A DNA stretch of 64,000 nucleotides from a virus: IMG/VR virus record IMGVR_UViG_3300035703_000045, positions 1-64,000 of that record. The stretch is one strand, 5' to 3'. The translations under genes were made by a program, and so were the position numbers. The notes below the pieces were generated by a model that worked only from the letters and a program-made list of their open reading frames with translations, was not told the DNA's origin and did no database searches. Numbering within the stretch: the stretch's first letter is position 1; every line of letters begins with the position of its first letter. Positions 1 through 64,000 of the stretch are shown piece after piece.

Positions 1-1
1 C

Positions 2-706
2 AGTTGCTGTGCCGAGTTCAATGTTCTTGTCGTCAACAGTCAGAGTTGTACTGTTGATTGTTGTAGTTGTGCCATTTACAACTAGGTCACCGTTAATAGT
101 TGTAGTGCTGTTTGAGGCACCGATGTTAACGGCAGTAGCCGCACCAGCGAAGTTAACAGTGGTAGCGGTGGTATTGACTAGATCAAACGAGGTAGAAGCA
201 GTTGTGATGCTAGTACTAATGGCTGGTGAGATGCTAAAGACCGCCTTAGCACCACTTGAATAACCAGTCTCATCAGATAGTACTGTTGCAAGTTCGGCTG
301 AGGTAGTTGATGCAAACTGGCTCAGACCGGTGGCTGTTACAGCAATACCGGTAATGACACCACTGTTTCCGTTTACACTGACAACACCGGTTGACGACGT
401 GAGGTATGTGGTGGTGTCAACAGACCATGTTCCTGATCCGTTGGTCTTGAGGAACCCGGATGTCCCCGTAAGTGCGGCGATGGCGGCTAGGTCAGCGTCG
501 TATGGTTGCCAAGTACCAGAGCCACCTGACGATAGTTCTACCCAAGTAGATCCGTTGTAGTATTTAACTTTGTTAACACCAGAACTGGTGTCAAAGTAGA
601 TACCACCAGCCTTAGCACTTGTGCTTGGAGGAGTGCTTAAGTTTTGAAGAACAACATTACGGAGTTCATTACCGTTAAGGTCAACATTATTTAGAAATTT
701 AGACAT
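2..706 (-). CDS. Tail fibre / virion structural protein (3' end runs off the window)
   Basis: Not in the ORF track. ATG at 706 gives MSKFLNNVDLNGNELRNVVLQNL...GGIYFDTSSGVNKVKYYNGSTWVEL...GDLVVNGTTTTINSTTLTVDDKNIELG, a Ser/Thr/Gly-rich sequence with motifs typical of phage tail fibres. Confidence 0.75.
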   Translation of the reverse strand, partial: MSKFLNNVDLNGNELRNVVLQNLSTPPSTSAKAGGIYFDTSSGVNKVKYYNGSTWVELSSGGSGTWQPYDADLAAIAALTGTSGFLKTNGSGTWSVDTTTYLTSSTGVVSVNGNSGVITGIAVTATGLSQFASTTSAELATVLSDETGYSSGAKAVFSISPAISTSITTASTSFDLVNTTATTVNFAGAATAVNIGASNSTTTINGDLVVNGTTTTINSTTLTVDDKNIELGTAT

Positions 707-713
707 TTAAACC

Positions 714-1169
714 TCACGATAAGTACGCTTTTCCACCAAACGAGGCAGAAAAGGCGATAGAAACGACATTCAACGATACATATGTTACATCACCCAGAAC
801 TGTATTTCCTCCGCTGTCAACAACAGTAACAGATGGGTAGAAGCCTAAGTTGTGGGTAATTGTCCACGTTGCTGACGAAACATTCTGGCTATGGATGTAT
901 GAACCGGCTGATGGTATTACAAAGTTCAATACTTGGTTGGGAGCGGTACCAGTAATAGTTACATCTAACTCACCGGCCTCTACGGTACCAATACTTAGGG
1001 TGTTTGGTGGACCTGCCGGTCCTTGATCAATTTTCTCTACAACTGAGGTGCGGGGAACACCAATAGTTACAGAAGATCTTGGTTTTTGAGAGTTGACCTC
1101 AACAGTATTAGGACCATTTTTAATGATCTCTACAGATGCTTTGTCATCACTAATCTGTACTGTTCCCAT
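714..1169 (-). CDS. Virion structural protein, tail-fibre associated
   Basis: GPAGP linker and C-terminal WTITHNLGFYPSVTVVDS motif common in phage tail-fibre accessory proteins. Confidence 0.6.
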   Translation of the reverse strand: MGTVQISDDKASVEIIKNGPNTVEVNSQKPRSSVTIGVPRTSVVEKIDQGPAGPPNTLSIGTVEAGELDVTITGTAPNQVLNFVIPSAGSYIHSQNVSSATWTITHNLGFYPSVTVVDSGGNTVLGDVTYVSLNVVSIAFSASFGGKAYLS

Positions 1170-1912
1170 TACGGCATCACCGATACAGAAGGTTCAATTA
1201 CCAAAGTACCTTTTGTAAGCCTGCTCCAGTCTCCTGCGCTGTCCTGAACGAAGATGTCAAAACTATAAGAACCTGCTGATATGGTGTTTGTATTAGAGAT
1301 GTGCAGGATAAGACTTGCTCCAGTTGCTGGGGCTAAGTAACCACGGCGGTTTCCGGTCAATCCAGTAATAGTGGCTTCTGATGGAGCGGAAGAGTACCAA
1401 CGAAGATCAATGACGGTGGCCCCAGCAGTATCCTGTGCCTGCATGTAAGCGTTTTGTACCGACACAATATCCCCGTTAGAGTCACGCCATGTGAAGGTAC
1501 GGTAAAAGTCCTCGCCCTTTCCAAGACGCAATTCCATATAATCAATCTCCTCTAGAGGGGTTATATTGCCCAGTTCTGATACTGATATGATACCTTTTGC
1601 AACAGGGCGAGTTACTGTGGTGCTGTCTCCGTCGTACAATGCTCTCTTTGGAAGAGTTGCTACAACGTCAAACTCAAGATCACCGGCTGGTAGATCCTTT
1701 GTTTCTTCTTCTGTTAAAGAAACTAAGATTCCACCTTCTGGAGTTATGGTGGTACCAAACTCCATGCGCCCAATACTGCTTGTTTTTACAACACCCCAAG
1801 AGTCGGTGGGCTTTATGATGCGGTGAGACCACTTGTCTCTAACAATAATCAATCTTTGCCAAGGAAGTCCCTTGGTAGCATTGTAGGTAAGATAAGTAGT
1901 CATACTTCCCAT
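1169..1912 (-). CDS. Putative virion structural protein with two similar beta-rich halves
   Basis: 247-aa ORF coupled to its neighbours; each half ends in an FD[VI]...KG pattern. The true start may be the ATG at 1903. Confidence 0.5.
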   Translation of the reverse strand: MGSMTTYLTYNATKGLPWQRLIIVRDKWSHRIIKPTDSWGVVKTSSIGRMEFGTTITPEGGILVSLTEEETKDLPAGDLEFDVVATLPKRALYDGDSTTVTRPVAKGIISVSELGNITPLEEIDYMELRLGKGEDFYRTFTWRDSNGDIVSVQNAYMQAQDTAGATVIDLRWYSSAPSEATITGLTGNRRGYLAPATGASLILHISNTNTISAGSYSFDIFVQDSAGDWSRLTKGTLVIEPSVSVMP

Positions 1913-1985
1913 TCTAACTTATATGGAAGATAGGGGTGGACCATCCTCGGACAGTCCACCCCATTAAAGAGTACTCGTGTATTTA

Positions 1986-2240
1986 TTATACACTCTTTTT
2001 AACGGGTTTACGGACTACCTTCGGCTGTTCCATGTTGGTTACACGCTCGTCAAGGCGGTCAACCTTTGCGTCTATGCGATCCACTTTGCTGTCTAGCCGA
2101 TCTTGTTTACCTTCAATGCGGCTAAGGGCTTCCATGTTTTTACCGTGTTGCTCGGTGTTCCTTTTATCAAAGCGTGATAGGAACCACATGACTGGACCGC
2201 CGATTAGGGCGACGACGACGGGAATGTATACCGGCTCCAT
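1986..2240 (-). CDS. Small membrane protein with coiled-coil tail (holin-like candidate)
   Basis: N-terminal hydrophobic helix followed by heptad repeats RLDSKVDRIDAKVDRLD. Confidence 0.5.
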   Translation of the reverse strand: MEPVYIPVVVALIGGPVMWFLSRFDKRNTEQHGKNMEALSRIEGKQDRLDSKVDRIDAKVDRLDERVTNMEQPKVVRKPVKKSV

Positions 2241-2551
2241 TACTCAGAGCCATCCTTCTTACCAGACGAGATTGCTCTACCAGCGGCAAGACCAGTGAGA
2301 GCACCACCAATGCTAAACATAAGAGGCTCAAGGATTTTAAGGAATGCCGCATCATTGGGACTTTGCTCCGCAGGTTGGTACACGAAGATAAGTGAATAAA
2401 GTAGAGCACCCACACTTCCTAGTAGGACACTCACTAAGCAGATGATTACAACGGCCCGTGTACGGGCTTCAATCTCTTCTGCTGATAACCGCTTACGATT
2501 ACGGTTGTTGGATGCTGACTGGGTAAGTCGTTGTCTGGTTTCTTGGGTCAT
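2240..2551 (-). CDS. Two-TM membrane protein
   Basis: Two hydrophobic segments (AVVIICLVSVLLGSVGALLYSLIFV; PLMFSIGGALTGLAAG); start uncertain. Confidence 0.6.
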   Translation of the reverse strand: MTQETRQRLTQSASNNRNRKRLSAEEIEARTRAVVIICLVSVLLGSVGALLYSLIFVYQPAEQSPNDAAFLKILEPLMFSIGGALTGLAAGRAISSGKKDGSE

Positions 2552-2642
2552 CTGCTGGATTCCTATACCGGTCTGAACATGCGGATACAAATGTAGCAAA
2601 GGCTGTCAGTGTAAGTATAGACAATAAAATCTTACTAGGCAT
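2499..2642 (-). CDS. Small putative lipoprotein (47 aa)
   Basis: Read manually: MPSKILLSILTLTAFATFVSAC-SDRYRNPADDPRNQ...; lipobox-like VSAC; GGAGAGG upstream. Confidence 0.55.
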   Translation of the reverse strand: MPSKILLSILTLTAFATFVSACSDRYRNPADDPRNQTTTYPVSIQQP

Positions 2643-2656
2643 TGCAACCTCTCCTT

Positions 2657-2827
2657 TCATTCTACTTCATCTTTACGAAGAGCACCGGCAAGGTGGGCAA
2701 CCAAAGAGATACCTGAAATCCATAAACCTATTGTTTGGGTGGTTCCACTAAGTGTAATTAGTACAAGAGCAGTACCTCCTAAGGTCCAAGCAAGGGAGGA
2801 GGTTTCGGATAGGAGTTTTTTAAACAT
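2657..2827 (-). CDS. Small membrane protein (56 aa)
   Basis: Read manually: MFKKLLSETSSLAWTLGGTALVLITLSGTTQTIGLWISGISLVAHLAGALRKDEVE; start overlaps the upstream stop (TGATG). Confidence 0.6.
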   Translation of the reverse strand: MFKKLLSETSSLAWTLGGTALVLITLSGTTQTIGLWISGISLVAHLAGALRKDEVE

Positions 2828-4023
2828 CATCGTTTCCTTGAAGTTACGGGGGCTGGAGTGGCAAATGAAGCGGCGGCGGCGGCAACAACCACACGACGTG
2901 CTCCTACGGATATGTTTGATCCGGTTGGTACATAAGTATCAAATTGTCCACCAAAGACGTTGATCTGGGATTCAAATTCTTGTTTTACGTCATCTGGGGC
3001 GTTGGTTAACGCTTCCGACAATGCCTCTGCTTGTTCACCCGTCAGTTCATCGGGGACAATAGAATCAATAAGTTCTACTACCTGATCATCAGATAGTTCA
3101 TTAAGTACTTCTTCGCTGAAGACAGCGGCAATTGATTCCTCGGTTAGTTCACTTACTTCTATAGATTCTACTAGGTCAGCAAGTTCTTCGCTAGATAGAT
3201 CTAAAATCTCTTCTTCAGAAATCTGTGGGCCATTGTCCACAGGTACAGTCGTCGGTATGGTCGTGCTGGTAGACGAACTGGTTGACTCCGGTATGGAGGT
3301 GCTCGTAGATGTTGAGGCGACCGTTGTTGTAGTAGACGTAGTAGGGGGAAGTGTCGGGGGCGTTGCAGGAGGGGCAATAGGGAGTGGTGCGGTCGTCGTA
3401 GTAGTTTCCACAGGGACAGTAGGTGTTACCGGGATAACAGATGTAACAGTCGGGGCCGCAGTGGTTGTCGTAGTCAACTCCACTGTAGTTGTTGTCTCCA
3501 CCACCGTAGTTGTAGTCGTTGTTGGTTCCGTTACAGGGACAGTCGTTTCGGGGACAGTGGTAGTAGTTGTCGTCGTCGGTTCCGTGGATGTTGTAGTTGA
3601 TACCCATGTAGTCGTAGTCTCCGGTACGGTGGTTGTTGGAGTAAGATCAGTTGTTAAGGTATATGACGAACCATACCATGCGTCAGGGTTTCCACAACAC
3701 ACTCCAGTACGCAGTCTATAGGTACCCGGTTGTACAGAAACCCTAAGATATGAGTCCAACCCAAAGTAATCATCATTTTGGGCTACTAAAGTATCTACAC
3801 CGCTACTTTCGTAACGGTAAAACCATAACATAGAGTCAATACCGTACTGCTGGGCGTACGTTCGCACCTCAAAGGTACTGGGTTCAGTAAACGCAAAGTA
3901 AAAATCCTGAGCACCAGTAACAAGGGTATCTGAAGCCTTGGCTGTACTTACGGGGAAAATTGATAAAACTAATAAAGACCACTTTGATATCTGTATGATA
4001 CTTCTCAGTAGTTTTTTAATCAA
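2827..4023 (-). CDS. Secreted/surface protein: PPC-like beta domain, long Thr/Pro linker, acidic helical domain
   Basis: Signal peptide ending AKA; IDSMLW...AQNDDYFGLDSYL...PGTYRL (PPC-like); mucin-like T/P tract. Confidence 0.65.
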   Translation of the reverse strand: MIKKLLRSIIQISKWSLLVLSIFPVSTAKASDTLVTGAQDFYFAFTEPSTFEVRTYAQQYGIDSMLWFYRYESSGVDTLVAQNDDYFGLDSYLRVSVQPGTYRLRTGVCCGNPDAWYGSSYTLTTDLTPTTTVPETTTTWVSTTTSTEPTTTTTTTVPETTVPVTEPTTTTTTVVETTTTVELTTTTTAAPTVTSVIPVTPTVPVETTTTTAPLPIAPPATPPTLPPTTSTTTTVASTSTSTSIPESTSSSTSTTIPTTVPVDNGPQISEEEILDLSSEELADLVESIEVSELTEESIAAVFSEEVLNELSDDQVVELIDSIVPDELTGEQAEALSEALTNAPDDVKQEFESQINVFGGQFDTYVPTGSNISVGARRVVVAAAAASFATPAPVTSRKR

Positions 4024-4157
4024 TACACTCCCTCACAACATGCATCTCGCCTACCACAATCTTTACACTTGTAGTGTGCATGTTCTGGGACAAGTTCTCC
4101 ACCACAGTAGACACACTGGGTAGATAAATCACACTGTATATCAGTTTCTTTGCTCAC
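4020..4157 (-). CDS. Small zinc-ribbon protein (45 aa), probably leaderless
   Basis: CVYC...HYKCKDC...CC; GTG at 4157 lies 6 nt downstream of a TATACT -10 hexamer. Confidence 0.55.
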   Translation of the reverse strand: MSKETDIQCDLSTQCVYCGGELVPEHAHYKCKDCGRRDACCEGVY

Positions 4158-4173
4158 TAATACAGTATAACAG

Positions 4174-4247
4174 TACCGGGTACGGGAATTGAACCCGTCT
4201 ACGAGTGTATATAAGACACCTTGCGTCAACCAGACGCACCACCCGGT
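4174..4247 (-). tRNA. tRNA-Ile, anticodon UAU (no encoded CCA)
   Basis: Cloverleaf on the minus strand: ACCGGGT acceptor; TGCG/CGCA D-stem; GGTGT-CTTATAT-ACACT anticodon arm; ACGGG-TTCAATT-CCCGT T-arm; ACCCGGT-A. Confidence 0.9.
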
Positions 4248-4254
4248 GAGTTCT

Positions 4255-4830
4255 TTATGCTCGGCAATGTATGGCGAATTGCCAATACCACTTGCCTACA
4301 ACAGGCCAGTTGATATTTGTTGATGGGTCTTCCCACCATTTAGAAGTCGCATTATTTGGAATGCGATCAAAGTAGTCTTCAATCTGTGTAAAGCCAAGTT
4401 TCTTTACTATTTCTTCAACACGTTGGTGATGACAGTTCCAATGGTGTGTTGCGCCATCCCACCATTGGTGCTCTCTGTCGGGTTGATAGTTGTGTTCTTG
4501 ATGCTCCATTGTAGAAAGAACCATTTCCCAAGGCTCTAGGCCGTCTTTCCAACGCTGAATAGTTTTATGCACATCAGGACCAACAATAAGTATGGGAGCA
4601 TTAGGTTTTGCCATTCGCTTCATGTCTTGAAGGAACGGAACAACTTTGTCCCAGTCAATGTGCTCAATCACATGTCCAAGGTAAATGGCATCAAAGTAAG
4701 AGTCTTCAAAAGGATATGGTTCATCAGGGGTTACTTGCACGTCGGGCTTTGTGTGCTCATCTACCCATACATCACAGTTAACCCAACCGTTTGCGTAATG
4801 TGTCCCGCACCCAGCGTTAAGTAGTTTCAT
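4255..4830 (-). CDS. Class I SAM-dependent methyltransferase (type 11-like)
   Basis: LNAGCG motif I, WVNCD, PFEDSYFDAIYLGHVIEH. Confidence 0.85.
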   Translation of the reverse strand: MKLLNAGCGTHYANGWVNCDVWVDEHTKPDVQVTPDEPYPFEDSYFDAIYLGHVIEHIDWDKVVPFLQDMKRMAKPNAPILIVGPDVHKTIQRWKDGLEPWEMVLSTMEHQEHNYQPDREHQWWDGATHHWNCHHQRVEEIVKKLGFTQIEDYFDRIPNNATSKWWEDPSTNINWPVVGKWYWQFAIHCRA

Positions 4831-5612
4831 CAGTCTTTACCGTAATACATTGTAAGATCTGTTTGCAAGGGAAAGTAGTAACCACCATTTGGTGATTTGA
4901 CCGCAGGAGGCATATCAGGGCGATGATTAATCCCAGAGTAGTGAGCGATGAGGGACCGCCGTTCCATCCCCGGTACGGTTGGCGCAGAACCACGGTGCAT
5001 GAGTCGCCCGTGCCAGATCAAGACATCACCACGGTTGGGAAGGTAGGAGACAACATTGTCACCTTCCTTCATGATTTTATCCTCAAAAATGGGAGTCAAG
5101 ATTCGCTCTGAGAACTTGGGCCAGCGATGGTCACGTTCTTCAGGTGACAGAGCCTGAAGAATGCGCTCTCGTGTTACTTGTCGCCATCTATGGGACTTTG
5201 GGACAAACTGAAACGGACCAGAATCTGGGTGAATCTTTCCTAGAGCAATCCATACTGCGGCGTAGTAATCGCCAACATGTGGAGGGTTCAGGTAAGAGTC
5301 TTGGTGCCAATCACGCTGAGTTGACCGCCATCCGGTCAAATTCAAATGAAGACCGGCAGGTTCTCCAATAAGTTTCTCCAACTGGTCTGCTAATGGTTTG
5401 TAAGTAAGAAGATCCAACAACTCTGGATGGCGTGTATAGGGAATAGGGTCAGGCCAACCCATTGGACGTTCTGCGTTTTCCCGTAACCAACATTCCTCAT
5501 ACTTGACCATTAGGTCTTCGGGAAAGAAATTGGAAAGAATAACAACACCGTCACTGTTCCAGTCTGCTGGAGACTTTTCGGGTGCTGGTACTGTTAGTTC
5601 TTCAAATGTCAT
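4830..5612 (-). CDS. Fe(II)/2-oxoglutarate dioxygenase, PhyH family
   Basis: WHQD, AVWIAL, GPFQFVPKSH, GDVLIWHGRLMHRGS...RRS. Confidence 0.88.
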   Translation of the reverse strand: MTFEELTVPAPEKSPADWNSDGVVILSNFFPEDLMVKYEECWLRENAERPMGWPDPIPYTRHPELLDLLTYKPLADQLEKLIGEPAGLHLNLTGWRSTQRDWHQDSYLNPPHVGDYYAAVWIALGKIHPDSGPFQFVPKSHRWRQVTRERILQALSPEERDHRWPKFSERILTPIFEDKIMKEGDNVVSYLPNRGDVLIWHGRLMHRGSAPTVPGMERRSLIAHYSGINHRPDMPPAVKSPNGGYYFPLQTDLTMYYGKD

Positions 5613-5833
5613 TACTTACGCCAAACTGATGGAGAGTGAGCCGCCTCAACGGCATCACGGTGGTCATTGTCTTCATACAACCGAATGACGTGGATACAAG
5701 GATCTCCCTCGTAATACTCATCCAGTTCTGCTTCTGACATGGGCAATCCGTCGTGTGTGTAGCACACAGCAGGACCGCACCAACCGTTGTTCATTCCTGT
5801 TTTTAACCATTCATTAAAGTTCATGAGTGCCAC
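5612..5833 (-). CDS. Hypothetical protein
   Basis: 73-aa ORF coupled to the dioxygenase start; GWCGPAVCYTHDGLP. Confidence 0.6.
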   Translation of the reverse strand: MALMNFNEWLKTGMNNGWCGPAVCYTHDGLPMSEAELDEYYEGDPCIHVIRLYEDNDHRDAVEAAHSPSVWRK

Positions 5834-5855
5834 TGTACCATCATTTAGATGACTG

Positions 5856-6119
5856 TCAAATCAAGTTACGGGCCTTTTGTTCCTCACGAATGTCGTAACG
5901 ACTTACGTTGTAATAAGACGGAGCATTGTCACGGAACAGGTCGTCATCAGGAACGTCTTGCAACGCCTGATTACTAATCTCATAAAGACGTTGGGACACA
6001 ACACTATGTGGGCTGATATCACTTTCAAGGTACAGCCCTCTAGGACCATACTTTTTACGATCATCAGGGTTTCTCCTAGTAGAGTCACCTATAACATATC
6101 CACGATGATTAATTGCCAT
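5856..6119 (-). CDS. Hypothetical protein
   Basis: ORF packed in the minus-strand array. Confidence 0.5.
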   Translation of the reverse strand: MAINHRGYVIGDSTRRNPDDRKKYGPRGLYLESDISPHSVVSQRLYEISNQALQDVPDDDLFRDNAPSYYNVSRYDIREEQKARNLI

Positions 6120-6127
6120 AATTTATC

Positions 6128-6541
6128 CTAACTAAAGCAGTTGCATCCAGCATTAAAATGTAAAGAACGCTTAGGTTCTTCACTTGGAACTATGACGTTT
6201 CCCTCATCATCTGTGCGTGAGTAAATGTTCTCGTACGCAGGATTCAGTGGATTGAAGTTCTTAGCGTTCCGTGCTCTGGATCGTGTCATATCACGAGCAT
6301 GGTTATCTAACGCCAACTCCTCTTTGGTCATCTTAGAACGACGGTCTTGAATACCCTTTTCAATATCTTGAGCAAAATGAAAGTATTGAAGTTTAAAAAG
6401 ACCGCCAACTTCAGGTCGTACATACCTACGGTCTATGTAGTATTTTTGACCATCACTAGCCTCGTAGTGATCGGTCATTTCTACTTCGCTCTCACGACCG
6501 TGTGGGTATGGGTAAGGAAGATCAATAGGTGGTTTAGGCAT
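6128..6541 (-). CDS. Hypothetical protein
   Basis: ORF packed in the minus-strand array. Confidence 0.55.
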   Translation of the reverse strand: MPKPPIDLPYPYPHGRESEVEMTDHYEASDGQKYYIDRRYVRPEVGGLFKLQYFHFAQDIEKGIQDRRSKMTKEELALDNHARDMTRSRARNAKNFNPLNPAYENIYSRTDDEGNVIVPSEEPKRSLHFNAGCNCFS

Positions 6542-6543
6542 AG

Positions 6544-8181
6544 TTATTTTACAATTCCGTGCTTTGCAATTATTTGATCAATTTTAGAACGAGTTGCTTC
6601 TGCATGCTCTTCTTTAAAACCTTTTGGTAATTCTGGAAGTTGAGCACCAGACTGACGAGCAAGACCGTAGGCTTTTGCGTACTCAATCTTTTTATCGTAC
6701 ACTAATTTGTCAATCCATTTAGAAATCTCTGGGTGTAGTTCCCCAGATTGGCTCATTCCTGCTATTTCATCACGTTTTGCTTTTTCAGCAGTATGCGCTT
6801 TCAATCTGTCACGAAGGTCTTCTCCTCGTGTGTCCTCATACTTAAACCTTGTTTTACCACCATGAGGATCTTTTACTACGGACATTCCACGTTTATTGAC
6901 ATACCGTTCTCGGGCAAGCACATGTTGATTTCGTGCTTGGCGTTCAATAGTGTGTTCAAACGGTACTTCTGTCCGTGCTCCAGCCAGTAACGCTTCACCA
7001 CGGGGAGACCTAGCAATAGGTGCTCCCGCTGGATTACCAAAGCGGTCAATATCTGGTGCAATGTCTGGGAATAGGGACTGTTGGATATGGTCCCCTTCAA
7101 CCGCTTTGATACGGTTTTGATATTCCGTTTCATGAGGAAGGTCAGTATGTCCCATTTCTTTTTGCAGTAGGTGGGTTGTCATACGATGTATGGCAGATGT
7201 GTCTCGTCTTGGGTTACGCTTACCCTCTAAATTAAGATCGTCCCTTAAAGTACCTGCTAAACGGGTTGCTTCAAGGATAAGGGAAGCAGGAACAACTTTT
7301 CCTGTTTGGTGTGAATAGTCAAAAGCCGTTTGATATGCCTGTGCCGCATCATCGCCACCAACACTTCTAAAAAAGTCAGGACTGTACATGGTATTAAAAT
7401 TACCTTTGCCCTGATACTTAGTACGATACCCCTCGGCAGATCCCTCGGTAATGGGGGTAGCGTTAAAGTGAATTGAGGGTGCTTCTAACTCACGGTAGCG
7501 ACCAGTATCAAAGTGTGCGTATCGGCTAAGGTTTTTACGACCAGATTTTCTAATGGCACTTCTGTCTGGGTTTGTAAATAAAACACCTATACCGCCGTCC
7601 ATAGATTTTGGTGCCTCTAGGTCTGGGGCATTCGCATCATTTTCCCAGATCCTTCTATGTACTTTATGTAATTCTAATTCTAATTGTGATTGGCTTAAGT
7701 CGTGTTGAAGAACGTGCGCTAATTCGTGAACCATGACGGCACGGCGGCTTTCCATAGGAAGGCTTGATTTGTAGGTGACCTCTCCACTTGTTATGTCGTG
7801 GGTGCCACCTACACCCTTAGTTAACGAACTAAAAAAGCCTTTTCCTGAATCAGATACAACAACTGACCCAGCACGTTGTAAATCAGTAACAGGCATATCT
7901 GACAGCCTTAACATGTTTACAACATCATTAGTTGGTTCTGAAAACGAACTACGTTTTCCACGACTCATATTTAAGTTATCGTGGAATAACTCACGAGACA
8001 TGGCCTTACCTAATTGATTTCTATACAAAGAGTTAAACCTATCTCCATATAGATAGTTTTCTTTGATAGTAGATATGCGGAAGTCTTTTTCTGCTTTATC
8101 TAAGTCAACGCCCGGAAGGGTCAATTGGTCAGGATTGTCACCGGGATTACGAGTAATTGAAAATTGTTTACTTAATTCCAT
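6544..8181 (-). CDS. Protein with zincin-like HExxH metallopeptidase motif
   Basis: AVMVHELAHVLQ with downstream TEGSAEGY; N-terminal LSKQF and NPDQLTL; internal QQSLF. Confidence 0.55.
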   Translation of the reverse strand: MELSKQFSITRNPGDNPDQLTLPGVDLDKAEKDFRISTIKENYLYGDRFNSLYRNQLGKAMSRELFHDNLNMSRGKRSSFSEPTNDVVNMLRLSDMPVTDLQRAGSVVVSDSGKGFFSSLTKGVGGTHDITSGEVTYKSSLPMESRRAVMVHELAHVLQHDLSQSQLELELHKVHRRIWENDANAPDLEAPKSMDGGIGVLFTNPDRSAIRKSGRKNLSRYAHFDTGRYRELEAPSIHFNATPITEGSAEGYRTKYQGKGNFNTMYSPDFFRSVGGDDAAQAYQTAFDYSHQTGKVVPASLILEATRLAGTLRDDLNLEGKRNPRRDTSAIHRMTTHLLQKEMGHTDLPHETEYQNRIKAVEGDHIQQSLFPDIAPDIDRFGNPAGAPIARSPRGEALLAGARTEVPFEHTIERQARNQHVLARERYVNKRGMSVVKDPHGGKTRFKYEDTRGEDLRDRLKAHTAEKAKRDEIAGMSQSGELHPEISKWIDKLVYDKKIEYAKAYGLARQSGAQLPELPKGFKEEHAEATRSKIDQIIAKHGIVK

Positions 8182-8218
8182 TACAATCCCTTACTAACCG
8201 AGGTACCTATAGGATACA

Positions 8219-8743
8219 TCATGAAAATGATGGATTATCCCCTAGACCTTCAAACAACCTTTGGTTCCAACCTTCTGGTCCTCTGAGGTCCATCTTTCCT
8301 TCCCTTGCATACACTAACTGCGCTCGTAAAGGATGGGAGAACCTAAAACTAGGTGCCATGAACTCATCGTCATTCTGAGGCTCATTTTGAAGGTTTAAAA
8401 GATGCTCAGGGGTTGCACGAGGACCATGAATGTTTTTGTCTACCATCCAATGACCCTCAGTCGGGGTAACCCTATAAACATACAAAGACTTTGGTAATCC
8501 ATTGCGACGTGGATAGTTAGCATGAGCCGCCCAAGAAATAGCGGTTCCAAGGTGACTAGTAGCATAGTTGAAGTTCTTACTCATATCCCATATAGGTTTT
8601 GAGGAACTTCTGTAGTCAATGTGTGTCAGATTTGGTTGATCAGTACCATGGTACAAATCACCAAACTGGTCTAGCGACACGGTGGTGTTGTTAGTGAGCC
8701 TTCCTTCTGGGGTAACTCCAAGGTAAAGTAGGGGATTTTTCAT
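8219..8743 (-). CDS. ADP-ribosyltransferase-like protein (Arr-like signature)
   Basis: LYHGT...FNYAT...AISWA...LYVYRVTPT...VDKN resembles the Arr pattern YHGT...YFT...VYxVEPTG...DPN. Confidence 0.55.
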   Translation of the reverse strand: MKNPLLYLGVTPEGRLTNNTTVSLDQFGDLYHGTDQPNLTHIDYRSSSKPIWDMSKNFNYATSHLGTAISWAAHANYPRRNGLPKSLYVYRVTPTEGHWMVDKNIHGPRATPEHLLNLQNEPQNDDEFMAPSFRFSHPLRAQLVYAREGKMDLRGPEGWNQRLFEGLGDNPSFS

Positions 8744-9280
8744 TTAGCGCACGTCCCCTAAGTTTGGAAGGTTATCAAAGGTTGTTGGAATAATTGGTCG
8801 CCTTCCCCGATAGTCGTACTCTCCGATAGTTCTAATGTCGTGTTTTGGATCAAAGCGGTCGTACACCAATGGTAGGTATATATCATGGCCTTGTTGCTCT
8901 AAATCAAAAGCCGCCGCAAAACGATGATGACCATTACCCATTTGGAAGTGACGAATACGGCTCATACTTGTTTGTTCTGGGGTCATATACGCCCGTGCTT
9001 TAGGACCGGGGGGCATAAGAACAATAGGTGTTTTAATTCCTTCTAACCGTACGCTATCAACCAGTCCAGAGCGATGTGCTTCTTCTAGTTTTGTTTTATG
9101 TAGTTTTGACGTAGCGTAGCGTTCAGGGGTAATTTCATCCCACTCAAGTTCATTTGAATCTAGGAAACCCCTAAGACGACCTAGTATTTCTGATGGTCGT
9201 GAAAATAACCTTAATTGGTCTGGGTTAGATCCGGGGTCACTACTTAATAGTTGGGGATTAATATGTTCAAATGCGCTCAT
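8744..9280 (-). CDS. ParB/Srx-like domain protein
   Basis: LVDSVRLEGIKTPIVL...GNGHHRFAAAFDL matches the ParB N-terminal GxxR motif. Confidence 0.7.
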   Translation of the reverse strand: MSAFEHINPQLLSSDPGSNPDQLRLFSRPSEILGRLRGFLDSNELEWDEITPERYATSKLHKTKLEEAHRSGLVDSVRLEGIKTPIVLMPPGPKARAYMTPEQTSMSRIRHFQMGNGHHRFAAAFDLEQQGHDIYLPLVYDRFDPKHDIRTIGEYDYRGRRPIIPTTFDNLPNLGDVR

Positions 9281-9286
9281 ACAGAC

Positions 9287-9730
9287 CTACTTAAATTGAG
9301 ACATATAGTCGTTGTACGTCTGGATATCCTCGTCCGTTACGCCTTCCTTACTCACCAGTAGTCGGGCAGGGAAGTTACCAACCACACGAGCACCACTGGC
9401 ATGGCGTGAGTCTGAAATTATGGCATGTCTTGATGAGGTGTCTCTTAGAAGGCGACCAGATGGTTCAACCACATGGATGAACCCTGAAGGAACTGTACTT
9501 TCATTTGCAGAGTCTTCAGGAGTCCATGCGTATTGTAGTGCCGTGATGGGGTGGGGTGTCATGTAAATACGATTGGGCTTATACCCTGTATTTGCCATAT
9601 CACGGGCTTTGATATGTTCTGGAGTACTGACCTTTAGAGCAGGAAGAACCGGCTCACCTACTGGGATACGAATTGGTGACCCGTGTAGCAAATATTTAAA
9701 CTGTGAACTAAGACTTCCTGATGCACTCAT
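9287..9730 (-). CDS. ADP-ribosyltransferase-like protein (Arr-like signature)
   Basis: LLHGS...PVGEPVLP...RIYMT...ALQYA...FIHVVEPSG. Confidence 0.6.
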   Translation of the reverse strand: MSASGSLSSQFKYLLHGSPIRIPVGEPVLPALKVSTPEHIKARDMANTGYKPNRIYMTPHPITALQYAWTPEDSANESTVPSGFIHVVEPSGRLLRDTSSRHAIISDSRHASGARVVGNFPARLLVSKEGVTDEDIQTYNDYMSQFK

Positions 9731-10209
9731 CCGTTATCTACTTTTTCCATACCAGCGTAACGAACTAGTCCATTTTTGACGGAATCTTTATGGAATATGT
9801 GAGAGATACTTCCGTAGTCTTCTACAGAGTTACGAAACTTAATTGCTGAAGTTGGGTTAACTAAAGAAACATCCGCTGGTTGTGTTTCCCACAATTCAGG
9901 TTGTTCACCACTTTTAAGTCCTAGTGGAGTATCACCTGATTGCATCATGTCGTCACCCCATAGTTCGGGGCGAACCATAGATACAGGAATGTCGTATTTA
10001 TGAATGTAATTTCTGCTAATTAACGACTTAGCCGCCGCTTCCGTACCAGCATAAATAAATCTGCCCTGTGGATTACTCTGAGTTAAGTGACCACTTTTTC
10101 TTATTTTCTGTGCATAGTCATCACTATCTTGCTCATGCACAGGTAGTGGACTATCAGAACTATGGAATACCCGAACGAACTGATCTCCAAGAGAGTTTTT
10201 AGCCGACAT
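9727..10209 (-). CDS. ADP-ribosyltransferase-like protein, paralog family A
   Basis: VFHSS...IYAGTEAAA...IHKYDIP...FRNSVEDYGSISH; clear paralog of the genes at 11602 and 12463. Confidence 0.55.
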   Translation of the reverse strand: MSAKNSLGDQFVRVFHSSDSPLPVHEQDSDDYAQKIRKSGHLTQSNPQGRFIYAGTEAAAKSLISRNYIHKYDIPVSMVRPELWGDDMMQSGDTPLGLKSGEQPELWETQPADVSLVNPTSAIKFRNSVEDYGSISHIFHKDSVKNGLVRYAGMEKVDNG

Positions 10210-10238
10210 CAGTCCCCCATAGACTGTAGTGCTACAAA

Positions 10239-10658
10239 TCAGTAGTTGTAGTCACTACGGTTGCGGATGGCCTCATTAAGGTCTTCTTTAGCCAGTGTGA
10301 CATTCTCACCCCGGTTCCGGGCGGCACGGTACCGATCAAGCATTGGCTGAGTATGGTACTCACTGATGTCATCATCATTTGTGACAGGAACCTTATCGCC
10401 ACCACCGGGGTAGTACGAGGGAAGCGAGTGCTTGCTGTGGAATTCTTCTACTGGGCCGTAGTCTGAAGGAGCAGGCATGTCATTCTCTTCGTACCAATCA
10501 TAATCCTCATGGAGACTCATTGCTGACTCGTTAAAGTAGTTAGCCAGAACACGAGAAAGACGTGGTAGGTCAGAACGACCAATATTCTTATTCATGTCGT
10601 GGGTTACCTTACCAGCGTGTAGGGGTCGGCCTCGGTGGTCGGATGCGGTCATATTCAA
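10239..10658 (-). CDS. Hypothetical protein
   Basis: AAGGAG RBS and TATTAT -10 upstream. Confidence 0.55.
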   Translation of the reverse strand: MNMTASDHRGRPLHAGKVTHDMNKNIGRSDLPRLSRVLANYFNESAMSLHEDYDWYEENDMPAPSDYGPVEEFHSKHSLPSYYPGGGDKVPVTNDDDISEYHTQPMLDRYRAARNRGENVTLAKEDLNEAIRNRSDYNY

Positions 10659-10700
10659 CTCCTTAATATTGAGTGCTCGGTCTATAATACACCAAATAAT

Positions 10701-11510
10701 TTAGTTGGGAAAATAACCTCTTGGATCAAGTTTAGCCCAAGTACCAGTTTCAAGATCTACAACATCATGAAAAGTCGTCTTGGGATTAACTGTATGACTA
10801 ACACCTAAAAATTGACCACTTAAATGATGTGGTTTATTTTGTCTGATACTAGATATTTCAGATTCTGGCATGTTAGTAATGAGTTCAGACAGACGTTCAG
10901 AAAGTTCAGGATTTGCGTTTCTTTTTCTATTGAATTCTCCAAAACGTGAATAAATATCGTCTCGTGCATGTAAAAATTTAAAATGTGAATCAGTATCGTG
11001 TGGATCCCAATGACTACTAAGAAGGTCTAGATTAAGTACCCGAGAATCTTTACTTGGTTCAAATACTGCCTTATCAATAGAACCATGCATTGCCTTATCA
11101 CCACTTGCGACTGTGCCAGAAAACGGTTTACGATGAGCGGCTTCATATACAAGGCTTCCATATGCGTCATCTTGTATGGCTTTTCGTAGTCCAACAGTCA
11201 TATTAGTGGGAAATACTGCCGCTTGAAGGATCGCTGATGGGTGAGAAAGCCCTTCTTCCCTCATATCAAAGCGTAGTGTGTCATCGGAGAATATATTTTT
11301 GTGTTTAGTTGGATCAATATTATATGATAATAGATCTTTTCCAATCATATGTGATATTTCTGATCCGGGCCTAATAAGGCCAGTACCCATATCAATACCA
11401 GCATTAAAATGAGACAACCTACGAATATGAAATTCAGGATCCCTTAAATTACCTAATCCTGATCTAAAACGAATATCAGATAAATTAGAGTTTCTAAGTA
11501 ATTCAGGCAT
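10701..11510 (-). CDS. Hypothetical protein carrying an HLSGQF tag
   Basis: 269-aa ORF with GGAGG RBS. Confidence 0.65.
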   Translation of the reverse strand: MPELLRNSNLSDIRFRSGLGNLRDPEFHIRRLSHFNAGIDMGTGLIRPGSEISHMIGKDLLSYNIDPTKHKNIFSDDTLRFDMREEGLSHPSAILQAAVFPTNMTVGLRKAIQDDAYGSLVYEAAHRKPFSGTVASGDKAMHGSIDKAVFEPSKDSRVLNLDLLSSHWDPHDTDSHFKFLHARDDIYSRFGEFNRKRNANPELSERLSELITNMPESEISSIRQNKPHHLSGQFLGVSHTVNPKTTFHDVVDLETGTWAKLDPRGYFPN

Positions 11511-11601
11511 ACAATCCTCCGAGTATATTCATTTTACTTTAAAATTGTGGTCATATACTACAAGATCTTTATTAGACGGCGATTTTTTGCACTTATACCT
11601 A

Positions 11602-12048
11602 TTAGTTGTCCCACAATGTGGGCTGGTACCTCCCGCCAGACATCACAGTTATAGCATTTGCAATGGCTTGACCGTCTTCTCCACGAAGTTCTTGGAATTG
11701 GGGACCAAGGTGCTTCACATGCTTACCTACAAAGTGGCTAGGGATAACATAGGAGGTAGAACCAACGTCCTCTACGGCGTTTGTGTACGGATAAATACGA
11801 TTAGTTTTGTGCTCAGGAACAATTTTTCCGCCCCTGTTGTATGGGTCTTCCCAATCCTTTACCCGTGAAGTAGGAGCAGTGTCGGGTATTTCATAGGCGT
11901 GTACCGTGGCGATGCCCCCAGACTCCTCCGCTTCATCTAAACGATCCTTAGCGGCCTTACGAGTACCGGCATGAAAGGTCTCTTGATCGTACTCATGGGG
12001 TGGTTTGGACTCAAATGTCCCGTGGTAGACGATCTTAGATGCGCTCAT
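11602..12048 (-). CDS. ADP-ribosyltransferase-like protein, paralog family A
   Basis: VYHGT...FHAGTRKAAKDR...VHAYEIP...YTNAVEDVGSTSYV; resembles polyvalent-protein ART domains. Confidence 0.6.
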   Translation of the reverse strand: MSASKIVYHGTFESKPPHEYDQETFHAGTRKAAKDRLDEAEESGGIATVHAYEIPDTAPTSRVKDWEDPYNRGGKIVPEHKTNRIYPYTNAVEDVGSTSYVIPSHFVGKHVKHLGPQFQELRGEDGQAIANAITVMSGGRYQPTLWDN

Positions 12049-12051
12049 GGC

Positions 12052-12435
12052 TCAATCCTTGAACTGGTCGCCTAGATGTGCTCGTTTTTCCATCTCATTC
12101 ATACGCCAAGAACGTAATTGACGCTCATAATCAGTTGCATGGCTGTGGCGAGGACCAAAAGCGGCAGGAGTGATCTCATGGTCTCCCCGTCCCAGTGCCA
12201 TTGGGCCAGAGCCACGGGGGTCATCATGCAACCAACCTTCGGAAAATCCTAGATTTATGAATGGTCTAGGTCGTTCAATGCCTTCAACACCACCCACAAC
12301 CAATCCAGAGTCAGTTGGAGTCTCAAACCGATGGTGAGGAGTCTCTAATCTAAAGGAGCCAGAACGGATAGGAAGACCACATTCAGCACATGATGGCTGT
12401 ACTAACGTCGGATCTTCAATGGGGAAATCAGTCAT
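12052..12435 (-). CDS. Hypothetical protein with CxxC motif and C-terminal HLGDQF
   Basis: CAECGLPI...WLH...H; leaderless-type promoter upstream. Confidence 0.6.
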   Translation of the reverse strand: MTDFPIEDPTLVQPSCAECGLPIRSGSFRLETPHHRFETPTDSGLVVGGVEGIERPRPFINLGFSEGWLHDDPRGSGPMALGRGDHEITPAAFGPRHSHATDYERQLRSWRMNEMEKRAHLGDQFKD

Positions 12436-12448
12436 GGCTCAATAATAC
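12433..12448 (-). promoter_or_regulatory. Leaderless promoter GTATTATTGAGCC-ATG, copy 1
   Basis: -10 TATTAT lies 6 nt before the ATG; identical 16-mer at 12895-12910. Confidence 0.55.
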
Positions 12449-12462
12449 ATTAGATTGTAAGG

Positions 12463-12897
12463 TCAGGATAAAGACATACCCATATACTTGATTTTATTAT
12501 CATTTATGTCTTTTTTATGCATAATGTAAGAAATACTGCCCTTATCTTCAACTTGGTTACGATACTGAAGTACTTCTCCGGGTTTAACGTCACGAGGTCT
12601 TACTGGAACTGTTTCCCACAAAGTGGGTCCACTTTTATCGGCAAGTTCCATAACTATGCGTGAGTCTCGTTCTGAGTCCGGGTCATGATCATCATCAGCC
12701 CAGATTTCAGGACGAAGCATACTTACAGGGATTCGGTAATGATGAATAACATCTCTACCTGACTCCATCATACGGTCAATTGCGGCTTGTTCAGTACCAG
12801 CAAAAACATGAGGATGACCATATCGTACATGGGGAGCATTGTTATCCATTGATGCGTGGTACACATCAATAAACTGTGGTCCGTCAGGTATTGGCAT
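12463..12897 (-). CDS. ADP-ribosyltransferase-like protein, paralog family A
   Basis: VYHAS...VFAGTEQAAIDR...IHHYRIP...YRNQVEDKGSISYI. Confidence 0.55.
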   Translation of the reverse strand: MPIPDGPQFIDVYHASMDNNAPHVRYGHPHVFAGTEQAAIDRMMESGRDVIHHYRIPVSMLRPEIWADDDHDPDSERDSRIVMELADKSGPTLWETVPVRPRDVKPGEVLQYRNQVEDKGSISYIMHKKDINDNKIKYMGMSLS

Positions 12898-12910
12898 GGC
12901 TCAATAATAC
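12895..12910 (-). promoter_or_regulatory. Leaderless promoter GTATTATTGAGCC-ATG, copy 2
   Basis: Identical to 12433-12448; heads the minus-strand array. Confidence 0.55.
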
Positions 12911-13021
12911 CAGAATAGGGCTACATTTGACTTTTGGCAGGTTACCCCCATTGCAGAATAGGGCTATTGCGTAGTTTTGGTGTTATTGGGTGGTTGGCCC
13001 TGCACCATTCGCCGTGAAGCC

Positions 13022-13717
13022 TGTGGATTAACCATGGGGGGTGTGGATATCCCTGTGGATAATGCCGTTATCCACAGCCCTATCTGTGGATAAGTGGTGT
13101 AGTTATCCACATCCCTGTGGGCAATTCTGTGGATAAGTGGCTGTCAAGGGGCAATTGTGTGACATTTGTCATGTGGATAACCCCATTTCCTGTGGATAAC
13201 TATGTGGATAACCCCGAAACCCTGTGTATAACCCATTTCAGCCTGTGGATAAAGATACCCCAAGGGGTACCGTACGCTGGGGAAATGCAAAGTGGGCTTG
13301 TTCATTGACTTTCTGCACGATTTCAGTGCATTTGCCCTGCTCAGAGGCACATTTCGTTGTCCACAGCGATCTGTGGAAATCGCCGTAGAGCCGTTTGGAG
13401 GCTCTGGAGGGGGTGCAGTGCCCCGAAACGCTGGAGGCTGTCAGAGGGCGAAATAGGGGGCAATGAGAGGAAAGTGTCATAACGTGGCATCAGCCCTAGA
13501 AATGGGGCTATGGGTGAGACAAATGTCACAAGTGGGGGGTAGGTGCAGGTATTTGCACTATGCAATCAATCCCCCATCAACTATTTGTACTCTGCAATAG
13601 TTGCACCCTACAAGTATCCCCGTCGCATCCCCCCTATGACCCCCTCTGATATCCCATTCATATATATGTCCAATTTCCGATCCAGTTATCCACAGGGGGC
13701 GCAGAAAGTTATCCACA
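13022..13717. promoter_or_regulatory. DnaA-box cluster (oriC-like or datA-like locus)
   Basis: Perfect TTATCCACA/TGTGGATAA starting at 13054, 13068, 13085, 13103, 13128, 13172, 13191, 13203, 13244, 13686, 13709; TGTGTATAA at 13223; TTGTCCACA at 13357; near-matches at 13022, 13042, 13116, 13372. Confidence 0.88.
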
Positions 13718-14018
13718 GACCCCGAATCGTCCCTACAGTGGCAGTGTGAGGTTCGCAGGGGTCACCATCGTCGGTGGCATCTCAGCATGCGTCCCTACCT
13801 CACGGTGATTCCCACCCTGCAAGGTCGCCACGCTCTCCGATGTCGCAAGTTTGACAGTGCGAGCACGACCGATGCCCCAGCGGTGCGCTGGCACGGATGG
13901 GAAGTCACCCCGTGATTACGAAATGCTCCGAACTGGGGGGATCAGAAGTTGGGCGGTCTAGCACCCGTCACCCCTGAATGCATAGCCAGTCCACCGGAGT
14001 ACGCATGCCAATTCCAAC

Positions 14019-14056
14019 GGTCTCAGGTCTCAGGTCTCACAAGGCGCAAGGTCTCA
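14019..14056 (+). repeat. GGTCTCA heptamer x4 (three tandem, one spaced)
   Basis: Copies at 14019, 14026, 14033 and 14050. Confidence 0.8.
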
Positions 14057-14119
14057 TCGTCCGTCCCCCATGTATGTGGGGGGCGATGGTCGCAGGGGTT
14101 CGCCCCGTAAAGCGACACC

Positions 14120-14175
14120 GTTGGGAGATGCCCCACTAGGGGGCGATTCATGAGGTGCGATCCCTCCTCCCAACA
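14120..14175 (+). ncRNA. tRNA-like mini-element 1 (acceptor stem plus T-arm)
   Basis: GTTGGGAG...GAGG-TGCGATC-CCTC-CTCCCAAC-A with an internal GCCCC/GGGGC hairpin. Confidence 0.4.
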
Positions 14176-14195
14176 CTGCTGACATCCCGTCAGCC

Positions 14196-14212
14196 TGCGT
14201 TCCCGTAACGCA
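14196..14212. repeat. Intergenic palindrome, copy 1 (TGCGTTCCCGTAACGCA, one mismatch)
   Basis: Matches consensus TGCGTTAC-S-GTAACGCA; lies just upstream of the GAAAGGAC RBS. Confidence 0.8.
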
Positions 14213-14231
14213 CCAACCCGAAAGGACAGCA

Positions 14232-14873
14232 ATGAACACCACCGACAACCGAGGGGTTCTCACCCCCATCCACACCGCCTGCGAGATCGCCGAGTCGGCT
14301 CTCGCTGATGCCAACGAGGTGCTCGCCTGCCTGCCAGTGATCATGGATGCCAGCGAGGGTGTCAGCAATCGTGACATCGCCTACTGGGGCGTGAGCGAGG
14401 GCATGGTTCGCCGGTACAAGGTGCTCGCCACCATCATCGCCTTGGGCGACGACGAGGGTGCCCAGTGCGATCTCTTCACGGCTCGCAAGGTCGTGAACGC
14501 CACGTTCAAGGTCAAGGGCATCACCACCGAGATGATGAACGAGGTCATCGCTGAGAGCGACACCGTGTCGCAGGCGGTCGCTGGTCTTCAGGCTCTCGCC
14601 TTGGCTCCGGTCATGACCGAGGTGGACGAGGACGAGACGGACGGCGACGGCGACGGCGACGAGGATCAGACCCCCGACCCCAAGGACGACCTCGCCAAGA
14701 AGGTCACCAACTGGCTCACGGCTGGTCAGGGTTCGCTTCGCAAGGTCGTGGAGGCGCAGGGCAACGGGTTCGTCCTGACCGATGAGCAGGTCGTCGCTCT
14801 CACCACCCTGACCGACCTCGTCGCTCAGATCAACGCCAACGCCAACGCTCAGAAGACGGTCGTCGCCGTCTGA
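14232..14873 (+). CDS. Hypothetical protein, first gene of the plus-strand region
   Basis: GAAAGGAC RBS, strong GC3 bias, acidic DGDGD linker. Confidence 0.8.
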   Translation: MNTTDNRGVLTPIHTACEIAESALADANEVLACLPVIMDASEGVSNRDIAYWGVSEGMVRRYKVLATIIALGDDEGAQCDLFTARKVVNATFKVKGITTEMMNEVIAESDTVSQAVAGLQALALAPVMTEVDEDETDGDGDGDEDQTPDPKDDLAKKVTNWLTAGQGSLRKVVEAQGNGFVLTDEQVVALTTLTDLVAQINANANAQKTVVAV

Positions 14874-14880
14874 TGACACC

Positions 14881-14948
14881 GCCAGTAGCAGTGGGGATGC
14901 CACGGGGCATCAGCAATCCCACGGGGGGTTCAACTCCCCCCACTGGCA
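14881..14948 (+). ncRNA. tRNA-like mini-element 2 (acceptor stem plus T-arm, no D-arm)
   Basis: GCCAGT...GTGGG-GATGCC-ACGG-GGCATC...CCCAC-G-GGGGG-TTCAACT-CCCCC-C-ACTGGC-A. Confidence 0.5.
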
Positions 14949-14998
14949 CTGCTGGACGAGTGCACGGGCAACTGTGCGCTCGTCTAGTATCAACACCG

Positions 14999-15015
14999 TG
15001 CGTTACCGTAACGCA
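14999..15015. repeat. Intergenic palindrome, copy 2
   Basis: TGCGTTACCGTAACGCA upstream of the RBS of the gene at 15035. Confidence 0.85.
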
Positions 15016-15034
15016 CCCGAATGAAAGGACAGCC

Positions 15035-15874
15035 ATGAACCAGCCCAGCGAGAAGCAGATCGGATTCATCCGGTCTCTCGTCAACGAGCGTCGTCAGACG
15101 CTCACCGACCTCAAGCCCGAGTGGCTCACCACTCCGACCACGACCCGTGAGGCGAGCGACATCATCTCCCGACTGATGGATCTGCCCCGTGACCCGAAGG
15201 CTCCGACCGCCGAAGATGCCGACCTCGCCACCGACATGGCAATCCTCAAGAACGGACTGGGCGAATTGTCGGGGCGTGACTTCCACTTCGCCTCGTCGCT
15301 CGTCAAGCAGTACGAAGAGCGTGGCACCCTGTCCGACCGCCAACGGGCGTTCATCCCCAAGTTGTTCAAGGCGATGGACGGTGCTGACAAGCCCGTGCCC
15401 ATGGGCATCCACCGTGCCAGCGACGGCACCATCGTCCTCGTCTACCTGACCAAGAACGGTCGTCAGGCTGGCAAGGTGCTGGACGAGGGCACCTTCATCT
15501 ACGCCAGCGGTGTCATCGCCCGTTTCAACCTGTCCGACGAGACGGTGATCTCGCAGGCGCAGGCTCAGGAGTTCGGGCGCACCCACGGCTTCTGCGTGGC
15601 ATGTGCCAAGCCCCTCACCGACGACCGCTCGCTCGCATCGGGCTACGGCGCAGTGTGCGCTGGCAAGTACGGGTGGCACTACTGCACCCGTGAAGAGGCG
15701 GTGGCGATCTTGGGTCGCCCCGTCGCCTGCCAGCACCAGTGGGAGTTGGTCAAGACGGACACCAACTACTACAACCCCCAATTGGGGACGGGGTCGTGGA
15801 CGGAGCACTACGAGTGCGCCAACTGCGACGAGTGCAAGACGGTCAACATCGTCAACAACCGCTCGGGCGACTGA
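15035..15874 (+). CDS. DUF6011-like zinc-binding protein
   Basis: GFCVACAKPLTDDRSLASGYGAVCA; N-terminal SEKQIGFIRSL; start moved to the ATG after GAAAGGAC. Confidence 0.7.
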   Translation: MNQPSEKQIGFIRSLVNERRQTLTDLKPEWLTTPTTTREASDIISRLMDLPRDPKAPTAEDADLATDMAILKNGLGELSGRDFHFASSLVKQYEERGTLSDRQRAFIPKLFKAMDGADKPVPMGIHRASDGTIVLVYLTKNGRQAGKVLDEGTFIYASGVIARFNLSDETVISQAQAQEFGRTHGFCVACAKPLTDDRSLASGYGAVCAGKYGWHYCTREEAVAILGRPVACQHQWELVKTDTNYYNPQLGTGSWTEHYECANCDECKTVNIVNNRSGD

Positions 15875-15935
15875 TCAGGGGGTGGTATCGGGCAATCTGA
15901 TATCCATCCCATATCCCATCCGACTGCTGGGGGGT

Positions 15936-15952
15936 TGCGTTACCGTAACGCA
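15936..15952. repeat. Intergenic palindrome, copy 3
   Basis: TGCGTTACCGTAACGCA flanked by a G-run and a C-run. Confidence 0.85.
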
Positions 15953-16002
15953 CCCCCTAGCCTGACCCTTCCAACCAACCCAACCACCGAAAGGACACCA
16001 CC

Positions 16003-17568
16003 ATGTCGTTCATTGACGACTTCCTCAACGACCTCCAGCCCACCGCTGGACGACCCTCGCCCCAACCTGTGGGCGTGTCCAGCCTCACCGTCCCGACCCT
16101 GCACCTGCCCCTGATGGACTACCAGCAGGAGTCGGTGCAGTTCGCATTGACCCGTCGCAGTGCCTACCTCGCCCTTGACATGGGCTTGGGCAAGACGGCA
16201 GTCGCCATCGCCATCGCCACTGCTGTTGCCCAGCAGGAGCACCGTCAGGTGCTCATCGTGGTGCCCCCGTCGCTCCGTACCAACTGGGTGCGAGAGTTCG
16301 GGAAGTTCAGCCCCGACCTCAGCATCCACGTCTTTGACAAGTCGGCTCCCACGCCGACCATCAGGGTGCCTCGCATGGTCAACGGCTCCCCGTTGACGGT
16401 GGACGGCAAGAAGGTCATGGACGAGGTTCCCAACCCGAACCCTCCGACCCTCCCGACCAGCAACGTGCTCATCGTGGGCGACTCCACCGTGGAGGGCTGG
16501 GCGCACTGGTTGTCCACCTCTCCCCGTCCGGTCGGTGCGGTCATCGTTGATGAGGCGCATCGGATGAAGAATCCGAAGGCGTTGCGAACCAAGGCTCTCG
16601 CCCAACTCATCAAGTCCATGCCCAGCGACGGCGTGAGGATCATGATGTCGGGCACCCCTGCGCCCAACGGTCGTGCGTCGGAACTCGCCACCGCACTGGA
16701 ACTGGTGGACGGCTGGAGCACGGTCTCCAAGGGCACGTTCTGGCACTACTACTGCCCCCCTGCCAAGTTCGGTCGTGAGCATCTGCCCGAGCGTGTGCAG
16801 GAGTTGGGCGAGAAGTGCCGGAGCACGTTCATGCTCCGTCGCCTCCGTGGTGAGGTGCTGACCCTCCCGAACAAGGGACGCAGTGCCATCGCCGTGGAGG
16901 GCAAGGGCACCGCCGTGCGTAAGTACATCAGCGCAGAGGAAGACCTCATTGAATTCCTCAGCGGTGAGGGTCGCTCCACTGAGGGTGCCGGTCGTGCAGA
17001 AGCACTGGTGCGTCTCACCACTCTCCGTGCCCTCGCTGGTCAGGCGAAGGTGGACGGTGCGGTCACCCTCATCAAGGAGATGCTGGAGGACGACCCCTCG
17101 GGCATCCTCGTCATCGCAGAGCATCAGGCGGTCATGGACGCACTGGAGATGGCGTTCATCGGCAAGGCTGTCAGCATCCGTGGTGGCATGACCGACACGC
17201 AGAAGAGCGATGCCGTGGACATGTTCAACGGTGGTCACGCTCAGGTGCTCATCGGTCAGATCACCAGTGCAGGCGTGGGCTTCACCCTGCACGGTGGTGG
17301 TCGCAACCATCGGGTCGTCGTCGTGCAGTTGCCGTGGACTCCTGCTGAACTCCAGCAGGCAGAGGATCGCCTCCACCGCATCGGGCAGACGCACGATGTG
17401 GAGGTGACCATTGTGCTCACGCACATTGATGGCAAGTGGAGCATTGATGAGCGACTGTGGGGTCTCTTGGAGCAGAAGGCGTTCAGTGCCACCGCCATGA
17501 TCAACGGCGAGGGAGAGTTCCTCACGGACAGCGAAATCCGTGAGGGTCTGCTGGACACCTACCGCTGA
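16003..17568 (+). CDS. SNF2-family (SF2) helicase/translocase
   Basis: DMGLGKT, VVPPSLRTNW, DEAH, SGTP, QAEDRLHRIGQ. Confidence 0.92.
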   Translation: MSFIDDFLNDLQPTAGRPSPQPVGVSSLTVPTLHLPLMDYQQESVQFALTRRSAYLALDMGLGKTAVAIAIATAVAQQEHRQVLIVVPPSLRTNWVREFGKFSPDLSIHVFDKSAPTPTIRVPRMVNGSPLTVDGKKVMDEVPNPNPPTLPTSNVLIVGDSTVEGWAHWLSTSPRPVGAVIVDEAHRMKNPKALRTKALAQLIKSMPSDGVRIMMSGTPAPNGRASELATALELVDGWSTVSKGTFWHYYCPPAKFGREHLPERVQELGEKCRSTFMLRRLRGEVLTLPNKGRSAIAVEGKGTAVRKYISAEEDLIEFLSGEGRSTEGAGRAEALVRLTTLRALAGQAKVDGAVTLIKEMLEDDPSGILVIAEHQAVMDALEMAFIGKAVSIRGGMTDTQKSDAVDMFNGGHAQVLIGQITSAGVGFTLHGGGRNHRVVVVQLPWTPAELQQAEDRLHRIGQTHDVEVTIVLTHIDGKWSIDERLWGLLEQKAFSATAMINGEGEFLTDSEIREGLLDTYR

Positions 17569-17582
17569 CCCCACCCCGACCA

Positions 17583-17615
17583 CGGTGGGGTGCGTTACGG
17601 TAACGCACCCCACCG
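17583..17615. repeat. Intergenic palindrome, copy 4 (33-bp inverted repeat)
   Basis: CGGTGGGG-TGCGTTACGGTAACGCA-CCCCACCG. Confidence 0.9.
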
Positions 17616-17707
17616 ATATCCATATCAAAGGTTGCAATATCAGATTGCGACCCCTAGAATCCCAGTTACAAGTTCAGACCAACCCAACCACAAGAAAGGC
17701 AATCAAC

Positions 17708-18934
17708 ATGGCAACCATCCAAGAACTCGCTCTCGCCAAGCGACAGAACAAGCAGGCTCTCGCCACATCGGGAACGATGGAGGGCATGCGGTGCGACATC
17801 ATGTCGGACTCGCTCGTCCCCGACGGACAGCCCAACCAGCGCAAGGTCGCTGTCAAGTGGGAGGACGGCGAGGAGGGCTTCTACCTGCCCCGTCAGTTGG
17901 AGGTCGTGGAGCCGAAGACCCACGCCTTCATCCCGACCGCACAGCCCGTCCTCGTTGGACAGGCACAGCCCCAGCCCGTGGCGTTGTCCAGTGCCCCTGC
18001 CGTCGTGATGGGTGCGCTTCCCAGCCACCCCGACCACGACTTCTACGACGAGTTCCGTCCGTCGCCCGTCGTCAAGGAGATGCACATCGCCCGTCAGGCG
18101 ATGCTGGGGAGCGACCTCAACTCCACCGAGTACCTCATGGAGTGGTGGAACAAGCGTGACGAGTCGGGCTTCAGCAAGCCCCTCGCCCTCGTCGGTGACA
18201 CGCAGGCTGGCAAGACCATGGAGGTGGAGCGTCTCGCATTCGCCATCGCAGAGCGCATGGGTCTCAGCAAGCCCGTCCCCGTCTTCACGGTGATGGGTTC
18301 CAACGGCGTGACCGATCACGATCTGTTCGGCACCACTCGCACTGACCCCATGACGGGTCAGCCCGTGTTCATGCGTGGCACCGTGCAGATGGCTTGCGAG
18401 GCTCCCGTCGCCATCCTCTACTTGGATGAGGTCAACGCCATGGGTGGCAACGTCACCAGTGCCCTGCACCCCATCATTGACGGACGACACAAGTTCACCA
18501 ACTTGCGTCTCCCCGTCCGTACCGAGGCTGGCTACAGCCCCATGACCATCAACGTCTCCAAGGGTCTGTGGGTCATCGCCTCTTGGAACCCTGCCTACGC
18601 TGGCATGAACAAGACCAACGAGGCGTTCACCGCACGGTTCAAGGTGCTGGAGTGGAACTACGACTCCGCACTGGAAGACCACATCATCGGCTCGCCTGCG
18701 CTCCGCATGCTGGCTGACCAGTTGCGGAACCTGCGCTCCAAGCGCATCCTCAACACGCCGGTCGGTATCACCGACCTCAAGGACATCAAGTGGGAGGCGC
18801 ACAAGTTCGGTGCCAAGGTCGCACTGGATTCCTTCTTGGGCAAGTTCATCAGCGAGGCTGAGAAGATGGCGGTCTCGTCGGCAATGACCGACGGCTCCAT
18901 CTATCAAACCCTCCAGTTGGAGGTGAACTCCTGA
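17708..18934 (+). CDS. MoxR/CbbQ-like AAA+ ATPase
   Basis: Walker A GDTQAGKT, Walker B LYLDEVN, ASWNPAYAG...NEAFTARF; start at the ATG after GAAAGG. Confidence 0.85.
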   Translation: MATIQELALAKRQNKQALATSGTMEGMRCDIMSDSLVPDGQPNQRKVAVKWEDGEEGFYLPRQLEVVEPKTHAFIPTAQPVLVGQAQPQPVALSSAPAVVMGALPSHPDHDFYDEFRPSPVVKEMHIARQAMLGSDLNSTEYLMEWWNKRDESGFSKPLALVGDTQAGKTMEVERLAFAIAERMGLSKPVPVFTVMGSNGVTDHDLFGTTRTDPMTGQPVFMRGTVQMACEAPVAILYLDEVNAMGGNVTSALHPIIDGRHKFTNLRLPVRTEAGYSPMTINVSKGLWVIASWNPAYAGMNKTNEAFTARFKVLEWNYDSALEDHIIGSPALRMLADQLRNLRSKRILNTPVGITDLKDIKWEAHKFGAKVALDSFLGKFISEAEKMAVSSAMTDGSIYQTLQLEVNS

Positions 18935-18939
18935 CAGCC

Positions 18940-18974
18940 TGAGGTGGGTGCGTTACGGTAACGCACCCACCTCA
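18940..18974. repeat. Intergenic palindrome, copy 5 (35-bp inverted repeat)
   Basis: TGAGGTGGG-TGCGTTACGGTAACGCA-CCCACCTCA. Confidence 0.9.
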
Positions 18975-19074
18975 TACCCCACCCATACCGATATCAACTG
19001 CAAGCAGAACCATCCACTTGCATTTGAACTTCATCACACCCACCCCGTACACTCATCAACAGAGAGGACACATC

Positions 19075-21156
19075 ATGACGAAGAAGCAGTTGACCCCCGA
19101 AGAGATGATGGAGCGCAACGTGCGTCGGCAGATGCAGAGGCACGGTGCCAAGATCCGTGAGCGCATCAAGGCTGACACCGAACTGCACGAAGAGCAGAAG
19201 CGTCAAGAGGCGCAGAAACTCATCGCACAGATGGAGGCGAGTGCCAACCGAGGCACGGTGGAGCACAGCGACTACGACAAGGCGCAGTGGCTGTGCGACA
19301 GCATCAAGCAGATCACCACGGTCGTGGCTCGCTCGTTTGGTCAAGACCAGCCCATCGTGCACAAGTACAGCAACATGATTGCTGACCGCATGTTGATGGC
19401 GTTCACTGACCTGAAGGTGGTGACCATCGGCATCAAGCCGTCGCTCGTTCAATTCTCCAGCGACGAAGAAGTGCGGCGCACCACTGCTGTGATCAAGGGT
19501 GCCACCTACCATGAGTTCGCCCACTGCATGTGGACGAAGCATCTCATCAAGGACTACTTCCCGATTGACGATAACGCCCACAAGAACTTCAAGGCGTGGA
19601 ACCTCTTGGAGGACGGACGCATTGAGGCTCTGCTCATCGTGAAGTCTCCGATCATCAAGAAGTACCTTCTTCCGATGATGTGGGACATCGTCGTGAACGT
19701 CGGTGACGAGAGCACTGATGAGTACGACAGGGTGTACCGAATCGCACGGGCAGTACCTTTCTTGCTTGTTCGCACCTACATTCCAAAGGGCATCCAGCGT
19801 CAGGCTGTCATGAACGTGTGGAAGGTACTGGATCTCTCAAACAGAGACACCCCAGCAACTCGTCAGAATGTCAAGAACATCATCAGCGAGATGCTGTCAG
19901 TGAGCCGTGGGTACAACGCCTGCACGGACATGAATGACCAAATCCCGTTCATCGTTCGGTTCAGCGAGTTGCTCAACGAGTGGGGACAACTGTTCGGTCG
20001 GGTCTTCACCAATGACAGTGCTGGTGACCCCAGTGGTCGTACTGGTGAATCATCGTCGGTGGAATCGGTGGAGTCCCCGTCCGAGTGGGACGAGTCCGAG
20101 TGGGACAACAGCACACCTGCACCCAGCACCTCCGATGGTGACAGCAAGCCGGAGAACTCAGCCAAGGGTGAGTCGCACAAGCCATCTGATATGGATATGG
20201 AATCGGACGATGACTCCGACTTCAGCGTCAAGCCCAGCGCAGACGACAAGGACGACAAGCCCAGCGACTCCGACGACAAGGAGAACGATGGCTCCAAGGA
20301 CGATGAGCAATCGCAGGGGAAGTCATCCGACCACGGTGACGAGTCCAACAACAATCCGCACGAAGAGTTGAACAAGGCTGTCAACGAAGCCGTGAGTGAC
20401 TACGAGTTGTCGGCGGTCATGAAGCACTGGGGTGACACCCTCCGCACTGGGTTGCCCTCCTACACGCAACCTCTCCCCACCGATAGCAAAGTGACCGATG
20501 ACGGAGAGATGGTTCGCATCGGCATGATCAATGCACTGGACACGGTGGTCATGACCGCCAGCCCGTCATGGAAGTACCGCATGGAGACTGGTGCCGTGCT
20601 GGATGTGGATGCCTTCACCAACCGTGAGGTGGGTGACGATGCCTACTGGATGGACAAGGACGACAGTGGTGAGCGTGGTCACGACCTCGCCATCAGCATC
20701 CTGCTGGACTGCTCAGGCTCCATGATGGGCACATACTCCGCACTGGGGTCGTGTGCATACGGAATCCATAGCGCATCACAGTCGCTTGGTATCCCGTGCA
20801 CGACGAGCATCTTCGGGACGCACCAGTACATCCTGTGGGGCGAGGACGAGACCCCGACTCCAGTGATCATGCCCGACCTTGGTGGTACTCAGGTTCGGGA
20901 ATGCTTGGAGTCGCTCCCGACTCAACGAGCAGGCAAGTCACGGCAGATCGTGTTCATCCTCACCGATGGTGATTGGGAGTACGACATCCCCACGCTCCTG
21001 CCCTACATGGATGAGGACGTGCACATCGTTCTGATCGGATTGGGGATGCCCTTGGCAAAGTTGACTCAGAAGTCCCCCAGCCGTGCGATCACCATCAAGT
21101 CGGTGATTGATCTGCCGAAGATGGTTGAGCAGGTCATCGGAGACTTCTTCCGGTGA
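19075..21156 (+). CDS. VWA-domain protein with N-terminal HExxH region (CobT-like architecture, MoxR partner)
   Basis: YHEFAH...WNLLEDGRIE; acidic linker; MIDAS motif LLDCSGSM...GGT...ILTDG. Confidence 0.85.
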   Translation: MTKKQLTPEEMMERNVRRQMQRHGAKIRERIKADTELHEEQKRQEAQKLIAQMEASANRGTVEHSDYDKAQWLCDSIKQITTVVARSFGQDQPIVHKYSNMIADRMLMAFTDLKVVTIGIKPSLVQFSSDEEVRRTTAVIKGATYHEFAHCMWTKHLIKDYFPIDDNAHKNFKAWNLLEDGRIEALLIVKSPIIKKYLLPMMWDIVVNVGDESTDEYDRVYRIARAVPFLLVRTYIPKGIQRQAVMNVWKVLDLSNRDTPATRQNVKNIISEMLSVSRGYNACTDMNDQIPFIVRFSELLNEWGQLFGRVFTNDSAGDPSGRTGESSSVESVESPSEWDESEWDNSTPAPSTSDGDSKPENSAKGESHKPSDMDMESDDDSDFSVKPSADDKDDKPSDSDDKENDGSKDDEQSQGKSSDHGDESNNNPHEELNKAVNEAVSDYELSAVMKHWGDTLRTGLPSYTQPLPTDSKVTDDGEMVRIGMINALDTVVMTASPSWKYRMETGAVLDVDAFTNREVGDDAYWMDKDDSGERGHDLAISILLDCSGSMMGTYSALGSCAYGIHSASQSLGIPCTTSIFGTHQYILWGEDETPTPVIMPDLGGTQVRECLESLPTQRAGKSRQIVFILTDGDWEYDIPTLLPYMDEDVHIVLIGLGMPLAKLTQKSPSRAITIKSVIDLPKMVEQVIGDFFR

Positions 21157-21252
21157 CCTGCCACCCATTTGATATCCAACCCATATCCATCCATATGGAC
21201 GGCACCGCATGCAACTGTGGTGCCGTCCAACTGGACGGTCACTGAAACAGTG

Positions 21253-21269
21253 TGCGTTACGGTAACGCA
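21253..21269. repeat. Intergenic palindrome, copy 6
   Basis: TGCGTTACGGTAACGCA, preceded by a GCAA-capped hairpin at about 21196-21229. Confidence 0.85.
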
Positions 21270-21333
21270 CTGAGTTGCAAGACACGACAAGAACAGATAG
21301 TTTGAAATCAAACACAACTAGGAAGGCACAACG

Positions 21334-21642
21334 ATGACGAACACAACGACAGAAGTAACATCCGACATGCTGTGGGACATGAACTTTGCGACCGGCGAAG
21401 ACATCAAGTTCATCTCTTACAGCGGTCGTGCGATGTACGGCAAGACCTGCTTTGGTGTGGTGCTCCCCTGCGCTGAGGATGCCGTGCTGTGGGCACTCAA
21501 CCTGAGCGCAGAAGAGTTCGCTCCGATCCTGAACAACCCTCGGATTGACAGCATGGGTCGCAACATCGTGGTCTACTTCCCGAACCTCATCATCAGCGAC
21601 GAGACGCTCGCTGAGTGGTCGGACGACGAGGACGAGGACTGA
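21334..21642 (+). CDS. Hypothetical phage protein
   Basis: YSGRAMYGKTCFGV...DSMGRNIVVYFP; AGGAAGG RBS. Confidence 0.7.
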   Translation: MTNTTTEVTSDMLWDMNFATGEDIKFISYSGRAMYGKTCFGVVLPCAEDAVLWALNLSAEEFAPILNNPRIDSMGRNIVVYFPNLIISDETLAEWSDDEDED

Positions 21643-21647
21643 CACAC

Positions 21648-21965
21648 ATGTACACATTCTTCTACGACGACAACGACAACCACACAGAAGGGAACACCAC
21701 CGTGAAGTACAACGAGAAGGCACTGGACTACGCCATCGGACACTTCCTGTCCGACTGGGACAAGAACATCCCCAACGACAAGTTGCTGGAGATGATGTAC
21801 TCAGGTGAGTACACAGTCAACGAGGATGGCTTGTCCTCCACGGAGACTGAGGATGCGAACGAGTACATCCTGCCGTGGGAGCCATTTGAGTACATGCCCC
21901 TCAACTGGATCGCAGAGCGCATTGAGATGATGGCGTGGTCTCTCACTGGGGAGGACTTCCGGTGA
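21648..21965 (+). CDS. Hypothetical protein
   Basis: Packed acidic ORF. Confidence 0.6.
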   Translation: MYTFFYDDNDNHTEGNTTVKYNEKALDYAIGHFLSDWDKNIPNDKLLEMMYSGEYTVNEDGLSSTETEDANEYILPWEPFEYMPLNWIAERIEMMAWSLTGEDFR

Positions 21966-22348
21966 GCGAGTACAGGACAACAATGACCCCTGCCATGAAG
22001 GAGTTTCTCATGAACGACTTTCTGAAGACCAAGAAGAAGGATGGGTCGGGACGCTGGCACATTGAGTACATCGTCCATGTGTATGTGGACGCTGACTCCC
22101 GTGAAGAAGCATTGGAGAAGGGTGCATACCACCTCCATATGCTGGAGATGTCAGGCAACCTCTCGGATCACTGCGAACTGCTGGCAGACGAGATTGAGGA
22201 TGACTCCACTCCCGACTGCTGGGAACCCGACGAGGATGGGAACATCATGTGCTTGGACTGCATGAACCCATACCCCTCCAACGAGATCGTCACCGATCCA
22301 CGCTGGAACGACCCACGGTGCGAAGAGTGCCACTACAAGAGCAAGTGA
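21962..22348 (+). CDS. Hypothetical protein with C-terminal CxxC...CxxC
   Basis: GTGA overlap with the upstream stop. Confidence 0.6.
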   Translation: MSEYRTTMTPAMKEFLMNDFLKTKKKDGSGRWHIEYIVHVYVDADSREEALEKGAYHLHMLEMSGNLSDHCELLADEIEDDSTPDCWEPDEDGNIMCLDCMNPYPSNEIVTDPRWNDPRCEECHYKSK

Positions 22349-22358
22349 GGAAACACAA

Positions 22359-22778
22359 ATGATCAACATCATTTCAAAACAAAATCCAGCAGGAACGCCC
22401 CCCAAGTACGACGGGGACGCACTCATTCTCGCCCAATGCGTCCTTGACGCAGGGGCATGGCTCGCATCCTCCGAATTCTCCTATTGGGGCTGTACCTCAT
22501 CGGGCTTCAGCATCACTACAAATCAAGTGAAGTCAGAGGACTCGTTCCTCTATGTTCCTGACGGAACCATGACCCTCCGCTGGTGCGAAACAGACGGAGC
22601 ATTCGCCAATGACCCGATGATGAAGATGTCCTACAAGGAGTCGCTGGCTTTCCAGCGGAACCTTGCCTCCCTGACGGAGGAGATTCTCCGACTCGCCCAA
22701 GAGCGAGGTCTGTCGCTGGAGAACATCAAGGTCGCCCGTGCCCTTGGCAAATACAAGGGAACATACTTTGGTGATTGA
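22359..22778 (+). CDS. Hypothetical protein
   Basis: GAGG RBS. Confidence 0.6.
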   Translation: MINIISKQNPAGTPPKYDGDALILAQCVLDAGAWLASSEFSYWGCTSSGFSITTNQVKSEDSFLYVPDGTMTLRWCETDGAFANDPMMKMSYKESLAFQRNLASLTEEILRLAQERGLSLENIKVARALGKYKGTYFGD

Positions 22779-22795
22779 GAACTAGGAGAAGCAAC

Positions 22796-23074
22796 ATGAT
22801 TCAAAAGTCAATTGATATGCCCAACACGGTCATCACTCATGCACCATTCATGATCTCCCATCACTCTGAAGGAGCATCATGGGAGGACAGCCCCGTGCTC
22901 AAAGCACTGCTGAAGCAGACAGTCATCCTCCTTGACGCAACAGGACTGGAGTTCTGTGGCGATGTCGTGGAGATCGCTCAGGAAGGAATCACCCTCATCC
23001 CGTCGCTCCCCAACAGTGGGTGGACGGTGGCGAACATTCGGTGGGAGAACATCAAGCACATCTACTACTGCTGA
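22796..23074 (+). CDS. Hypothetical protein
   Basis: AGGAG RBS. Confidence 0.55.
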   Translation: MIQKSIDMPNTVITHAPFMISHHSEGASWEDSPVLKALLKQTVILLDATGLEFCGDVVEIAQEGITLIPSLPNSGWTVANIRWENIKHIYYC

Positions 23075-23194
23075 CATCCCACCCATTTGATATCCCGATA
23101 TCAGATAGATAAGAAAGAAATCACAAATCAGGTTGCAAACATCTGTGCAAACTGATTGAATACAAACAGAGAAACCAACAGGAAGGAAACACCC

Positions 23195-23530
23195 ATGAGC
23201 ACAATCACCATCAGCCTCACGGCGAAGAAGCAAATGCCCGAAGACGAGATGTGGGACTTGATCACCGGAAACCCGTGGTTTGAATGGGTTCAGGAAGCCG
23301 AACTCAACGACGGCGTGTTCACTCTCGCAATGGACGATCCTGAGAATCAGGACGCAGTGATCACGCAGTCCTACACCATCACGGATGTCATCAACGGCAT
23401 CGGTCGCATCCCGACCAACACCCCGTGGGGAGAGGAAATCATGAAGGGTTTCTTGGACGAGGACTTGGACATGAACATGCAGGACTGCTTTTGGCAGTTC
23501 ATGCTCTTCAATGAGGTGGTGTACGGCTGA
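23195..23530 (+). CDS. Hypothetical phage protein
   Basis: AAGGA RBS; ends FNEVVYG. Confidence 0.65.
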   Translation: MSTITISLTAKKQMPEDEMWDLITGNPWFEWVQEAELNDGVFTLAMDDPENQDAVITQSYTITDVINGIGRIPTNTPWGEEIMKGFLDEDLDMNMQDCFWQFMLFNEVVYG

Positions 23531-23841
23531 TGGACTTCTCCACCGACCTCACCAATTACAACGACGCAGGAATTGATGCGTGGGTGAAGACGCTTGATGG
23601 ACAGGAATGGGTGTTCGCTCTTGCGACTGTCTCCGATCCCGAAATGCAAGACGAAGAATTCACCATTGCTGTTGGATTCGGGGAGCCTGAGAACATTGAG
23701 GACTTTCCTGAGTTGCTTCATTACGACTCGTCATTGATCTCGTTTTGGTTTCACGACCTTTCCGAAGCACTATCAATGATCGGTAAGAACATCTACGACA
23801 ATTGCACACTGGTCGGATTTCATGGAGCGAACAATGAATGA
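23530..23841 (+). CDS. Hypothetical protein
   Basis: TGATG translational coupling. Confidence 0.6.
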   Translation: MDFSTDLTNYNDAGIDAWVKTLDGQEWVFALATVSDPEMQDEEFTIAVGFGEPENIEDFPELLHYDSSLISFWFHDLSEALSMIGKNIYDNCTLVGFHGANNE

Positions 23842-24232
23842 TCTCGCAGTCATTGGAGTCACCTACGACGGAATGCAATCACTGTGTTTCCGCTGTGTGG
23901 CAACCCACTACCACGAATACCCCGACTCCGACAAGCGTCAACCTCTGACCACGCTTGAGCACCCCACTGGATTCAAATGCGACTCCTGCTATGACATGAT
24001 CAAACCATGTCCGGTGTACCCGACAATGGTGGTCACTAACACTGGGATCATGCGTAACGGAGACATTGAATTCGTGGTGGAACTCACCGATGAGGAAACT
24101 GGGATGACCACCATGTACACCGGATACGGGCTTGACAACATTCTCCCCGAAGAATGGGGAGGTACACCTTTCTACGATCCGTACCTCAACAAGACAGGAA
24201 GCGAGTACGACCATGACGAAGACCCCTTCTGA
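23834..24232 (+). CDS. Hypothetical protein with two CxxC motifs
   Basis: CFRC...CDSC. Confidence 0.55.
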   Translation: MNDLAVIGVTYDGMQSLCFRCVATHYHEYPDSDKRQPLTTLEHPTGFKCDSCYDMIKPCPVYPTMVVTNTGIMRNGDIEFVVELTDEETGMTTMYTGYGLDNILPEEWGGTPFYDPYLNKTGSEYDHDEDPF

Positions 24233-24479
24233 TACCGATCTCATATACCACAACGCACGGATAACGCTGTTCGTTCGTATCCCCGATGGGGTGTATGTGC
24301 CCGAAGAGTTCCAGTTTAGTGAGAGTGACATCCAGCAAGCCGAGCAGGAATTCGGTATCCACTCAACATCCATGTGCCGTGCAGTTGAGGTCAGCGACCA
24401 CATCATCAATGTCATTCAAGGTATGGGGGTTGATGTGGAGGGATGGGCTGTCTCCGATGTGTACGAGGTGCAAAAGTGA
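24213..24479 (+). CDS. Hypothetical protein
   Basis: Packed ORF. Confidence 0.5.
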   Translation: MTKTPSDTDLIYHNARITLFVRIPDGVYVPEEFQFSESDIQQAEQEFGIHSTSMCRAVEVSDHIINVIQGMGVDVEGWAVSDVYEVQK

Positions 24480-24853
24480 CCGAGTGCCCGTGGTGTTCAA
24501 CAGAACTATCAGATCAGTTTGATACCTACCATATGGGTGGGGAGTGCATCGGTAACTCGTACAACCAAACCCCTCACCCGTTCAGTCGGGAGTGGTGTGA
24601 CCCTGAATGGCGAAGCAAATGGTTGATTGATCTAGATGATGATCAACTGGAGTCACTCAGTGATGGGCAGTTGAGAGACATTCTTCCTGCCTTTGAACTA
24701 GTTGGTCTTCACCGTGTGTTCGGTCAACACGCAGTAGCGGTCAGACAAATGATTGAGTCAATCATCAATTTCAAAATGGTGAATACCATGACATTCAATG
24801 ACTTCAAGAATTACAAACAAGGTCTAGATCTACTCAGTAGTAGGAGTAAGTGA
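24476..24853 (+). CDS. Hypothetical protein
   Basis: GTGA overlap; CPWC. Confidence 0.5.
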   Translation: MTECPWCSTELSDQFDTYHMGGECIGNSYNQTPHPFSREWCDPEWRSKWLIDLDDDQLESLSDGQLRDILPAFELVGLHRVFGQHAVAVRQMIESIINFKMVNTMTFNDFKNYKQGLDLLSSRSK

Positions 24854-25203
24854 TGTCAGACATCAGCAAGTCCCAGTATGAAATTTCTCACGATGAGAAG
24901 ACCATGCGTAGGTTGAAGCATCTAGAAGAGCAGAAGCAAAAGCGGGCTTTCATTAATGAGATGGAGAACATTAAGAAGATGGAGAAACGTGATTATTTAT
25001 CCATGCCGTTCTCCAAGCCGAACGAGCCACGACTTCCTGACTTCCCCATGCAGAACAAGCAGTTTCGTAGTTGTCTCGCACTTGTACTTGAGGCAATTGT
25101 GGCAGAGGTTGACAAGCACGGGTTGGATTCAGTCCATCCGTCTCTTATCCTTGCTTATGGTCTTTCATACAACACACTCAACAACAACGGAAAGAATTAC
25201 TGA
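24850..25203 (+). CDS. Hypothetical protein
   Basis: AGGAG RBS. Confidence 0.55.
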   Translation: MMSDISKSQYEISHDEKTMRRLKHLEEQKQKRAFINEMENIKKMEKRDYLSMPFSKPNEPRLPDFPMQNKQFRSCLALVLEAIVAEVDKHGLDSVHPSLILAYGLSYNTLNNNGKNY

Positions 25204-25379
25204 TCATGCAGATGTTTGACATCATGGACAACCAAACATTCGCTGGACTCCTGATCTACATCGTGTTCTGCGGTTGCAAGTTCGCAGGATGGGCTGTGGA
25301 ACAGTTGAAGTACGAAGAAGAAGAGATCTCGGCGGAAACCAACCGCCGGTGAAATACAAACACACGGGAGATATACCAA

Positions 25380-25718
25380 ATGGATATCAAGACAATCATC
25401 AACCTCTTGACTGCGGGTCAGATAGAAGCCACGAAGGCGGTGGAACTGATCGCTATTGAATGCGACACAGACCCAGCCGTACTCATCACGGCACTCAAGA
25501 AGATCCACACGACCAAGACCTCAACTCGTTTCACCCCACAGGATATTGCTAGTGTCATCTCCATGTGGCAGAACGGCGCAACAAAGGGTCAGATCGCCAA
25601 GCAACTCGGGCGTGACCGCATCAGCATCAACAACCTGATCGCTCGTCTTCGCAAGAAGGGCATTGACCTTCCCGTGCGCCCCATCCGCACAGCCGACAAT
25701 CAGTTGAGCCTGTTCTGA
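25380..25718 (+). CDS. Helix-turn-helix DNA-binding protein ending in QLSLF
   Basis: GATKGQIAKQLGRDRISINNLIARLRKKG; the C-terminal QLSLF equals the beta-clamp-binding consensus. Confidence 0.75.
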   Translation: MDIKTIINLLTAGQIEATKAVELIAIECDTDPAVLITALKKIHTTKTSTRFTPQDIASVISMWQNGATKGQIAKQLGRDRISINNLIARLRKKGIDLPVRPIRTADNQLSLF

Positions 25719-25951
25719 TGATCCTCTCGTACATCACTTTCCACGACACCGACACGGGCGAGATGTATCGCTACGACGGTGGTGAGTGGATTGAGTACTG
25801 CGAAGGCGGTATCAAAGCCGAATGGCAGAACCTCATCTATGTGATGGACGAGGAGGGTAACCCAGCGATTGATATGGATGTTCGTCATGTCGCTGGTGCC
25901 ATCGCCTCGTATCTTGAATACGCAGATTCAGAAGACGAGGACGAGTCGTAA
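25718..25951 (+). CDS. Hypothetical protein
   Basis: TGATG translational coupling. Confidence 0.55.
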   Translation: MILSYITFHDTDTGEMYRYDGGEWIEYCEGGIKAEWQNLIYVMDEEGNPAIDMDVRHVAGAIASYLEYADSEDEDES

Positions 25952-26074
25952 GGAAGACACATTGGGGCGACGGATTATCTAGTCCTTTCTATCTGTCGGT
26001 CTTTCTCCCCCACCTCTGTGGTTGTTCGCAGGGGTGGGGGCGACACCCATCACGAAACAACAAAGGGGAATCAC

Positions 26075-26284
26075 ATGGCTCGCACACACGGTTCAAAGGA
26101 AATGAACAACCTTCTAAAGGACATCAAGAAGGCTGGGTTCACGGTGGAAAGATTGAAGAATGGGGTGTTCATCATCACGCCCCCTTCCCATATCAAAGCC
26201 CCGTCATATAAGACGCACGGCACACTCAAGGCGATCAAGCCGATCAAAGCGGATTTCCGCAAGATGTATGGAGTGGAGTTGTAG
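26075..26284 (+). CDS. HicA-like small basic protein
   Basis: LLKDIKKAGFTVERLKNGVFIITPP...THGT...IKADFRK fits the HicA-like alpha-beta3-alpha layout. Confidence 0.5.
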   Translation: MARTHGSKEMNNLLKDIKKAGFTVERLKNGVFIITPPSHIKAPSYKTHGTLKAIKPIKADFRKMYGVEL

Positions 26285-26340
26285 GCTGGACATGCCAGCC
26301 ACAAACTGTGGCGTTGTCCAATTCACAGAAAAGAGGGGAA

Positions 26341-26811
26341 ATGAAATTATGTCGTGCACCGCTGTGCAGTAAACCAGTGGTAGCCAAGGAGTTGTGTTCT
26401 GCCCACTACAAGCAGATGCAACGAGACGGTCGTCTTCACATCATTGAAGAGTTCAAGAACACCGAAGACAAGTTCTTCAAGAACATCCGCAAGGATGACA
26501 ACGGGTGCTGGGTATGGACTGGATCGGTGGACAAGGGATATGGTCGCATGTACATCGGGAGCAAGGCGTTCCAAACGCACCGCTGGTCGTACGAGCATCA
26601 CATGCATGTCTCGCTCCCCCGTACCGACACTCTTGACCATCTGTGCCGTAACACGCTGTGCTGTAACCCTGAGCACCTTGAGCGTGTGTCTCTCCTAGAG
26701 AACAACGAACGCAAGCACCTATACCGTGCGTTACAGGCAGAGATTGATCGGTTGCGTTTGTTCATCACCGATCTTGGATACAACCCCGACACCTTCATGA
26801 AGGAGATGTGA
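26341..26811 (+). CDS. HNH endonuclease
   Basis: LCSAHY; GCWVWTG...GYG; HRWSYE...LDHLCRNTLCCNPEHLERVS..EN. Confidence 0.9.
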   Translation: MKLCRAPLCSKPVVAKELCSAHYKQMQRDGRLHIIEEFKNTEDKFFKNIRKDDNGCWVWTGSVDKGYGRMYIGSKAFQTHRWSYEHHMHVSLPRTDTLDHLCRNTLCCNPEHLERVSLLENNERKHLYRALQAEIDRLRLFITDLGYNPDTFMKEM

Positions 26812-27047
26812 TGAAAATTAGTGAACTGAAAGAGATTATCAATACTTTGGGTATGAAAGATGATGACGAAGTGTGTGTCATCTTGTACCACAAATCGGCG
26901 TTTAACTACGACGAAGACGACGACATCGTGCTTACCGACGATGCGTGGGGCGAGGTCGTCAAATCATTTGAGGAGCAATCCTTTTATGATTTGTACGAAT
27001 CAGTAAGCATGGCATGTGCGGAGTTCGCAGAAATGAAAGAGATGTGA
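26808..27047 (+). CDS. Hypothetical protein
   Basis: Coupled ORF. Confidence 0.55.
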   Translation: MMKISELKEIINTLGMKDDDEVCVILYHKSAFNYDEDDDIVLTDDAWGEVVKSFEEQSFYDLYESVSMACAEFAEMKEM

Positions 27048-27253
27048 TGTCGGGTCATGTAGGAAAGTCTTTCCAACTGCCGACCACCGGCGGCGAGTTC
27101 ATCACAGCGGTGATTCTCGCTGATATCAAATGGGATATGGATAGGTATGCCGTAGTTGCATATGAGCAACAAAACTATCCGAATGTATTTCTTTGGCATT
27201 GGAATTCAGTTGAACAGTTGATAGCATGTGAAGTGGAGGAAGACAATGATTGA
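27047..27253 (+). CDS. Hypothetical protein
   Basis: TGATG translational coupling. Confidence 0.5.
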   Translation: MSGHVGKSFQLPTTGGEFITAVILADIKWDMDRYAVVAYEQQNYPNVFLWHWNSVEQLIACEVEEDND

Positions 27254-27749
27254 CAAAGAAGCAATGATCACGACGATCAGGAAGAGCAAGAAGATCTCAG
27301 AAGACAAGGTCACGATCAGTGACGCAGGTATTGAATTCGTCAACTTCAAGGACGGACAGTTCATGCCCGACGATCTCATGAAGTTGACCAACTACTACCA
27401 CGATCTGTGCAAAGAGAACATGATCCATTTCGTGAGCACTGGGGAACGAGTCCCCTCAATCACAAACTTCCATAGGATCACGGCTGAAATCCAAGTGGAT
27501 GCTGACCGACTGGAGTCGTTCCTGTTCACTGGTGAGATGCTCTGCTGGCAGGACGCTCTCTATGAGATGAGTGATGAGGAATACGATCAGGCATGCAAAG
27601 AGGTGTATTGCCCTGAAGAATATGAACTTGAGGAAGAAGATATGAATGATCTTCAAGAGCACATGAAAGCCATGGTGCTAGACCTTGAGAAGCGAGAAGA
27701 AGAAATTGACATGTTGAACAAGATGTTCTCGGAAGGAGAAGATCAATGA
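27246..27749 (+). CDS. Hypothetical protein
   Basis: GGAGG RBS. Confidence 0.6.
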   Translation: MIDKEAMITTIRKSKKISEDKVTISDAGIEFVNFKDGQFMPDDLMKLTNYYHDLCKENMIHFVSTGERVPSITNFHRITAEIQVDADRLESFLFTGEMLCWQDALYEMSDEEYDQACKEVYCPEEYELEEEDMNDLQEHMKAMVLDLEKREEEIDMLNKMFSEGEDQ

Positions 27750-28087
27750 GTAAGTACGACCAGTGGTTGGAGTCTCCGTATCAGGACGACTACCGCAATG
27801 GGGGCGCATTGGAAGCATATGAGGCTCAATACTTGGAGTCCGACGAATTCCGTGATGCCTTTGAGATTTGGCAACAGGATGACTTGCCTGAATTCCAACC
27901 GATCAGCGCATCCCCTTTGGACATCTACATGGACACCACCTCCTATGAGCGTGGACTGACCGCATACATTGAGGCTCGGGTGGAAGCACAAGCGGAGTGG
28001 GAAGAGACTATGTTCTCCGAAGACTACGCCGAAGAGACTCGCACCAATTTCCTTGCTGGGATTCTTAGGAAAGTGGCTGGACGATGA
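27746..28087 (+). CDS. Hypothetical protein
   Basis: ATGA overlap, AAGGAG RBS. Confidence 0.6.
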   Translation: MSKYDQWLESPYQDDYRNGGALEAYEAQYLESDEFRDAFEIWQQDDLPEFQPISASPLDIYMDTTSYERGLTAYIEARVEAQAEWEETMFSEDYAEETRTNFLAGILRKVAGR

Positions 28088-28308
28088 CGAACATGGCTGT
28101 TGATACCCCGTATCATGAGTTCCTGTACCAAGTACAGCAGATATGGTTGGAGGGTTCGTGGCGGTATGGACAGGCTTTGTTCAACTGCCTTCACACATTC
28201 CGACCCGACTTGGCTGACAAGGTACGGACAACCCCTCTTGATCCTTTCTACAAAGACCACTCTGATATCAACCCCGAACTGTGGGTATTCCTGATGGAGA
28301 ATTGGTGA
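28084..28308 (+). CDS. Hypothetical phage protein
   Basis: WRYGQALFNCL...RPDLA...DPFY. Confidence 0.65.
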   Translation: MTNMAVDTPYHEFLYQVQQIWLEGSWRYGQALFNCLHTFRPDLADKVRTTPLDPFYKDHSDINPELWVFLMENW

Positions 28309-28727
28309 TGCAGACATTCGTACCTCTTGGATCAGACTTTGCTGGCAATGCCAAAGTGCTGGACATGAAGCGACTTGGTAAACAGCGTGTGGAGGGTCTT
28401 CAGATCCTGCGTACTCTGACAGGTGTTGGCAAAGGCTGGGAGAACCACCCCATCGTGAAGATGTGGAAAGGTCATGAGTATGTACTCGGCTTGTACACCA
28501 TTGCGATGTGTGATGAATGGATATCCAAGGGGTACAAAGATACCTGTAGAGATCAGATCATATCAATAATGGAGTCGTTTGATATGCCCAAGGTGACACC
28601 CATGTGGCTTGAGGATCCCGAACTCAAACTATCTCACAAGTCCAACCTCATTCGGAAGATGCCCGACCACTACGGGAAACTGTGGGCTGGTGTGCCTAAC
28701 GATCTTCCGTACAAATGGGTTGCCTAG
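28308..28727 (+). CDS. Pyrimidine-dimer DNA glycosylase-like protein (MSMEG_6728 family)
   Basis: MQTFVP...LDMKRLGKQRVEGLQIL...WENHPIVKMWKG...SHKSNLIRKMPDHY. Confidence 0.85.
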   Translation: MQTFVPLGSDFAGNAKVLDMKRLGKQRVEGLQILRTLTGVGKGWENHPIVKMWKGHEYVLGLYTIAMCDEWISKGYKDTCRDQIISIMESFDMPKVTPMWLEDPELKLSHKSNLIRKMPDHYGKLWAGVPNDLPYKWVA

Positions 28728-29116
28728 AGTAATACCCCTTCTCGCAGACGGGACTTCCCCCACCCGTCTGTCTCTGTCCACACAGCCCTGTGAATGCCGT
28801 TCTCCATCAGGAGTTCTTGGCAGTTGGGACACGGTTTTGCCATCCCGATATAACCGCTCTTGGTGATGCGAGCAACGTAGATAGTGGCTCCTCTGACATC
28901 CCCAGCACGGCGTATGGCTACCTGTTCGGCGTGGTATGACACGCCATTGAGTTCAACCTGAGACGGGTCGTTTCGGTACCGGTTAAACCCGACACCAAGC
29001 ACCCTCCCCCCACCGACAATGACGGCTCCTACACGCCATTTGTCGTGGGGGGCGTTGGATGCCTGAGCGGTGGCTACGGCGAGCCACCTGAAGTCAGAGA
29101 CGCTCAGTGCTGGCAT
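28724..29116 (-). CDS. Cytidine/dCMP deaminase-family protein
   Basis: RVGAVIV...GFN...HAE...AKPCPNC. Confidence 0.85.
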   Translation of the reverse strand: MPALSVSDFRWLAVATAQASNAPHDKWRVGAVIVGGGRVLGVGFNRYRNDPSQVELNGVSYHAEQVAIRRAGDVRGATIYVARITKSGYIGMAKPCPNCQELLMENGIHRAVWTETDGWGKSRLREGVLL

Positions 29117-29540
29117 TTGCGATCAAGTGCTTGGCTTTGGCAACCGACACACCCAGCACCTCAGCAAAGTGCTGAATGAACGGAGTCTTGTGGTTCTTCC
29201 CTCGTACCTTGCGGAGATCCTTGATGATCGTGGACACCGGCATGGTGTGATCAAGGTTGTTGATATCCAACTTGCGACGTTCACGGGGAACCACGCCACC
29301 CCAAATGCCTTGGTGCTCTCCGTTCTCAAGAGCGAACATCAGACAATCACGGCGCACCGTGCAGGTGGCGCAGGTGAGACGGGAGGTAGCAATCTGATAG
29401 GAGCATGCGGAGTGGTTGTCCTTGGTCGGAAAGAACGTGTCGGGGTTGACCCCTGCACACGCTGAGTGCTTGCGCCACTCCCCATTTCCCCAGTTTCGTA
29501 GCATCGGTAGTTCAATCAGGTTTGGATTCTGTTCGTTCAT
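29094..29540 (-). CDS. whiB: WhiB-family transcription factor
   Basis: W...SAC...TFFP...CATCTVRRDCL...GIWGG...ERR. Confidence 0.9.
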   Translation of the reverse strand: MNEQNPNLIELPMLRNWGNGEWRKHSACAGVNPDTFFPTKDNHSACSYQIATSRLTCATCTVRRDCLMFALENGEHQGIWGGVVPRERRKLDINNLDHTMPVSTIIKDLRKVRGKNHKTPFIQHFAEVLGVSVAKAKHLIANASTERL

Positions 29541-29578
29541 GTTATGAATCTTATCGGGTGGGTGCTTGGTTTACCAAA

Positions 29579-30649
29579 TTACCAATTTGTCAGAACATCA
29601 ATTAGGTTCTTTGCCCCAATTGAGATATCTCGTTGGCGAACCAGATCTTGGAACTGACTCCCCAGATCCGTGCGGAGAGAGGGGTCACTAAGAGATTTGA
29701 TACCCCGTATCCAATCATGTGCATTCTTTGCTACCAACCCAATACCATAGTCATTTGCAAGGGACTTGTATGACGAGGTGTCTTGGGCGATGAATGGAAC
29801 ACCGGCTGAAGCGTACTCAAGACCTTTGATGTCGGACTTGGCTTCGTTGAATGGGATCTTGTTGAGAGGAACCACTCCGATATCCATATCCATTAGGTAT
29901 GGATACTCCTCCGCTGGCACCGAATTGCGGGTTCTCACCAACTCCTCAGAGACCCCAAGTTCGGAAGCAAAGGTGGGGGCAGACTCATGGTGACCACCGT
30001 GGTACAGATGTACAGCACCGTTCTCTGCCATGGGCTTCAGCCATCCCGACATCGTTTGGATGTCTTGGCTACGGTGCGCCGTGCTACCCACCCACCCCAC
30101 CGTAGGGGTAGTGCTTCCTGAATCGGTATGACACCCCTTGAAACGGGCGACATCCACATAGTTAGGTAGGACGATTATGGGGCACCGTACAAACTGCTTG
30201 ATACGGTCAGCAAGGTACGGGGTGCTGACAGTAACAAAGTTTGAACGAGCAATGACACCTTTGTAATGGTTGGTGTTCTCTGTCGGATTCTTGGAAGGGT
30301 GGTTGATCCAGTACGCCTGATTGGTGACACTCAGTCCCCAATACCAGTCGTCTAGATCGTTGATGATGATCTGACCGGCTTTCTGCGCCATGGGGATGTG
30401 GGTGAGAAGACCCTGATGCATGAGGCGTTGCATGTAGATGACATCTACATCGTGAACTCCCCCAGCAATATCAACGATGAAGAACCTGTTGGATATCCAA
30501 GTCAGAACCCCGACATGTGTTTCAAATGGAAATAGGGACACATACTGTCCCATCCGTGCCCATCCGCTACCGCCCCAATGGGGTTTGTCGCTATTCAGTT
30601 TCTTCGGATGGATCCAATCCCCCGACGCTATTCCTAGACGCACGGACAT
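29579..30649 (-). CDS. GT-B glycosyltransferase (family 1/4-like)
   Basis: NDLDD, TVSTPYLA, VGWVGS..H..D, DIGVVPL...FNEAKSDIKGLEYASAGVP. Confidence 0.85.
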   Translation of the reverse strand: MSVRLGIASGDWIHPKKLNSDKPHWGGSGWARMGQYVSLFPFETHVGVLTWISNRFFIVDIAGGVHDVDVIYMQRLMHQGLLTHIPMAQKAGQIIINDLDDWYWGLSVTNQAYWINHPSKNPTENTNHYKGVIARSNFVTVSTPYLADRIKQFVRCPIIVLPNYVDVARFKGCHTDSGSTTPTVGWVGSTAHRSQDIQTMSGWLKPMAENGAVHLYHGGHHESAPTFASELGVSEELVRTRNSVPAEEYPYLMDMDIGVVPLNKIPFNEAKSDIKGLEYASAGVPFIAQDTSSYKSLANDYGIGLVAKNAHDWIRGIKSLSDPSLRTDLGSQFQDLVRQRDISIGAKNLIDVLTNW

Positions 30650-30815
30650 TCCCTTTTCGTTCCATGACAAATGATTTACGGTTCTTGATGGTGTCACCCT
30701 TCTCTGTCATGGCTGAACACCTGTGGATAGGTGCCTGAGTCATGGGAACAAAGATACTTGTCGTTGCACGACAATTAGGGCACACATAGCGACCAGCAGG
30801 GAATGTCTCACTCAT
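30591..30815 (-). CDS. Small zinc-finger protein
   Basis: YVCPNC...HRC; TAGAAT -10 lies 7 nt before the ATG. Confidence 0.4.
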   Translation of the reverse strand: MSETFPAGRYVCPNCRATTSIFVPMTQAPIHRCSAMTEKGDTIKNRKSFVMERKGNVRASRNSVGGLDPSEETE

Positions 30816-30853
30816 ACAAGACATTCTACACTACTGGTCGCTTAGTGCAACAG

Positions 30854-31069
30854 TCAGACTGTCTTGGTGCGAGGTGCCCGACGCTTCCAAGTAGCCTTGA
30901 ATGCCTCAATGTGGCGACGATCCCACAGAGGAGTGGCACTCAGGTTTCCGATGGGCATGGGGAAGTTCTTCCGCTTGCGGAGCGCATGGATCTGTTGCTT
31001 GGGGCATTCCAAGATTTCAGCGACTTCTGCTGTTCCGCAAAGGTCGGAAAGTTGGTAGGACTCTTCCAT
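30854..31069 (-). CDS. Small HTH DNA-binding protein (AlpA/excisionase-like)
   Basis: GTAEVAEILECPKQQIHALRKRKNFPMP...PLW. Confidence 0.75.
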   Translation of the reverse strand: MEESYQLSDLCGTAEVAEILECPKQQIHALRKRKNFPMPIGNLSATPLWDRRHIEAFKATWKRRAPRTKTV

Positions 31070-31144
31070 TGGATTCTCCTTGTGTACGATATGTATATCA
31101 ATGGTGATACAAGACTACACCATAGGGCATGGTGTTTACAACTC

Positions 31145-31738
31145 TCACGGCTTATTTAAGTACGCCCACGGAGACCAACCCGAGGAATCCTGAAGCATGA
31201 CGGCAAAACGGAGGTTGGTTGCTGGGTCGTAGAGGGCATCACGGCTGATGCCAAGATCGGTCAACCACTTGCTGTGGACTTTGTAGTAGATCTGTGTGAG
31301 ACCGACGCAGTCCCCGTTGTCAGCGGTGGGGATACACCGGCTCTCAGTCCATAGGACTTGAGACCAAGTGCCCCAGTCTTCAAGGTCGCCTCCGACCTCT
31401 AGAAGAAGGGGCAACCATTCGGCACAGCGTGGATAGATGGTTGCGTAGTTATTGACCTGTTCCTGATACGCAATAACCATGGGGTCAATAGTTGTGGTGG
31501 TTACTTCAGTGGTAGTAGTTGGTGGAGGTGTGATGACAACGGTTGCACGGGGTTGGGCAACTGTTGTGGGTGTAGCAGTAGTGGTCGTGGGACTTGGGGA
31601 CTTTGGTGTTGATGCAAGAGTGATGATGGCGAGTGTGGTTGCAAGTGATATAGCAATGATCGTGAATGATTTATTGATGCTCAAGGTGACTCCTTGACTA
31701 GGGGATAAAAGCAATGCCCGACTACAAGAATCGGGCAC
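31145..31738 (-). CDS. Membrane-anchored lysozyme-like transglycosylase (SLT-like)
   Basis: TM helix, T/P linker, WTESRC...GLTQI...LYDPATNL...GWSPW. Confidence 0.75.
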   Translation of the reverse strand: MPDSCSRALLLSPSQGVTLSINKSFTIIAISLATTLAIITLASTPKSPSPTTTTATPTTVAQPRATVVITPPPTTTTEVTTTTIDPMVIAYQEQVNNYATIYPRCAEWLPLLLEVGGDLEDWGTWSQVLWTESRCIPTADNGDCVGLTQIYYKVHSKWLTDLGISRDALYDPATNLRFAVMLQDSSGWSPWAYLNKP

Positions 31739-31772
31739 CCTTCTAGTTTACCAAACGGTTACGGTTTGGCAA

Positions 31773-32153
31773 CTACTTACTTGACATCCTAAACACGACA
31801 TCATCAAGTTTGTAACTCTCTCCTTGTCGTGGAATAGAGTCAATTGATATCGGTAACGATATGTCCTTGGAACAACACGCAGAACAAGAACAACCGAATC
31901 GTTTACTTTCAATAGTTCCATGAGGAACACGATTTGGGTTTCGTCTTTCTTGCGGGGTTAGCCCACCCCAGCATCCCCACACTTCTTCGTTCTTTGTTCC
32001 GTATTCCAAACAGTCTTTCCACACTGGGCAGGAATAGCAAAGAGACTTACCAATCCGGTAATAGGCATTCTGATTTGGTGCTTCCAAAGGTGGGAACCAA
32101 AAGTCGGAATGAAGACCTTTACAAAGAGCGTCTTGCATCCAATCTAAATTCAT
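31773..32153 (-). CDS. whiB: WhiB-family transcription factor with extra C-terminal Cys cluster
   Basis: WMQDALC...FWFP...CYSCPVWKDCL...GCWGGLTPQERR; HGT...GCSCSAC. Confidence 0.9.
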   Translation of the reverse strand: MNLDWMQDALCKGLHSDFWFPPLEAPNQNAYYRIGKSLCYSCPVWKDCLEYGTKNEEVWGCWGGLTPQERRNPNRVPHGTIESKRFGCSCSACCSKDISLPISIDSIPRQGESYKLDDVVFRMSSK

Positions 32154-32449
32154 TGATCAAATTCACGACGGAACAAACATAGAGCAATGACGGTGTAAGT
32201 AGCGATGTCAAGAAGACTGTCTTCAACGCCTTCATTCTGAAGAGTTGATCCGTTGGCATAAGCCTGAAGGCGAACGATCTTGTCGTTCGCTCGCATCATG
32301 GCACCGATCCAAGGGCTGATACCCCATTCTGCTGATGCGCTGACGTTCGCAAAGAAGTCGTGATCCCGACCGTAGTCGGCACCTTTGCGTTGGTGCATCT
32401 CAAGAACTTCAGAGATGACTTGCTCAAATTCAGGGTTATTTCGTCCCAC
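32150..32449 (-). CDS. DUF1599 / nucleotide-modification-associated domain protein
   Basis: KGADYG...N...RANDKIVRL...EGVEDSLLDIATY. Confidence 0.8.
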   Translation of the reverse strand: MGRNNPEFEQVISEVLEMHQRKGADYGRDHDFFANVSASAEWGISPWIGAMMRANDKIVRLQAYANGSTLQNEGVEDSLLDIATYTVIALCLFRREFDQ

Positions 32450-32629
32450 GTCGCTCCTCTGCGATGATGTCTAGAACGTGGGCAACTGCCAATGGCAGAA
32501 AGGATGCTGTCGCAAACAACAGCAGGGTTGATGCCACGTCTCGGTTTGACTGATGAATGGATTCCGTGATGGTAAAGAACACCGTCACGATGAAGGCAAG
32601 TGTGTACCGCCGTCTGTGCTGATAAGTGT

Positions 32630-32860
32630 TCACGATGACTTCTTCGTTCCGTACATGGCGACCGACTGAATTTGGTCAAGAAGCCATGCTGATGCCTCGT
32701 TAATACCATCCTGTGAAACAATGTCCCAACTCTGCCAAAGAGTGCAGTGCTTCTCCTTCAACCACTCCCTGATCAGATCTTGGGTGATGGATACATCTTG
32801 GGTTTCGTTAAGTACGTCGTCCATGGACGGGAACTTATCAATTATCTTGGCTGATGTCAA
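32630..32860 (-). CDS. Hypothetical protein
   Basis: Packed ORF. Confidence 0.45.
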   Translation of the reverse strand: MTSAKIIDKFPSMDDVLNETQDVSITQDLIREWLKEKHCTLWQSWDIVSQDGINEASAWLLDQIQSVAMYGTKKSS

Positions 32861-34274
32861 TCACTGATTGAATAAAACGGTCAGTTTGATTTGCGTTCAT
32901 ACCGCCACCATCCAGTTGACGGGCGGTATCCCCTGCTCGTTGACCAAACAGCCTAGAAAGTACTCCTGAACTTCCACGGGCTTCAACTTCAATACGCATC
33001 ATATCCCGACTATCAGATATGTTCTTAAACCTATCAATGAGGGAGAACAGGCGATCCATCTCCGAGGATAGGGCTGGGTCAATACCCTGACCCTCCAGTT
33101 CTTCAGCAAACCGAGCGAACAAAACACGGCTTGCCTGCATCTCAATCATGGCTTGCAGTACTGCGGTCAACTGATCCTTTGTACGGATCTCAACAGGTAG
33201 ACGAAACCCACATTCTGAATTCTCTTGGAATGCAGGACAACGGCTGGCTAGATAGCAACTATTGCACTGTCGCAGAGGGTTGCTCTGATACCTAATAACA
33301 GGTGTCTCTTGAGGGTCAATTTCTATTAATTCTCCCTGCTCAGAGTGGGTTTGTGTACCCATTGAGAGCAGGTGTTCAATACCCATAACCGGTAGCAACA
33401 TACGGTCACTGTCGTGCCTCTTTTGTACTGGGGGTATATCAACATTTGTACCCTTCGGAACCATAGAAAGCCCACTTGGGGTTGAGGGGGATATATTAAC
33501 TATTTCCCCATCTTCAGAGTTTACAAACTCATTCTCATCATCCGCTGGGGATGGGTCATAGCCCCCAAATGTACGCTCCTCCCACTGCAACCACGAGCGG
33601 ATTGCAAGGGTTCCCACAGCGTCAACACTGTCCTCCATAACGGCTTCGTAGTCCACTCCGAGGCGCATGATGTCGGGGCGATGCTTCTTGCGTGATGACT
33701 CTTTCTGCTGGGCTGGGTACCGTCGTAGACCATGACCATCCCATACCTGAGTCTCGCCGTACCGGATAGCAGATGTCCATGATCCGACGACCACAACCTC
33801 CCATGGCAGGGCTTCAATGATGTCAGGTTTACTTGTTAAACCGAACAACTTGGTGTCCCAGCGGTTTGAAAGCGAACGAATGCGAGGAAGAGTTTTAGTA
33901 TCAATAGCCTTATCAGATATAGCAACACGCCCATATCGCTGGCATATCCAAGCGAGACGCTCTAAATCGTCACCGGCGTTCCAAACTGGGATGTACTTGT
34001 CTCCAAGCCAGTCGCCGTCCATGTCGGGGCGACCAATTACATAGGTCAAATAGTCGGCGTACTCACGCACAAAGTCTGTATACCCCGTCAGGTTCTCGTC
34101 ACCTTCGCTGGTGTAGACCAGCAGTTCCGCTCCAGCAAACACAACAGAAGGGTCAAACTCTTTCCGTTTGGGAACAGGGAGATGAGTGACATTGACACCC
34201 ATTCTTTGTACATTGTTAGCAATCAGGAGGTTTCTGTGGGTGCCTTTCTCGGCTCCACCTAGAAAGATTCTCAT
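32838..34274 (-). CDS. Large hypothetical protein with alpha/beta N-domain and C-terminal four-Cys cluster
   Basis: MRIFLGGAE...IPVW...LFGLT...SWTSAIRYG; CNSC...CPAF...C. Confidence 0.7.
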   Translation of the reverse strand: MRIFLGGAEKGTHRNLLIANNVQRMGVNVTHLPVPKRKEFDPSVVFAGAELLVYTSEGDENLTGYTDFVREYADYLTYVIGRPDMDGDWLGDKYIPVWNAGDDLERLAWICQRYGRVAISDKAIDTKTLPRIRSLSNRWDTKLFGLTSKPDIIEALPWEVVVVGSWTSAIRYGETQVWDGHGLRRYPAQQKESSRKKHRPDIMRLGVDYEAVMEDSVDAVGTLAIRSWLQWEERTFGGYDPSPADDENEFVNSEDGEIVNISPSTPSGLSMVPKGTNVDIPPVQKRHDSDRMLLPVMGIEHLLSMGTQTHSEQGELIEIDPQETPVIRYQSNPLRQCNSCYLASRCPAFQENSECGFRLPVEIRTKDQLTAVLQAMIEMQASRVLFARFAEELEGQGIDPALSSEMDRLFSLIDRFKNISDSRDMMRIEVEARGSSGVLSRLFGQRAGDTARQLDGGGMNANQTDRFIQSVIDISQDN

Positions 34275-34744
34275 TCTTCTCTCCACGCTTTCTCAGCCAT
34301 CTTTACTGCCTGATTGTCCATTTCCTCAACCATGGTATCCCATTCTTTGATGACACGCCCACCGTCCCATTCCGGTCGGATGATGTACGGGCAGGCAACT
34401 AGGAGAGTAGGAATGCCCAGTCTCAAGGTTTCGGCGCAGGTACGGGGGTCATTGTCAATGTACCAATCAACCTTTCCAAAGACAGCAGAGATTCGGTGAA
34501 CCTTCTCAGCCCTCAAGTTGGGGCTTGGTTCATCAAGGATCTCATAGAAGGAAGGCTTGAACCCCTCCTTCTTTAGCCAGTGCTCAATGATCGGACGTTC
34601 GTAGTCTTCATTGATAATGACGCACATACGCCCTATGGAGTTATCAAATAGGGCATTCCATATCTTGCGTCCGTCAGGATCAGGCTGGCGTAGAGCGAGT
34701 GTCTCAGCAGGGCGAGCCAGTACGGAGAAGTTGAACAGAATCAC
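34271..34744 (-). CDS. HAD-like protein with degenerate motifs
   Basis: ILFNFSVL...WYIDNDP...LGIPTLLV. Confidence 0.45.
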   Translation of the reverse strand: MILFNFSVLARPAETLALRQPDPDGRKIWNALFDNSIGRMCVIINEDYERPIIEHWLKKEGFKPSFYEILDEPSPNLRAEKVHRISAVFGKVDWYIDNDPRTCAETLRLGIPTLLVACPYIIRPEWDGGRVIKEWDTMVEEMDNQAVKMAEKAWREE

Positions 34745-35199
34745 CCGTCATACATCCCTTTGGCAAGGCGGTTCTTGTGAGTTACGAAAGCAGATGCTGG
34801 GCAGTAGTGGCAAAGGTATTGGCGGTTTTCCTTGGGAACGCCAATCTTACGACCGATGGTCTTCTCTTCGTTCTCATAGTCAATGCACATACCCTTAGGG
34901 GCACCATGTCGTTGGAAGCACTTCAGGGCTTCAACCTTGAGATCGTCACGGAGTTCCCGTACCGCCCACTCGTTCTTCAGGAGTTCCTTCTGAACGGCTG
35001 TCTCATCACCAAGTTTCTCCCATGTGGCTTCGTCCACACGGAAGATAAGGGACTGATGGGAATCAGGGTTCTTATCCTGAGCCTGACCAAGGTGACGGTT
35101 GATCAGTTCCTGAAGTTCCATGTCGTAGTCAGGTGACCCTGTGTAGTCACGCATTTTGTACATGGTACCGCATGAACGGCAGGCTAGAAGTCTAGGCAT
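34741..35199 (-). CDS. Hypothetical Cys-containing phage protein
   Basis: RLLACRSC...KCFQRH...C...YLCHYCP. Confidence 0.7.
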   Translation of the reverse strand: MPRLLACRSCGTMYKMRDYTGSPDYDMELQELINRHLGQAQDKNPDSHQSLIFRVDEATWEKLGDETAVQKELLKNEWAVRELRDDLKVEALKCFQRHGAPKGMCIDYENEEKTIGRKIGVPKENRQYLCHYCPASAFVTHKNRLAKGMYDG

Positions 35200-35234
35200 G
35201 TTGTGCTCCTTGTAAGTGTTACGAATAGTCTAGA

Positions 35235-35432
35235 TCAGTTGTATGGTGCTGTTTGGATGACACCCATCTTCAGATCACTAATGTTGTACTGAGGCTGAAG
35301 AAGAGTGGCTCGCTCATGGATATTCTGCATGTCCACATCTCCACCACGATCAGGGGCAAGACTCTTAAAAGCACCATCGTCTACACCGAGGCGAAGGTCT
35401 TTATTCATTGAACGATATACATTTTTAGCCAT
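35235..35432 (-). CDS. Hypothetical protein
   Basis: TAAAGT -10 lies 6 nt before the ATG (leaderless). Confidence 0.55.
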   Translation of the reverse strand: MAKNVYRSMNKDLRLGVDDGAFKSLAPDRGGDVDMQNIHERATLLQPQYNISDLKMGVIQTAPYN

Positions 35433-35473
35433 ATCAATACTTTACCATATCTATGTCGGTCGTTTGGTAACGA

Positions 35474-36712
35474 CTATTTTCTGGGGAACCGACCTTTTGA
35501 ACGACGACGGTCAGCGAGGGACGGTCGTGGTGCAGGGGGTGCAGGGGGGATTAGTCCACCGCCTAGAGCCTGTGTGTTTGTCCCCTTGTCATATTGCTTG
35601 GGCTGGGGGAACGGGCTAGAAGGACCGGATGGTGGTTGGTTGGGGTTAGGAACGATTGGGAAAGAAGGGAATGACCCTCCTCCCCCTCCGGGGGCGGTAG
35701 GCATTTGTGAAGGGGAAGGTAGAGCAGGTGCTCCACCACTACCTTGACTGGCATATGCCTCGTCAAGGCTCTCAAGAAGTTTACGATTGGCATCAGAAAC
35801 ATTGGATGGTAATGCTCCCATGCTTCCTGCTTTACCGGTGGGTCCAAGCATCCCGTATGGAGAACCTTCAGGGGTTATTGAAGGATCGGTGACGGTGGGG
35901 ATCCTACTGCGTGTACCGGCAAACCTTTCGGCGTTGCGCTCATTGATAACGTCCTGAATGGTGCGACTACCTTCGGGGCGGTTTGCGTTGGCTTCTGCGG
36001 CGGCGGCTTGTGTCTCAAGGGTATTGAGACGACCCATAGCCATGCGATTAGAAGAAGTAACCGTGGGTTCAAGGACATTGGCAGGGTTGGTTCTGTCTCT
36101 AGTAACACTGGCTACCACATTGGGGAGGTTTCCCTGAACCCGTGATGCAATATCTTGTTGGCGCAACTGTGCTTGTGACTGTCGTGATTGTTCACGCATA
36201 CCAGCAAGGTTCTTATTGATTTCTATCGTTTCTTTAAGGTTGTCATATTGCTGACCAACCTGCGCCTGTTGTTTATCAAGGTCACTTAGGCGTTGAACAT
36301 CTGCACCGTACTGCTTGTTAAATTTGTAGTTACCGTACAACTTTTGTGCCAGAGGAATACCCTCTTTGGCAAGAGGTCCAATAGTGGACCCCATGCGACC
36401 TTCTTCTCCACCTTCTACAGGTGGTGTCCCAAAGTTCTGTGGGGCAGTGAGTTGGCGTGGAGCAGGAAGCCCACCACGAATTGGGGCACGGCGAACCATC
36501 TCGGACGTTGGGGCGTTGACAGGAAGACGGGTACGGGCTTCCGATGTTGGCAAGTTAACGCCACCGCCACCAACGTCATTGAAGTTGGGGCGACTTCCAC
36601 GAGCAAACTCGTTTTTGTACATGAACTGAAAGCGAGCATTATGGAGATCGCTAAGAAGGTCAAATGGGTCTTTGAATTGGAAGGAACTCATTCCCCCTTG
36701 TGGTTGAGCCAT
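35474..36712 (-). CDS. Pro/Gly-rich, largely disordered hypothetical protein
   Basis: 412-aa low-complexity ORF. Confidence 0.65.
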   Translation of the reverse strand: MAQPQGGMSSFQFKDPFDLLSDLHNARFQFMYKNEFARGSRPNFNDVGGGGVNLPTSEARTRLPVNAPTSEMVRRAPIRGGLPAPRQLTAPQNFGTPPVEGGEEGRMGSTIGPLAKEGIPLAQKLYGNYKFNKQYGADVQRLSDLDKQQAQVGQQYDNLKETIEINKNLAGMREQSRQSQAQLRQQDIASRVQGNLPNVVASVTRDRTNPANVLEPTVTSSNRMAMGRLNTLETQAAAAEANANRPEGSRTIQDVINERNAERFAGTRSRIPTVTDPSITPEGSPYGMLGPTGKAGSMGALPSNVSDANRKLLESLDEAYASQGSGGAPALPSPSQMPTAPGGGGGSFPSFPIVPNPNQPPSGPSSPFPQPKQYDKGTNTQALGGGLIPPAPPAPRPSLADRRRSKGRFPRK

Positions 36713-37008
36713 TATGCACCTCCCAGACTGTTCATGGAGTACCGACCGGAGCCGGAGAACTCACCTTGATTGAAGTAATTTTGCATGACGGGCATACCGG
36801 ATACCCACGACCTATATGATACCCCATAGCGAGACATATTAAAGATGCTGTCCAAGGTTGGTTCCTGTTTGATCATCCCTCTGGATTGGGGAAACAACTG
36901 TTGTGGAACAGCAGGGCGAATTTGACGTATGGTCTCAGGGTCACTGATAGCGGTCTCAAGGGCGATATCAACCAACATCTCCTGACGGGATTGCCATGGT
37001 TTAGCCAT
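36712..37008 (-). CDS. Hypothetical protein
   Basis: MAKPWQS...; coupled to the downstream gene. Confidence 0.6.
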   Translation of the reverse strand: MAKPWQSRQEMLVDIALETAISDPETIRQIRPAVPQQLFPQSRGMIKQEPTLDSIFNMSRYGVSYRSWVSGMPVMQNYFNQGEFSGSGRYSMNSLGGA

Positions 37009-37165
37009 TGTCGCCATCCTTCGGGTTGGTTGTTAGATCGTAAAAGTTAGAAGCGTCCTTGTATCGGAAGAACCGTGCAGGGTGATCATCCATAGAGAGA
37101 GGGTAGGGGTGACCTTGCGGAGTTCCATCTTCGCTAATCAGCCTCAAGTCAGGCTTGATAGGCAT
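37001..37165 (-). CDS. Small hypothetical protein (54 aa)
   Basis: Read manually: MPIKPDLRLISEDGTPQGHPYPLSMDDHPARFFRYKDASNFYDLTTNPKDGDNG; fills the gap. Confidence 0.45.
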   Translation of the reverse strand: MPIKPDLRLISEDGTPQGHPYPLSMDDHPARFFRYKDASNFYDLTTNPKDGDNG

Positions 37166-37166
37166 A

Positions 37167-37487
37167 TCAGTTCTTCTTAGTTTTGATAACCGGTCGCTTC
37201 ATACCCATGGGAGGGGCTGGATCTGGTTCTGTGTACGGAGTACCACCAACTGCTGTGGAGTCCATAGCCTCTGCTCCTCGGGTGACACTGCCACCGTAAA
37301 CCATCCCTTTTATTCCCTCAGCAATGGTTTTACCCATGCGACTTACTTGATTGCTGACAGGGAGGCGAGGTCGTACCATACCTTGTGGGTTGGCATTATC
37401 GGATGACTCCATCCGTGCCCTCAGCGATAATGATGGTCTGTCCACTTTACGAGACGGATGGTTTGATGAGTCTTGACCTTTAGCCAT
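37167..37487 (-). CDS. Hypothetical protein with MAKGQDS...PSRKV N-terminus
   Basis: Shares its N-terminal 15-mer pattern with 37723-38157. Confidence 0.6.
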   Translation of the reverse strand: MAKGQDSSNHPSRKVDRPSLSLRARMESSDNANPQGMVRPRLPVSNQVSRMGKTIAEGIKGMVYGGSVTRGAEAMDSTAVGGTPYTEPDPAPPMGMKRPVIKTKKN

Positions 37488-37489
37488 GT

Positions 37490-37717
37490 TCAGTCTCGCA
37501 GTGTGGGTCCGGGTTGACGCAAGTAACCTTGGTTGCCCTTCATAGATTGGTCAGTAATACCCTTTTCCCACTTTTGGCTGGTGCTCATACCACCCTGATC
37601 TGACATAGACCATTCAAGATCACGGGGAGATTTAACTTGAAATGGGTTGCTGGAAGATTGGGTCAACTCTTGGGGCTGTAGGGGTTGAGCAAACTGTGGT
37701 CCACTGGGGGAGGGCAT
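37490..37717 (-). CDS. Hypothetical protein (N-terminal SGPQF)
   Basis: Packed ORF. Confidence 0.55.
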   Translation of the reverse strand: MPSPSGPQFAQPLQPQELTQSSSNPFQVKSPRDLEWSMSDQGGMSTSQKWEKGITDQSMKGNQGYLRQPGPTLRD

Positions 37718-37722
37718 GGTTA

Positions 37723-38157
37723 TCAGTCATCCAGTTGTGAGTTATGGGGACGAAGAGTCCAATGCATTGATTGACCGGAATCTGCACGAATACCGTTTGG
37801 AGCCATCCTGCCCTCGGCTACCCACTTTGCACCTGCACTTGGGTTGTTAGGGTTCGTGCCAAAGAATTTGTTGAAATGGTGGGCTGACCCAGAGTCCATA
37901 TAGGGGTGTTTGAAAGGAATGGAATGACTATCGGTGGCTCCTCCACCAGTGGATTCAGCCGTAAAATGGATGTTTCCGTCACCTTTAGCACCTGTGAACC
38001 CAGCAATACTTCCGCTGAACTTAGCGGTGCTATGACCGGTTACCCATTGCTTGGGTACTCCCATGCGTGTTGCCCACTCAGTATGCATCTTGTCCATATG
38101 CGCTTCGTGGGTTACTTTACGACTTGGGTCTAATCCTGAGTCTTGACCTTTAGCCAT
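37723..38157 (-). CDS. Hypothetical protein with MAKGQDS...PSRKV N-terminus
   Basis: AGGA RBS; shared leader peptide. Confidence 0.6.
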   Translation of the reverse strand: MAKGQDSGLDPSRKVTHEAHMDKMHTEWATRMGVPKQWVTGHSTAKFSGSIAGFTGAKGDGNIHFTAESTGGGATDSHSIPFKHPYMDSGSAHHFNKFFGTNPNNPSAGAKWVAEGRMAPNGIRADSGQSMHWTLRPHNSQLDD

Positions 38158-38190
38158 GTTACTTTCCTACTTTCGTAATTAAAATCTTAA

Positions 38191-38565
38191 TCAATCAGCG
38201 AAATGATTTCCCAAGAGAGATTTTCCAAGGCTGTTTAATTGAGGTTTTCCACTCGGTGCTTTTGCTGGTTTTGAAATACTATTTAGTTTCTTACCAGCAT
38301 CTTCGTGGGCTTGAGAACGCTCACCAAAGGGACTAGCGAAAGATGATACGTCTGTTCCAGAGATACCAGTCCACATATTCCGTTGCCCTGCCATATCCGC
38401 ACGAATTGCACCAAGGTTCTTTCGTACCTGACGACCAGTCAAGTTGTAAGCGTTCTTACCGTGCAACATTTCAGCGGCTGTTGGTGTTTTAGAATCGCCA
38501 CCGTGAGGGGAATCTCCACGCTTTCCGTAAGAACTGGATGAGGGTTTACGCTTAAATAGAGCCAT
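38191..38565 (-). CDS. Hypothetical basic protein
   Basis: GAGG RBS before MALFKRK. Confidence 0.55.
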   Translation of the reverse strand: MALFKRKPSSSSYGKRGDSPHGGDSKTPTAAEMLHGKNAYNLTGRQVRKNLGAIRADMAGQRNMWTGISGTDVSSFASPFGERSQAHEDAGKKLNSISKPAKAPSGKPQLNSLGKSLLGNHFAD

Positions 38566-38566
38566 G

Positions 38567-38731
38567 TCATTTTCCTCGCTTTTTAATGGAAGAGTTCGCA
38601 ATACGGACAGCCTTTGCATCGTCCCCTGTAGATTGTAGCACTTTATTGGCTACCTTTGCCCATTGCTTTTTCTCAGCAGGTGTATCGGCTTTTTTAGTCT
38701 TTTTACTGGCATCTTTAGGTTTCCAAGGCAT
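38567..38731 (-). CDS. Small basic ChaB-like phage protein (54 aa)
   Basis: Read manually: MPWKPKDASKKTKKADTPAEKKQWAKVANKVLQSTGDDAKAVRIANSSIKKRGK. Confidence 0.55.
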   Translation of the reverse strand: MPWKPKDASKKTKKADTPAEKKQWAKVANKVLQSTGDDAKAVRIANSSIKKRGK

Positions 38732-38733
38732 AT

Positions 38734-39243
38734 TTATCTCCACGGTGGTGTTAGTGATTTCAGCATTGACCTACGCTGTAAATCAATCACTTCTTGGTCA
38801 GGGCGGGACAGCCCACGGGGGATACCTCGTGGTCCAACCTTTCCGTCATTTGTCAAACGTACTGGTTCAGCACCAACGGGGGCATACTTCTTTCCCTTGG
38901 ACTCCATTTGGAGACCGGTATATAGGTTGAATTCAGCAGGCCAGATGTAATCGCCAGCGTTGATTCTCTCACCCTTGTGAACACCTCTTGAGTAAGAACG
39001 TGTGTTCGTACGCATGACTGCTTTAGTCAACTTGTCATCACGGCGGTTGCTGGACATTGTGCCCAGATACCCATCGGGGTATTGAACGTCAGGGGAGGCT
39101 CCCCAAGAGGCTAGTTGAGCATCCTTGGCTGTGCGGAATACCGGACTGGGTCCGATGGCTGGCTGTGTTTCGGGGGTATACGGATCATAACCACCGCTCC
39201 AGTTATTGAAGGTCTGCTGGTTACCACTAGCCACGACCGTCAC
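38734..39243 (-). CDS. Hypothetical phage protein
   Basis: YPDGYLGT...RRDDKL...YSRGVHKGERI...YIWP. Confidence 0.7.
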   Translation of the reverse strand: MTVVASGNQQTFNNWSGGYDPYTPETQPAIGPSPVFRTAKDAQLASWGASPDVQYPDGYLGTMSSNRRDDKLTKAVMRTNTRSYSRGVHKGERINAGDYIWPAEFNLYTGLQMESKGKKYAPVGAEPVRLTNDGKVGPRGIPRGLSRPDQEVIDLQRRSMLKSLTPPWR

Positions 39244-39523
39244 CTGTGCCCATACCAGTCAGAGTAGTACCTGCTCTACCGCCTCCATATGCTGATATGG
39301 GGCGTGGCGATACCTGCTTCTTACCTTTAACTTTATCCGACTTGACAGTCTTGTCAAGTTTCTTAGTAGATTTCTTTTTTGAAGCCATGCTTTTGATGCT
39401 TACCTTTACGGATGTCTTTGACTTCCTTAATTATCTCTTTTTCAAGTAGATCGTCGTATTCATCATCAAAGTCATCCCCGTATTGGTTAGCCATTTTACG
39501 GAGATCTTCTTTTTTAAGGTTTC

Positions 39524-40816
39524 TCATAGTTCAACGATTGGGTATCCTGCCATTGGGGTTTTGTCCAAGATCCGGTCATGGGTCTCAAGCGGATTATTGA
39601 TGTTGCGTGAGATGATGACGTTACGTCGTTGGTGGTCTTCTAACGGAGAAATGCGACCGTCTGGCAATTGGACTCCCAGACGTTGTCCAACATCTAGACG
39701 TGTGTTTATAGAAGGGGTTAGTCTGTAGCGATTTAGTCGCTTCTCGTTGTATTTGTCAAGTTCTTCTTGTTCTGCTTTTCGTGCCGCTAGACGTGCAAGG
39801 TTGGCTTGCTTTTCTTCTGGTGTGTCTTCTTTCATCACGGGTGGTGCTTCCTCTACTCTAGGTGGTGTATCAAAGTATGGCATAGGTGCCTTACTAACTT
39901 TAGGTGCTGGCTTTGGAGCAAGTTCTCTCTCTAATTGCAATCTTATTGCTTCTTTGTAGGATTCGGGTGTATGTATTGAAGGATCATACACGATACCCGG
40001 TACATGTTTGACATCAACAGACTTCGGAGTTTTTGGAGTACTTTGAACCGTACGTTCGGCACTTCGTTTTTCAAATTCCTTTTCTGCTTTAACTGTTTTT
40101 TCGCTAGGCGGGATTGCTTCTCCAGCCGACCGAGCCGCACGTTCTCTATCCATAGTAGGGGTGACATTAAGGGACTCGTTATCAATTGTAGGTCGTGTCT
40201 TTTTGTTTTTGAGGCGGTCAGCCAAGGAATCACTAACCAAGGAATCAGTAATAGAAGTCATAGGGGTACGCCCATGAACCATCATTTTACTCATTAGATC
40301 ATGGAGAGTACTGGCTTCGTCAAAGAGACGGGCTTCTTCACCAGTAAATATGCGTTGACCCTCTGCTGAACGATCAGCCTCTTGTGCAAGAAAACGTGTT
40401 GCCTCGTTGGTAGTCTTTCCTTCTGATGTTATCCGCATGGTTTGCCCAACAGGAAATCCGAAATACTGAGAAGTATTACGAATGTGTTTAAGGGCATCTC
40501 CAACAGTTCTAAATCCTGTTAAACCAAACTCTGCTAAAGCATCAGCGACATGTGGTTGTATAGGTGTTGTGCTGGTTGTGGGATGAATAGTTGTCATGTC
40601 TCCCATTGCCCACCGCTGGGATAATGTTGGTGCAGGATCGGGAAGTTTGATACTGGCACCAATGTCTCCGGCGAGGTTTGTGAAGGCTTTAGTTTGATTT
40701 CCAAGAAGGACATTTCTTGCCTTCTCTTGCTTCCAGTTGTGCTGTTCGTCAGGGTGCCACGAATCAAACCCTTCAGGGAACGGTTCTCCGTAGGCTGATA
40801 TTGGATCAATAGACAT
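39524..40816 (-). CDS. Hypothetical protein
   Basis: 430-aa ORF. Confidence 0.7.
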   Translation of the reverse strand: MSIDPISAYGEPFPEGFDSWHPDEQHNWKQEKARNVLLGNQTKAFTNLAGDIGASIKLPDPAPTLSQRWAMGDMTTIHPTTSTTPIQPHVADALAEFGLTGFRTVGDALKHIRNTSQYFGFPVGQTMRITSEGKTTNEATRFLAQEADRSAEGQRIFTGEEARLFDEASTLHDLMSKMMVHGRTPMTSITDSLVSDSLADRLKNKKTRPTIDNESLNVTPTMDRERAARSAGEAIPPSEKTVKAEKEFEKRSAERTVQSTPKTPKSVDVKHVPGIVYDPSIHTPESYKEAIRLQLERELAPKPAPKVSKAPMPYFDTPPRVEEAPPVMKEDTPEEKQANLARLAARKAEQEELDKYNEKRLNRYRLTPSINTRLDVGQRLGVQLPDGRISPLEDHQRRNVIISRNINNPLETHDRILDKTPMAGYPIVEL

Positions 40817-40873
40817 ATATCAAACACTTCCCATAGTAAGCATACGTCAATGATACCATCTACTCGTTAGTAT

Positions 40874-41155
40874 TTACCGAGGTACTGGCTTGAAGGATAT
40901 GGCAGAAATGGTATCTCCATTCTCTCCTTCAATATCATCAAATCCGATTACAAAGCAAAGGTCAACACCACGGGGGGCGACGAAACCACGGGCAATAGCA
41001 CAAGCCTTAACGGCTTGGTTAACGGCACTTGCTCCGATGGCTCGCATCTTTGGTGACTGACCGGCGATAACCGAACGGGCGACAATAGACCCTACTGACT
41101 GAGGGTTGCTACTTCCCGATACCTTGACGACATCGTCTACTGAATCTTGTGACAT
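40874..41155 (-). CDS. spoVS: Stage V sporulation protein S family
   Basis: VKVSGSSNPQSV...RAIGASAVNQAVKACAIARGFVAPRGVDL...F..I. Confidence 0.9.
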   Translation of the reverse strand: MSQDSVDDVVKVSGSSNPQSVGSIVARSVIAGQSPKMRAIGASAVNQAVKACAIARGFVAPRGVDLCFVIGFDDIEGENGDTISAISFKPVPR

Positions 41156-41197
41156 AGTGTACTCCATAAGTTAAAGGTTGTTTCCAACCCTTAAATT

Positions 41198-41563
41198 TTA
41201 AGAGTACCCACCCTCAGATAACAGGGTGACAAAGTCATCTAAGCGCATAACAACGTAAGTATCACCCAATGCTTTTTCACCTTTACCAGCACGTTTAACA
41301 ACTAAAGCAGGTAAAGACTTACCGAGACGGGCGGCTTGTTCAACTGTGGCATCCAGCCACCCGCTGAGATCAAACTTTCTTTGGTTCTTGCATTGGATTG
41401 CTAGGTGGCGTTCTGCACAGAAGTTGAGAATACCGTTGATATCCCCAGTGTCACCGCTCCCCTTTAAGGTGGTTCTTGATGCCTTTACGAAACCCTTACT
41501 GTGTAAGTAGTTAACAATAAGTGTCTCAAAGGCGGTACCCTTTTGTTTTGCTCTGTTTGCCAT
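41198..41563 (-). CDS. Holliday junction resolvase (Hjc-like PD-(D/E)xK)
   Basis: KQKGTAFE...GDTGDI...IQCKN...W. Confidence 0.8.
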   Translation of the reverse strand: MANRAKQKGTAFETLIVNYLHSKGFVKASRTTLKGSGDTGDINGILNFCAERHLAIQCKNQRKFDLSGWLDATVEQAARLGKSLPALVVKRAGKGEKALGDTYVVMRLDDFVTLLSEGGYS

Positions 41564-41564
41564 A

Positions 41565-41780
41565 TCAAACCTCTTTACTTACGATGATACTAATGCCAGT
41601 ATCAGTAAGTATGGGGTGCATATTAGATGTGAATAATTCACATGAAAGGATACACTCCTGTAAGGGGGTGTCATCCCGTATACCTAATTCTTCAAGTCGG
41701 TGCAACCACAGACGAACGTCATTAACCGTCTTACCGTTTTCAAGGGAGACCCAGATACTAGCGGTGTTAAGAATTGTCAT
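41565..41780 (-). CDS. Hypothetical protein
   Basis: Packed ORF. Confidence 0.45.
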   Translation of the reverse strand: MTILNTASIWVSLENGKTVNDVRLWLHRLEELGIRDDTPLQECILSCELFTSNMHPILTDTGISIIVSKEV

Positions 41781-41932
41781 GTTCAATAACAGCCTTTGTT
41801 AGGGAGTCTATTGACTCTTTAATACCAATAAGAACATTCTTTATATCACGAAGGATATCGTTCTGTGTGAAGGCGGCGTTTTGCATGGAACGCTGTCGTA
41901 GATCTTCGTTGAGTTCACGAATGCTCGTCATG

Positions 41933-42109
41933 TTATTCCTTTGTCTGTTGCTCAAACAATGCTGAACGCAAGCGAATGCGGTCTATCAGGGTATCCACAC
42001 GGTTCGGGGCTGGTGGATTCAATGCCTCCAGAATTGCTTGGCTTACGGCGGTGTCCCATTTGTATTGAATGCTCTCAAAGACTCGCCAGTCATTTAAGTT
42101 GTTAAGCAC
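41933..42109 (-). CDS. Small hypothetical protein (58 aa)
   Basis: Read manually from the GTG at 42109: MLNNLNDWRVFESIQYKWDTAVSQ...FEQQTKE. Confidence 0.4.
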   Translation of the reverse strand: MLNNLNDWRVFESIQYKWDTAVSQAILEALNPPAPNRVDTLIDRIRLRSALFEQQTKE

Positions 42110-42610
42110 TTATGCTCCAAATCGTTGGGTACGTTGTTCTTTACTATGTAGACCGATACGACGGCTGAGTTCACGAGACAGCAACTGCGAACTACGCTCG
42201 CACGATTCAAACATTGCCTCTACGAGTTTTCTATAGGCACGGGCAACTCGGTAACGCTCCTGCTGGTCAACGACCTCAGGGGTCACATCCCTCTTTGCTT
42301 TAGCGATAGTTACACGATCACCTTTGGAATCAGCACCCCATTGTTTGATTAGGGTTTGGGCTTCTGTAACACGGCACAGGTTTGATTCCCGATCCTCGTC
42401 AATCTCAGCCTTGACCAGTTGCGCTTTCATGTAGGAAACCCATGACATGAACTGAGTGTACAAGTCCATCAAGCCACTGTCGCTAAGGTCGTCTAGATGA
42501 TCAGGGATATCCGGTGGGTAGTCATCTGGGCGTACGGGAAGGGCAAACGACTTGTTAAACTTCGCAATAGCAGGATCTTCCGAACCATCTCGGGGAATGA
42601 CACGACTCAT
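42110..42610 (-). CDS. Helical hypothetical protein in the recombination cluster
   Basis: Coiled ORF ending LLSRELSRR; ATGA overlap with the exonuclease. Confidence 0.65.
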   Translation of the reverse strand: MSRVIPRDGSEDPAIAKFNKSFALPVRPDDYPPDIPDHLDDLSDSGLMDLYTQFMSWVSYMKAQLVKAEIDEDRESNLCRVTEAQTLIKQWGADSKGDRVTIAKAKRDVTPEVVDQQERYRVARAYRKLVEAMFESCERSSQLLSRELSRRIGLHSKEQRTQRFGA

Positions 42611-43482
42611 GCCCAGCACACTTTCTTGTAAGGACAGTACTTACAACCATTTGCTGTGGACGTGGTAGCCCATTGAGGGCGATCAGGAACGATATCCATA
42701 TCAAGGTGCTCTATTACCGACTTGCAACCATCAAGTACCGGCTGAATCAGTTCTTGTTGAAACTCAACGGTGAACTCTTTGACCTCTTGGGTTGGCTTCC
42801 ACTCATACACAAACACGATTGTGTGGATACCTGTGCACAACATGTACAAACTACCCTGACGGATGTGGGAGGCAAAGGGCTTCTTTATGTTTTTGAACAA
42901 GTCCTCAAACTTGACCTCACCTGATGTGTAGGCATTGAACAGTGTTGGATTCTCCCAACGAAGGGAACCCAAACCAACGCTCTTTATTTCAAGTAGGGCT
43001 TTTCCTTGAGCGTCTTGTATCTCCCCATCGGCGTGTCCAATGATCCGATATTCATCGCTGTGTATAGGGACTTCACGATATACAACGTCAAGATAACCGC
43101 ACCCGTGGCAACTATCAGGAGACACTGCATACCAACGATCACCGCATCCCATACATTCCCACGAACCTGCGAGGACACCGGCTTCTCGGAGCCACCCTTG
43201 CCACTTTTCGTGAATCGCATGACCCTCCTCAAAGATATTCAGGCGACCAAACGACATTGAGTCTTCAGTACCTTCGTACCCTTTTATTTTATACCAAGAT
43301 GAACGTGGACACCAGTCCTTCTTAGAGATCTCCGAAGGATGAAGATGCTTAGTGTCACGATGTGAGTTACGGTCAGCGGTCTTGTTTGCTAGAACCTGAG
43401 AAACAACAGGGAGTAGCCGACCTTTTGACTTCAAGGAGTCCTTAAAGTTCTGCTTATACCATTCTGTCGTGGGGTTACTCAT
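42607..43482 (-). CDS. Cas4/AddB-like PD-(D/E)xK exonuclease
   Basis: HPSE...CPR, GHAIH, GHADG...LEIKS, QxxxY, CKYCPYKKVC Fe-S cluster. Confidence 0.88.
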   Translation of the reverse strand: MSNPTTEWYKQNFKDSLKSKGRLLPVVSQVLANKTADRNSHRDTKHLHPSEISKKDWCPRSSWYKIKGYEGTEDSMSFGRLNIFEEGHAIHEKWQGWLREAGVLAGSWECMGCGDRWYAVSPDSCHGCGYLDVVYREVPIHSDEYRIIGHADGEIQDAQGKALLEIKSVGLGSLRWENPTLFNAYTSGEVKFEDLFKNIKKPFASHIRQGSLYMLCTGIHTIVFVYEWKPTQEVKEFTVEFQQELIQPVLDGCKSVIEHLDMDIVPDRPQWATTSTANGCKYCPYKKVCWA

Positions 43483-43862
43483 TCAAACTTCCATAACTGA
43501 TCAGGGCAGAAATTGAGAACTGCGGAGGCAGTCAATGCGATAAGCATCTTCTGAGTGTAGTAGTCAGTTGCAGACTGGTCTAGTGCGGTGGCAACATCCC
43601 ACGCCTGAGCACCGTTACGAAGTGAGTCGCACACAAGGTAGCCGGTCTCAAGGAGGTCACGGTCACTCACACCTGTGTTACCAACCTCATTCTGAATGTC
43701 GTAGAGGAACTCGTCCTCAGCAGTCCATGAGGCAATTGGTGCGTCGGTGGTCTTGACAACCTTGGTAGTTGTGTCAGGAGCCTCTGTTGCGGTGATGTAC
43801 ACAGTCTCGGTACCACCACACGCTGTTAACAGCAGTGCTCCAATTAGTAGTGTCTTCTTCAT
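43479..43862 (-). CDS. DUF732-like lipoprotein
   Basis: Lipobox LTAC; EDEFL...GYLVCDSLRNG...AVLNFCP. Confidence 0.75.
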   Translation of the reverse strand: MKKTLLIGALLLTACGGTETVYITATEAPDTTTKVVKTTDAPIASWTAEDEFLYDIQNEVGNTGVSDRDLLETGYLVCDSLRNGAQAWDVATALDQSATDYYTQKMLIALTASAVLNFCPDQLWKFE

Positions 43863-44200
43863 GGTTCCCCAATCATTAGTTGAAAGTCTTCTTCGGTTAG
43901 TACTACATAGTGATGACCTGCAAGATCAAACTGTAGTACGGGTATCCGATCTTGAAGAATCGCACGTTCGTTCAATTCTTTTAAATCGTTGTACTTGAGC
44001 GTATAGGACTTTGTGTTGGTCGTCAACTTGTTTTCAATTAAGAAGTCATGAGACCGTACATCATTTTTACGCAACCAACCAGAACCCGATCCAGCGTTAC
44101 GGCTTCCCTTGTAAATCTTTGCTGACCGTTCCTCCTGCTTTCGGGAGGCTTTCATGATTGAACGGTGCTTGTCCTTTGGGTCTTCCCGACCAAAGATCAT
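43859..44200 (-). CDS. Small PD-(D/E)xK nuclease (resolvase-like)
   Basis: KQE...GSGSGW..KNDV...LIENK.T. Confidence 0.7.
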   Translation of the reverse strand: MIFGREDPKDKHRSIMKASRKQEERSAKIYKGSRNAGSGSGWLRKNDVRSHDFLIENKLTTNTKSYTLKYNDLKELNERAILQDRIPVLQFDLAGHHYVVLTEEDFQLMIGEP

Positions 44201-45213
44201 AGGAAATGCTCCGTTGCCTTCTGCTTCAGTTCATTTTGAAGATCAAGGTCTTCACGAACGGCTAGGAGAAGTGCCTCTTTACCCTGCCACTTCTGACCGT
44301 TGTAGTTGTAGTACGCACCAGTTCGGTTGACAACCTCAATCGCAATGCAGATGTTGACAATGTCCTTGATGGTATCAAACTCTCCCATATGGAAACCACC
44401 ACTATCGGCAAAGTAGAAGTCCACTTGGGCGACCTGCTGGGGGCGGTAGGTCTTGTTCTTCATGGTACGAGCACGAATTGTCTGACCCACCGGCTCGTCC
44501 TTTTCCTTAATCCACTCGTCACGCTTGACTTCAACACGGGCAAAGTAGTGAAAGTTTTTAGCACGACCACCGGGTGTTGTACGGTTGTCTCCATACATCA
44601 CACCGATCTTCTCACGCCATTGGTTAATGATGAGACCAGTACATCCACGGTCGTCATCAATCATGGAACGCTTCTGTGAACTAGAAGACTTGCGGAGAAA
44701 CTTACCAGTCAGACGTGCGCCAAGACCAACGGTGAACTCTTCCATCATCTTCTCTGCCTCATCGTTAGGGACAAGGGCAGGTAGGGAGTCAATGACGATG
44801 CAGTCAACAGCACGGTTCTCAAGAGCACGGAGAATCAGGTCATATGCCTGCTCCATGATATTGGTTTCAATAACCCATAGGCGGTCAAGGTCAACACCAA
44901 TTGACTGTGCATACTCTGGAACGAACTCTTCTGCGGCGATCCACATGGCAGTCCAGTCAGGATCAATAGCCTGATTGGACGCAATTGTTTTGTAGGCAAG
45001 GGCGGTCTTACCTGATGACTCATCACCGATGATCTCTGACCATTGGTTCATGGGCCACCCACCACCTAGCATAAGGTCGTAAGCCAATATACCGGTGGTA
45101 ATACGGGGCAGTTCTTTCTTTACAAAGGAACCTTGAACAATTGTGTTGTTCCCGTACTTCTTGTTGATAGATGCGACAATAGATTGCCACGTTTCGTGTT
45201 GATCAGTTTTCAA
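44197..45213 (-). CDS. recA: RecA recombinase
   Basis: TTG...DLMLGGG, EIIGDESSGKT, IVIDSL.AL.P, INQWREKIGVMYGD..TTPGG.A..F. Confidence 0.95.
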   Translation of the reverse strand: MKTDQHETWQSIVASINKKYGNNTIVQGSFVKKELPRITTGILAYDLMLGGGWPMNQWSEIIGDESSGKTALAYKTIASNQAIDPDWTAMWIAAEEFVPEYAQSIGVDLDRLWVIETNIMEQAYDLILRALENRAVDCIVIDSLPALVPNDEAEKMMEEFTVGLGARLTGKFLRKSSSSQKRSMIDDDRGCTGLIINQWREKIGVMYGDNRTTPGGRAKNFHYFARVEVKRDEWIKEKDEPVGQTIRARTMKNKTYRPQQVAQVDFYFADSGGFHMGEFDTIKDIVNICIAIEVVNRTGAYYNYNGQKWQGKEALLLAVREDLDLQNELKQKATEHFL

Positions 45214-45225
45214 TTTGGCTCCTAG

Positions 45226-45636
45226 TTATGCCCAGTTTGTTTCTATACCTTGGTCGTATATGCCATTCCAACCGCACTCAAAGCATCGTGGGGCTGGGGC
45301 TTTTCCGTTGATGGTGGTGTTACCGCCTTTAGCGACACGGTGGAACACATTTGAACTACCGCATTCGGGGCATCGCAGATCGCCTTGCTTACGCATAGCC
45401 TCGCCACCTTTCCACATGCGGATAGCACTGCCCATATCAATCTGGGCATCAGCAGGCTGGGACTCATCAAGGAGGCGTTGGTTACCAACAGTCTGTGAAT
45501 GTTGCTGATACACAGGCTGTTGCTGTTGCGGTGGGAACCGCAAGGGAGGAGAGGTCGGGGGAATTGATGAAGGTTGTGATCTCTGTACAGGTTGGTTACC
45601 AGAGATGCGCCGTGACCACCAATCAGCGTTACTCAT
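45226..45636 (-). CDS. Zinc-ribbon hypothetical protein
   Basis: CPECGS.N...RCFECGW. Confidence 0.65.
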   Translation of the reverse strand: MSNADWWSRRISGNQPVQRSQPSSIPPTSPPLRFPPQQQQPVYQQHSQTVGNQRLLDESQPADAQIDMGSAIRMWKGGEAMRKQGDLRCPECGSSNVFHRVAKGGNTTINGKAPAPRCFECGWNGIYDQGIETNWA

Positions 45637-46075
45637 CTTCTATATCCTCGTCATCCTCATCGTATTCGTCTGCTGGAACGATTGTTAAGAACAAACCCAT
45701 GAAGTCCATGAAGTTCGTCTTTAGGTTATCAGGGTTGTGTGCCTCAGGGTTGATTAACACAATCTCACTGTCTATTAAATGAGACAGAAGACCAACACCA
45801 AATGAAACGATGATGTTGTTTATATTTTCTTTCTCTTCTGCTTCCCATTCATTGGTGTCCTCCAACATGTCTAACATCCAGTTGGAGCAGGCTTTTATGG
45901 ATTCAAGGGCACCTATTCCAGAGAGGGTGATCCATCGTTGTATAATGTCAAGTAATTCGCTCTCTTGAACCTCTGGTGAGGGTATGGAAAATCCAGCAGA
46001 GTGCGCTAACTGTTGACCTTCTAATACTGATAAGGTCAAATAGAAGTTGCGTTGCTCTACTGGGCTGTACCCCAT
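45629..46075 (-). CDS. Hypothetical protein
   Basis: Coupled to the polymerase gene. Confidence 0.65.
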   Translation of the reverse strand: MGYSPVEQRNFYLTLSVLEGQQLAHSAGFSIPSPEVQESELLDIIQRWITLSGIGALESIKACSNWMLDMLEDTNEWEAEEKENINNIIVSFGVGLLSHLIDSEIVLINPEAHNPDNLKTNFMDFMGLFLTIVPADEYDEDDEDIEDE

Positions 46076-48171
46076 TACTTGCCTTTAGCCTCTGACCAAC
46101 TAGATGCAGAGTGGCAAGAAACCTTGAGGGGGATACCTTGATGGATTTCTCCATCTCCCATCGCTGTAATTAGTAATGGCATGTAGGTGTCTACCTCGTC
46201 CTCAGGAACTATGACCACCAACTCGTCATGGACTTGCACCAAGAGTTTTGCTGGTGTGTTATAGAAGGTATCATACACCCTAACCATAGCCTTTTTACAT
46301 ATATCAGCCGCTGATCCTTGAACAACAGCGTTTACTGCTTGACGTTCGGCTCGTGCACGAAGTTCATTACTATCGGACCTAAGGTCAGGCAAACGGCGAC
46401 GGCGACCAGAGAGTGTCTCTACATACCCCTTCTTAGCCCCGTCACGGATCACCTGCTGTTTCCACTTGGTGATACCGGAAAACTGCTGGTAGTAACGATC
46501 AATTACAAACTTGGCGTGATCCAAGTCAATGCCTGTGGTGTTGGCTAGTTTGTGGGCACCACCACCGTAGGCGGTCAAGAAGTTGACACCCTTACCAAGT
46601 TGGCGTTCTTCAGAAGTAACTTCCTCAACTGGTTTATTAAGTACCAAAGCCGCCGCACCTGAGTGAATGTCTTCCCCAGTTAGGAAGAACTCGCTCATCT
46701 TTTTATCACCGGAGAACATGCACATAACCCGCAGTTCAATCTGGTCGTAGTCAGCCACCAACATTTTGTACCCAGCAGGGGCGACGAATAAACCACGGAC
46801 ACTGCTGTCACGGGGAATGTTCTGCAAGTTGGGGTTGCTGGATGACAGGCGACCAGTAGCGGTGCGATGAAGATGGAACGAGGGGTGAAGCGATCCTTGA
46901 TACAACTTTGTCAATAGGCTGTCAACGTAGGTTGACTTCATCTTTTTCATTTCTGCCCATTGAATAAGCATGGGTACGACCGGATGCTTGTTCTCCATAG
47001 ATCGGAGAACCTCCTCATCAACGGAGGCGGCTCCTGTACCAGTTATTTTGGTGGGCTTGAGACCGAGACCACCTTCACGCTTTTTGTTAAAGAGCAGTTG
47101 CTGTTTGTGCTTGGTGCTATCGGGGTTGAACCCCGGAGGGGCGTAGTCCATCATGGACAGAAGAAGTTCGTTAAGGTTCTTATCAAGTTCTACACCCAGT
47201 TTCTTCATGGACTTTTGATCCACTGGGATTCCGTTGTCTTCCATCTCCATGAGTACATACAGGACTCGCATGTCCTGACGGAGACAGTCAAGTAGTTCAT
47301 TGTTTGAAGACAACTTGGACCATAGTTTGCGGTAAAGCAACCATGTCCAACGAACGTCTAGGTGCACATACTTAGATGCTTTATTGAATGGCTCAAAGTC
47401 AATAGTGGCACCGATCTTGCCGATCTTGCTGTAGGGGTCGTACCCATTGAAGTTGTGGGCGATTAACCCCTGAAGAGAGTACGACGAGAGGTTCTCGTTC
47501 ACGATGTGTTGCATAATCATCGTGTCCAAGAAAGGTTCATTTGGGAGATCTTGGTTGTAGTACTTCCGTATAGAACGGGTATCAAACTTTACGTTATGCC
47601 CTACTTTTGTGATGTCACTAAAGAACAAGGGCTTAAGAATCTCAAAGACATCAGAGCGATTCAGTTGCACGGGGGGTTCTGAGAATACGGCAGGCTTGAA
47701 GTAGCGAGCCTTAGCCATTGATTCTTTACCGTTAGCAAGTAGTTTGCGGTAGCCGGTAGGGGGAACCGTTGACCCATCACCACGCTCTTCAGGAACAATG
47801 ATGTCGCCGTTCCGATGACCCATGGGGATAGCCCATGACATTCCTTCTGTGGCGATGCCAATCCAGAAGATCTCGTTACGCATTGGGTCAAGAGCAAGAG
47901 TTGACCGCCACCGATCCACGATGATCTCACGGGAACGAGCGATGATGTCGTCATTCTTGGTCTTCAAGGTAGAGACATGTGCTTTGCACTCTTGGTCAAT
48001 CCACGCCATGACATCGGGGTGACGTTCCACAACACCACGGGTCTCAACGTCGTATGCAAAGTGTCCGGTTGATTGGCAGATACGAACTACTTCTTGCAGT
48101 TGTTCTACCGTAGAAACAACATGGGGGGCTGTGAAGCCCCCCACGCTGTCATGACTGTTAGTCATGGTCAA
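46075..48171 (-). CDS. polA: Family A DNA polymerase with 3'-5' exonuclease domain
   Basis: YDVET, GHNVKFD, TATGRLSSSNPNLQNIP, ADYDQIELR, RQLGKGVNFLTAYG, QGSAAD, QVHDE. Confidence 0.95.
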   Translation of the reverse strand: MTMTNSHDSVGGFTAPHVVSTVEQLQEVVRICQSTGHFAYDVETRGVVERHPDVMAWIDQECKAHVSTLKTKNDDIIARSREIIVDRWRSTLALDPMRNEIFWIGIATEGMSWAIPMGHRNGDIIVPEERGDGSTVPPTGYRKLLANGKESMAKARYFKPAVFSEPPVQLNRSDVFEILKPLFFSDITKVGHNVKFDTRSIRKYYNQDLPNEPFLDTMIMQHIVNENLSSYSLQGLIAHNFNGYDPYSKIGKIGATIDFEPFNKASKYVHLDVRWTWLLYRKLWSKLSSNNELLDCLRQDMRVLYVLMEMEDNGIPVDQKSMKKLGVELDKNLNELLLSMMDYAPPGFNPDSTKHKQQLLFNKKREGGLGLKPTKITGTGAASVDEEVLRSMENKHPVVPMLIQWAEMKKMKSTYVDSLLTKLYQGSLHPSFHLHRTATGRLSSSNPNLQNIPRDSSVRGLFVAPAGYKMLVADYDQIELRVMCMFSGDKKMSEFFLTGEDIHSGAAALVLNKPVEEVTSEERQLGKGVNFLTAYGGGAHKLANTTGIDLDHAKFVIDRYYQQFSGITKWKQQVIRDGAKKGYVETLSGRRRRLPDLRSDSNELRARAERQAVNAVVQGSAADICKKAMVRVYDTFYNTPAKLLVQVHDELVVIVPEDEVDTYMPLLITAMGDGEIHQGIPLKVSCHSASSWSEAKGK

Positions 48172-48872
48172 TCGTCCAATTCCTCCACGGCGATCTTCAA
48201 GAGATCCTTGCGTGACGGAATCTGAATGATCTCAGGACCGTAAGCCTGCTTGCGGAGAGCCTTGATATCGGTCTCAGTAAGAGCCTCAATCTTCCACTCG
48301 TCAAGGTCACGCTCCTTGACCAACTGATGGTTGGTTGCGGAGGTGGCACCCTTACCGGAACGGCTGACCGCCCAGTAGTGCTTGGAGAGTGGTCCCTGAC
48401 GGGGATCGGTGTGGAAGTTCTTCAACTGGTCAATGACACGGGGTCCGACCTCGTAGGACTTCAACAGTGGCTCCGTGTCGGGGGACAGGAGAACAACATT
48501 GAACGCAAAGCGTGTTGCAGGGCGGTTGCCAGCCTTGCAGAGGGGGCAGTCCTCAATGTCTGCAATGCAGGTGAATGACTTCTGACCCTGACGCTCCAGC
48601 CAGTGCTGACGGAATGTTGCGTACGGCTCATCCTCAACAAACTTGATGATGGTGGGTTCCTCTGCCACACGCAGACGCTGTGCGAAAGGTGAGTCAGCGG
48701 TCTTTGCCTGTTCCACGGCACCCCATCCACGACGGATGATGCGAGGGGCGTTGGCAGGACGAGCAGGGGCGGTTTCTTCCATCTCATCCTCGTCGTCGTC
48801 AGTGACGGTGCGAGTCTTCGTGTTCTTGATGGGGACTTCGTCTTCGTCGTCGTAATCGTCGTATTTGCTCAT
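48168..48872 (-). CDS. Putative single-stranded DNA-binding protein (gp32-like)
   Basis: IKF...RQHW...C...CPLC...FNV; adjacent to the polymerase. Confidence 0.65.
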   Translation of the reverse strand: MSKYDDYDDEDEVPIKNTKTRTVTDDDEDEMEETAPARPANAPRIIRRGWGAVEQAKTADSPFAQRLRVAEEPTIIKFVEDEPYATFRQHWLERQGQKSFTCIADIEDCPLCKAGNRPATRFAFNVVLLSPDTEPLLKSYEVGPRVIDQLKNFHTDPRQGPLSKHYWAVSRSGKGATSATNHQLVKERDLDEWKIEALTETDIKALRKQAYGPEIIQIPSRKDLLKIAVEELDD

Positions 48873-48883
48873 GGTCTTCTTTC

Positions 48884-49321
48884 CTATGTGTTGGGCCAGT
48901 TGTCTTTTATGTGTTTGCGGAAGCCTTCCCAGTTAGCCTTCACTGGGTCGTCAATTTGATACCGCTCCGCTCCGGTTAGGACGCAGTCTAACTGCTCAAG
49001 GCTGTAAAGCCTACGCCCTTTTGGGGGTTTTCCAACAATTGTTGGACTCTTTGGTACGGACGTTCTGTAGTTCGCCTTCGGAATCCAACCTTGCTGTTCC
49101 CACATCCTTATGGTCACTGCTTTGCGCCCTAAGGCACGAGCAAACTCTCCCACAGTGAAGAGCACCCTGTCAACTCCATTGATGGAATATACCTTGGATT
49201 TTGCTCCACGGTACCGATCTTCGGCAAGACGTGGCTTTGAACCCTTACGATTCTTTGGTGGAGTCTTGCCGGGGTAATCGGGAAGGTCACCAAACATCCG
49301 CATGATGGGGTCGTCACTCAA
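48884..49321 (-). CDS. MerR-like HTH DNA-binding protein
   Basis: FTVGEFARALGRKAVTIRMWEQQGWIP...RRLYS. Confidence 0.8.
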   Translation of the reverse strand: MSDDPIMRMFGDLPDYPGKTPPKNRKGSKPRLAEDRYRGAKSKVYSINGVDRVLFTVGEFARALGRKAVTIRMWEQQGWIPKANYRTSVPKSPTIVGKPPKGRRLYSLEQLDCVLTGAERYQIDDPVKANWEGFRKHIKDNWPNT

Positions 49322-49736
49322 AGGGAGTCCACCCCTCGTTGATAAAGGAACGATTGAGAGTACGCAACCATCCCTTTTTGCTCATCAGTTGCCCGTGACC
49401 TCCGGTGATTTCGCAGGTCATGGCACTGATGTGTTCGTACTTCTGGACGATGTTTCGCATCTTCTCTGATACCTCGTTGTTAGACATGTCAGAGATATCA
49501 AAGTAATAACGCAGGGTACCAAACTTCTCTTTTACTTGAACTACTTTGTAGTCAGGGTCTACCGACGACAGTTCACGATCTAGAGATGAGAGAAGATTAA
49601 ACCAACCTTCACCACATGAGATTATGGGTTTTAAGTCTTCACGAAATCTCTTGATAATTGGTTGGATGACCTCAGGATAACTAGTTACATCACTCACCAC
49701 GCACCGCCTTATCACGGAAGTAGATAACGCCGTCAC
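49314..49736 (-). CDS. Hypothetical phage protein
   Basis: CGEGW...QVKEKFGTLRYY...TCEITG...GWLRTL; start uncertain. Confidence 0.65.
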   Translation of the reverse strand: MTALSTSVIRRCVVSDVTSYPEVIQPIIKRFREDLKPIISCGEGWFNLLSSLDRELSSVDPDYKVVQVKEKFGTLRYYFDISDMSNNEVSEKMRNIVQKYEHISAMTCEITGGHGQLMSKKGWLRTLNRSFINEGWTPFE

Positions 49737-49884
49737 CGTTCAGTTTCCTGATGACCTTGGACAGCGTGTCAATTTCGGCTTGCAGTCGTTCAATCTCCTT
49801 GATGGCATCGCGTACATCCTGTGGGTCGGGGTGAATCATTTGTAGCGATTCCCGTAGTCGGGTCACGATGTCGTCAGTCATCAC
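49690..49884 (-). CDS. Hypothetical protein
   Basis: DDIVTRLR...AIKEIERLQ. Confidence 0.5.
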   Translation of the reverse strand: MMTDDIVTRLRESLQMIHPDPQDVRDAIKEIERLQAEIDTLSKVIRKLNGDGVIYFRDKAVRGE

Positions 49885-50290
49885 TGTAATCCTTCTTGGC
49901 TACGACCTTGAAAGCCCAAGTCTCACGCTGGTTATAGAACTCTGGCATCTGTTCTTTTAGTGTGGGATCTTCCCATGCGAGACCGAGCATCTTCTCTTCG
50001 CTCACGAACTCACGAACCTCTTTGACCAAATCCCATTTGCCTGAGGCTTTAGCCCATCCTTCAGCCATGTTTTCATTGAATGAGTTGGACACACGTCGTT
50101 CACGCTTTAACTGAACATCACCAACGGTTAGCCACAGATGACCTTTATCATCGGTATACCCGTGGGCAATAACTGCGTCATTGAGAAGTTGCTTGATCTC
50201 ATCCACACGCTGTTGGGCACGGTTGGCAAACTCCTTTGCCTCTTCAAACTCTTTGGTCAAACGTGCGTAGTAGGCTTCGTCAATTGACAT
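49874..50290 (-). CDS. Hypothetical phage protein
   Basis: Coiled N-terminus, DDKGHLW. Confidence 0.65.
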   Translation of the reverse strand: MSIDEAYYARLTKEFEEAKEFANRAQQRVDEIKQLLNDAVIAHGYTDDKGHLWLTVGDVQLKRERRVSNSFNENMAEGWAKASGKWDLVKEVREFVSEEKMLGLAWEDPTLKEQMPEFYNQRETWAFKVVAKKDYSDD

Positions 50291-51837
50291 TATACTCCCG
50301 ATTCTCGTAAGAAGGTTGAAAGACTGCTGAGGGTGATATCCATGCCACCCTTACCGTCATGGTGTTTACCATCAACAAAGGCTTCGTTGACGGATCGTTT
50401 GTGCTGAAGCATCTCGTATTGGCGTTCTTCAATTGACCCCTGCATAACGAACGTAGCAATCGTAACATGCGGAAACTTGGAAGACAACCTAATAATTCGT
50501 GCTTCTCGTTGTTCCAACTTACCGCTACTCCAAGGTAAGTCATAAGATATCAGGTAGTTAGCCATCGGAAGGTCAACACCGTACCCACCGGCATCCGATG
50601 AAAGGAACAGACGGGTATTGGGATCGGTAGAGAACTGTTGCTTTGCCTCATCACGTTCTTCAGCCGACATGCCTCCCATGAATAAAACACTGTTAGTGAG
50701 TTTGGCTGTTGCCTTTTGTATGAGGCGCAGATTCTCTTTAAAGAATGAGAACAACACCACTTTGTTATCGGGGTGTTGATAAAGAACATCTTCAATGTAC
50801 TCAACGACTGCGTCTAGTTTCGGGGTGGCGGTAACCCCTGTCAGCAACCCAGCCTTGACCAAGGTAGCCGCATAGCGACTTCCCTCGTCTGGCTTGGTGT
50901 TGTCGTTGTACAAACCAGCCGACCTAACGATGAGTTCTGGGTTGTCGCAAAGCATCCTCAAGACGGTGAGACGAGACATGATCTCCCCTTGCGCCTCATT
51001 GGATTGTGGGTCGTTGTAGTGCTTCCAGATGTTGAACGCCCCACCATGCATGCTCATTGCTTGATGGAGATGGTATAACAGATCTTCTGATATCTTACGA
51101 TACAGCCCTGCCCCACGGGTATCATATGGGATCGGAATGGTCTGGTGGACAATGTCCGGCAATTGGTCGGCAATGTCCTCCCGTGTCTTACGAATCATGC
51201 ACTCTGACATGGACTTATGCAAAACAGACAAGTTTCGGTAACGAGTAGGTTTTCCGAAATAGTCTCTGACGATGAAAGTACGGTCAAACTCGTCAAACTT
51301 ACCAAGGACTGTTGGGTCAACAAACTCCATAATAGAATACAGTTCTTCTGGGCGATTCTCAATGGGTTGTCCTGTCAAAGCATACCGGTAGAGGATTGGC
51401 TTTGATATACGTTTGATCATTCGTGATCTCTTACTTGTGCGGGACTTCAACATCGTGGCTTCATCCACTACAATGCATTGACAGGGGGTGCGCTTGAGAA
51501 ACTCTTGGTCTTTGATCAGTGACTCAGGGTTCACGATGATGTACTGAGCCGATACTGCCCCACGCCATGATTTCTCCCGTGCTTTGGGTGAGCCGTCAAT
51601 TAGGGCAACACGGGAATCAGTAAACCTTTCTATCTCACGCTTCCATTGGTACTTAAGGGAAGCAGGGACGACCACCAAGCAACGGTCAATCTCCCCAAGT
51701 TCAAACAAGCGATTTACGGCGGCGATTGTGGTGACCGTCTTACCAGCACCCATGACCAATCCAAGTAGCACTTGACCACGGTCAAGCATCTTCTCAACTG
51801 ATTCTTCTTGGTAGGGATACAGAGTTCCGTTAAACAT
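50290..51837 (-). CDS. SNF2-family helicase (second copy)
   Basis: LYPYQ, MGAGKT, VVPASLKYQW, VDEAT, LTGQPIEN, YDLPW...EQREARIIR. Confidence 0.92.
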   Translation of the reverse strand: MFNGTLYPYQEESVEKMLDRGQVLLGLVMGAGKTVTTIAAVNRLFELGEIDRCLVVVPASLKYQWKREIERFTDSRVALIDGSPKAREKSWRGAVSAQYIIVNPESLIKDQEFLKRTPCQCIVVDEATMLKSRTSKRSRMIKRISKPILYRYALTGQPIENRPEELYSIMEFVDPTVLGKFDEFDRTFIVRDYFGKPTRYRNLSVLHKSMSECMIRKTREDIADQLPDIVHQTIPIPYDTRGAGLYRKISEDLLYHLHQAMSMHGGAFNIWKHYNDPQSNEAQGEIMSRLTVLRMLCDNPELIVRSAGLYNDNTKPDEGSRYAATLVKAGLLTGVTATPKLDAVVEYIEDVLYQHPDNKVVLFSFFKENLRLIQKATAKLTNSVLFMGGMSAEERDEAKQQFSTDPNTRLFLSSDAGGYGVDLPMANYLISYDLPWSSGKLEQREARIIRLSSKFPHVTIATFVMQGSIEERQYEMLQHKRSVNEAFVDGKHHDGKGGMDITLSSLSTFLRESGV

Positions 51838-52753
51838 TTTGAATCCACGGTGGCATGACGGTCGCTGTTTTAAGACCGTTCTCTATTTCGTCGTCAGTCA
51901 TATCCCCGATATCCTTTGCTGAGGTTCCAGCATAGTTCCACCACAGCAACCCTTTTCGTGGACGATTCATGAATTTGTACAACTTCTTACTGGATTCAAT
52001 ACCAGCCTCGTCGTTGTCCATAGCCACAATAACACGATCAGCGACATGGGTTACTAAGTGCATCTGGTCTTTTGAGACCTGTGCTCCGAAGGTGGCTAAA
52101 GCCTGTGGCTTTTCAAAGACCCCAGCAAATCGGATGATGTCCAATGGGGACTCCACCAAGATGGCTGTGCGTGAGCGAAAGCGTTCTATACCAAACAGGG
52201 TTTTTCCCTTTTCTACGCCTACGGGGAAGTTGCGTACCCACCCAGTCTTCTTTTCCTGCCAGCCATCTAAACGACCAGTGGCAGACATGATCGGGATCGC
52301 CCACGCCTTTGACTTGGGATTCCAACGGACTCCATATCGGTGTACCAAGTCTGGGTCTAGGTTCTTGAAGGCACACTTGGCATCGGACACACGGTCAAAC
52401 CGAAAGAAAGCATCCCGATCCACATAGACAGTTTCCTCACCCTCTTTGGGAAGGGTGAGATTATTGAAGTTCGTGGAAACCAAGAACTTCTGTATTTCAA
52501 GACCGGCTTCAATCCCAGTCAGTTCTGCCAGTAGTGACGAGAGTGTTCCACGGGCACCGCATGAAAAGCAGATCCATAGACCAGTGTTGGCGTTGATACT
52601 CCAAGAAGGTGAGCGGTCTTCACGCCCCACAGTGCGTATGTGTACTGGGCATTTGCCGGTGATTTCCCGATCACCGACACGCTTTAGTTCTACTCCTACG
52701 GACTGTAGGACTTCTGCGAGGTTAGTCGTATGAGGGGTTGATGTTTGAGTCAT
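51830..52753 (-). CDS. DNA primase (CHC2 zinc finger plus TOPRIM)
   Basis: CPVH...PSW...CFSCG; LVESPLD; AMDNDEAG; KDIGD. Confidence 0.9.
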   Translation of the reverse strand: MTQTSTPHTTNLAEVLQSVGVELKRVGDREITGKCPVHIRTVGREDRSPSWSINANTGLWICFSCGARGTLSSLLAELTGIEAGLEIQKFLVSTNFNNLTLPKEGEETVYVDRDAFFRFDRVSDAKCAFKNLDPDLVHRYGVRWNPKSKAWAIPIMSATGRLDGWQEKKTGWVRNFPVGVEKGKTLFGIERFRSRTAILVESPLDIIRFAGVFEKPQALATFGAQVSKDQMHLVTHVADRVIVAMDNDEAGIESSKKLYKFMNRPRKGLLWWNYAGTSAKDIGDMTDDEIENGLKTATVMPPWIQNV

Positions 52754-53975
52754 AGTCGTTTATCTCTTCAAACTCCATCGTTGACCAATCCCACTTAACG
52801 TGGACTTCTCCAGTTGGGGCAGTACGAGCGAGCACAACACGGATGATTGCTTGATCATCCATATCTGGGTTGCGCTCCACACCGAGAATCAGGTCAGCAT
52901 CTTGGGCAAACGAAGAGGTGTATCCGATTGCGTCAGCAGTCACCGCACGGGTCTTTCGGTTTTGGAGTTTCCATGAGAGAACCTGAGTGGTGGCTACGAC
53001 AGGAATATCAAACCGTTGTGCTAACCGTTTCAAAGAACGAGTGATGTTGGTCAATGCCTGTGGTGATCCCTTTGGCTCACCTTCCTCGTCGTCCATCAAA
53101 TACACACCGTCAACAAACAGAACGTCAGGGTTGTACTCCTGAATCTTTCCTGCGAGGGCACTAACAGTCGTAAGCGATGATGTGTCTTCACTGAACACGA
53201 AGGGTTGCATGTGCTTGCGTAGCGACAAGGCTTGACGAATCTTCTTCATATCATCCTTGTTAAGGTCACCACTAAGAATGCGTGTGTATGGAACCTTGGA
53301 TATCAGAGAGTCATAACGTGCTTCTTGTTCCTCAATACTCATTTCAAAGGAAACGAAGAGGGGCCGTTTCCCGTGGATGTGTGAGGAATTAGCGAGAATA
53401 AGAGCGAAGAGGGACTTACCACGCTTGGGTTCACCGGCAAAGACGATGAACTGCTGTGGACGTAGTCCGTGGGTAATTCGGTCAAGCCCATGGAATCCGG
53501 TAGGAATGCCACGAAGAGCATTGGGTTGTTGACGCATCTCATCGTAACGAGCAAGGCGGTTCTCCCAGTTCTGAATGATGTCAATGTCACGAAGACGTGA
53601 TGCCTCTACCGAGGATTTCTGAATGGCTGACGACAACGAACTGATAGCAGTGTTGATGTCGTTGTCATTGATTGCTGGAATAGCAGACGACAAAGCGTCA
53701 ACGATGATTCGCTGACGGTAAGAGTCAAACACCTCATCCAGCAGACGGGAGAATGTCTCGTCAGTTGCGTCTTCTAGTTGGATGTCCCCGTACTGTTGGC
53801 TGAACACACGGTCTGTAGGAAGAGCACCATGGGTGCGGTTGAAGTCAAGCAACCATTCCCAGATGGGTGACCACGTTGATGAGAAGTGGTCAGGCTTGAG
53901 TCCTGCACGAACCGGGGTATTGATGTCTTTCTCTTGAATGATCTTTGAGATAAGTAAGAGTTCGCTAGACGACAT
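52722..53975 (-). CDS. dnaB: Replicative DnaB-like helicase
   Basis: GIPTGF..LD, AGEPKRGKS, SFEM, FVDGVYLM, LKRLA, QDAD. Confidence 0.92.
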   Translation of the reverse strand: MSSSELLLISKIIQEKDINTPVRAGLKPDHFSSTWSPIWEWLLDFNRTHGALPTDRVFSQQYGDIQLEDATDETFSRLLDEVFDSYRQRIIVDALSSAIPAINDNDINTAISSLSSAIQKSSVEASRLRDIDIIQNWENRLARYDEMRQQPNALRGIPTGFHGLDRITHGLRPQQFIVFAGEPKRGKSLFALILANSSHIHGKRPLFVSFEMSIEEQEARYDSLISKVPYTRILSGDLNKDDMKKIRQALSLRKHMQPFVFSEDTSSLTTVSALAGKIQEYNPDVLFVDGVYLMDDEEGEPKGSPQALTNITRSLKRLAQRFDIPVVATTQVLSWKLQNRKTRAVTADAIGYTSSFAQDADLILGVERNPDMDDQAIIRVVLARTAPTGEVHVKWDWSTMEFEEINDYDSNINPSYD

Positions 53976-54418
53976 CAAATGCTCCACGGCTTGTCAGGGC
54001 TGACAACTTTACCACGCAATCCAAGAATTGAAGAGTAGTCCTCATGTGGTGTGTAGACAACCGCAATAGAACGGTCGTAGACCAAGTCACTTGCGAACTC
54101 AATAATTGATGGGTACCACAAAACTGGGGTGCTTACACCTTTACGGATTAGCCACTTCTCAATTGGATCAACCGCATCAGGGGAAAGGAAAGTGATGACA
54201 TGAGTAGCGATGCCCCGCCGGTTAACGCAATCAGAGAGCGACCGCATCGGCATATCATGAACAGTCCATAGGGGTATCACAGATGACCAGTCAGATGTTC
54301 GCTTATGGTAAGCACCCTTAACCTTGCCAACGATGGTTGATGGTGGGGATGCAAGAACTCCTTCAAACATGGTGACCTGTTTGATACGGGACACGGGATG
54401 AATGTCGTTCTTTTCCAT
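53975..54418 (-). CDS. Hypothetical protein (possibly HAD-like)
   Basis: MFEGVL...VITF; coupled within the replication operon. Confidence 0.55.
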   Translation of the reverse strand: MEKNDIHPVSRIKQVTMFEGVLASPPSTIVGKVKGAYHKRTSDWSSVIPLWTVHDMPMRSLSDCVNRRGIATHVITFLSPDAVDPIEKWLIRKGVSTPVLWYPSIIEFASDLVYDRSIAVVYTPHEDYSSILGLRGKVVSPDKPWSI

Positions 54419-55026
54419 CAGGCGATCCGAATACCCGTCATGTCAGAGACTGCTACGGCAATGCGGTCACCATACCGACGAGTGAAGTCAATCTGTGACA
54501 GCGTCGTGGTGATGATCGTCGTACGAGAGTCCTCATAACGACGACGAATCAAAGAACCCACCTCATGGACTGAGTAATCGGTTTGACGTTCCTGCCCGAC
54601 ACCATCTAGCACCACGACATCAAAGACACCTTGGATGTACTTCAAGAGGTAAGGCATTGAGTACATCTCTGGGAGAAGACCATTGTCTCCTTCAAAGGAA
54701 TCCTTCAGCATGTCAATGTAGCGGTCTGCGCTAATGAACCGACCTGACACGCCTTTTTCACGAATCAGGTACTGAAGGATCGCCTGTGAGGTAACACTCT
54801 TTCCACTGCCGTTGACACCGGTCAGGATCAGTGAGTTACCAAACTCGTAGTTGTGAACCCAGTGGTTGATTGACTTCATCGCCTTGTCGGAAATGGTCAG
54901 GTCATCTAGCCCGATAGAACGCCAACGATTGGGTACCCGAGAATGGAACATGCGTTCGTCTACGGGGCGATTACGCCACCACTTCTCCGACTTCCAGTCG
55001 GTCGGAACAACATATGTCTGTGACAT
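54418..55026 (-). CDS. DnaC/IstB-like helicase-loader ATPase
   Basis: VPNRW, LTGVNGSGKS, VVLDGVGQE, LIRRRYE...TIITT...YGDRI. Confidence 0.85.
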   Translation of the reverse strand: MSQTYVVPTDWKSEKWWRNRPVDERMFHSRVPNRWRSIGLDDLTISDKAMKSINHWVHNYEFGNSLILTGVNGSGKSVTSQAILQYLIREKGVSGRFISADRYIDMLKDSFEGDNGLLPEMYSMPYLLKYIQGVFDVVVLDGVGQERQTDYSVHEVGSLIRRRYEDSRTTIITTTLSQIDFTRRYGDRIAVAVSDMTGIRIA

Positions 55027-55034
55027 GGAACTCC

Positions 55035-56261
55035 TTAGTTACGATTGATGCGTCGGTAGTTGTACACAGCAGAAACTATGCTATCTGCCGCTGGTCTAAT
55101 GCTCTGTTTTGTTGTTGACAGCAATTCTTTTGGCAATGGAATATCAGATAATGTTGAATGTATATCTGATACATCAACATCTTCCTCATCCAAATGCCAG
55201 CGAACCAGTGAGTTTAAAGCACTCAACATGGGCTGGAAGTTCGGGGTATCAAACGATGTGTCAATGATACTAGCCACCAACTCAGGGTAGCGGTAGGAGG
55301 CATCTAATCCACGGAGGATGACAGCCTGCTGGATCACACTGTCAAAGGCATCATTCCACGGAAGGTTGATACCTGACCGGTCAAAGTCTGACATCAGGAA
55401 CCGCAGGGTCACTCCCATGTCGTCATCCAACGTGACTGGCATGTTCTCCATGAGACTGGTCTGTACTGACTTGGTGCAAAACATGAGCACGGGGGAGTCG
55501 GCTTTGATGAACCGTTCGTTGGTGAAAAACCGGTCAATCATTCCCTTGATGGTGGGTCGGGTAAGACCACCGTCAAGTAGTAACCGGATGTTGCGCCGAA
55601 GGATGTTCATGTCCTGAAAGGTGTACGAGCAGTTCATGACAGACCGTGGATGGTAGACGAAGTAGTTCGTCAGGTCGTTGACCTCTGGGCGTGGCTTCCG
55701 TTTGGTTTCTGACTGCTTGGTCTGTTCAGGTTTGTCTGGGTCTGCCCCAATGATCATGTCGCCCTCGGCCCTCTTTAATAATTCTCTATGTATCTCTTTA
55801 TCTATTATTACTCTATGGTTTTCGTTTTGCTGGTCACACGCTGGAGTTTCTTTGATTTCAATAGGGTCATGGGTGACCCTATCAACCTCATTGGATAGGG
55901 TCATGGGTGACCCTATAATAGGGTCATGGGTGACCCCATATGGGGTCATGGGTGACCCTATTACCTTCTGTGTATAATGCACTTTATATACCGAAGATGC
56001 GGGGCGTGGTCGTCGTACAATATTAATGATGTGGTGTTGTTCCAACCACTTCAATGACCGCTTAACAGTCTCTTTGGAAGTGCGTGATTTGATGGCGATG
56101 TCGGAAATGGAAGCGTCAATCTCTTTGGTGTTGAGGCTCATCATGGACACCAACGTGACCAGAATCTGCAAGTCTCGGGGTTGCCCGTGCTCGTTGATGT
56201 AGTCCACGGACCACTCAGGAACAGCAATAAATCTACCCCCGAAGACATTACTGGTTCCCAT
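55035..56261 (-). CDS. HTH replication initiator (lambda O-like organisation)
   Basis: N-terminal wHTH SISDIA...SKETVKRSLKWLE; internal DNA repeats; directly upstream of the loader, helicase and primase. Confidence 0.7.
   Translation of the reverse strand: MGTSNVFGGRFIAVPEWSVDYINEHGQPRDLQILVTLVSMMSLNTKEIDASISDIAIKSRTSKETVKRSLKWLEQHHIINIVRRPRPASSVYKVHYTQKVIGSPMTPYGVTHDPIIGSPMTLSNEVDRVTHDPIEIKETPACDQQNENHRVIIDKEIHRELLKRAEGDMIIGADPDKPEQTKQSETKRKPRPEVNDLTNYFVYHPRSVMNCSYTFQDMNILRRNIRLLLDGGLTRPTIKGMIDRFFTNERFIKADSPVLMFCTKSVQTSLMENMPVTLDDDMGVTLRFLMSDFDRSGINLPWNDAFDSVIQQAVILRGLDASYRYPELVASIIDTSFDTPNFQPMLSALNSLVRWHLDEEDVDVSDIHSTLSDIPLPKELLSTTKQSIRPAADSIVSAVYNYRRINRN
55861..55961. repeat. Four iteron-like repeats, putative phage replication origin
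   Basis: Core GGGTCATGGGTGACCC at 55864, 55898, 55921 and 55943; AT-rich tract at about 55770-55830. Confidence 0.8.
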
Positions 56262-56349
56262 GAGGTGGAGGACGTTATCACCTTTTTTGTCCCTCTGCAA
56301 CACACGTCACAGAGTGATATTCTGTAATTTGCCGAGCACTGGAGACAAA

Positions 56350-56784
56350 GTGAAAGATTTAATTAAATCGCTGAAAGTGGTCATGTCCGATGTAGTTACT
56401 TTCTACTTCATGGCTCATGGGTACCATTGGAACGTGGAAGGTCAAGACTTCAGCCAGTACCACTCTTTGTTCTCCGACATCTATGAGGATGTGTACGGTT
56501 CCATTGATCCACTTGCAGAAAACATCCGCAAACTTGACGACTACGCACCTTTCAACCTTCAGAAGTTTATTGATCTACGAACCATTGAATTCAAGGATGT
56601 ACAGCCAAGTCCAAAGGCAATGGCTGGTTCTCTGATGAAGGCTAACGACATCTTGCTTGAGCGTCTTAACGAAGCGTTTGATCAGGCAACTAAAGATAAA
56701 CAGCAGGGCATCGCCAACTTCCTTGCTGACCGCATTGATATGCATATGAAATGGCGTTGGCAACTTAAAGCATCAACGAAATAG
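56350..56784 (+). CDS. dps: Dps-family ferritin-like DNA-protection protein
   Basis: AHGYHWNVEG..F..YH.LF...YE...ID.LAE.IR...QGIANFL...H.KW.W.L. Confidence 0.9.
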   Translation: MKDLIKSLKVVMSDVVTFYFMAHGYHWNVEGQDFSQYHSLFSDIYEDVYGSIDPLAENIRKLDDYAPFNLQKFIDLRTIEFKDVQPSPKAMAGSLMKANDILLERLNEAFDQATKDKQQGIANFLADRIDMHMKWRWQLKASTK

Positions 56785-56792
56785 GAGTTACC

Positions 56793-57083
56793 GTGGCAAG
56801 TAAAAAAGATCCCCGTCTTGAACGGGCAGGTGTTGATGGTTACAACAAACCAAAGCGTACGCCTGACCACCCAACTAAGTCGCACATTGTTGTTGCCAAA
56901 GAAGGCGACAAGGTAAAGACCATCCGCTTTGGTGAACAGGGTGCCGAGACTGCCGGTAAGCCCAAGGCTGGAGAGTCTGAGCGCATGAAAGATAAACGTG
57001 CGTCGTTCAAGGCTCGTCACGCTAAAAACATTGCCAAGGGAAAGATGTCAGCCGCCTACTGGGCTAACAAGGAGAAGTGGTGA
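56793..57083 (+). CDS. Small basic phage protein
   Basis: GYNKPKRTP.HPTKSH.V...IRFG.QG...SFKARH...SAAYWA. Confidence 0.7.
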   Translation: MASKKDPRLERAGVDGYNKPKRTPDHPTKSHIVVAKEGDKVKTIRFGEQGAETAGKPKAGESERMKDKRASFKARHAKNIAKGKMSAAYWANKEKW

Positions 57084-57274
57084 TGGCTTCTAAAAAGAAG
57101 ACTGAATCAAAGGTTAACGAGGCTGGTAACTACACAAAGCCAGCCCTTCGTAAGCGTCTCTTCAACGAGATTAAGGCTGGCACAAAAGGGGGAGACCCCG
57201 GTGAATGGTCAGCACGAAAAGCCCAACTCCTTGCCAAACGGTACAAGGAAGCCGGTGGTGGGTACAAGGACTGA
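57083..57274 (+). CDS. Small basic protein (DUF5872 N-half-like)
   Basis: YTKPALRKRL...GTKGGDPGEWSARKAQLLAKRYKEAGGGY. Confidence 0.7.
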   Translation: MASKKKTESKVNEAGNYTKPALRKRLFNEIKAGTKGGDPGEWSARKAQLLAKRYKEAGGGYKD

Positions 57275-57276
57275 CC

Positions 57277-57525
57277 ATGGCTAAGAAAGAACCACAGAAG
57301 GATTTAGACAAGTGGACTAAAGAGAAGTGGCGCACTTCTGATGGTTCAGAGTCAAAGGGCAAGAAGCGGTACCTTCCTGATAAGGCGTGGAATGAATTGT
57401 CTCCACAAGAGAAAGCCGCTACCAATAAAGCCAAGGCTGAAGGAAACAAGAAGGGAAAGCAGTTTGTTCCCCAGCCCAAGAGCATCGCAGAAAAGACAGC
57501 GAAACACCGGAAGGGAGGTAAGTGA
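57277..57525 (+). CDS. Small basic protein (DUF5872 C-half-like)
   Basis: QKDLDKWTKEKWRT...RYLPDKAW..LS..EK.ATN..K...GKQFV. Confidence 0.7.
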   Translation: MAKKEPQKDLDKWTKEKWRTSDGSESKGKKRYLPDKAWNELSPQEKAATNKAKAEGNKKGKQFVPQPKSIAEKTAKHRKGGK

Positions 57526-57527
57526 TT

Positions 57528-57644
57528 ATGTGTGCATCATGTGGATGTGGTCTCAAGGACAAGAAAGATCCCGGCTACGGCAAGGGACCAAAGAACAGCA
57601 AGAAGGCTTCAGAGAAGAAAGCCGCCCCAAAGAAGAAGAAGTGA
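57528..57644 (+). CDS. Tiny Lys-rich peptide with N-terminal CxxCGC (38 aa)
   Basis: MCASCGCGLKDKKDPGYGKGPKNSKKASEKKAAPKKKK; GGAGG RBS. Confidence 0.5.
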   Translation: MCASCGCGLKDKKDPGYGKGPKNSKKASEKKAAPKKKK

Positions 57645-57675
57645 ACTCACTGATTACTCACAGTTGTGGGTAATA

Positions 57676-57708
57676 GAAAAACCCCTAGCCGTGCGCTAGG
57701 GGTTTTTC
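57676..57708. terminator. Bidirectional intrinsic terminator
   Basis: GAAAAACCCCTAGC-CGTGC-GCTAGGGGTTTTTC between convergent gene blocks. Confidence 0.85.
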
Positions 57709-57781
57709 ATGTGGTGGGGGAACCACGTTTTTTATTTAGCCCAATGTGACTACTCACATCGGTATGTCATGGAGCACTGTA

Positions 57782-58540
57782 TCAGTGGGTAGTGTGACTG
57801 ACAACCATCTTGAACATTTTATTTAAAAGTTCTGGGTCTCCCTTAAACCCAAGTTCAACACCGTTGTTGAACAGCACAATGATTGTGCTGATCTCCCCGT
57901 CGTTTTCCTTTGGGTCTTCCTCATGGGTGTTGTTGCCCACAAGCACACGGATTGCTTCCTCTTTGGTCTTCACATCATGACCGGCATCACGGGCCATCCG
58001 CTTTACAGATGCGGCTGGCATAACCTGAAGGGTCTCTTCATCAAAAGACATCTCCCCAACGCTAGGGAGTTCTGCGTCACTGACAGGCTTCTCAGGCTCA
58101 GACACCTCATCAATAATGATCGGGGTCAGTCCATTGGTGAGTTCTAGTGAAGGGATACCTGATTCAATGCAGGATGTGGCAATCTCAATGGATCGCTCAG
58201 GGTGGCTCTCATCCCAAACGAGCAAAGCAATACCTTTGATATCACGTTCAGCAAGTATGTTGATGATATCAAAGTCAACATCGTCGGACTCAATCGTTTC
58301 CTTAGCCTTGTCCATGAGAACCTTAGGTGGTTTACGCCCCTCGTTGCTGACAACCAAGGAAAACATTGCGTCGTTATCCAACATCCAGTCGTAAACAATC
58401 TCCATGGATGCCGACACTTTCTTGTTGCCGTACCACGGAACGACGTACATAACTTTTGTGGAGACATCCCCCAATGAAGCAATTACTGTGGATGGCTCAA
58501 CCTCATTGGTTGATCCAATAACCCCGTACAACTCTTGCAT
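57782..58540 (-). CDS. Hypothetical protein
   Basis: AGGAG RBS before MQELYGVIG. Confidence 0.65.
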   Translation of the reverse strand: MQELYGVIGSTNEVEPSTVIASLGDVSTKVMYVVPWYGNKKVSASMEIVYDWMLDNDAMFSLVVSNEGRKPPKVLMDKAKETIESDDVDFDIINILAERDIKGIALLVWDESHPERSIEIATSCIESGIPSLELTNGLTPIIIDEVSEPEKPVSDAELPSVGEMSFDEETLQVMPAASVKRMARDAGHDVKTKEEAIRVLVGNNTHEEDPKENDGEISTIIVLFNNGVELGFKGDPELLNKMFKMVVSHTTH

Positions 58541-58547
58541 GTTGCTC

Positions 58548-58805
58548 CTATCGCAAACTCTTTCGGTGTGCCGCATCCCCACTGAGCGTAAGGAGGCGAT
58601 GAACAGCATGCACTGTACCAGACAGTGAAGCAATCGCCAATCCATTAATCACAAGATTTTCACATCCGATGATTAGTCCAGCAACGTACCCAAGAACGAT
58701 CCCTGCCAAGATCTTTACCCACGGCATTGCTTCTCGGGGAAGAACTGCGTCTATGAATTGGAGCGTTTTATATACCGCTAGTGAGGCTAAAAGTATGCTT
58801 ATCAT
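58548..58805 (-). CDS. Small multi-TM membrane protein (holin-like candidate)
   Basis: Two to three hydrophobic helices at the end of the tail operon. Confidence 0.5.
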   Translation of the reverse strand: MISILLASLAVYKTLQFIDAVLPREAMPWVKILAGIVLGYVAGLIIGCENLVINGLAIASLSGTVHAVHRLLTLSGDAAHRKSLR

Positions 58806-60493
58806 AATCCCGGTATGTTGTTGTAAGTGACTGTGTACTTCAGGTTTGAAGTTGGAATCACATTACTATAAACAGTACCGGATGTCACCAATTCGGATGC
58901 TGGCAAGATACTGGGGATCAATCTCTTGATCACATTTTTGGTCTTTTGATAGTTAGCCGTGTACACAGAGAACGACGCATTTGGGTTTGCTGGGTCTAAC
59001 CAGCGGTAGTCAGAAATTGTGTTCACTCCGTCAACAAGCCAACCACCAAGACGGGTGTACCCATCAAAGTATTCGCCCTCGTAATTACGCTCTAGTAAGA
59101 GGTACTTAAAGTCGTCAAAGTTATAGTTTACAGAGTTGTAAACAGACGTGAATGTGATCCGTACCTTTGCGTTAGTGTAACTAGAGAAACTGCTGGGTAC
59201 GTCAAGTTTCCAGTATTTAGTTGAACCCACTCTAACTGGAGAGGTGTCCTCGGCAATCAATGCTGAGGCAGAGGTGTACAACCCCACTGATACCACAGCA
59301 TCTTGAACGGGCTTCAAAAGGCTTCCGGTTTGGATAGAGAAGTACAAAGAATCCCCCGAGATAACGGGAACATCTGCTCCTGCTGTTTCCAAAACAAACT
59401 GGGTACCATTAGATGGGTTCGGGTAACCAACCCACTTCTGGGTAGTTACTGTGGCATTGCTTCCACCATCTGTTGGTGTGCCTCCGGTATAAGTAGGGCT
59501 AAACGATACCGTCCCTGCAAGACCTGCGTCGTAAACAGTAACGGAGGTCATGTCAGTAGATGGATAACCACCATCTAGACCCGCCGCTACCCCGTTAACC
59601 AGCATAGGGTCTTTTATTAAGTTACAACGCTGAGTGTAGATTTTAATTGTGTTAGTTGCTGTATCAACTGTTGCTTGTGCCCCAGCCAGCACACTTAGTT
59701 CTTTTTCTATTGACGAAATGGTTCCCTTGCTTCGTCGTATAATGCCTGCGGCATCCATGAGGTTCCGTAGTCGTTCACTACTCAGTTCTGAAGCCGTAAG
59801 GTTGATACCCATTTCATAGGCCAACTTGTTCAAAGTTTCCACTTCGGCTATCTGGGGGTCTTTCATAACGATCATGTAATCAAGTACCGACCGGATATAA
59901 TCCATGTCCCATCCGAATATGGAAAGATATTTGTACAACGGACTTCCGTTTTCTTGATCCAACATTCGGTAATAGGCAGGCACTCGTTTATAGAGTGCAT
60001 CAGTACTTCCATAATTAGTAGGAAGTAGAACCGACAAACGTGCTACAGGTTCGTAGTAATCATCAGTGCCATTAGAAAGGAATCGTACGAACATCGTGTA
60101 GTACGCCCATGTCCCACTAACATCCGTGTGTGTTATCTCCGACTGAGTTCTAGTGTTAATTAGTGTGACACCCTCAGCAATTGTTTCGGGGTGACCAAAG
60201 GGTGAATACACGATGTACACAGAGTAGGGAACAGGGGTAGAGGTTGTTGGGGTCTGTAGGGTTATACCCCAATTTAGATTTACCTTCCCGTAGTCATATG
60301 CGTAAGCCTCAAACAGTTCTGGGCTACTAAGGACAGCACCAACTTCCCCACTCGGGGCAATCTGTATTTCATCACCACGCAGGTATGTAGCAGATGCGGC
60401 TCCTGCCGATGCAGAGGAGTCAGAAGGGTAATACTGAAGGTATGACCCTCCTTCAAATGTGGTTCTGCGTAGGGTAAAGGATTTGCGAGCCAT
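58802..60493 (-). CDS. Baseplate wedge / tail protein I-like
   Basis: LYKRVPAYYR.LD...LYKYLSIFG...SKGT..SI; follows baseplate J. Confidence 0.7.
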   Translation of the reverse strand: MARKSFTLRRTTFEGGSYLQYYPSDSSASAGAASATYLRGDEIQIAPSGEVGAVLSSPELFEAYAYDYGKVNLNWGITLQTPTTSTPVPYSVYIVYSPFGHPETIAEGVTLINTRTQSEITHTDVSGTWAYYTMFVRFLSNGTDDYYEPVARLSVLLPTNYGSTDALYKRVPAYYRMLDQENGSPLYKYLSIFGWDMDYIRSVLDYMIVMKDPQIAEVETLNKLAYEMGINLTASELSSERLRNLMDAAGIIRRSKGTISSIEKELSVLAGAQATVDTATNTIKIYTQRCNLIKDPMLVNGVAAGLDGGYPSTDMTSVTVYDAGLAGTVSFSPTYTGGTPTDGGSNATVTTQKWVGYPNPSNGTQFVLETAGADVPVISGDSLYFSIQTGSLLKPVQDAVVSVGLYTSASALIAEDTSPVRVGSTKYWKLDVPSSFSSYTNAKVRITFTSVYNSVNYNFDDFKYLLLERNYEGEYFDGYTRLGGWLVDGVNTISDYRWLDPANPNASFSVYTANYQKTKNVIKRLIPSILPASELVTSGTVYSNVIPTSNLKYTVTYNNIPGL

Positions 60494-60494
60494 A

Positions 60495-61964
60495 TTATGC
60501 CGACGTGGTCATTCCACCAGTTGTTGTTACCACTACCGTTCCCTTTTTCAATAGTTCTACAGGTGAGAGTGCCCCAGTTGATATGGGGTTATTACTTGGG
60601 TCATACATTTGGAATGTACTAATAGTGCAGTAATCAACACCTTCAACTGCCATAACCAACTTGTATACATCGGCTACCCGTATTTCTTTTCCAAAGTCAA
60701 CAGAACTAAACGAAAACAGACCATCAAGCGCATCACTTACATCTGATTTAACCCAAGCCGCTACATAATTGTCCGACACTTTTACATCAACGCTGATATT
60801 TAGTTTATTGACAACCAAAGAACTAGCAATAGTGAGGGTGGTACCAAGTACCTTTTTAGGGGTAATTATGCCGGAAACAAGTGATTGAAGATCAGCAGAG
60901 ACGCTAATGCTGTTTGCTGACAGATTGAGGTAGTCACTTACATAAGGAAGTGGGTACACGGTTACTGATGCACCACCTGCTCCTGATGTATAAGAAGCCA
61001 CAGCCTTATACACACCATCTGCCCTAAGTGCGAGATCCTTGTAGTCCTCTAGGGTAACTGCACGGTCTTGTGACCGTACAACTGCCTGTAGAGAGCGTCG
61101 TATTGATTCAACATTCTCTCCGTCTCCACCACCTGTTGCAACAGAGGAACCAGAGATGGAGAGTGAAGCAGATGGGGAACTCTTAAATGATCTGATTGCA
61201 TTTTGCGGTATGTTTCCAAGAGAACCAGACCCAACAGTGTAAGTCACTGTGATGGTGCTACCAGCAACAGGTATACGTCCATTAGCACGGTTACCAAACA
61301 CAATTTCAATCTCGTCATTGGCTGTTAGGTAAAGAACATAACCGGGGGTACCAATTGGAATATCGGTGATGTTTCCGTACCGAATCCACCGTTGTGACGT
61401 TCCCTCTTCAGTAACGTACACTTGGATAGTTGAAGGCACTACTTTTGTAGTTGGTATTTTATACCTTTGGCTTGGTTGACCGGAAGACGATGAAGTCAGT
61501 ACTTGGTCAACGACACGAGTTCCTTCTTTTACAAGAACCGATACAGTGGAGGCACTGGCGGCTGTTACTTCTGAGGTGGCATAGAAGTAAAAGTATTCAT
61601 CGTTTGAGATTCCAACAAACTCTGTGTACTGAGGGATGCTCACCGATGATGAACTGGAGTTTGAAACGTACACAGTTGCTTCAGAAGATGTTTTAAAGTT
61701 TGGCGTATAGTCATACAGATTTGCGTATGCAAGAACGCTCTCTCGCTGTGTAGCGGTCTCAATAAATGCCTCTTGAGATGCCCGATCAATGTAGTAATGA
61801 ATGACATCTCCCATGTACGACCATAGGTCTACAAACATCATTCCAAAGTCAGAGGGGTCACGATCAGTCCACTCGGGAACCGTCGTGGATGCACGGCGCA
61901 ATAGGTCTTGTTTGATATTGGAAAAGTTACGACTTGCGTAATCAAATGCTGGGTTAGTAGCCAT
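60495..61964 (-). CDS. Baseplate J-like (gp6-like) wedge protein
   Basis: DYASRNF...PEWTD...DFG...EAFIETA..RES; GGGDGE..E..R; RAVTLEDY; VEGVDY. Confidence 0.9.
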   Translation of the reverse strand: MATNPAFDYASRNFSNIKQDLLRRASTTVPEWTDRDPSDFGMMFVDLWSYMGDVIHYYIDRASQEAFIETATQRESVLAYANLYDYTPNFKTSSEATVYVSNSSSSSVSIPQYTEFVGISNDEYFYFYATSEVTAASASTVSVLVKEGTRVVDQVLTSSSSGQPSQRYKIPTTKVVPSTIQVYVTEEGTSQRWIRYGNITDIPIGTPGYVLYLTANDEIEIVFGNRANGRIPVAGSTITVTYTVGSGSLGNIPQNAIRSFKSSPSASLSISGSSVATGGGDGENVESIRRSLQAVVRSQDRAVTLEDYKDLALRADGVYKAVASYTSGAGGASVTVYPLPYVSDYLNLSANSISVSADLQSLVSGIITPKKVLGTTLTIASSLVVNKLNISVDVKVSDNYVAAWVKSDVSDALDGLFSFSSVDFGKEIRVADVYKLVMAVEGVDYCTISTFQMYDPSNNPISTGALSPVELLKKGTVVVTTTGGMTTSA

Positions 61965-61972
61965 AGTTATCC

Positions 61973-62374
61973 TTAGAAAGCAGTGTCTTCTGTTATGGTA
62001 CCGGGATAGGCTACTTTGATAGTGGCTAGTTGTGTAACACCAAGTGGCAATCTGTATTCAACGTATACCATCATAACATTTTTGCTCTCCTGTAATGAAC
62101 CCATATTGTTCATGTACATATTACTAATGTTTGCTGTTGATATGTTGTCCTTCAGATCCATAACGGCATCGGTTCGGTAGTCAGAAAAGATTAACGGATC
62201 GTTTATTTCATGAACCATTCCCATGAGTCCAGAGCCGTACGTCGGGATAGACACTCTTTCCAAAGGCTCTGTGACCAGCACATTTGCAATCTTTTGCTCT
62301 GTAATGGTCTCTAAATCTCGGGTTATAGATACCCGACCGTTATCAAATGAGAATGGTATTTTCATAGATTTCAT
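61973..62374 (-). CDS. gp25/GPW-like baseplate protein
   Basis: PF.F..G...I.NVL.T...ERV..P.YGS.L. Confidence 0.8.
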   Translation of the reverse strand: MKSMKIPFSFDNGRVSITRDLETITEQKIANVLVTEPLERVSIPTYGSGLMGMVHEINDPLIFSDYRTDAVMDLKDNISTANISNMYMNNMGSLQESKNVMMVYVEYRLPLGVTQLATIKVAYPGTITEDTAF

Positions 62375-62384
62375 GGCATCTCCA

Positions 62385-62621
62385 TCAGATCACATTAAGT
62401 AGATAAACTTTATCAAAGTTATTACCCTCAACAGCAACAATAATCTGTGAGTCAACAGGTGGTGCCCATGTCAGGTATTGCCCATTAGAAGGCTTATGTA
62501 GTGCAATACTTTCTGATGGTCCAAGAATGTGGGGTATCTTTACATACACATTTCCCGTTGTTGTGTCAGACTGGACTACCAATGCACGGTAGACATCCAT
62601 ATTTGGTTTAGGTGTACTCAT
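62385..62621 (-). CDS. Short baseplate spike OB-fold-like protein
   Basis: VYRALVV..D...G.V.VKIP.ILG...PP..SQI.VA.EG. Confidence 0.65.
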   Translation of the reverse strand: MSTPKPNMDVYRALVVQSDTTTGNVYVKIPHILGPSESIALHKPSNGQYLTWAPPVDSQIIVAVEGNNFDKVYLLNVI

Positions 62622-63768
62622 TAACTTTCTCCAATGATGATACCCATACCCCATTTTTCATTATGGGGGTTGGTGGTTTTATGAAGTTTGATACGTTTGG
62701 TACCTCAGGGTCTTGTGTGTAATCATCATTTTTAAATAACTCTAAATTAGTTACATACTTTTCTTTTCCAATTTTATGGTGAACACTTGAGACATACCAT
62801 AAACCATCAAACGCTGAGTCATACTTATTTAAATTAACGGTACCACCGGGTACTATCCCACCACCAGCGGCTATCTCTGCTTTGGCTCGGTACACACTTT
62901 TGTAGCGTTCACTAGAGGCTATTGCTCTTATGTTTTCCTCCACCGTTTGGTACGGGGTCTTTAGAGGAATAGTAAACTTAGAACTAAGAACTGTCTTATG
63001 GTTAGCAATATCTGTGTTAGTTGCATCCATTTCAAAGACATTTCCTTCACGATCAAGGATCGTGTTGGTTGTTTTACTTGAGTTACCTAGTGATGATAGA
63101 TGACCTAAGTAGGGGGAAAAAGCCATCACAGAGCACGGGCTGTTATTAGAATCAGTTTTCATTGTTAATAAGTCATGGTAAGAAGTGAGCCTTCCAACTG
63201 ACTTATCACGGTCCCATATGTGCATATGTGTTCCATGCACAGACATGGTGTAACCAAATGTATCTATAACCTTACGAAGAAACGACCAGTCACTTTCAGA
63301 CGACTGAACAAGTCGTGTTGGCTTAAATGAATCCTTTGGGTAATCCACACTAAAGTGGTATTTTGCCGCCATCTCTTTAATAATGTTTCCAAGGGTTGGG
63401 TAATCCCATACACGAGATGAAACGGTCTTCATATTTAAGGATGCACCAATACAGTTGAGCCGTGTTATCTGTACCGGACTTCTATTTACTAACCCATTTC
63501 TTGTAACAATTTGTGGTTCAGTTGATATGATATATCCATAAAAAGACTGGCTTCTACCATACCCAGAGTCAACAAGAACGTAAACACCGGCACCAAGGTA
63601 ATCAGTTACGGCTCTTGGGGGTAACCCAACAATGTCTATTGAGAGCATGTCATGCTCATTCTCCGTCAAATACAAATCCATTCCTTGAACGGCGGTGTAA
63701 TCAACGGCTACCCCATCAATTGAAAACTCAACATTTGGGGATAATGGGTGAAGACTTTTGGTAATCAT
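62608..63768 (-). CDS. Baseplate hub (late control D / gp27-like)
   Basis: Q..ESDWSFLRK...G; PGGTVNL...FDGLWYVSSVHHKI. Confidence 0.8.
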   Translation of the reverse strand: MITKSLHPLSPNVEFSIDGVAVDYTAVQGMDLYLTENEHDMLSIDIVGLPPRAVTDYLGAGVYVLVDSGYGRSQSFYGYIISTEPQIVTRNGLVNRSPVQITRLNCIGASLNMKTVSSRVWDYPTLGNIIKEMAAKYHFSVDYPKDSFKPTRLVQSSESDWSFLRKVIDTFGYTMSVHGTHMHIWDRDKSVGRLTSYHDLLTMKTDSNNSPCSVMAFSPYLGHLSSLGNSSKTTNTILDREGNVFEMDATNTDIANHKTVLSSKFTIPLKTPYQTVEENIRAIASSERYKSVYRAKAEIAAGGGIVPGGTVNLNKYDSAFDGLWYVSSVHHKIGKEKYVTNLELFKNDDYTQDPEVPNVSNFIKPPTPIMKNGVWVSSLEKVNEYT

Positions 63769-63998
63769 ATTGGAATACGCAAAGAACTTCCTGTTGGTAT
63801 TTGGTCAGGCCATTCAATCTGTGGGTTAATATCAGCAATTTCCCAGTACCTATTACTGTCACCGAGGAATTTGACTGCCAACAAATCAAATGTGTCACCA
63901 TCTCTAGATGTGTAGACAGCAAATTTAGTGGATTCCTGCGGCTTGCGATCAGCATAACGCTTACTATCAGTAAGTTTATAGCGGTCTGTAGATAGGTA
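63765..63998 (-). CDS. LysM / tail-X-like baseplate protein (start lies beyond the window)
   Basis: Not in the ORF track. Frame reads YTSRDGDTFDLLAVKFLGDSNRYWEIADINPQIEWPDQIPTGSSLRIPI*. Confidence 0.8.
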   Translation of the reverse strand, partial: YLSTDRYKLTDSKRYADRKPQESTKFAVYTSRDGDTFDLLAVKFLGDSNRYWEIADINPQIEWPDQIPTGSSLRIPI

Positions 63999-64000
63999 AC

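Follow-up and report, generated by a model that had tools for sequence, protein, structure and literature searches.

Closest described systems

In phage T4, one short capsid-targeting leader is common to accessory proteins that are otherwise unrelated (IPI-III and Alt, the latter a packaged ADP-ribosyltransferase); it is found at the N-terminus alone, where the head protease gp21 cleaves at L/I-x-E. Short, portable peptides direct cargo into encapsulins and microcompartments; they occur once per cargo at either terminus of unrelated enzymes and stay uncleaved, and encapsulin shells share their fold with phage capsid proteins. Payload signals of the Photorhabdus virulence cassette comprise about 50 residues with no sharp consensus, in which they differ from the Q-F peptide described below, and require the Pvc15 ATPase. 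The published account describes disordered N-terminal signals that load toxin payloads into a contractile machine, the payloads being encoded in arrays beside tail genes (PMC11495950). As N-terminal payload signals, those of extracellular contractile injection systems resemble the Q-F leaders. Prp-processed extensions, known from ribosomal protein L27 and from head proteins of staphylococcal phage 80alpha, consist of 9-14 N-terminal residues with L-x-L-Q-F, and the site continues F-A and is cut between F and A. Many unrelated proteins dock on the bacterial sliding clamp through peptides at or near a terminus (QL[SD]LF), with Q first and a hydrophobic or aromatic residue last; the published consensus is Q-phi-x-L-F or Q-phi-x-L-x-L, examples being Hda (QLSLPL), Pol IV (QLVLGL) and ImuB (QLPLWG).

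By sequence, an uncultured phage group akin to Streptomyces phage BRock carries a Q-F peptide at a single terminus of small enzymes, dozens of them and unrelated to each other, and no description of this tag was found in the literature. It shares with the T4 sequence its use on accessory proteins that include ADP-ribosyltransferase-fold members, but it can be C-terminal, its genes look early, and neither a head protease nor the gp21-type cleavage motif was found. Like encapsulin peptides it is short and portable, occurs once per protein and can be at either terminus of unrelated enzymes, but its core is Q-F rather than the G-S-L of encapsulin cargo, and its companion motifs point elsewhere. 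The L-x-L-Q-F of Prp substrates is similar, but the F-A continuation was not seen in Q-F tags, the present phage has no Prp gene, and similarity of the capsid suggests a host among the actinobacteria, a group in which, to our knowledge, the Prp-processing system is absent. Clamp-binding-like motifs adjoin or lie near the tag in these phages, whereas the Q-F core itself lacks consensus positions 2-4 (aliphatic at position 2, L at 4) and so does not qualify as one by sequence.

A tagged ten-gene array

The window, that is, the whole stretch of 64,000 nucleotides that was analysed (positions 1 to 64,000 of IMG/VR virus record IMGVR_UViG_3300035703_000045), contains a co-oriented ten-gene array on the minus strand (6544..12897), in which nine of ten products bear Q-F (or Q-L) near one end and the tenth bears a half-leader. 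The array starts right next to a divergent control region rich in DnaA boxes and is the first operon on the minus-strand side of that region. N-terminal tags, all on the minus strand, are ELSKQF (8161-8178; residues 2-7) in a 545-aa HExxH (HELAH) peptidase-like protein (6544-8181), VSLDQF (8663-8680; residues 22-27, with GDLYHGT immediately after) in a 174-aa protein (8219-8743), HINPQL (9248-9265; residues 6-11) in a 178-aa ParB-like protein with GNGHHRF (8744-9280), SLSSQF (9698-9715; residues 6-11) in a 147-aa protein (9287-9730; family B, LHGSP...HVVEP), and SLGDQF (10177-10194; residues 6-11) and PDGPQF (12871-12888; residues 4-9) in ADP-ribosyltransferase (ART)-fold proteins of 160 aa (9727-10209) and 144 aa (12463-12897), respectively. 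C-terminal tags on the same strand are HLSGQF (10809-10826; residues 229-234 of 269, 35 residues from the C-terminus; gene 10701-11510), HLGPQF (11695-11712; residues 113-118 of a 148-aa ART-fold protein, 30 residues from the C-terminus; gene 11602-12048) and HLGDQF (12061-12078; residues 120-125 of 127, 2 residues from the C-terminus; gene 12052-12435). The tenth gene (10239..10658, minus strand; 139 aa) starts (MN)MTASDH, the first half of a leader preceded by two residues, and its product is without Q-F. All ten peptides quoted in an earlier note on this DNA are present in the sequence, but the positions it gave are the low ends of minus-strand genes, not those of the motifs.

Across this and related phages, the tagged set includes ART-fold proteins, a GNAT acetyltransferase (Pfam Acetyltransf_1 at 23.1 bits; cut-off 20.7), HExxH peptidase-like proteins, assigned from the HExxH motif and weak Pfam matches under the cut-offs, and the ParB-like protein. 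The products of 12463-12897, 9727-10209 and 11602-12048 form a three-member family in this array (family A), predicted to be H-Y-E ART-fold proteins, which upholds the ART array that had been proposed. The first two are type 1, 12463-12897 with a leader of the M-P-x-P-x-G-P-Q-F type, and 11602-12048 is type 2, with a C-terminal [YH]LGxQF and no N-terminal leader.

Enrichment and conservation of the tag

L[GS]xQF occurs 6 times in the 2,031 residues of the array against 0.03 expected from composition (about 200-fold; Poisson P about 1e-12), and twice in the 28,056 residues outside the array of this 93-kb phage against 0.41 expected. With a looser terminal-motif test, 8/10 array proteins but 8/139 others scored (Fisher P 1e-7). 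Kinship was detectable among only three of the ten proteins (12463, 9727 and 11602), one of them tagged at the opposite end, and paralogy thus fails to account for the shared peptide. The copies use different codons, so the tag is conserved at the protein level.

Across 19 sequences of the GNAT family Q11 and F12 never vary, while the leaders ahead of them interchange (MAAHENLSNLQF, MPKPTGPQF, MLNKLQF, MGRQF), indicating that Q-F is the selected element. Residues ahead of the core usually comprise a hydrophobic and a small one, as [LIM]-[GSN]-x(1-2)-Q-F, or the form is G-P-Q-F. The leader MSAFEHINPQL of 8744-9280 is a Q-L variant, and its counterpart in the related phage L005 is MPAHEHINQEQL. 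M-[ED]-L-[SG]-x-Q-F is kept in 6/9 orthologues of the 545-aa protein, Q117 of 11602-12048 is invariant among 29 sequences, and in 14/14 family B homologues Q-F lies just ahead of LHGSP at varying spacing. Among 131 full-length representatives of family A, Q-F precedes strand 1 in 55 and [YH]LGxQF is C-terminal in 27, with Q invariant and L, G and F at least 90% conserved in the C-terminal type; none carries tags at both ends (0/131; Fisher P 6e-8). These comparisons of sequence show that the Q-F peptide is a real, selected tag, and they bear out the earlier description of a portable peptide on unrelated proteins that changes terminus even among family A paralogs.

The tag is carried either on a flexible 5-10-residue N-terminal leader or at a C-terminal site just past the last strand. 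In both models confidence is lowest ahead of Q-F: residues 1-6 of the GNAT model have pLDDT below 50, and in the ART model mean pLDDT is 85 for residues 1-10 and 93 or more in every later block. The first strand begins at Q-F in both models (at F9 in 12463-12897), which places Q-F precisely at the boundary of the folded domain. In some family A members (P0115, P0119) more than 100 residues separate leader and domain, and in these the leader is therefore not part of the fold.

The tag in related phages

Syntenic arrays are present in L005, L006, L007/G001, L014 and L020, where the leader opens almost every gene; nearly all array genes of relatives start M-A-A-H-E-x-L-S-x-x-Q-F, M-P-x-P-x-G-P-Q-F or a shorter form. 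The strict leader pattern occurs in 6/149 ORFs of the present genome and in 7/108 of G001, all seven being consecutive array genes. In total, the 58 unique tagged proteins form 36 groups, between which BLAST detects no relation after tag removal.

A proposed docking peptide for a common partner

The reading we tentatively favour is that a portable docking peptide links enzymes of early host takeover with one shared partner. The Q-F tag would be a short linear recognition motif marking a variable set of small enzymes, and a single partner in the infected cell would read it, gathering host-modifying enzymes at the same place. We infer that such a partner is bound, that the genes would be expressed early, and that the partner is more probably a host hub (the replisome, for instance) than the procapsid, since the tag often adjoins motifs resembling sliding-clamp-binding peptides. 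In the window these are QLRLF (9203..9217, minus strand; residues 22-26 of 8744-9280), which fits the pentapeptide Q-phi-x-L-F, QLTLPGV (8107..8127, minus strand; residues 19-25 of 6544-8181), which resembles the hexapeptide, and one C-terminal QLSLF (the two positions were derived by hand from residue numbers). Q-[LP]-x-[LI]-[PT]-[GF] lies inside the first 20 residues of 9/9 orthologues of the 545-aa protein, directly preceded by the Q-F leader in 6/9 (e.g., MELSEQFTQLSLPGVD). QLRLF, QLSLPGV and a terminal LPGMEGF are frequent neighbours of the tag, and in relatives the composite [LM]-S-x-Q-F-x(0-4)-LPGM[ED]GF ends several proteins. As matches at the sequence level, the companion motifs fit or resemble the clamp-binding consensus, and Q-F could make an additional contact or be meant for another partner. 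Against docking, Q-F itself departs from the clamp-binding consensus, and F opens the first beta-strand in both models, so that in the folded protein it may be buried in part and out of a partner's reach. The hydrophobic residue and Q are 2 or 3 residues apart, a variation seldom expected of a docking motif. In addition, no gene co-occurs with every array; a 57-aa zinc-ribbon gene lies inside or adjoins arrays in 8 distinct contigs but is absent from the present phage.

Promoter-like hexamers are the basis on which early timing is proposed. GTATTATTGAGCCATG (12895..12910, minus strand) places a TATTAT hexamer 6 nt ahead of the ATG of 12463-12897, a candidate promoter for a leaderless transcript, and an identical copy (12433-12448) lies ahead of 12052-12435. 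In relatives, TATAAT-like -10 boxes stand 5-7 nt upstream of the ATG in several array genes, whereas structural genes have GGAGG ribosome sites and no leaderless-type -10 boxes. This placement suggests early expression by host polymerase; against it, a general promoter scan of the region gave fewer sites than shuffled sequences.

Alternative explanations

The earlier note had proposed an address label or protease site that loads effectors into the virion. In that case the tag would bind the procapsid interior (coat, scaffold or portal), as the T4 sequence does or, uncleaved, as encapsulin cargo-loading peptides do, and the enzymes would be packaged and injected with the DNA. The tagged set resembles an effector toolkit, tags at either terminus of unrelated enzymes have the encapsulin and microcompartment precedent, and packaged ADP-ribosyltransferases exist: besides Alt, the ART model matches the ART-like domain of a cyanophage A4 pre-ejectosome chain (9k3a_B; Z 4.9; PMC12002296). 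In the high-GC relative G002, the sole tagged GNAT gene lies between tail-fibre and lysis genes. The head module runs from portal through a helical, charged scaffold-like protein to the capsid protein. However, no homologue of Peptidase_S77, Peptidase_S78 or Prp was found in the 99%-complete genome and the PHROGs annotation names no head protease. The N-terminal tag is absent from head and tail proteins of the present phage and of G001, the array heads an operon beside the control region with host-type -10 boxes, and the companion motifs resemble peptides that bind the clamp, a cytoplasmic activity. BRock, a cultured relative with a 59% identical capsid protein, is tag-free in the 50 kb examined (strict leader pattern in 0/104 ORFs). 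The matching orientation of array and structural genes, which had been taken as support, carries no weight because the replication genes are on that same strand. The portable peptide and the ART fold stand; virion loading and the protease site are not supported, and the virion as destination is rather unlikely.

It is improbable that Q-F is where a common enzyme cuts or modifies the proteins, so that loss of a pro-peptide at the domain boundary would activate or silence them. An invariant Q-F behind interchangeable leaders of differing length and sequence is typical of a cleavage site, Q-F lies exactly between the least confident leader and the first strand or just past the last strand, and the tagged HExxH proteins, which recur in the arrays of the present phage, L005/L053, L048, L063 and L068, would be the obvious candidate enzymes, but their assignment is the sub-cut-off one given above. 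Cutting would achieve little where only 2-3 residues follow a C-terminal tag (QFKD-end, QFGD-end, QFLG-end), some N-terminal leaders have just 5-6 residues, and no array gene is common to all tagged phages seen.

A role without recognition, in which Q-F is merely a favourable start of the first beta-strand and the leader spread by recombination at conserved gene starts, is distinctly improbable. The exchanged cassettes would be promoter plus first codons, and C-terminal copies would be relics of replaced genes. Strand 1 starts with F in both models, family A members without Q-F have M, Y or I at that position, the last strand of family A is already [YH]-[LMA]-G, and the C-terminus of 12052-12435 (HLGDQFKD) resembles a type 2 family A end (YLGDQFKKQD, P0133). 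In addition, unrelated genes of L007 and L014 have an identical 21-nt stretch, tttttacttagcgtataatta, ahead of them, as three genes in the present phage have ATTGAGCCATG, but the array DNA repeats are short and weak. This account would need the same dipeptide in two folds without kinship and in many further proteins whose fold is not known, and it is at odds with a Q that is invariant despite varying codons, with the strict either-end-never-both rule, and with leaders more than 100 residues off the domain.

A shared degradation signal, by which a host or phage protease clears early enzymes after their work, is very unlikely: signals of bacterial AAA+ proteases are short and lie at either terminus, and early, potentially toxic enzymes are plausible clients, but we know of no resemblance of the Q-F tag to ClpX, Lon or N-end signals and no data point specifically to degradation.

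Outside the array of the present phage, PSGPQF (37691-37708, minus strand) forms residues 4-9 of a 75-aa protein (37490-37717), and the same gene was found in L065.

Genomic setting of the tagged array

The full virus record spans 93,044 bp, of which the window is the first 64 kb, is rated 99% complete, and encodes baseplate, sheath, tape-measure, portal, capsid, and terminase proteins together with a replication module. Its capsid protein shares 44% identity with the capsid protein of Bacillus phage BCD7 and 59% with those of Streptomyces phage BRock and its kin, and because of the latter affinity the host is probably an actinobacterium. The ten minus-strand array genes (6544-12897) have a GC content of 42.5-43.4%, and nothing else in the first 62 kb is as AT-rich, in agreement with the composition described in the earlier note. 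The start of the array lies approximately 60 nt away from clustered TTATCCACA boxes, beyond which GC-rich plus-strand genes diverge. This cluster (12960-13250), directly upstream of the first array gene, contains dense copies of TTATCCACA (DnaA-box) in both orientations and coincides with the switch in strand and GC content; the diverging plus-strand block (14000-20000) has 58-63% GC, and the remaining genome 40-52%. A gene for tRNA-Ile with anticodon TAT (4173-4247) lies between the array and the tail-fibre genes.

Pfam and PHROGs gave almost no matches for the ten array proteins, and in the 32.8-40.8 kb region around a distant tagged gene the only PHROGs match was a queuine tRNA-ribosyltransferase. 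Among 50,697 phage records, the array and replication region had no match by DNA similarity, and tblastn found no relative of proteins 12463-12897 and 9287-9730. The family of the latter protein (family B) had no relative in 185,579 prokaryote genomes, and a search for related loci with the single proteins 6544-8181 and 9727-10209 found nothing. Close homologues are also present on contigs of 82 kb and 94 kb.

A portable terminal tag in the window and its relatives

All terminal peptides quoted in the earlier note are present in the window sequence, the coordinates attached to them being gene ends and not motif positions. The motif L[GS]xQF occurs six times in 2,031 array residues against 0.03 expected from composition (P ~1e-12), far above chance, and twice in the 28,056 remaining residues. 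Detectable paralogues among the array proteins are limited to those at 12463-12897, 9727-10209, and 11602-12048, one of which carries the motif at the opposite end, so that the reported switching of terminus among paralogs holds; any other pair of array proteins is similar in the tag region only, if at all. A DNA-level repeat was rejected as the origin of the motif, because repeats in the array DNA are short and weak and the codons vary among tag copies.

Related loci were obtained with family B (L005-L008) and with back-translated leader patterns. Family B has 13 metagenomic homologues with 53-64% identity (54-64% as measured by BLASTP), in all of which Q-F stands directly before LHGSP, with variable spacing. 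The fetched loci contain syntenic arrays in which nearly all genes start with one of three leader forms, namely form I (M-A-A-H-E-x-[LIM]-[SN]-x-x-Q-F), form II (M-P-x-P-x-G-P-Q-F), and the shorter form III (e.g., MALNPDQF and MPLGPQF). In the relative G001, whose capsid protein is 84% identical to that of the window phage, the strict leader pattern was found in 7 of the 108 ORFs, which form one unbroken run of array genes, with no match to a tail, baseplate, or head protein among these ORFs. The window phage genome has the pattern in 6 of 149 ORFs, and BRock, kin by its capsid protein, in none of the 104 ORFs of the 50 kb examined, where no tag was seen. Compared without their tags, the 58 unique tagged proteins fell into 36 groups that have no BLAST similarity to each other, which bears out the idea of a portable tag on unrelated proteins.

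The constant core of the tag is Q-F. A tagged GNAT family of the relatives keeps Q11 and F12 unchanged across 19 sequences, and the leader before them is of form I, of form II, or very short. Of 131 full-length representatives of the family comprising the three window paralogues (family A), 55 carry Q-F ahead of strand 1 and 27 carry [YH]-L-G-x-Q-F behind the last strand, with no representative tagged at both ends (Fisher P 6e-8); the Q of the C-terminal type shows the same invariance as the catalytic residues. The residue following Q-F is variable (S, K, V, I, G, L, Q, or A). In the structural models of the ADP-ribosyltransferase (ART) and GNAT proteins, the least confident residues are those preceding Q-F, and the first strand begins at Q-F (F9 and Q11, respectively). 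The tag is more than part of a fold, because the two modelled folds are unrelated and because, in two family-A representatives (P0115 and P0119), over 100 residues separate MASSDNLHSQQF from the domain downstream of it. A real, portable, and selected tag was thereby confirmed.

Predicted enzymes carrying the tag

A profile search of 1.8 billion proteins recovered 148 cluster representatives of family A from public metagenomes. The model of protein 12463-12897 (pLDDT 95.9) has only ADP-ribosyltransferases as its top structural matches, including ParT (Z 7.1) and diphtheria toxin (Z 7.0), with further matches to RES, MbcT, exotoxin A, and PARPs, all at moderate Z values. Proteins 12463-12897, 9727-10209, and 11602-12048 are thus predicted to have the ART fold, in line with the ART genes already recognized in the array. 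H14, Y54, and E117 are invariant in 46 family-A sequences, as are H9, Y52, and E93 in 29 sequences with the C-terminal tag (type 2), and family A carries a catalytic H-Y-E triad as assigned by position in the fold, without superposition. Profile comparison of family B with family A gave a probability of 19%, with an alignment limited to the leader plus strand 1, too little to establish a common origin.

A six-member tagged family of the relatives (e.g., L005 11075-11431) is a GNAT acetyltransferase family, matching Pfam Acetyltransf_1 with 23.1 bits (cut-off 20.7), and its homologues are named RimI-like in the sources. An HExxH motif is present in the 545-aa protein 6544-8181 and in large tagged proteins of L005/L053 and L063, while two more HExxH proteins (L048 and L068) have a C-terminal LPGME motif only. 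Protein 8744-9280 has a ParB-like GNGHHRF motif. With its ART, GNAT, HExxH, and ParB-like members, the tagged set therefore looks like a toolkit of predicted protein- or nucleic-acid-modifying enzymes.

Candidate expression signals and possible gene exchange

In the relatives, the ATG of many array genes follows TATAAT or TATACT by 5-7 nt or overlaps the stop codon of the gene before it (TAATG), and two genes in the window have TATTAT 6 nt ahead of the ATG. Structural genes have GGAGG ribosome sites instead of such -10-like hexamers. The ATG-adjacent hexamers suggest that array genes may be transcribed early by the host polymerase into leaderless messages; a generic promoter and terminator scan was uninformative.

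An identical 16-nt stretch, GTATTATTGAGCCATG, lies ahead of two genes (12433-12448 and 12895-12910), and ATTGAGCCATG lies ahead of a third (12046-12056). In two related loci (L007 and L014), unrelated genes lie behind one and the same 21-nt promoter-like stretch, tttttacttagcgtataatta. The repeated upstream stretches GTATTATTGAGCCATG and tttttacttagcgtataatta hint at cassette exchange behind fixed promoters. At 12046-12054, 3 nt separate the stop of gene 12052-12435 from the in-frame ATG of gene 11602-12048. The product of the former, upstream gene has HLGDQFKD at its end, and the latter encodes the ART protein that has no N-terminal leader.

Companion motifs and a possible docking function

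The tag is often accompanied by further short motifs. For the 545-aa protein, the first 20 residues of all nine orthologues include Q-[LP]-x-[LI]-[PT]-[GF], mostly readable as Q-x-x-[LI]-P-G with a hydrophobic residue and D next, and six of the orthologues have a Q-F leader just ahead of it (e.g., MELSEQFTQLSLPGVD). Several proteins of the relatives end in [LM]-S-x-Q-F-x(0-4)-L-P-G-M-[ED]-G-F. The second element, L-P-G-M-[ED]-G-F, forms a terminal motif at the extreme C-terminus of L038 26-2552, L068 2704-7362, L059 12625, L045 1793, and the ART-family protein P0100, often at most five residues after [LM]-S-x-Q-F.

The bacterial sliding-clamp-binding consensus, for peptides that dock into the hydrophobic cleft of DnaN, is Q-phi-x-L-F or Q-phi-x-L-x-L, exemplified by QLSLPL in Hda, QLVLGL in Pol IV, and QLPLWG in mycobacterial ImuB, and by sequence the companion motifs fit or closely resemble it. 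QLRLF in the ParB-like protein 8744-9280 fits the consensus, as do QLTLPGV in 6544-8181 and QLSLPGV except for G at position 6, and QLSLF at the C-terminal end of a 112-aa plus-strand gene product (25380-25718; motif at 25701-25715, worked out by hand from residue numbers) is a perfect match to the pentapeptide. Array-edge genes in L014 and L020 have N-terminal EQLEMF, EQLQMF, and DQLAMF. The Q-F core itself is unlike the clamp-binding motif, since in [LIM]-[GS]-x-Q-F the F directly follows the Q and departs from the consensus.

To judge from their sequences, the tagged tails look like strings of short docking peptides, and mainly for this reason we tentatively prefer a cytoplasmic role, in which the tag would dock the enzymes to one common partner inside the infected cell. 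Near the arrays no constant partner gene was found, the zinc-ribbon, 2OG-oxygenase, methyltransferase, and desaturase genes each being absent from some arrays. If one partner does read the tag, finding it would reveal where this protein-modifying toolkit acts during takeover, and would provide a simple rule for recognizing such effectors. In this uncultured, BRock-related lineage, the tag joins at least 36 mutually unrelated protein groups through a very small invariant core placed at either end and often paired with clamp-binding-like peptides. Few sequence features bring phage accessory genes that cannot otherwise be annotated together into one functional set; shared terminal tags are among them, and this one is short enough for direct use on reporter proteins.

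Alternative roles of the tag

Loading of the tagged enzymes into the capsid, as proposed in the earlier note, is rather unlikely. No recognizable homologue of Peptidase_S77, Peptidase_S78, or Prp was found in the 99%-complete genome, and PHROGs named no head protease in it. The head module (G000 76011-79644, corresponding to L009 13011-16644) encodes the portal, a 259-aa highly charged helical protein that is a probable scaffold, and the capsid protein, with no recognizable protease among them. In addition, the strict leader pattern matches no head or tail protein, the host-type hexamers next to the ATG suggest early expression, and the resemblance of the tails to docking peptides favours a cytoplasmic function. 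The orientation shared with the structural genes had been offered as support, but it is uninformative because the replication genes lie on that strand too. The T4-type capsid-targeting sequence is N-terminal only and is removed by a prohead protease of the phage, whereas the motif lies near the C-terminus in three proteins of the window and in 27 of the 131 representatives of family A.

A quite unlikely variant is that Q-F acts as a protease-independent cargo-loading peptide, which at either terminus would dock a changing library of ADP-ribosyltransferases, acetyltransferases, and peptidases on the inner face of an HK97-fold phage capsid. Encapsulin cargo-loading peptides bind the inside of such a shell, and the tag resembles them as a short, putatively uncleaved peptide at either terminus of unrelated cargo. 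If the capsid were the partner, the phage would have its own counterpart to the cargo loading of encapsulins and would inject a ready-made enzyme arsenal, and the injected proteins of the lineage would be predictable from sequence.

That Q-F is a processing site is distinctly unlikely. A Prp/L27-type cleavage site was rejected, as the phage has no PF04327 match and the residue after Q-F is variable; Prp-cleaved extensions combine the site L-N-L-Q-F-F, followed by A, with a Prp protease, and the tag here has neither. That the tag has no recognition function is improbable, and a degradation signal is very improbable. In the literature on tags of this kind, only T4-type and contractile-injection-system signals were found, the latter going with a Pvc15-type loading ATPase encoded alongside the payloads, and the tag is undescribed as far as that literature could be found.

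Other shared features of the arrays

A 57-aa zinc-ribbon protein (MPTY-x-YKCP...GRGFYSNGG) recurs within or next to the arrays of relatives, at L005 6070-6243 and in eight further loci (8 distinct contigs), and is absent from the window phage genome. Inside the L005 array, behind a leaderless-type promoter, gene 6895-7776 (also G001 138-1019) encodes a 293-aa membrane protein that resembles a fatty-acid desaturase, with histidine boxes HAAAHRH, HIEHHKN, and HTEHHLYP. A different leader, MAKGQDS-x3-PSRKV, is shared by two window proteins (37167-38157) with bodies rich in G, S, P, and Q. In G001 (24668-28134), five small proteins start with close variants of M-P-R-G-[EQ]-D-T-R-H-H, followed in some by R-[KR]-V.

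Follow-up and report, generated by a model that had tools for sequence, protein, structure and literature searches.

Can a phage that seems to lack a sliding clamp of its own direct several of its proteins to the clamp of its host? The question is raised by a window of 64 kb (the whole stretch of DNA analysed), which covers most of the 93-kb genome of an uncultivated, myovirus-like actinophage. The original prediction, made from the letters alone, listed repeated clamp-binding-like peptides on putative effectors in this window and suggested that several of these proteins dock on host DnaN. Our favored explanation, which we put at roughly even odds, is that a portable beta-clamp-type motif on flexible termini tethers several phage proteins to host DnaN. 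Such tags, borne on flexible extensions at either end of a protein, would read Q-aliphatic-x-[LM]-[FL] or, in an Hda-like variant, Q-L-x-L-P-G-hydrophobic. Judged from sequence, three proteins in the window are credible carriers: an HTH protein (QLSLF), a ParB/Srx-like protein (QLRLF), and an HExxH protein (QLTLPGV). About half of the motifs listed earlier are parts of folded domains. The candidate carriers and their motifs are as follows.

25380..25718, plus strand: HTH protein P0001, 112 aa; QLSLF closes its short flexible tail
25701-25715 (25701-25718 with the stop), plus strand: QLSLF, last five residues of the HTH protein (translation)
8744..9280, minus strand: ParB/Srx-like protein, 178 aa, with a G-H-H-R motif and an N-terminal leader PG-x-NP-D-QLRLF
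9203-9235, minus strand: PGSNPDQLRLF leader of the ParB/Srx-like protein (translation)
6544..8181, minus strand: HExxH zincin-like protein, 545 aa, with an N-terminal leader K-Q-F...NPG-D-NP-D-QLTLPGV
8107-8166, minus strand: leader ending in QLTLPGV, candidate tag (translation)
7069-7083, minus strand: internal QQSLF of the HExxH protein, probably structural (translation, AF2)

The genomic setting points both toward and away from a need for the host clamp. Profiles for the three DnaN domains, PCNA_N, and gp45_C gave no match in the 99%-complete phage genome, and atlas look-ups of two unknown ~420-aa phage proteins gave no match either. Since the phage has no detectable clamp, that of the host is the obvious partner. 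The genome also encodes two WhiB genes and its own PolA, DnaB, and primase; because the phage replicates with these last three, its need for a host clamp is not obvious. Most of the listed proteins belong to a cassette that lies on the same strand as the structural genes, directly upstream of them across the record ends. Megablast and tblastn searches of cultured phages (with the region, P0001, 8219, and 8744) found no matches, single-sequence scans of viral sequences returned none, two metagenome scans returned no relatives, and no prophage copies were found in the genome contigs searched.

Translation reproduces every listed peptide at its open reading frame, and the motifs are more frequent than composition predicts. 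Relative to per-protein shuffles of the 140 called proteins, QL.LF is observed twice against 0.20 expected (P = 0.016) and Q..[LM]F nine times against 3.8 (P = 0.015). For Q..[LM]F placed at most 35 residues from the N-terminus or 12 from the C-terminus, there are 5 occurrences against 0.91 expected (P = 0.004). The published clamp consensus is Q-phi-x-[LM]-[FL], together with a hexapeptide form, and we scored peptides against Q-phi-x-[LM]-[FL] or Q-phi-x-[LM]-x-[FL]; Mtb PolI, for example, carries QLSLLDD (doi 10.64898/2026.09.19.751633). The QLSLF of the HTH protein and the QLRLF of the ParB-like protein fit. QQSLF, with Q at position 2, and QRLF, by its spacing, do not, and neither do QPELW, QPTLW, and GPTLW, which have P at position 2 and W at position 5.

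The HTH tail is a credible candidate. P0001 has weak Pfam matches to HTH_23 and HTH_29 and matches phrog_323. A Q-x-x-L-F-type tip is kept in all six of its relatives (five from databases and one in sister phage G001), in the forms QLSLF, QLTLF, QLTIF-S, QLKLF, and QGRLF-DV, with QLKLPGF at the very end of the G001 protein. The tip follows a nine-residue linker whose length varies by indels among the relatives, and we found no RBS-like constraint in the DNA of the tail. QLSLF is also the clamp tag of the plasmid initiator RK2 TrfA. For the HTH protein, the fit of the tip to the consensus, its free end, and its retention despite indels all favor the prediction that the C-terminal QLSLF is a clamp-type motif.

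The leader of the ParB-like protein would be a second such motif. In alignment A2, sequences with as little as 38% identity all have the stretch G.NPDQLRL[FL].RPSE. In total, about 12 relatives keep the tag, as QLRL[FL], QLQMF, or QMKLF; eight of the relatives, from viral contigs, have QLQMF in the equivalent leader, and a remote ParB-like protein in L009 starts with QMKLF. The leader tolerates insertions: an 81% identical relative (P0007) has a 30-residue insertion that carries an additional QLSLF. The G-H-H-R motif is invariant in the same alignment; the protein has no Pfam or NCBIfam match and only a weak one to phrog_21912 (E = 0.008). Conservation in the family runs about eight residues past the motif (..x-R-P-[SH]-E-I-L), and a conserved flank longer than that of a typical clamp tag could point to another binding partner or to a capping role in the structure. 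With its consensus fit and its persistence in relatives, the N-terminal QLRLF nevertheless reads as a clamp-type motif.

For the HExxH protein, the proposed NPDQLTLP tag held in part. Seven of nine aligned sequences have an N-terminal Q-x-x-[LIF]-P-G-hydrophobic and the other two have near variants (alignment A3); the forms include QLSLPG[VI], QLILPGF, and QPQIPGF, with QYVLPL in L011. Leader residues 1-23 are modelled by AF2 as disordered, with pLDDT below 50. The tag is thus conserved, probably disordered, and like that of Hda, a proteobacterial protein. It misses the strict consensus: QLTLPGV falls outside both published forms because its sixth position is G. H-E-L-A-H is invariant among the relatives in the same alignment, matches to Peptidase_M78 and DUF6782 are weak and under their cut-offs, one relative carries PF20573, and Foldseek finds nothing beyond weak zincin rows (E of at least 0.08). 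The internal QQSLF, also proposed as a clamp motif, is invariant but does not behave as a free tag in the AF2 model, where residues 361-400 (pLDDT 83-92) form an extended segment that is probably packed.

The remaining listed motifs lie in ADP-ribosyltransferase (ART)-like proteins of the same cassette.

9727..10209, minus strand: ART-fold paralog, 160 aa (AF2, Foldseek)
9889-9903, minus strand: QPELW in 9727, a folded-loop element
12463..12897, minus strand: ART-fold paralog, 144 aa, 39-41% identical to 9727
12616-12630, minus strand: GPTLW in 12463, aligned with QPELW, the same loop element
11602..12048, minus strand: ART-fold paralog, 148 aa, loop motif absent (alignment A5)
11611-11625, minus strand: QPTLW (followed by D-N) in 11602, lineage-specific, two residues from the C-terminus
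8219..8743, minus strand: second-type ART-like protein, 174 aa, with a Y-H-G-T start
8252-8263, minus strand: QRLF (in N-QRLF-E) near the C-terminus of 8219 (translation)

The AF2 model of 9727 has a mean pLDDT of 92, and its top Foldseek matches are RES, MbcT, ParT, exotoxin A, and diphtheria toxin (probability 0.93-0.98, with E of about 5e-3 and TM of about 0.5). Residues H16, Y72, and E130, of the H-Y-E type, are nearly invariant (alignment A6). By its model and these conserved residues, 9727 is a member of the ADP-ribosyltransferase fold superfamily with putative activity. Its QPELW falls in a short helix (residues 106-109) within a block of pLDDT ~93. A profile search of 148 representatives gives the family-wide motif x-[PE]-x-L-[FW]-E, in which fewer than half of the members have Q; further copies lie upstream, RPELW in 9727 and RPEIW in 12463. 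We therefore do not regard the Trp motifs as clamp tags: their conserved core is L-[FW]-E, Q is not conserved, and the element is predicted to be a folded short helix. As inherited copies, the Trp motifs of the paralogs are not independent events. Neither the 30 subfamily members nor a 79% identical relative in L013 share the QPTLW that 11602 has near its C-terminus. QRLF is non-canonical, its spacing being one residue shorter than in Q-x-x-L-F, and no relatives of 8219 were found in phage genomes or viral contigs.

Two further peptides were considered. QVTMF, near the N-terminus of a 147-aa replication-module protein encoded between DnaB and a DnaC-like loader, is QASMF in the sister phage and V-Y-I-V-F in a syntenic Streptomyces-phage homologue; given this loss, it is probably a beta-strand and was rejected. 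The Q-Q-L-L-F of PolA, which we take to be part of the family-typical F-N-x-x-S...Q-L motif, was not counted. The Trp-ending motifs, QQSLF, and, probably, QRLF are not part of the tag system. Docking by several proteins survives at the sequence level for the HTH tail and for the ParB-like and HExxH leaders, whose tags are flexible or terminal and are conserved in homologues; it is not supported for the other motifs, with QQSLF and the ART loop folded and QPTLW not conserved.

The tags also appear to move between proteins. The K-Q-F...NPG-D-NP-[DE]-QL leader, which the HExxH protein has in this phage, is borne by ParB-like proteins in six others. In sister phages, unrelated cassette proteins carry tags at their extreme ends (QMKLF and QLKLDL-EGM, each up to the stop, and QQSLF-GEDQ likewise). 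This recurrence is far in excess of chance: among 147 ART-fold representatives, the last 25 residues contain QL.LF twice against 0.004 expected, and the first 30 contain Q[LM].[LM]F twice against 0.027. The tags are nearly always accompanied by a second motif, [LM]-[GS]-x-Q-F, for which we know of no part in clamp binding.

It helps to compare these tags with established clamp ligands. MuC of phage Mu binds the host clamp through QHDLF/QPDLF for late transcription (PMC12867686). P0001 resembles MuC/Mor in being a small phage HTH protein with a terminal clamp-type motif (Q-x-[DE]-L-F or QPDLF in MuC/Mor), in the lack of a phage-own clamp, and in the conservation of the motif across the family (PMC12867686). 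It differs in having one tag rather than two, an actinobacterial host, and no detectable Mor/C membership: PF08765 is not among its Pfam matches at E ≤ 0.1, and a six-frame search of the phage genome with this profile gave no match at E ≤ 10. The HExxH leader resembles Hda, whose N-terminal clamp-binding motif is QLSLPL (PMC5397184), in placing a disordered Q-L-S-L-P-type tag a few residues from the start; the QLSLPG of its relatives matches the Hda motif at five of six residues. Unlike Hda, it has G and then a hydrophobic residue rather than L at the sixth position, and a zincin-like rather than an AAA+ domain. Actinobacterial clients, among them PolI, mycobacterial DnaQ (Q[YL]ALF; PMC11348249), and ImuB (QLPLWG; PMC10421592), show that DnaN accepts QL-x-L-[LF], commonly with trailing acidic residues, although these are cellular replication and repair enzymes, unlike the phage cassette proteins. 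ImuB shows that Trp can take the last position. With MuC QPDLF it is a partial precedent for the Trp motifs of the ART-fold proteins, and it does not rescue them because they are folded. IS transposases with clamp motifs show that DNA-binding proteins of mobile elements engage host DnaN through a QLSLF-type tag (PMC4549789); they and plasmid initiators belong to other protein families, and in none of these cases does a common leader pass from one enzyme family to another.

At the head of the cassette lies a further feature, which the original prediction had joined to clamp docking as a two-pronged attack on, or hijack of, host replication.

13022..13717, no strand assigned: DnaA-box array in a 1.3-kb divergent intergenic region

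The array is real. It holds 11 perfect TTATCCACA boxes (13054-13717) and 5 one-mismatch copies, no perfect box lies elsewhere in the window, and the corresponding region of the sister phage contains 6 perfect boxes. The tagged proteins may be effectors and replication may be under attack, as the original prediction inferred.

Other explanations of the tags deserve weight. The terminal module, [LM]-[GS]-x-Q-F and then Q-x-x-L-(F or P-G-hydrophobic), might be a phage-internal signal whose clamp resemblance is coincidental, a reading we consider unlikely. Its role might then be capsid targeting or encapsidation; alternatively, the module could be what is left of a linker or processing site in a polyvalent protein that the HExxH peptidase cuts. 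The cassette appears to have the domain toolkit and hypervariability of the polyvalent proteins of phages and conjugative elements (zincin MPTase, ART, and ParB/Srx, of which the zincin-like and ParB/Srx-like assignments here are putative), for which packaging and processing are predicted; here the domains are separate small genes; the paper describing them contains no occurrence of the word "clamp" and no mention of clamp motifs (PMC5512222). Q-F lies at domain borders to both sides of gene boundaries (for instance the C-terminus of 12052 and the N-termini of 9727, 12463, and 9287) and at the end of 30 ART-fold subfamily members, the cassette directly precedes the structural genes, and a zincin favoring a hydrophobic P1' could cut between Q and F. 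However, the HTH protein lies in a different operon and bears the same type of tag without the Q-F motif, and those tags that only 0-4 residues separate from the C-terminus are ruled out as cleavage sites. The tags are also much closer to the clamp consensus than a generic hydrophobic signal would be, and their variation keeps exactly to it, with F or L in the last position and L or M in position 4.

Alternatively, the tags could bind DnaN in order to inhibit it, with several abundant early proteins saturating the two clamp clefts and halting host replication; host Pol III and repair enzymes would be displaced, and the attached enzymatic domains would be secondary. Over-expressed MuC is lethal via its clamp motifs (PMC12867686), each phage has several tagged proteins, and the adjoining DnaA-box array could titrate DnaA. 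Still, what carries the tags are conserved domains, enzyme-like or DNA-binding, and not minimal peptides; this speaks for delivery and makes mere blocking improbable. That every motif arose by chance or from the structure of its fold, with no common partner, seems very improbable. It applies to some of the listed motifs (the L[FW]E loop at pLDDT ~93, the packed QQSLF, QVTMF, and, presumably, the PolA peptide), but it leaves unexplained the terminal enrichment, the retention of the HTH tip through indels, the inserted extra QLSLF, and the presence of one leader on unrelated domains.

Under the favored reading, in which the tags tether proteins to DnaN, we infer both the partner and the role of the tagged proteins there. 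The HTH protein would most likely be a DNA-bound factor that touches the loaded clamp, as MuC does, and this contact would couple its activity, whether transcription activation or origin/replisome organization, to replication. A tag on the enzyme-like proteins would enrich them at DNA that bears clamps, is replicating, or is nicked. A bolder version is rather doubtful: a "clamp-address label", a leader or tail of roughly 30 residues combining the Q-F motif with a QL-x-L-F or QL-x-L-P-G tag, would be swapped among ART-fold, ParB/Srx-like, zincin, and HTH proteins and, with the DnaA-box array, would serve a coordinated capture of host replication. In freshwater-type actinophages, it would deliver a battery of enzymes to host sliding clamps on DNA.

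Counts of such tags should leave out look-alikes such as the L[FW]E loop, which is folded, and QQSLF, which is packed. If the tags do bind DnaN, they would offer the first clue to the function of a hypervariable cassette, with its ART-fold, ParB/Srx-like, and zincin-like proteins, that otherwise defies annotation. They would also extend the Mu MuC discovery to actinophages and to enzymes. More broadly, the clamp cleft, which is the griselimycin site, would then be a hub exploited by phages of Actinobacteria.

The explanation that we consider best for these motifs, at roughly even odds (probability about 0.5), is that the HTH, ParB-like and HExxH proteins would carry a portable tag for the host sliding clamp. 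The original prediction had proposed more broadly that QxxLF-like and Trp-ending peptides on putative effectors may dock on host DnaN. About half of it stands, and the reading differs motif by motif. The listed peptides were all found in their ORFs. In the phage proteome, QL.LF is present twice where per-protein shuffles give 0.20 (P = 0.016), and Q..[LM]F lies near protein ends five times where 0.91 are expected (P = 0.004). The proteins that carry the argument are as follows.

25380-25718, plus strand: P0001, small HTH protein of 112 aa, C-terminal QLSLF
8744-9280: ParB/Srx-like protein, leader NPDQLRLF
6544-8181: HExxH zincin-like protein, N-terminal NPDQLTLP and internal QQSLF

The window makes up the opening 64 kb of an IMG/VR virus record of 93,044 bp, estimated by CheckV as 99% complete. 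The phage encodes tail proteins (baseplate J, gpD hub and P2-I-like), a family-A DNA polymerase, DnaB helicase, DnaC-like loader, DnaG-type primase, SSB, RecA, a replication initiator and two SNF2 helicases. Two WhiB genes, PolA best matches in Streptomyces phages, and a replication-module protein whose matches all lie in Streptomyces phages point to an actinobacterial host. A search against cultured phages found no close relative. A 99-kb sister phage, G001 (IMGVR_UViG_3300044825_000698), has 79 of 140 called proteins in common with the window phage. The whole block 5856-13000 has no homologues there, its place being taken by other small genes; thus, the minus-strand block 6128-12897 is a hypervariable cassette, which starts at a 1.3-kb divergent intergenic region.

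Several features lie elsewhere in the window. An island at 14001-20000 (GC 0.58-0.63 vs 0.48 for the genome), encoding a DUF6011 protein, an SNF2 helicase, an AAA_5 ATPase and a 712-aa unknown protein, keeps its gene order in G001. A 482-aa protein at 32838-34286 (minus strand; 72% identity in G001) matches phrog_887 (queuine tRNA-ribosyltransferase-like, E = 1.6e-41), which hints at 7-deazaguanine-type DNA modification. At 2827-4023 (minus strand), a 398-aa protein has an N-terminus resembling a signal sequence and very long tracts rich in Thr, Pro and Ser; its G001 counterpart adjoins another large secreted-looking protein. Upstream of DnaB, a 147-aa protein (53975-54418, minus strand), syntenic in Streptomyces phage LuckySocke (gp121), has an N-terminal QVTMF that is probably a strand.

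P0001 is a generic small HTH protein, with sub-threshold HTH_23/HTH_29 matches, a phrog_323 assignment and faint likeness to GcrA and sigma region 4. Its tag in the window is the exact consensus QL[SD]LF. All six relatives, namely five database relatives (55-96% identity) and the G001 orthologue (42%), keep a C-terminal tag: QLTLF, QLTIF-S, QLKLF (after a 3-residue insertion), QGRLF-DV and QLKLPGF are seen. The preceding linker varies in sequence and length. A ribosome-binding-site constraint from the next gene was looked for in the tail DNA, and none was seen. A tag retained while the linker before it drifts is just how a short linear motif classically behaves, and at the sequence level the clamp-like reading of QLSLF is supported.

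The ParB/Srx-like protein supports the same reading. No other block of the family is as well conserved as its leader, G-x-N-P-D-QLRL-[FL]-x-R-P-S-E, which stays invariant where overall identity is 38%. As a caveat, this block exceeds a typical clamp tag in length. In a relative with 81% identity, 30 residues are inserted directly upstream of the leader and include a second, canonical QLSLF; eight further relatives in viral contigs have QLQMF at the same leader position, and a remote ParB-like protein in locus L009 begins with QMKLF. The family's tags all match the general consensus in the literature, Q-phi-x-[LM]-[FL] (doi 10.64898/2026.09.19.751633), and NPDQLRLF is a candidate clamp-like motif.

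In the HExxH protein, the N-terminal motif stands as a candidate tag and the internal one probably does not. An N-terminal Q-x-x-[LIF]-P-G-hydrophobic is kept in nine family members, in two of them as a near variant. Several have QLSLPG, which equals the Hda clamp motif QLSLPL (PMC5397184) at five of six residues, and a more distant member has QYVLPL. Residues 1-23 have pLDDT below 50 (AF2), so the leader is modelled as disordered. This leader (K-Q-F, then NPG-D-NP-D-QL) is also found on ParB-like proteins of six other phages, and therefore is a module moving between unrelated domains. The internal QQSLF, invariant in the family as Q-x-S-[LM]-[FL]-P, forms an extended segment at pLDDT 83-92 (AF2). 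From pLDDT and secondary structure, the only criteria applied to burial here, packing of this segment against the fold is most likely.

The Trp-ending motifs of the ART paralogs (9727, 11602 and 12463) are not supported as clamp tags. A profile from the three found 148 representatives, and an AF2 model from a 122-sequence alignment reached pLDDT 92. Foldseek ranked RES, MbcT, ParT, exotoxin A and diphtheria toxin at the top (probability 0.93-0.98, modest E and TM), so that the ART label holds at the level of the modelled fold. QPELW (9727) and GPTLW (12463) belong to an element common to the whole family, x-[PE]-x-L-[FW]-E-x-[VI]-P, whose aromatic position is F in 44 members vs W in 22. Q occurs in fewer than half of the members, and the element is modelled as a short helix in a block at pLDDT ~93; it is thus part of the fold rather than a free tag. 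In the upstream R-P-E-[LI]-W, only aromatic character is invariant, with Y or F in other members. Neither the 30 other subfamily members compared nor a relative with 79% identity has the C-terminal QPTLW of 11602. QRLF in the ART-like protein at 8219 is one residue short of the spacing, and cultured-phage and viral-contig searches found no relatives of this protein. The segment 8219-12897 (minus strand) holds two different ART-like families, the H-Y-E-type trio and the shorter Y-H-G-T-type proteins 8219 and 9287. Relatives of the latter in G001 and L009 have a structural ..R-L-F-G-T-V-Y.. strand, another clamp-motif look-alike.

Other members of the ART-fold family do have terminal tags, which have been gained repeatedly, for example QLKLF, QLSLF-GENE* and QPRLF* at the C-terminus and QMSLF and QLTLF at the N-terminus. 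The last 25 residues hold QL.LF twice (0.004 expected), and the first 30 residues hold Q[LM].[LM]F twice (0.027 expected). More broadly, unrelated cassette proteins of sister phages have canonical tags at their very ends. The C-terminus reads QMKLF in a second HExxH protein, QLKLDL-EGM in another and, behind a basic linker, QQSLF-GEDQ in a family of ~230 aa; G001 paralogs have D-QLKMF and D-QMRLF.

The usual companions of the tags are a second motif, [LM]-[GS]-x-Q-F, and a C-terminal variant, Q-P-x-L-P-G-[LF]-E. Neither, to our knowledge, has a known role in clamp binding. As [HL]-[LM]-[GS]-x-Q-F, the former lies at domain borders, before or after a gene boundary, in almost all cassette proteins, and it stands at the end of 30 members of the 11602 subfamily. 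Its sites are:

N-termini: ORFs 9727, 12463, 9287, 6544
C-termini: ORFs 12052, 11602, 10701
Other phages: many ORFs in G001 and in related-phage loci L009, L011, L013-L020

A few residues after it, unrelated cassette proteins have tails of the form Q/H-P-x-[LI]-[PT]-G-[LF]-E-x* or Q-P-E-L-G-x*. Tails of these forms are found at:

L009: 1689-2390, 2390-3253, 5951-6691, plus strand
G001: 73084-74399, minus strand

The Q1-L4-hydrophobic7 spacing of these tails is closer to a PIP box than to a bacterial clamp tag. The Q-F motif could be left over from a polyvalent-protein linker, be cut by a zincin (Q|F) or serve as a second docking motif. The main rival to the clamp reading is that the tags act within the phage, as packaging or processing signals of a split "polyvalent protein" toolkit (PMC5512222); we regard this as unlikely, though a serious contender.

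If the tags are clamp tags, their partner must be the host ring, since no DnaN, PCNA or gp45-type clamp is detectable in the phage genome. Actinobacterial DnaN ligands include QLSLLDD (PolI; doi 10.64898/2026.09.19.751633), Q[YL]ALF (DnaQ; PMC11348249) and QLPLWG (ImuB; PMC10421592). In phage Mu, the small HTH activator MuC, whose ends read QHDLF and QPDLF, drives late transcription by binding the clamp of E. coli, and such motifs are carried across its whole family (PMC12867686). MuC and P0001 are alike on paper, but P0001 is not a detectable Mor/C member.

The DnaA-box array is confirmed: 13054-13717 holds eleven perfect TTATCCACA boxes, in both orientations, and the rest of the window holds none. 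Together with five adjacent one-mismatch copies, the array spans 13022-13717 within the intergenic region 12900-14230. G001 has six perfect boxes at 76975-77137, at the equivalent divergent head of its own cassette. These arrays could be origins using host DnaA, DnaA sinks or DnaA-controlled promoters. Their presence in both phages makes engagement of host replication proteins by this group plausible; it does not establish a connection to the tags.

Clamp motifs on phage and plasmid proteins are of a known kind. What would be new here is a common leader or tail hopping between enzyme families, in an actinophage setting, together with an Hda-like P-G variant in place of QL-x-L-F at orthologous positions.

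Follow-up and report, generated by a model that had tools for sequence, protein, structure and literature searches.

Five small ADP-ribosyltransferase-like genes in a hypervariable accessory island of an uncultured myovirus

The 93-kb genome of an uncultured tailed phage (myovirus) was found to carry a cluster of five small genes with a predicted ADP-ribosyltransferase (ART) fold, which probably encode stand-alone mono-ADP-ribosyltransferases with different targets, acting in host takeover or counter-defence. ART effectors are a known type of phage weapon, and the families described here are new. The window analysed covers 64,000 nucleotides of this genome. All five ORFs (12463, 11602, 9727, 9287 and 8219) lie on the minus strand, are separate, encode single-domain proteins of 144–174 aa, and are real, conserved genes; their positions and the motifs quoted for them in the original prediction were confirmed in the ORF translations. 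The E and A ORFs overlap each other, with no partner gene between them. None of the five proteins is matched by a Pfam, NCBIfam or PADLOC model, PF18760 (ART-PolyVal) and PF12120 (Arr-ms) included, and no additional ART-like gene was found in the 93-kb genome outside the five. The genome looks lytic, and no integrase was seen among the ORFs scanned. The genes and their surroundings are as follows.

6544..8181, minus strand: putative zincin-like metallopeptidase, 545 aa, HELAH (HExxH) motif
8219..8743, minus strand: D, putative distant Arr-like protein (sequence profiles and Atlas leads), 174 aa
8744..9280, minus strand: ParB/Srx-like protein (tentative), 178 aa, GNGHHR motif, leader MSAFEHINPQL
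9287..9730, minus strand: E, Arr-like ART-fold protein, 147 aa, leader MSASGSLSSQF
9727..10209, minus strand: A, ART-fold family member, A/C subtype, 160 aa, N-terminal leader MSAKNSLGDQF
10239..10658, minus strand: X3, island gene, ~137 aa, recurring beside ART and ParB-like genes in related contigs
10701..11510, minus strand: X2, island gene, 269 aa, no family or PDB match
11602..12048, minus strand: B, ART-fold family member, B subtype, 148 aa, without the full leader peptide
12052..12435, minus strand: X1, island gene, 127 aa, no family match, CxxC close to the N-terminus
12463..12897, minus strand: C, ART-fold, A/C subtype of the unnamed 'A2' family, 144 aa, opening the minus-strand block
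13022..13717, no strand assigned: DnaA-box cluster (by repeat count) in the divergent intergenic region directly upstream of the block

A, B and C share the motifs V[FY]H, [HFY]AGT..AA, H.Y.IP and [YF].N.VED.GS.S. A and C are 36% identical (E=2e-27), and B, which BLAST does not pick up as their paralog, was linked to them using an HMM built from 62 B-type metagenomic homologs only, with window sequences excluded; this HMM matched B at 2.2e-63 and, among 1308 ORFs, C at 3.8e-14 and A at 2.4e-5. The reciprocal search with an A/C-type HMM returned B at 1.2e-10, and hhalign of the B-type against the A/C-type profile gave a probability of 98.4% (E=4.5e-15). As judged from these sequence comparisons, the paralogy that had been proposed for 9727, 11602 and 12463 is far above chance, and the three are old paralogs from one unnamed, uncatalogued phage family. 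More than 150 metagenomic relatives were collected, among which the B subtype is the commonest and most conserved form, and A orthologs in other contigs show 65–67% identity.

The AlphaFold (AF2) model of C (pLDDT 93.9) was compared with known structures using Foldseek, where almost all matches belong to the ART superfamily (probability 0.98), and VIA, where this superfamily makes up most of the 50 wide-search matches listed and 50 of 50 in the second look. The best matches were ParT (Z 7.2) and diphtheria toxin (Z 6.5 over C residues 6–144), alongside VPA0770, RES, MbcT, cholix toxin, exotoxin A, tankyrases, Tpt1 and the phage ART AcrIF11. Since the structural Z-scores are middling (6–8), values that VIA warns can reflect a common arrangement, the case for an ART fold rests on the near-uniform ART membership of the matches together with the motifs. 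Structure comparison of the models thus supports the predicted split beta-sheet fold of ARTs for C, and likewise for E (below); A and B are predicted to adopt it because they are homologous to C.

D and E carry the motifs HG[TS], Y.T and [YH].V.P[TS], on which both had been called Arr-like. For E this is supported by the AF2 model (pLDDT 80.2), whose best three Foldseek matches in the PDB are Arr structures (probability 0.97–1.00) and whose top VIA match is Arr 9iaf (Z 7.7, 96 aligned residues, 25% identity), followed by KptA (Z 6.6) and then by diphtheria-toxin homologs and an Rhs toxin. Atlas leads for E also point the Arr-like way, and its one PHROG match (phrog_17296, E=2.5e-5) is without function. 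No similarity between D and E is detectable by BLAST or shallow profiles, and the link between them runs via intermediate sequences from related phage contigs. An ORF adjoining an A2-family gene in one such contig (L017:7576-7938) scored 25.6 bits with Arr-ms against a cut-off of 25, and iteration of its profile recovered E-type proteins (~1e-7), followed by E (E=7.8e-4), by D (6.3e-5) and eventually by A-type proteins. A joint D+E profile (A6) searched against all PDB sequences returned Arr (2HW2/9IAF) at the top (E=1.7e-5), followed by Tpt1 (E=0.014) and diphtheria toxin, and all matches were ARTs. D, for which 7 relatives were found in 1.84 billion representatives, may accordingly be placed in the Arr-like set through iterated profiles, run on a small database where drift is possible, and through Atlas feature and structure neighbours, which fall in Arr-ms and DarT clusters.

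D and E are probably divergent members of an Arr-like radiation. With Arr (PF12120; 2HW2, 9IAF, 9IBA), which is the top structural match of E and the top PDB match of the joint profile, they share a small, single-domain build (~140–175 aa), HG[TS] ending strand 1, the Tyr of Y-x-T, a helix with A..YA, [YH]-x-V-[ET]-P and a later Asp. They differ from it in that neither passes the PF12120 model (D and E give no match at E<=1, a whole-genome search gave none at E<=10, and only 2 of 14 E-family members reach E=0.076), and in that the rifampin-binding loop [LV]TK[KR]P and helix M[RK][DE]xL are not recognisable in the D and E sequences. The C-terminal parts are also unaligned, the match of E model residues 10–129 to Arr chain residues 12–120 stopping short of the Arr C-terminal helix. 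Whereas Arr is found in a bacterial chromosome or integron, D and E lie in an island of a lytic-looking phage, a setting that makes rifamycin an unlikely substrate.

A His on strand 1 is present in all five proteins and invariant in 73 A/B/C, 14 E and 7 D relatives, and HG[ST], HAS or HSS is invariant across all three family alignments. The next core strand carries [HFY]-A-G-T in A/B/C and Y-x-T in D/E, at positions consistent with the DSSP strings from the models, so that the ART NAD-pocket signature (strand-1 His plus an aromatic residue on the next core strand) is present. Across the 73 A/B/C members pairwise identity is only ~30%, and nine positions are invariant in their alignment (H14, H23, G34, Y54, D68, N114, E117, S123 and G140, C numbering); that H, D, N, E and S residues stay invariant at this identity suggests an active site. 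In the VIA alignment of the C model (6–144) with diphtheria toxin (13–167), toxin E148-Y-I falls opposite S123-Y-I of C, a register read from alignment ranges and not from residue-level superposition, and the canonical Glu position in A/B/C appears to be taken by an invariant Ser, so that the chemistry may differ from that of classic transferases. E117/D118 of C lie in a loop 5–6 residues upstream of S123, and the better acidic candidate would be the invariant D68 after the beta-hairpin, as D84 in Arr. The H-Y-E label originally given to these genes is thus correct only in part: the late Glu is doubtful and the configuration looks like H-(H/F/Y)-D. For D and E, family alignments and an HMM alignment to 2HW2 show the pattern of Arr (HGT, Tyr49 and catalytic D84; PMC6092378, PMC8492726) in a VEP.G....D context: H16-G-S, Y56 and V88-E-P-S-G92-x4-D97 in E, and H32-G-T, Y60, V92-T-P94 and D102-K-N104 (W..D102.N) in D, where the loop is longer by one residue.

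Most likely, each of the five would bind NAD+ in the cleft of a split beta-sheet, lined by the strand-1 His (HG[ST]), the aromatic residue or His on the next strand, and the Asp after the hairpin (D68 in C, D97 in E and D102 in D, equivalent to Arr D84). A/B/C have an additional invariant N..ED.GS.S element. Each enzyme would then transfer one ADP-ribose to its own acceptor, and judging by the divergent loops and C-terminal parts these acceptors would differ. The nearest relatives target a small molecule (Arr), RNA (KptA), DNA (DarT) and a metabolic enzyme (ParT), so that acceptors other than proteins are conceivable. The products would be used in host takeover or counter-defence and may be delivered through a common N-terminal leader. 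It is established that a phage can carry several ARTs and that ART is associated with metallopeptidase and ParB in phages (PMC9503650, PMC5512222).

It is rather unlikely that A, B and C consume NAD+ (as an NADase or NAD+ phosphorylase, like RES/MbcT/NatT toxins) instead of transferring ADP-ribose, acting via the host NAD+ pool or by making or destroying an ADPr-derived signal. Host defences deplete NAD+ to stop phages, which makes a phage NADase counter-intuitive; the closest solved folds to C nevertheless include NAD-degrading toxins, not transferases, its best matches being ParT, VPA0770, Xre-RES, MbcT and NatT. Of these, ParT 6D0H, Xre-RES 6GW6/9R35, MbcT 6FKG and NatT 8QNL align over ~110 residues (Z 5.9–7.2), are similar in size to A/B/C and have a minimal ART core, and the apparent Ser at the canonical Glu position may recall the conserved Arg-Glu-Ser triad of RES toxins, which have an essential strand-1 Arg, as in MbcT, and an Xre antitoxin partner (PMC6436930). 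However, A/B/C carry a His instead of that Arg, show 6–11% sequence identity to these toxins, and have no R-E-S triad, no Pfam match at E<=1 (RES included) and no recognisable Xre-type or ParS antitoxin adjoining. Assignment of A/B/C as RES domain toxins was rejected on His14 of strand 1, the missing RES Pfam match and the lack of an Xre-like neighbour. That some or all of the five are non-catalytic ART-fold proteins, binding or sequestering NAD-derived immune signals or inhibiting host proteins stoichiometrically with the fold as a scaffold, is unlikely as well: there are precedents in pseudo-ART domains, with PARP13 and the TASOR pseudo-PARP turning up among the matches of the C and E models, and the proteins are small, fast-evolving as a family and without the canonical Glu, but the invariant His and the other invariant acidic and polar residues are what an NAD site needs, even if a ligand pocket would conserve them too.

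The ART fold is also that of the toxin–antitoxin (TA) toxins ParT, RES, MbcT, NatT and DarT, and the ART genes alternate with unrelated small genes, of which X3 recurs close to A/C-type genes in contigs L009 and L014. A phage TA or exclusion module, with X1 (after C) and X3 (beside A) as antidotes, is still improbable, because partners are not fixed (B neighbours vary, and E and A overlap without a partner), Pfam and PHROG scans detected neither a DNA-binding protein of antitoxin type nor a macrodomain protein, and the genome looks lytic. For D and E, a housekeeping role as KptA/Tpt1-like RNA 2'-phosphotransferases, restoring tRNAs cut by host defences, is very improbable: the KptA catalytic site has an Arg-His pair at strand 1, whereas the His here is without a preceding Arg (LHGS in E, YHGT in D). 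KptA genes do occur in phages (PMC9503650), and KptA is the second-best VIA match of E, as Tpt1 is second in the D+E profile search. Arr outranks KptA in every search, however, and no RNA ligase or 2H partner was found among the ORFs scanned with Pfam and PHROGs, which cover part of the genome.

Returning to the favoured reading as mono-ADP-ribosyltransferases, T4 offers a precedent of one myovirus with several ARTs (Alt, ModA and ModB) for host takeover, although Alt is much larger than the proteins here. These enzymes are members of the R-S-E clade (PMC5512222). That type is marked by an Arg on strand 1, S-T-S and a catalytic Glu, and membership of the five in it was rejected on the His of strand 1 and because neither Pfam nor PHROG scans matched them to Alt or Mod families. 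The island leader peptide described below is possibly analogous to the capsid-targeting signal at the N-terminus of Alt (PMC5512222, PMC3012670). Phage polyvalent proteins have ART, metallopeptidase and ParB among their hub domains (PMC5512222), which makes the original analogy to a split-up polyvalent set reasonable. The PolyVal ART (Tox-ART-HYD2/PF18760) has an H-Y-D configuration that the five appear to share, as they do the association of ART, MPTase and ParB-superfamily (DdrB-ParB) domains known from early effectors of phages (PMC5512222); PolyVal ARTs are among the weaker BFVD matches, and in related contigs a single ORF matched PF18760 (L021:9166-9585, E=0.13); each domain here is its own small gene, whereas in polyvalent proteins the domains are joined in a single giant polypeptide. 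AcrIF11 (6KYF), an anti-CRISPR of phages and plasmids and a stand-alone ~130-aa ART in enzymatic counter-defence (PMC12421852), is among the matches of both the C and E models (Z 5.0 and 3.4), but shows no sequence relationship and ranks structurally below ParT, diphtheria toxin and Arr.

The block 8219–12897 belongs to an accessory island that is hypervariable: across 13 related viral contigs, one slot between conserved modules holds varying mixes of the ART families, the ParB/Srx-like family and other small genes. Many island genes begin with a common leader peptide (M-A-A-H-E-x-L-N-x-x-Q-F), possibly an addressing tag. B-type genes adjoin many different neighbours, the ParB/Srx-like family is found alongside the ART family at 12 of 14 loci, and X3 homologs were found in L009, L014 and L015 (E 1e-10 to 1e-11). 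Interleaving with ParB-like and zincin genes had been proposed. For 8744–9280, the family profile matched Noc/ParB/Spo0J N-domains and SerK in the PDB (E 0.012–0.2) and ParB_N of Pfam was matched by 2 of 7 members (best 5.4e-4), making the ParB/Srx-like assignment weak but consistent. The HExxH protein at 6544–8181 gave sub-threshold Pfam matches only (Peptidase_M78, E=1.6e-3; DUF6782, E=3.9e-3) and no PDB sequence match. Upstream of the block, the DnaA box TTATCCACA occurs in 11 perfect copies, with 0 elsewhere in the 64 kb and all 11 within 13054–13717.

The five genes under study are carried by a contractile-tailed phage encoding a baseplate wedge, tail sheath, major head protein, portal and tail fibres, as well as a family-A DNA polymerase and helicases; its IMG/VR record comprises 93,044 bp (99% complete by CheckV), of which the window is the first 64 kb. 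All five lie in a minus-strand block of 42–43% GC running from 12897 to about 5856, with a 1.3-kb intergenic region upstream, beyond which a plus-strand module of 62% GC begins. A promoter and terminator consensus scan of 5500–14400 gave fewer sites than shuffled sequence, and was uninformative on timing.

Genes of the minus-strand block, in transcription order
12463-12897, minus strand: C, A/B/C family (subtype A/C)
12052-12435, minus strand: X1, small interleaved gene
11602-12048, minus strand: B, A/B/C family (subtype B)
10701-11510, minus strand: X2, small interleaved gene
10239-10658, minus strand: X3, small interleaved gene
9727-10209, minus strand: A, A/B/C family (subtype A/C)
9287-9730, minus strand: E, Arr-like protein
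8744-9280, minus strand: ParB-like protein
8219-8743, minus strand: D, Arr-like protein
6544-8181, minus strand: HExxH protein, putative zincin-like metallopeptidase, followed by two small ORFs

The motifs quoted in the original prediction, one set for three paralogs (A, B and C) and an Arr-like set for D and E, were all found in the five ORFs. A and C are paralogs at 36% identity (E=2e-27). B gave no BLAST match to A or C, though reciprocal HMMs and profile-profile comparison place it in the same family as predicted: a B-type HMM of 62 metagenomic proteins, built without any window sequence and without any A/C-type sequence, recovered C at 3.8e-14 and A at 2.4e-5 among 1308 ORFs, an A/C-type HMM recovered B at 1.2e-10, and the two profiles matched with 98.4% probability (E=4.5e-15). 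At least 155 relatives were found in a 5.8-billion-protein collection, all of 130–180 aa, all unnamed and all lacking Pfam domains; GTDB genomes yielded no close relative of B. Since orthologs occur in other contigs (65–67% identity for A, 75% for C, up to 94% for B), and B-type and A/C-type copies stand adjacent in several of them, the duplications are old, and did not arise recently within this genome.

For structure prediction of C, an alignment of 73 sequences with only about 30% identity to C was used, in which H14, H23, G34, Y54, D68, N114, E117, S123 and G140 (C numbering) are invariant. The AlphaFold2 model (pLDDT 93.9, pTM 0.86) was searched against the PDB using Foldseek, and, as had been predicted, almost all matches were ADP-ribosyltransferase (ART) superfamily structures, with Xre-RES and ParT at the top (probability 0.98, E 2e-3 to 4e-3), and diphtheria toxin, exotoxin A, cholix toxin, RhsP2 toxin, AcrIF11 and tankyrase at lower ranks. 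A Foldseek-independent structure search (VIA, 48,161 chains) gave ParT at Z 6.9 (112 residues, 4.3 Å), VPA0770 at 6.7, RES at 6.3, diphtheria toxin at 6.3 (105 residues, 3.5 Å) and MbcT at 5.9, with ART-superfamily proteins making up most of the 50 matches listed; a second look gave ParT at Z 7.2 and ARTs in all 50 matches listed. Z values in this range are intermediate, and the tool cautions against over-reading them, so that the assignment of the fold rests on the near-exclusive ART matches, the alignment of the whole domain (6–144 of the model with 13–167 of diphtheria toxin) and the fitting positions of the motifs, rather than on Z alone. H14 stands at the end of strand 1, as H21 does in diphtheria toxin, and the next strand, which leads into a helix, is formed by [HFY]-A-G-T. 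In a viral structure library, the closest matches to C were uncharacterised proteins of uncultured phages (E=3e-9), followed at lower ranks by annotated PolyVal ARTs, N4-like vRNAP and DarT.

For E, 13 close relatives were available, and the AlphaFold2 model (pLDDT 80.2) matched three Arr structures as its top three in the PDB by Foldseek (probabilities 1.00, 0.98 and 0.97), in agreement with the predicted Arr-like character. In VIA, too, the best match was Arr, at Z 7.7 over 96 residues (25% identity); KptA came next (Z 6.6), and the other matches were mostly further ARTs. The Arr residues H19-G-T, Y49 and V75-E-P-x-G79-x4-D84 are matched in E by H16-G-S, Y56 and V88-E-P-S-G92-x4-D97, whereas the rifampin-binding motifs of Arr are absent from both D and E. 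For D, the 5.8-billion collection yielded just two close relatives, and a search of 1.84 billion representatives gave seven matches at E<=1e-3, four of which are distant proteins of 161–195 aa with QFG.LYHGT, Y.TT..A..YA, VY.V.P and W..D.[DN]..GP in common; no relative was found in IMG/VR. By BLAST and shallow profiles or hhalign, D and E did not match each other significantly, nor did either match A, B or C by BLAST and shallow hhalign. In the ESM Atlas, taken as a source of leads only, D and E fell beside Arr-ms clusters (features 0.92–0.93, structure TM 0.53–0.58), and D also beside a DarT cluster. One protein outside the window (P0139, 5820 aa, from a 4.8-Mb NCBI contig) matched residues 12–64 of the D-family profile in 36 separate stretches (E=4e-15), the repeated segment containing the QFG.LYHGT region; it may be a giant multi-ART protein of polyvalent type or a low-complexity artefact.

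A sequence bridge to Arr was obtained through related phages. In L017, a locus of a related IMG/VR contig, the ORF directly upstream of a B-type gene scores 25.6 bits with the Pfam Arr-ms model (E=1.5e-5), above its gathering threshold of 25. A profile seeded on this ORF and iterated within the 1308 ORFs of the window and 17 loci recruited about ten 'mini-Arr' proteins (80–125 aa), then E-type proteins at about 1e-7 with E itself at 7.8e-4, followed by D (6.3e-5). After two more rounds it reached A/C-type proteins (2.8e-4 and 5.5e-5). Profile A6, a merger of these Arr-like sequences with D and E included, was compared with all PDB sequences, and matched Arr (2HW2/9IAF) at E=1.7e-5, followed by Tpt1, diphtheria toxin and Arr-2, with no non-ART match; the single-family profiles A2, A3, A4 and A5 found no ART among PDB sequences. 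Taken together, the ART assignment is very likely correct for A, B, C and E, and probable for D, where it draws on sequence profiles and the Atlas leads; D is rated below the other four because iterated profiles can drift.

The acid of the 'VED' motif had been proposed as the late catalytic residue; E117 is invariant, but appears to lie 5–6 residues upstream of the canonical Glu position, in the preceding loop. With the diphtheria toxin ranges as register, E148-Y-I of the toxin falls at about S123-Y-I of C, and the canonical position seems to hold an invariant Ser. D68, also invariant, is part of a W-x-D-P motif after the beta-hairpin carrying H.Y.I[PS]. The catalytic D84 of Arr sits in a VEP.G....DPN context (PMC6092378, PMC8492726), and D68 would occupy its position. 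Alignment of the A/B/C profile (A2) with A6 gave the same register for the D68 and D84 elements, at marginal significance (35.6% probability, E=3.9e-4). In structure, A, B and C resemble minimal ARTs of the ParT or toxin type with a predicted His-type site, and D and E would work like Arr at the level of the predicted NAD site.

None of the five gave a Pfam match at E<=1, the Arr-ms model found nothing in the genome at E<=10, and NCBIfam and PADLOC returned nothing relevant for any of them. The sole PHROGs match was of E to phrog_17296, a family without assigned function. Neither a DNA nor a protein match was found in the GenBank phage collection, and no further ART-like gene was found in the 93-kb genome. 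Membership in PF12120, PF18760 (ART-PolyVal), the RES family and the Alt/Mod families as defined was rejected, as no curated model passed. These proteins represent new families of the ART superfamily.

Phages use ADP-ribosyltransferases as first-line tools of host takeover and counter-defence, and, to our knowledge, few of these enzymes have known targets. The block encodes this known kind of phage weaponry in uncatalogued families, a real and well-supported finding. On balance, we favour the reading that the five are stand-alone mono-ADP-ribosyltransferases with different acceptors, each of which would modify its own acceptor in the service of host takeover or counter-defence. A, B and C may instead be NAD-consuming enzymes of the RES/MbcT type, both of which are among the structural matches of C, along with ParT and diphtheria toxin. 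D and E may be KptA-like RNA repair enzymes; for E, KptA ranks second behind Arr. The ARTs may also be non-catalytic binders of NAD-derived molecules, or may form toxin-antidote pairs with the genes interleaved among them. With this island, the known phage ARTs gain a numerous family that no catalogue lists, together with a radiation of phage Arr-like proteins whose substrate sites are altered. Both offer concrete candidates in the search for new ADP-ribosylation targets, whether protein, nucleic acid or small molecule, and the island also bears on the origin and native role of the rifampin-resistance enzyme Arr.

Genomic context was read from IMG/VR loci. The A2 family is carried by 13 non-redundant related contigs, in all of which its genes lie within a variable stretch flanked by two conserved gene sets, one formed by counterparts of the window genes 1-706, 714-1169, 1169-1912 and 2827-4023, and the other including a gene of about 516 aa. 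The variable stretch holds shifting mixes of A2-type ARTs, E-type and mini-Arr proteins, X3 and other small genes. The ParB-like family occurs in 12 of the 14 loci (window counted), often in two or three copies; its matches to Noc/ParB/Spo0J N-domains and SerK are weak but consistent (E 0.012–0.2), and two of seven members match Pfam ParB_N. The HExxH protein gave sub-threshold metallopeptidase matches only, and neither it nor X2 matched any PDB sequence. Phage polyvalent proteins have ART, metallopeptidase and ParB among their hub domains, and their ARTs carry an H-Y-D site (PMC5512222). The proposed split-up polyvalent set is therefore apt as an analogy, but every domain is a separate gene here and the Pfam polyvalent models are unmatched. 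Several ARTs per phage are established, with three in T4 and at least ten in Bacillus phage G (PMC9503650). Larger tandem runs of small island genes were seen in L011 (9291-15472), L007 (1802-4512), L016 (5210-7927) and L018 (4946-7066), mostly of genes with the N-terminal leader described below (ten or more in L011); runs in related loci include mini-Arr proteins (80–125 aa) and as many as three copies of the ParB-like gene.

A, E and the ParB-like protein start with M-S-A-x-x-x-[LI]-x-x-Q-[FL]. Among 346 called genes in 14 loci, 35 start with M-[STAP]-A-x-[DENSKHG]-x-[LIVM], against a mean of 0.6 and a maximum of 3 for shuffled N-termini. A fuller form (this motif, then Q or L, within the first 45 residues) was found in 39 genes of 17 BLAST-defined families, with the 12-residue consensus M-A-A-H-E-S-L-N-x-x-Q-F. 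Within the window, the full leader is present in 8744-9280, 9287-9730 and 9727-10209, and a partial form, only [LI]-x-x-Q-F, in D (8219-8743), C (12463-12897) and the HExxH protein (6544-8181); elsewhere, leader-bearing genes occur in L005, L007, L009-L018 and L021. Leader-bearing proteins include Arr-like ARTs, A/C-type ARTs, ParB-like proteins and at least a dozen families of no known function, and B-type ARTs are without it. Because the conserved residues are encoded by all their synonymous codons, and conservation does not extend to the upstream DNA, selection acts on the leader peptide, and an RNA element is ruled out.

The leader may be an addressing or packaging tag. The T4 capsid-targeting sequence, judged by one example, looks nothing like it. 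The portal, coiled-coil scaffold and major head genes are clustered together, with no recognisable prohead protease beside them, and the island is not next to the head genes; a cleavable capsid-targeting sequence of T4 type is thus unsupported. As a hypothesis by analogy, with the T4 capsid-targeting sequence as model (PMC3012670), a capsid-loading role is attractive. We consider it possible, if rather doubtful, that the five ARTs are cargo of an undescribed addressing system, the leader conferring a common fate, most plausibly capsid loading and injection with the DNA, so that the island would be a leader-defined injected arsenal and Arr one domesticated branch of a larger phage-conflict radiation. 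If the leader is an addressing tag, the injected or co-regulated effector set of a phage would be readable from sequence; the weight of the finding would rise in that case, or if the acceptor of the Arr-like proteins turned out to belong to a new class.

Several further features were observed around the block. The first three genes, C, X1 and B, have an unusual ATTGAGCC in common directly 5' of the ATG (12898-12912, 12436-12462 and 12049-12060), with TATTATTGAGCC shared by C and X1, and a classic Shine-Dalgarno sequence is absent from most block genes. A tRNA-Ile (anticodon TAT, 4173-4247) lies just downstream of the island, adjoining a class-I methyltransferase (4255-4830), beside which is a PhyH-type 2OG-Fe(II) oxygenase (4830-5612). 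The divergent intergenic region (13022-13717) that separates the ART block from the plus-strand replication-like module is filled with DnaA boxes TTATCCACA, of which 11 perfect copies in both orientations all fall in 13054-13717, with four further one-mismatch copies and no perfect copy elsewhere in the 64-kb window; the region is a candidate phage origin or DnaA-controlled promoter or control region. GC content rises from about 43% to 62% at the plus-strand module (14000-21500), which looks like a replication module taken from a high-GC source and includes the following genes.

Genes of the 62%-GC module
14873-15874, plus strand: DUF6011 protein
16003-17568, plus strand: phrog_62 helicase
17540-18934, plus strand: ATPase-like protein
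within 14000-21500, plus strand: 712-aa protein

A second helicase of the same PHROG (phrog_62) is encoded at 50290-51837.
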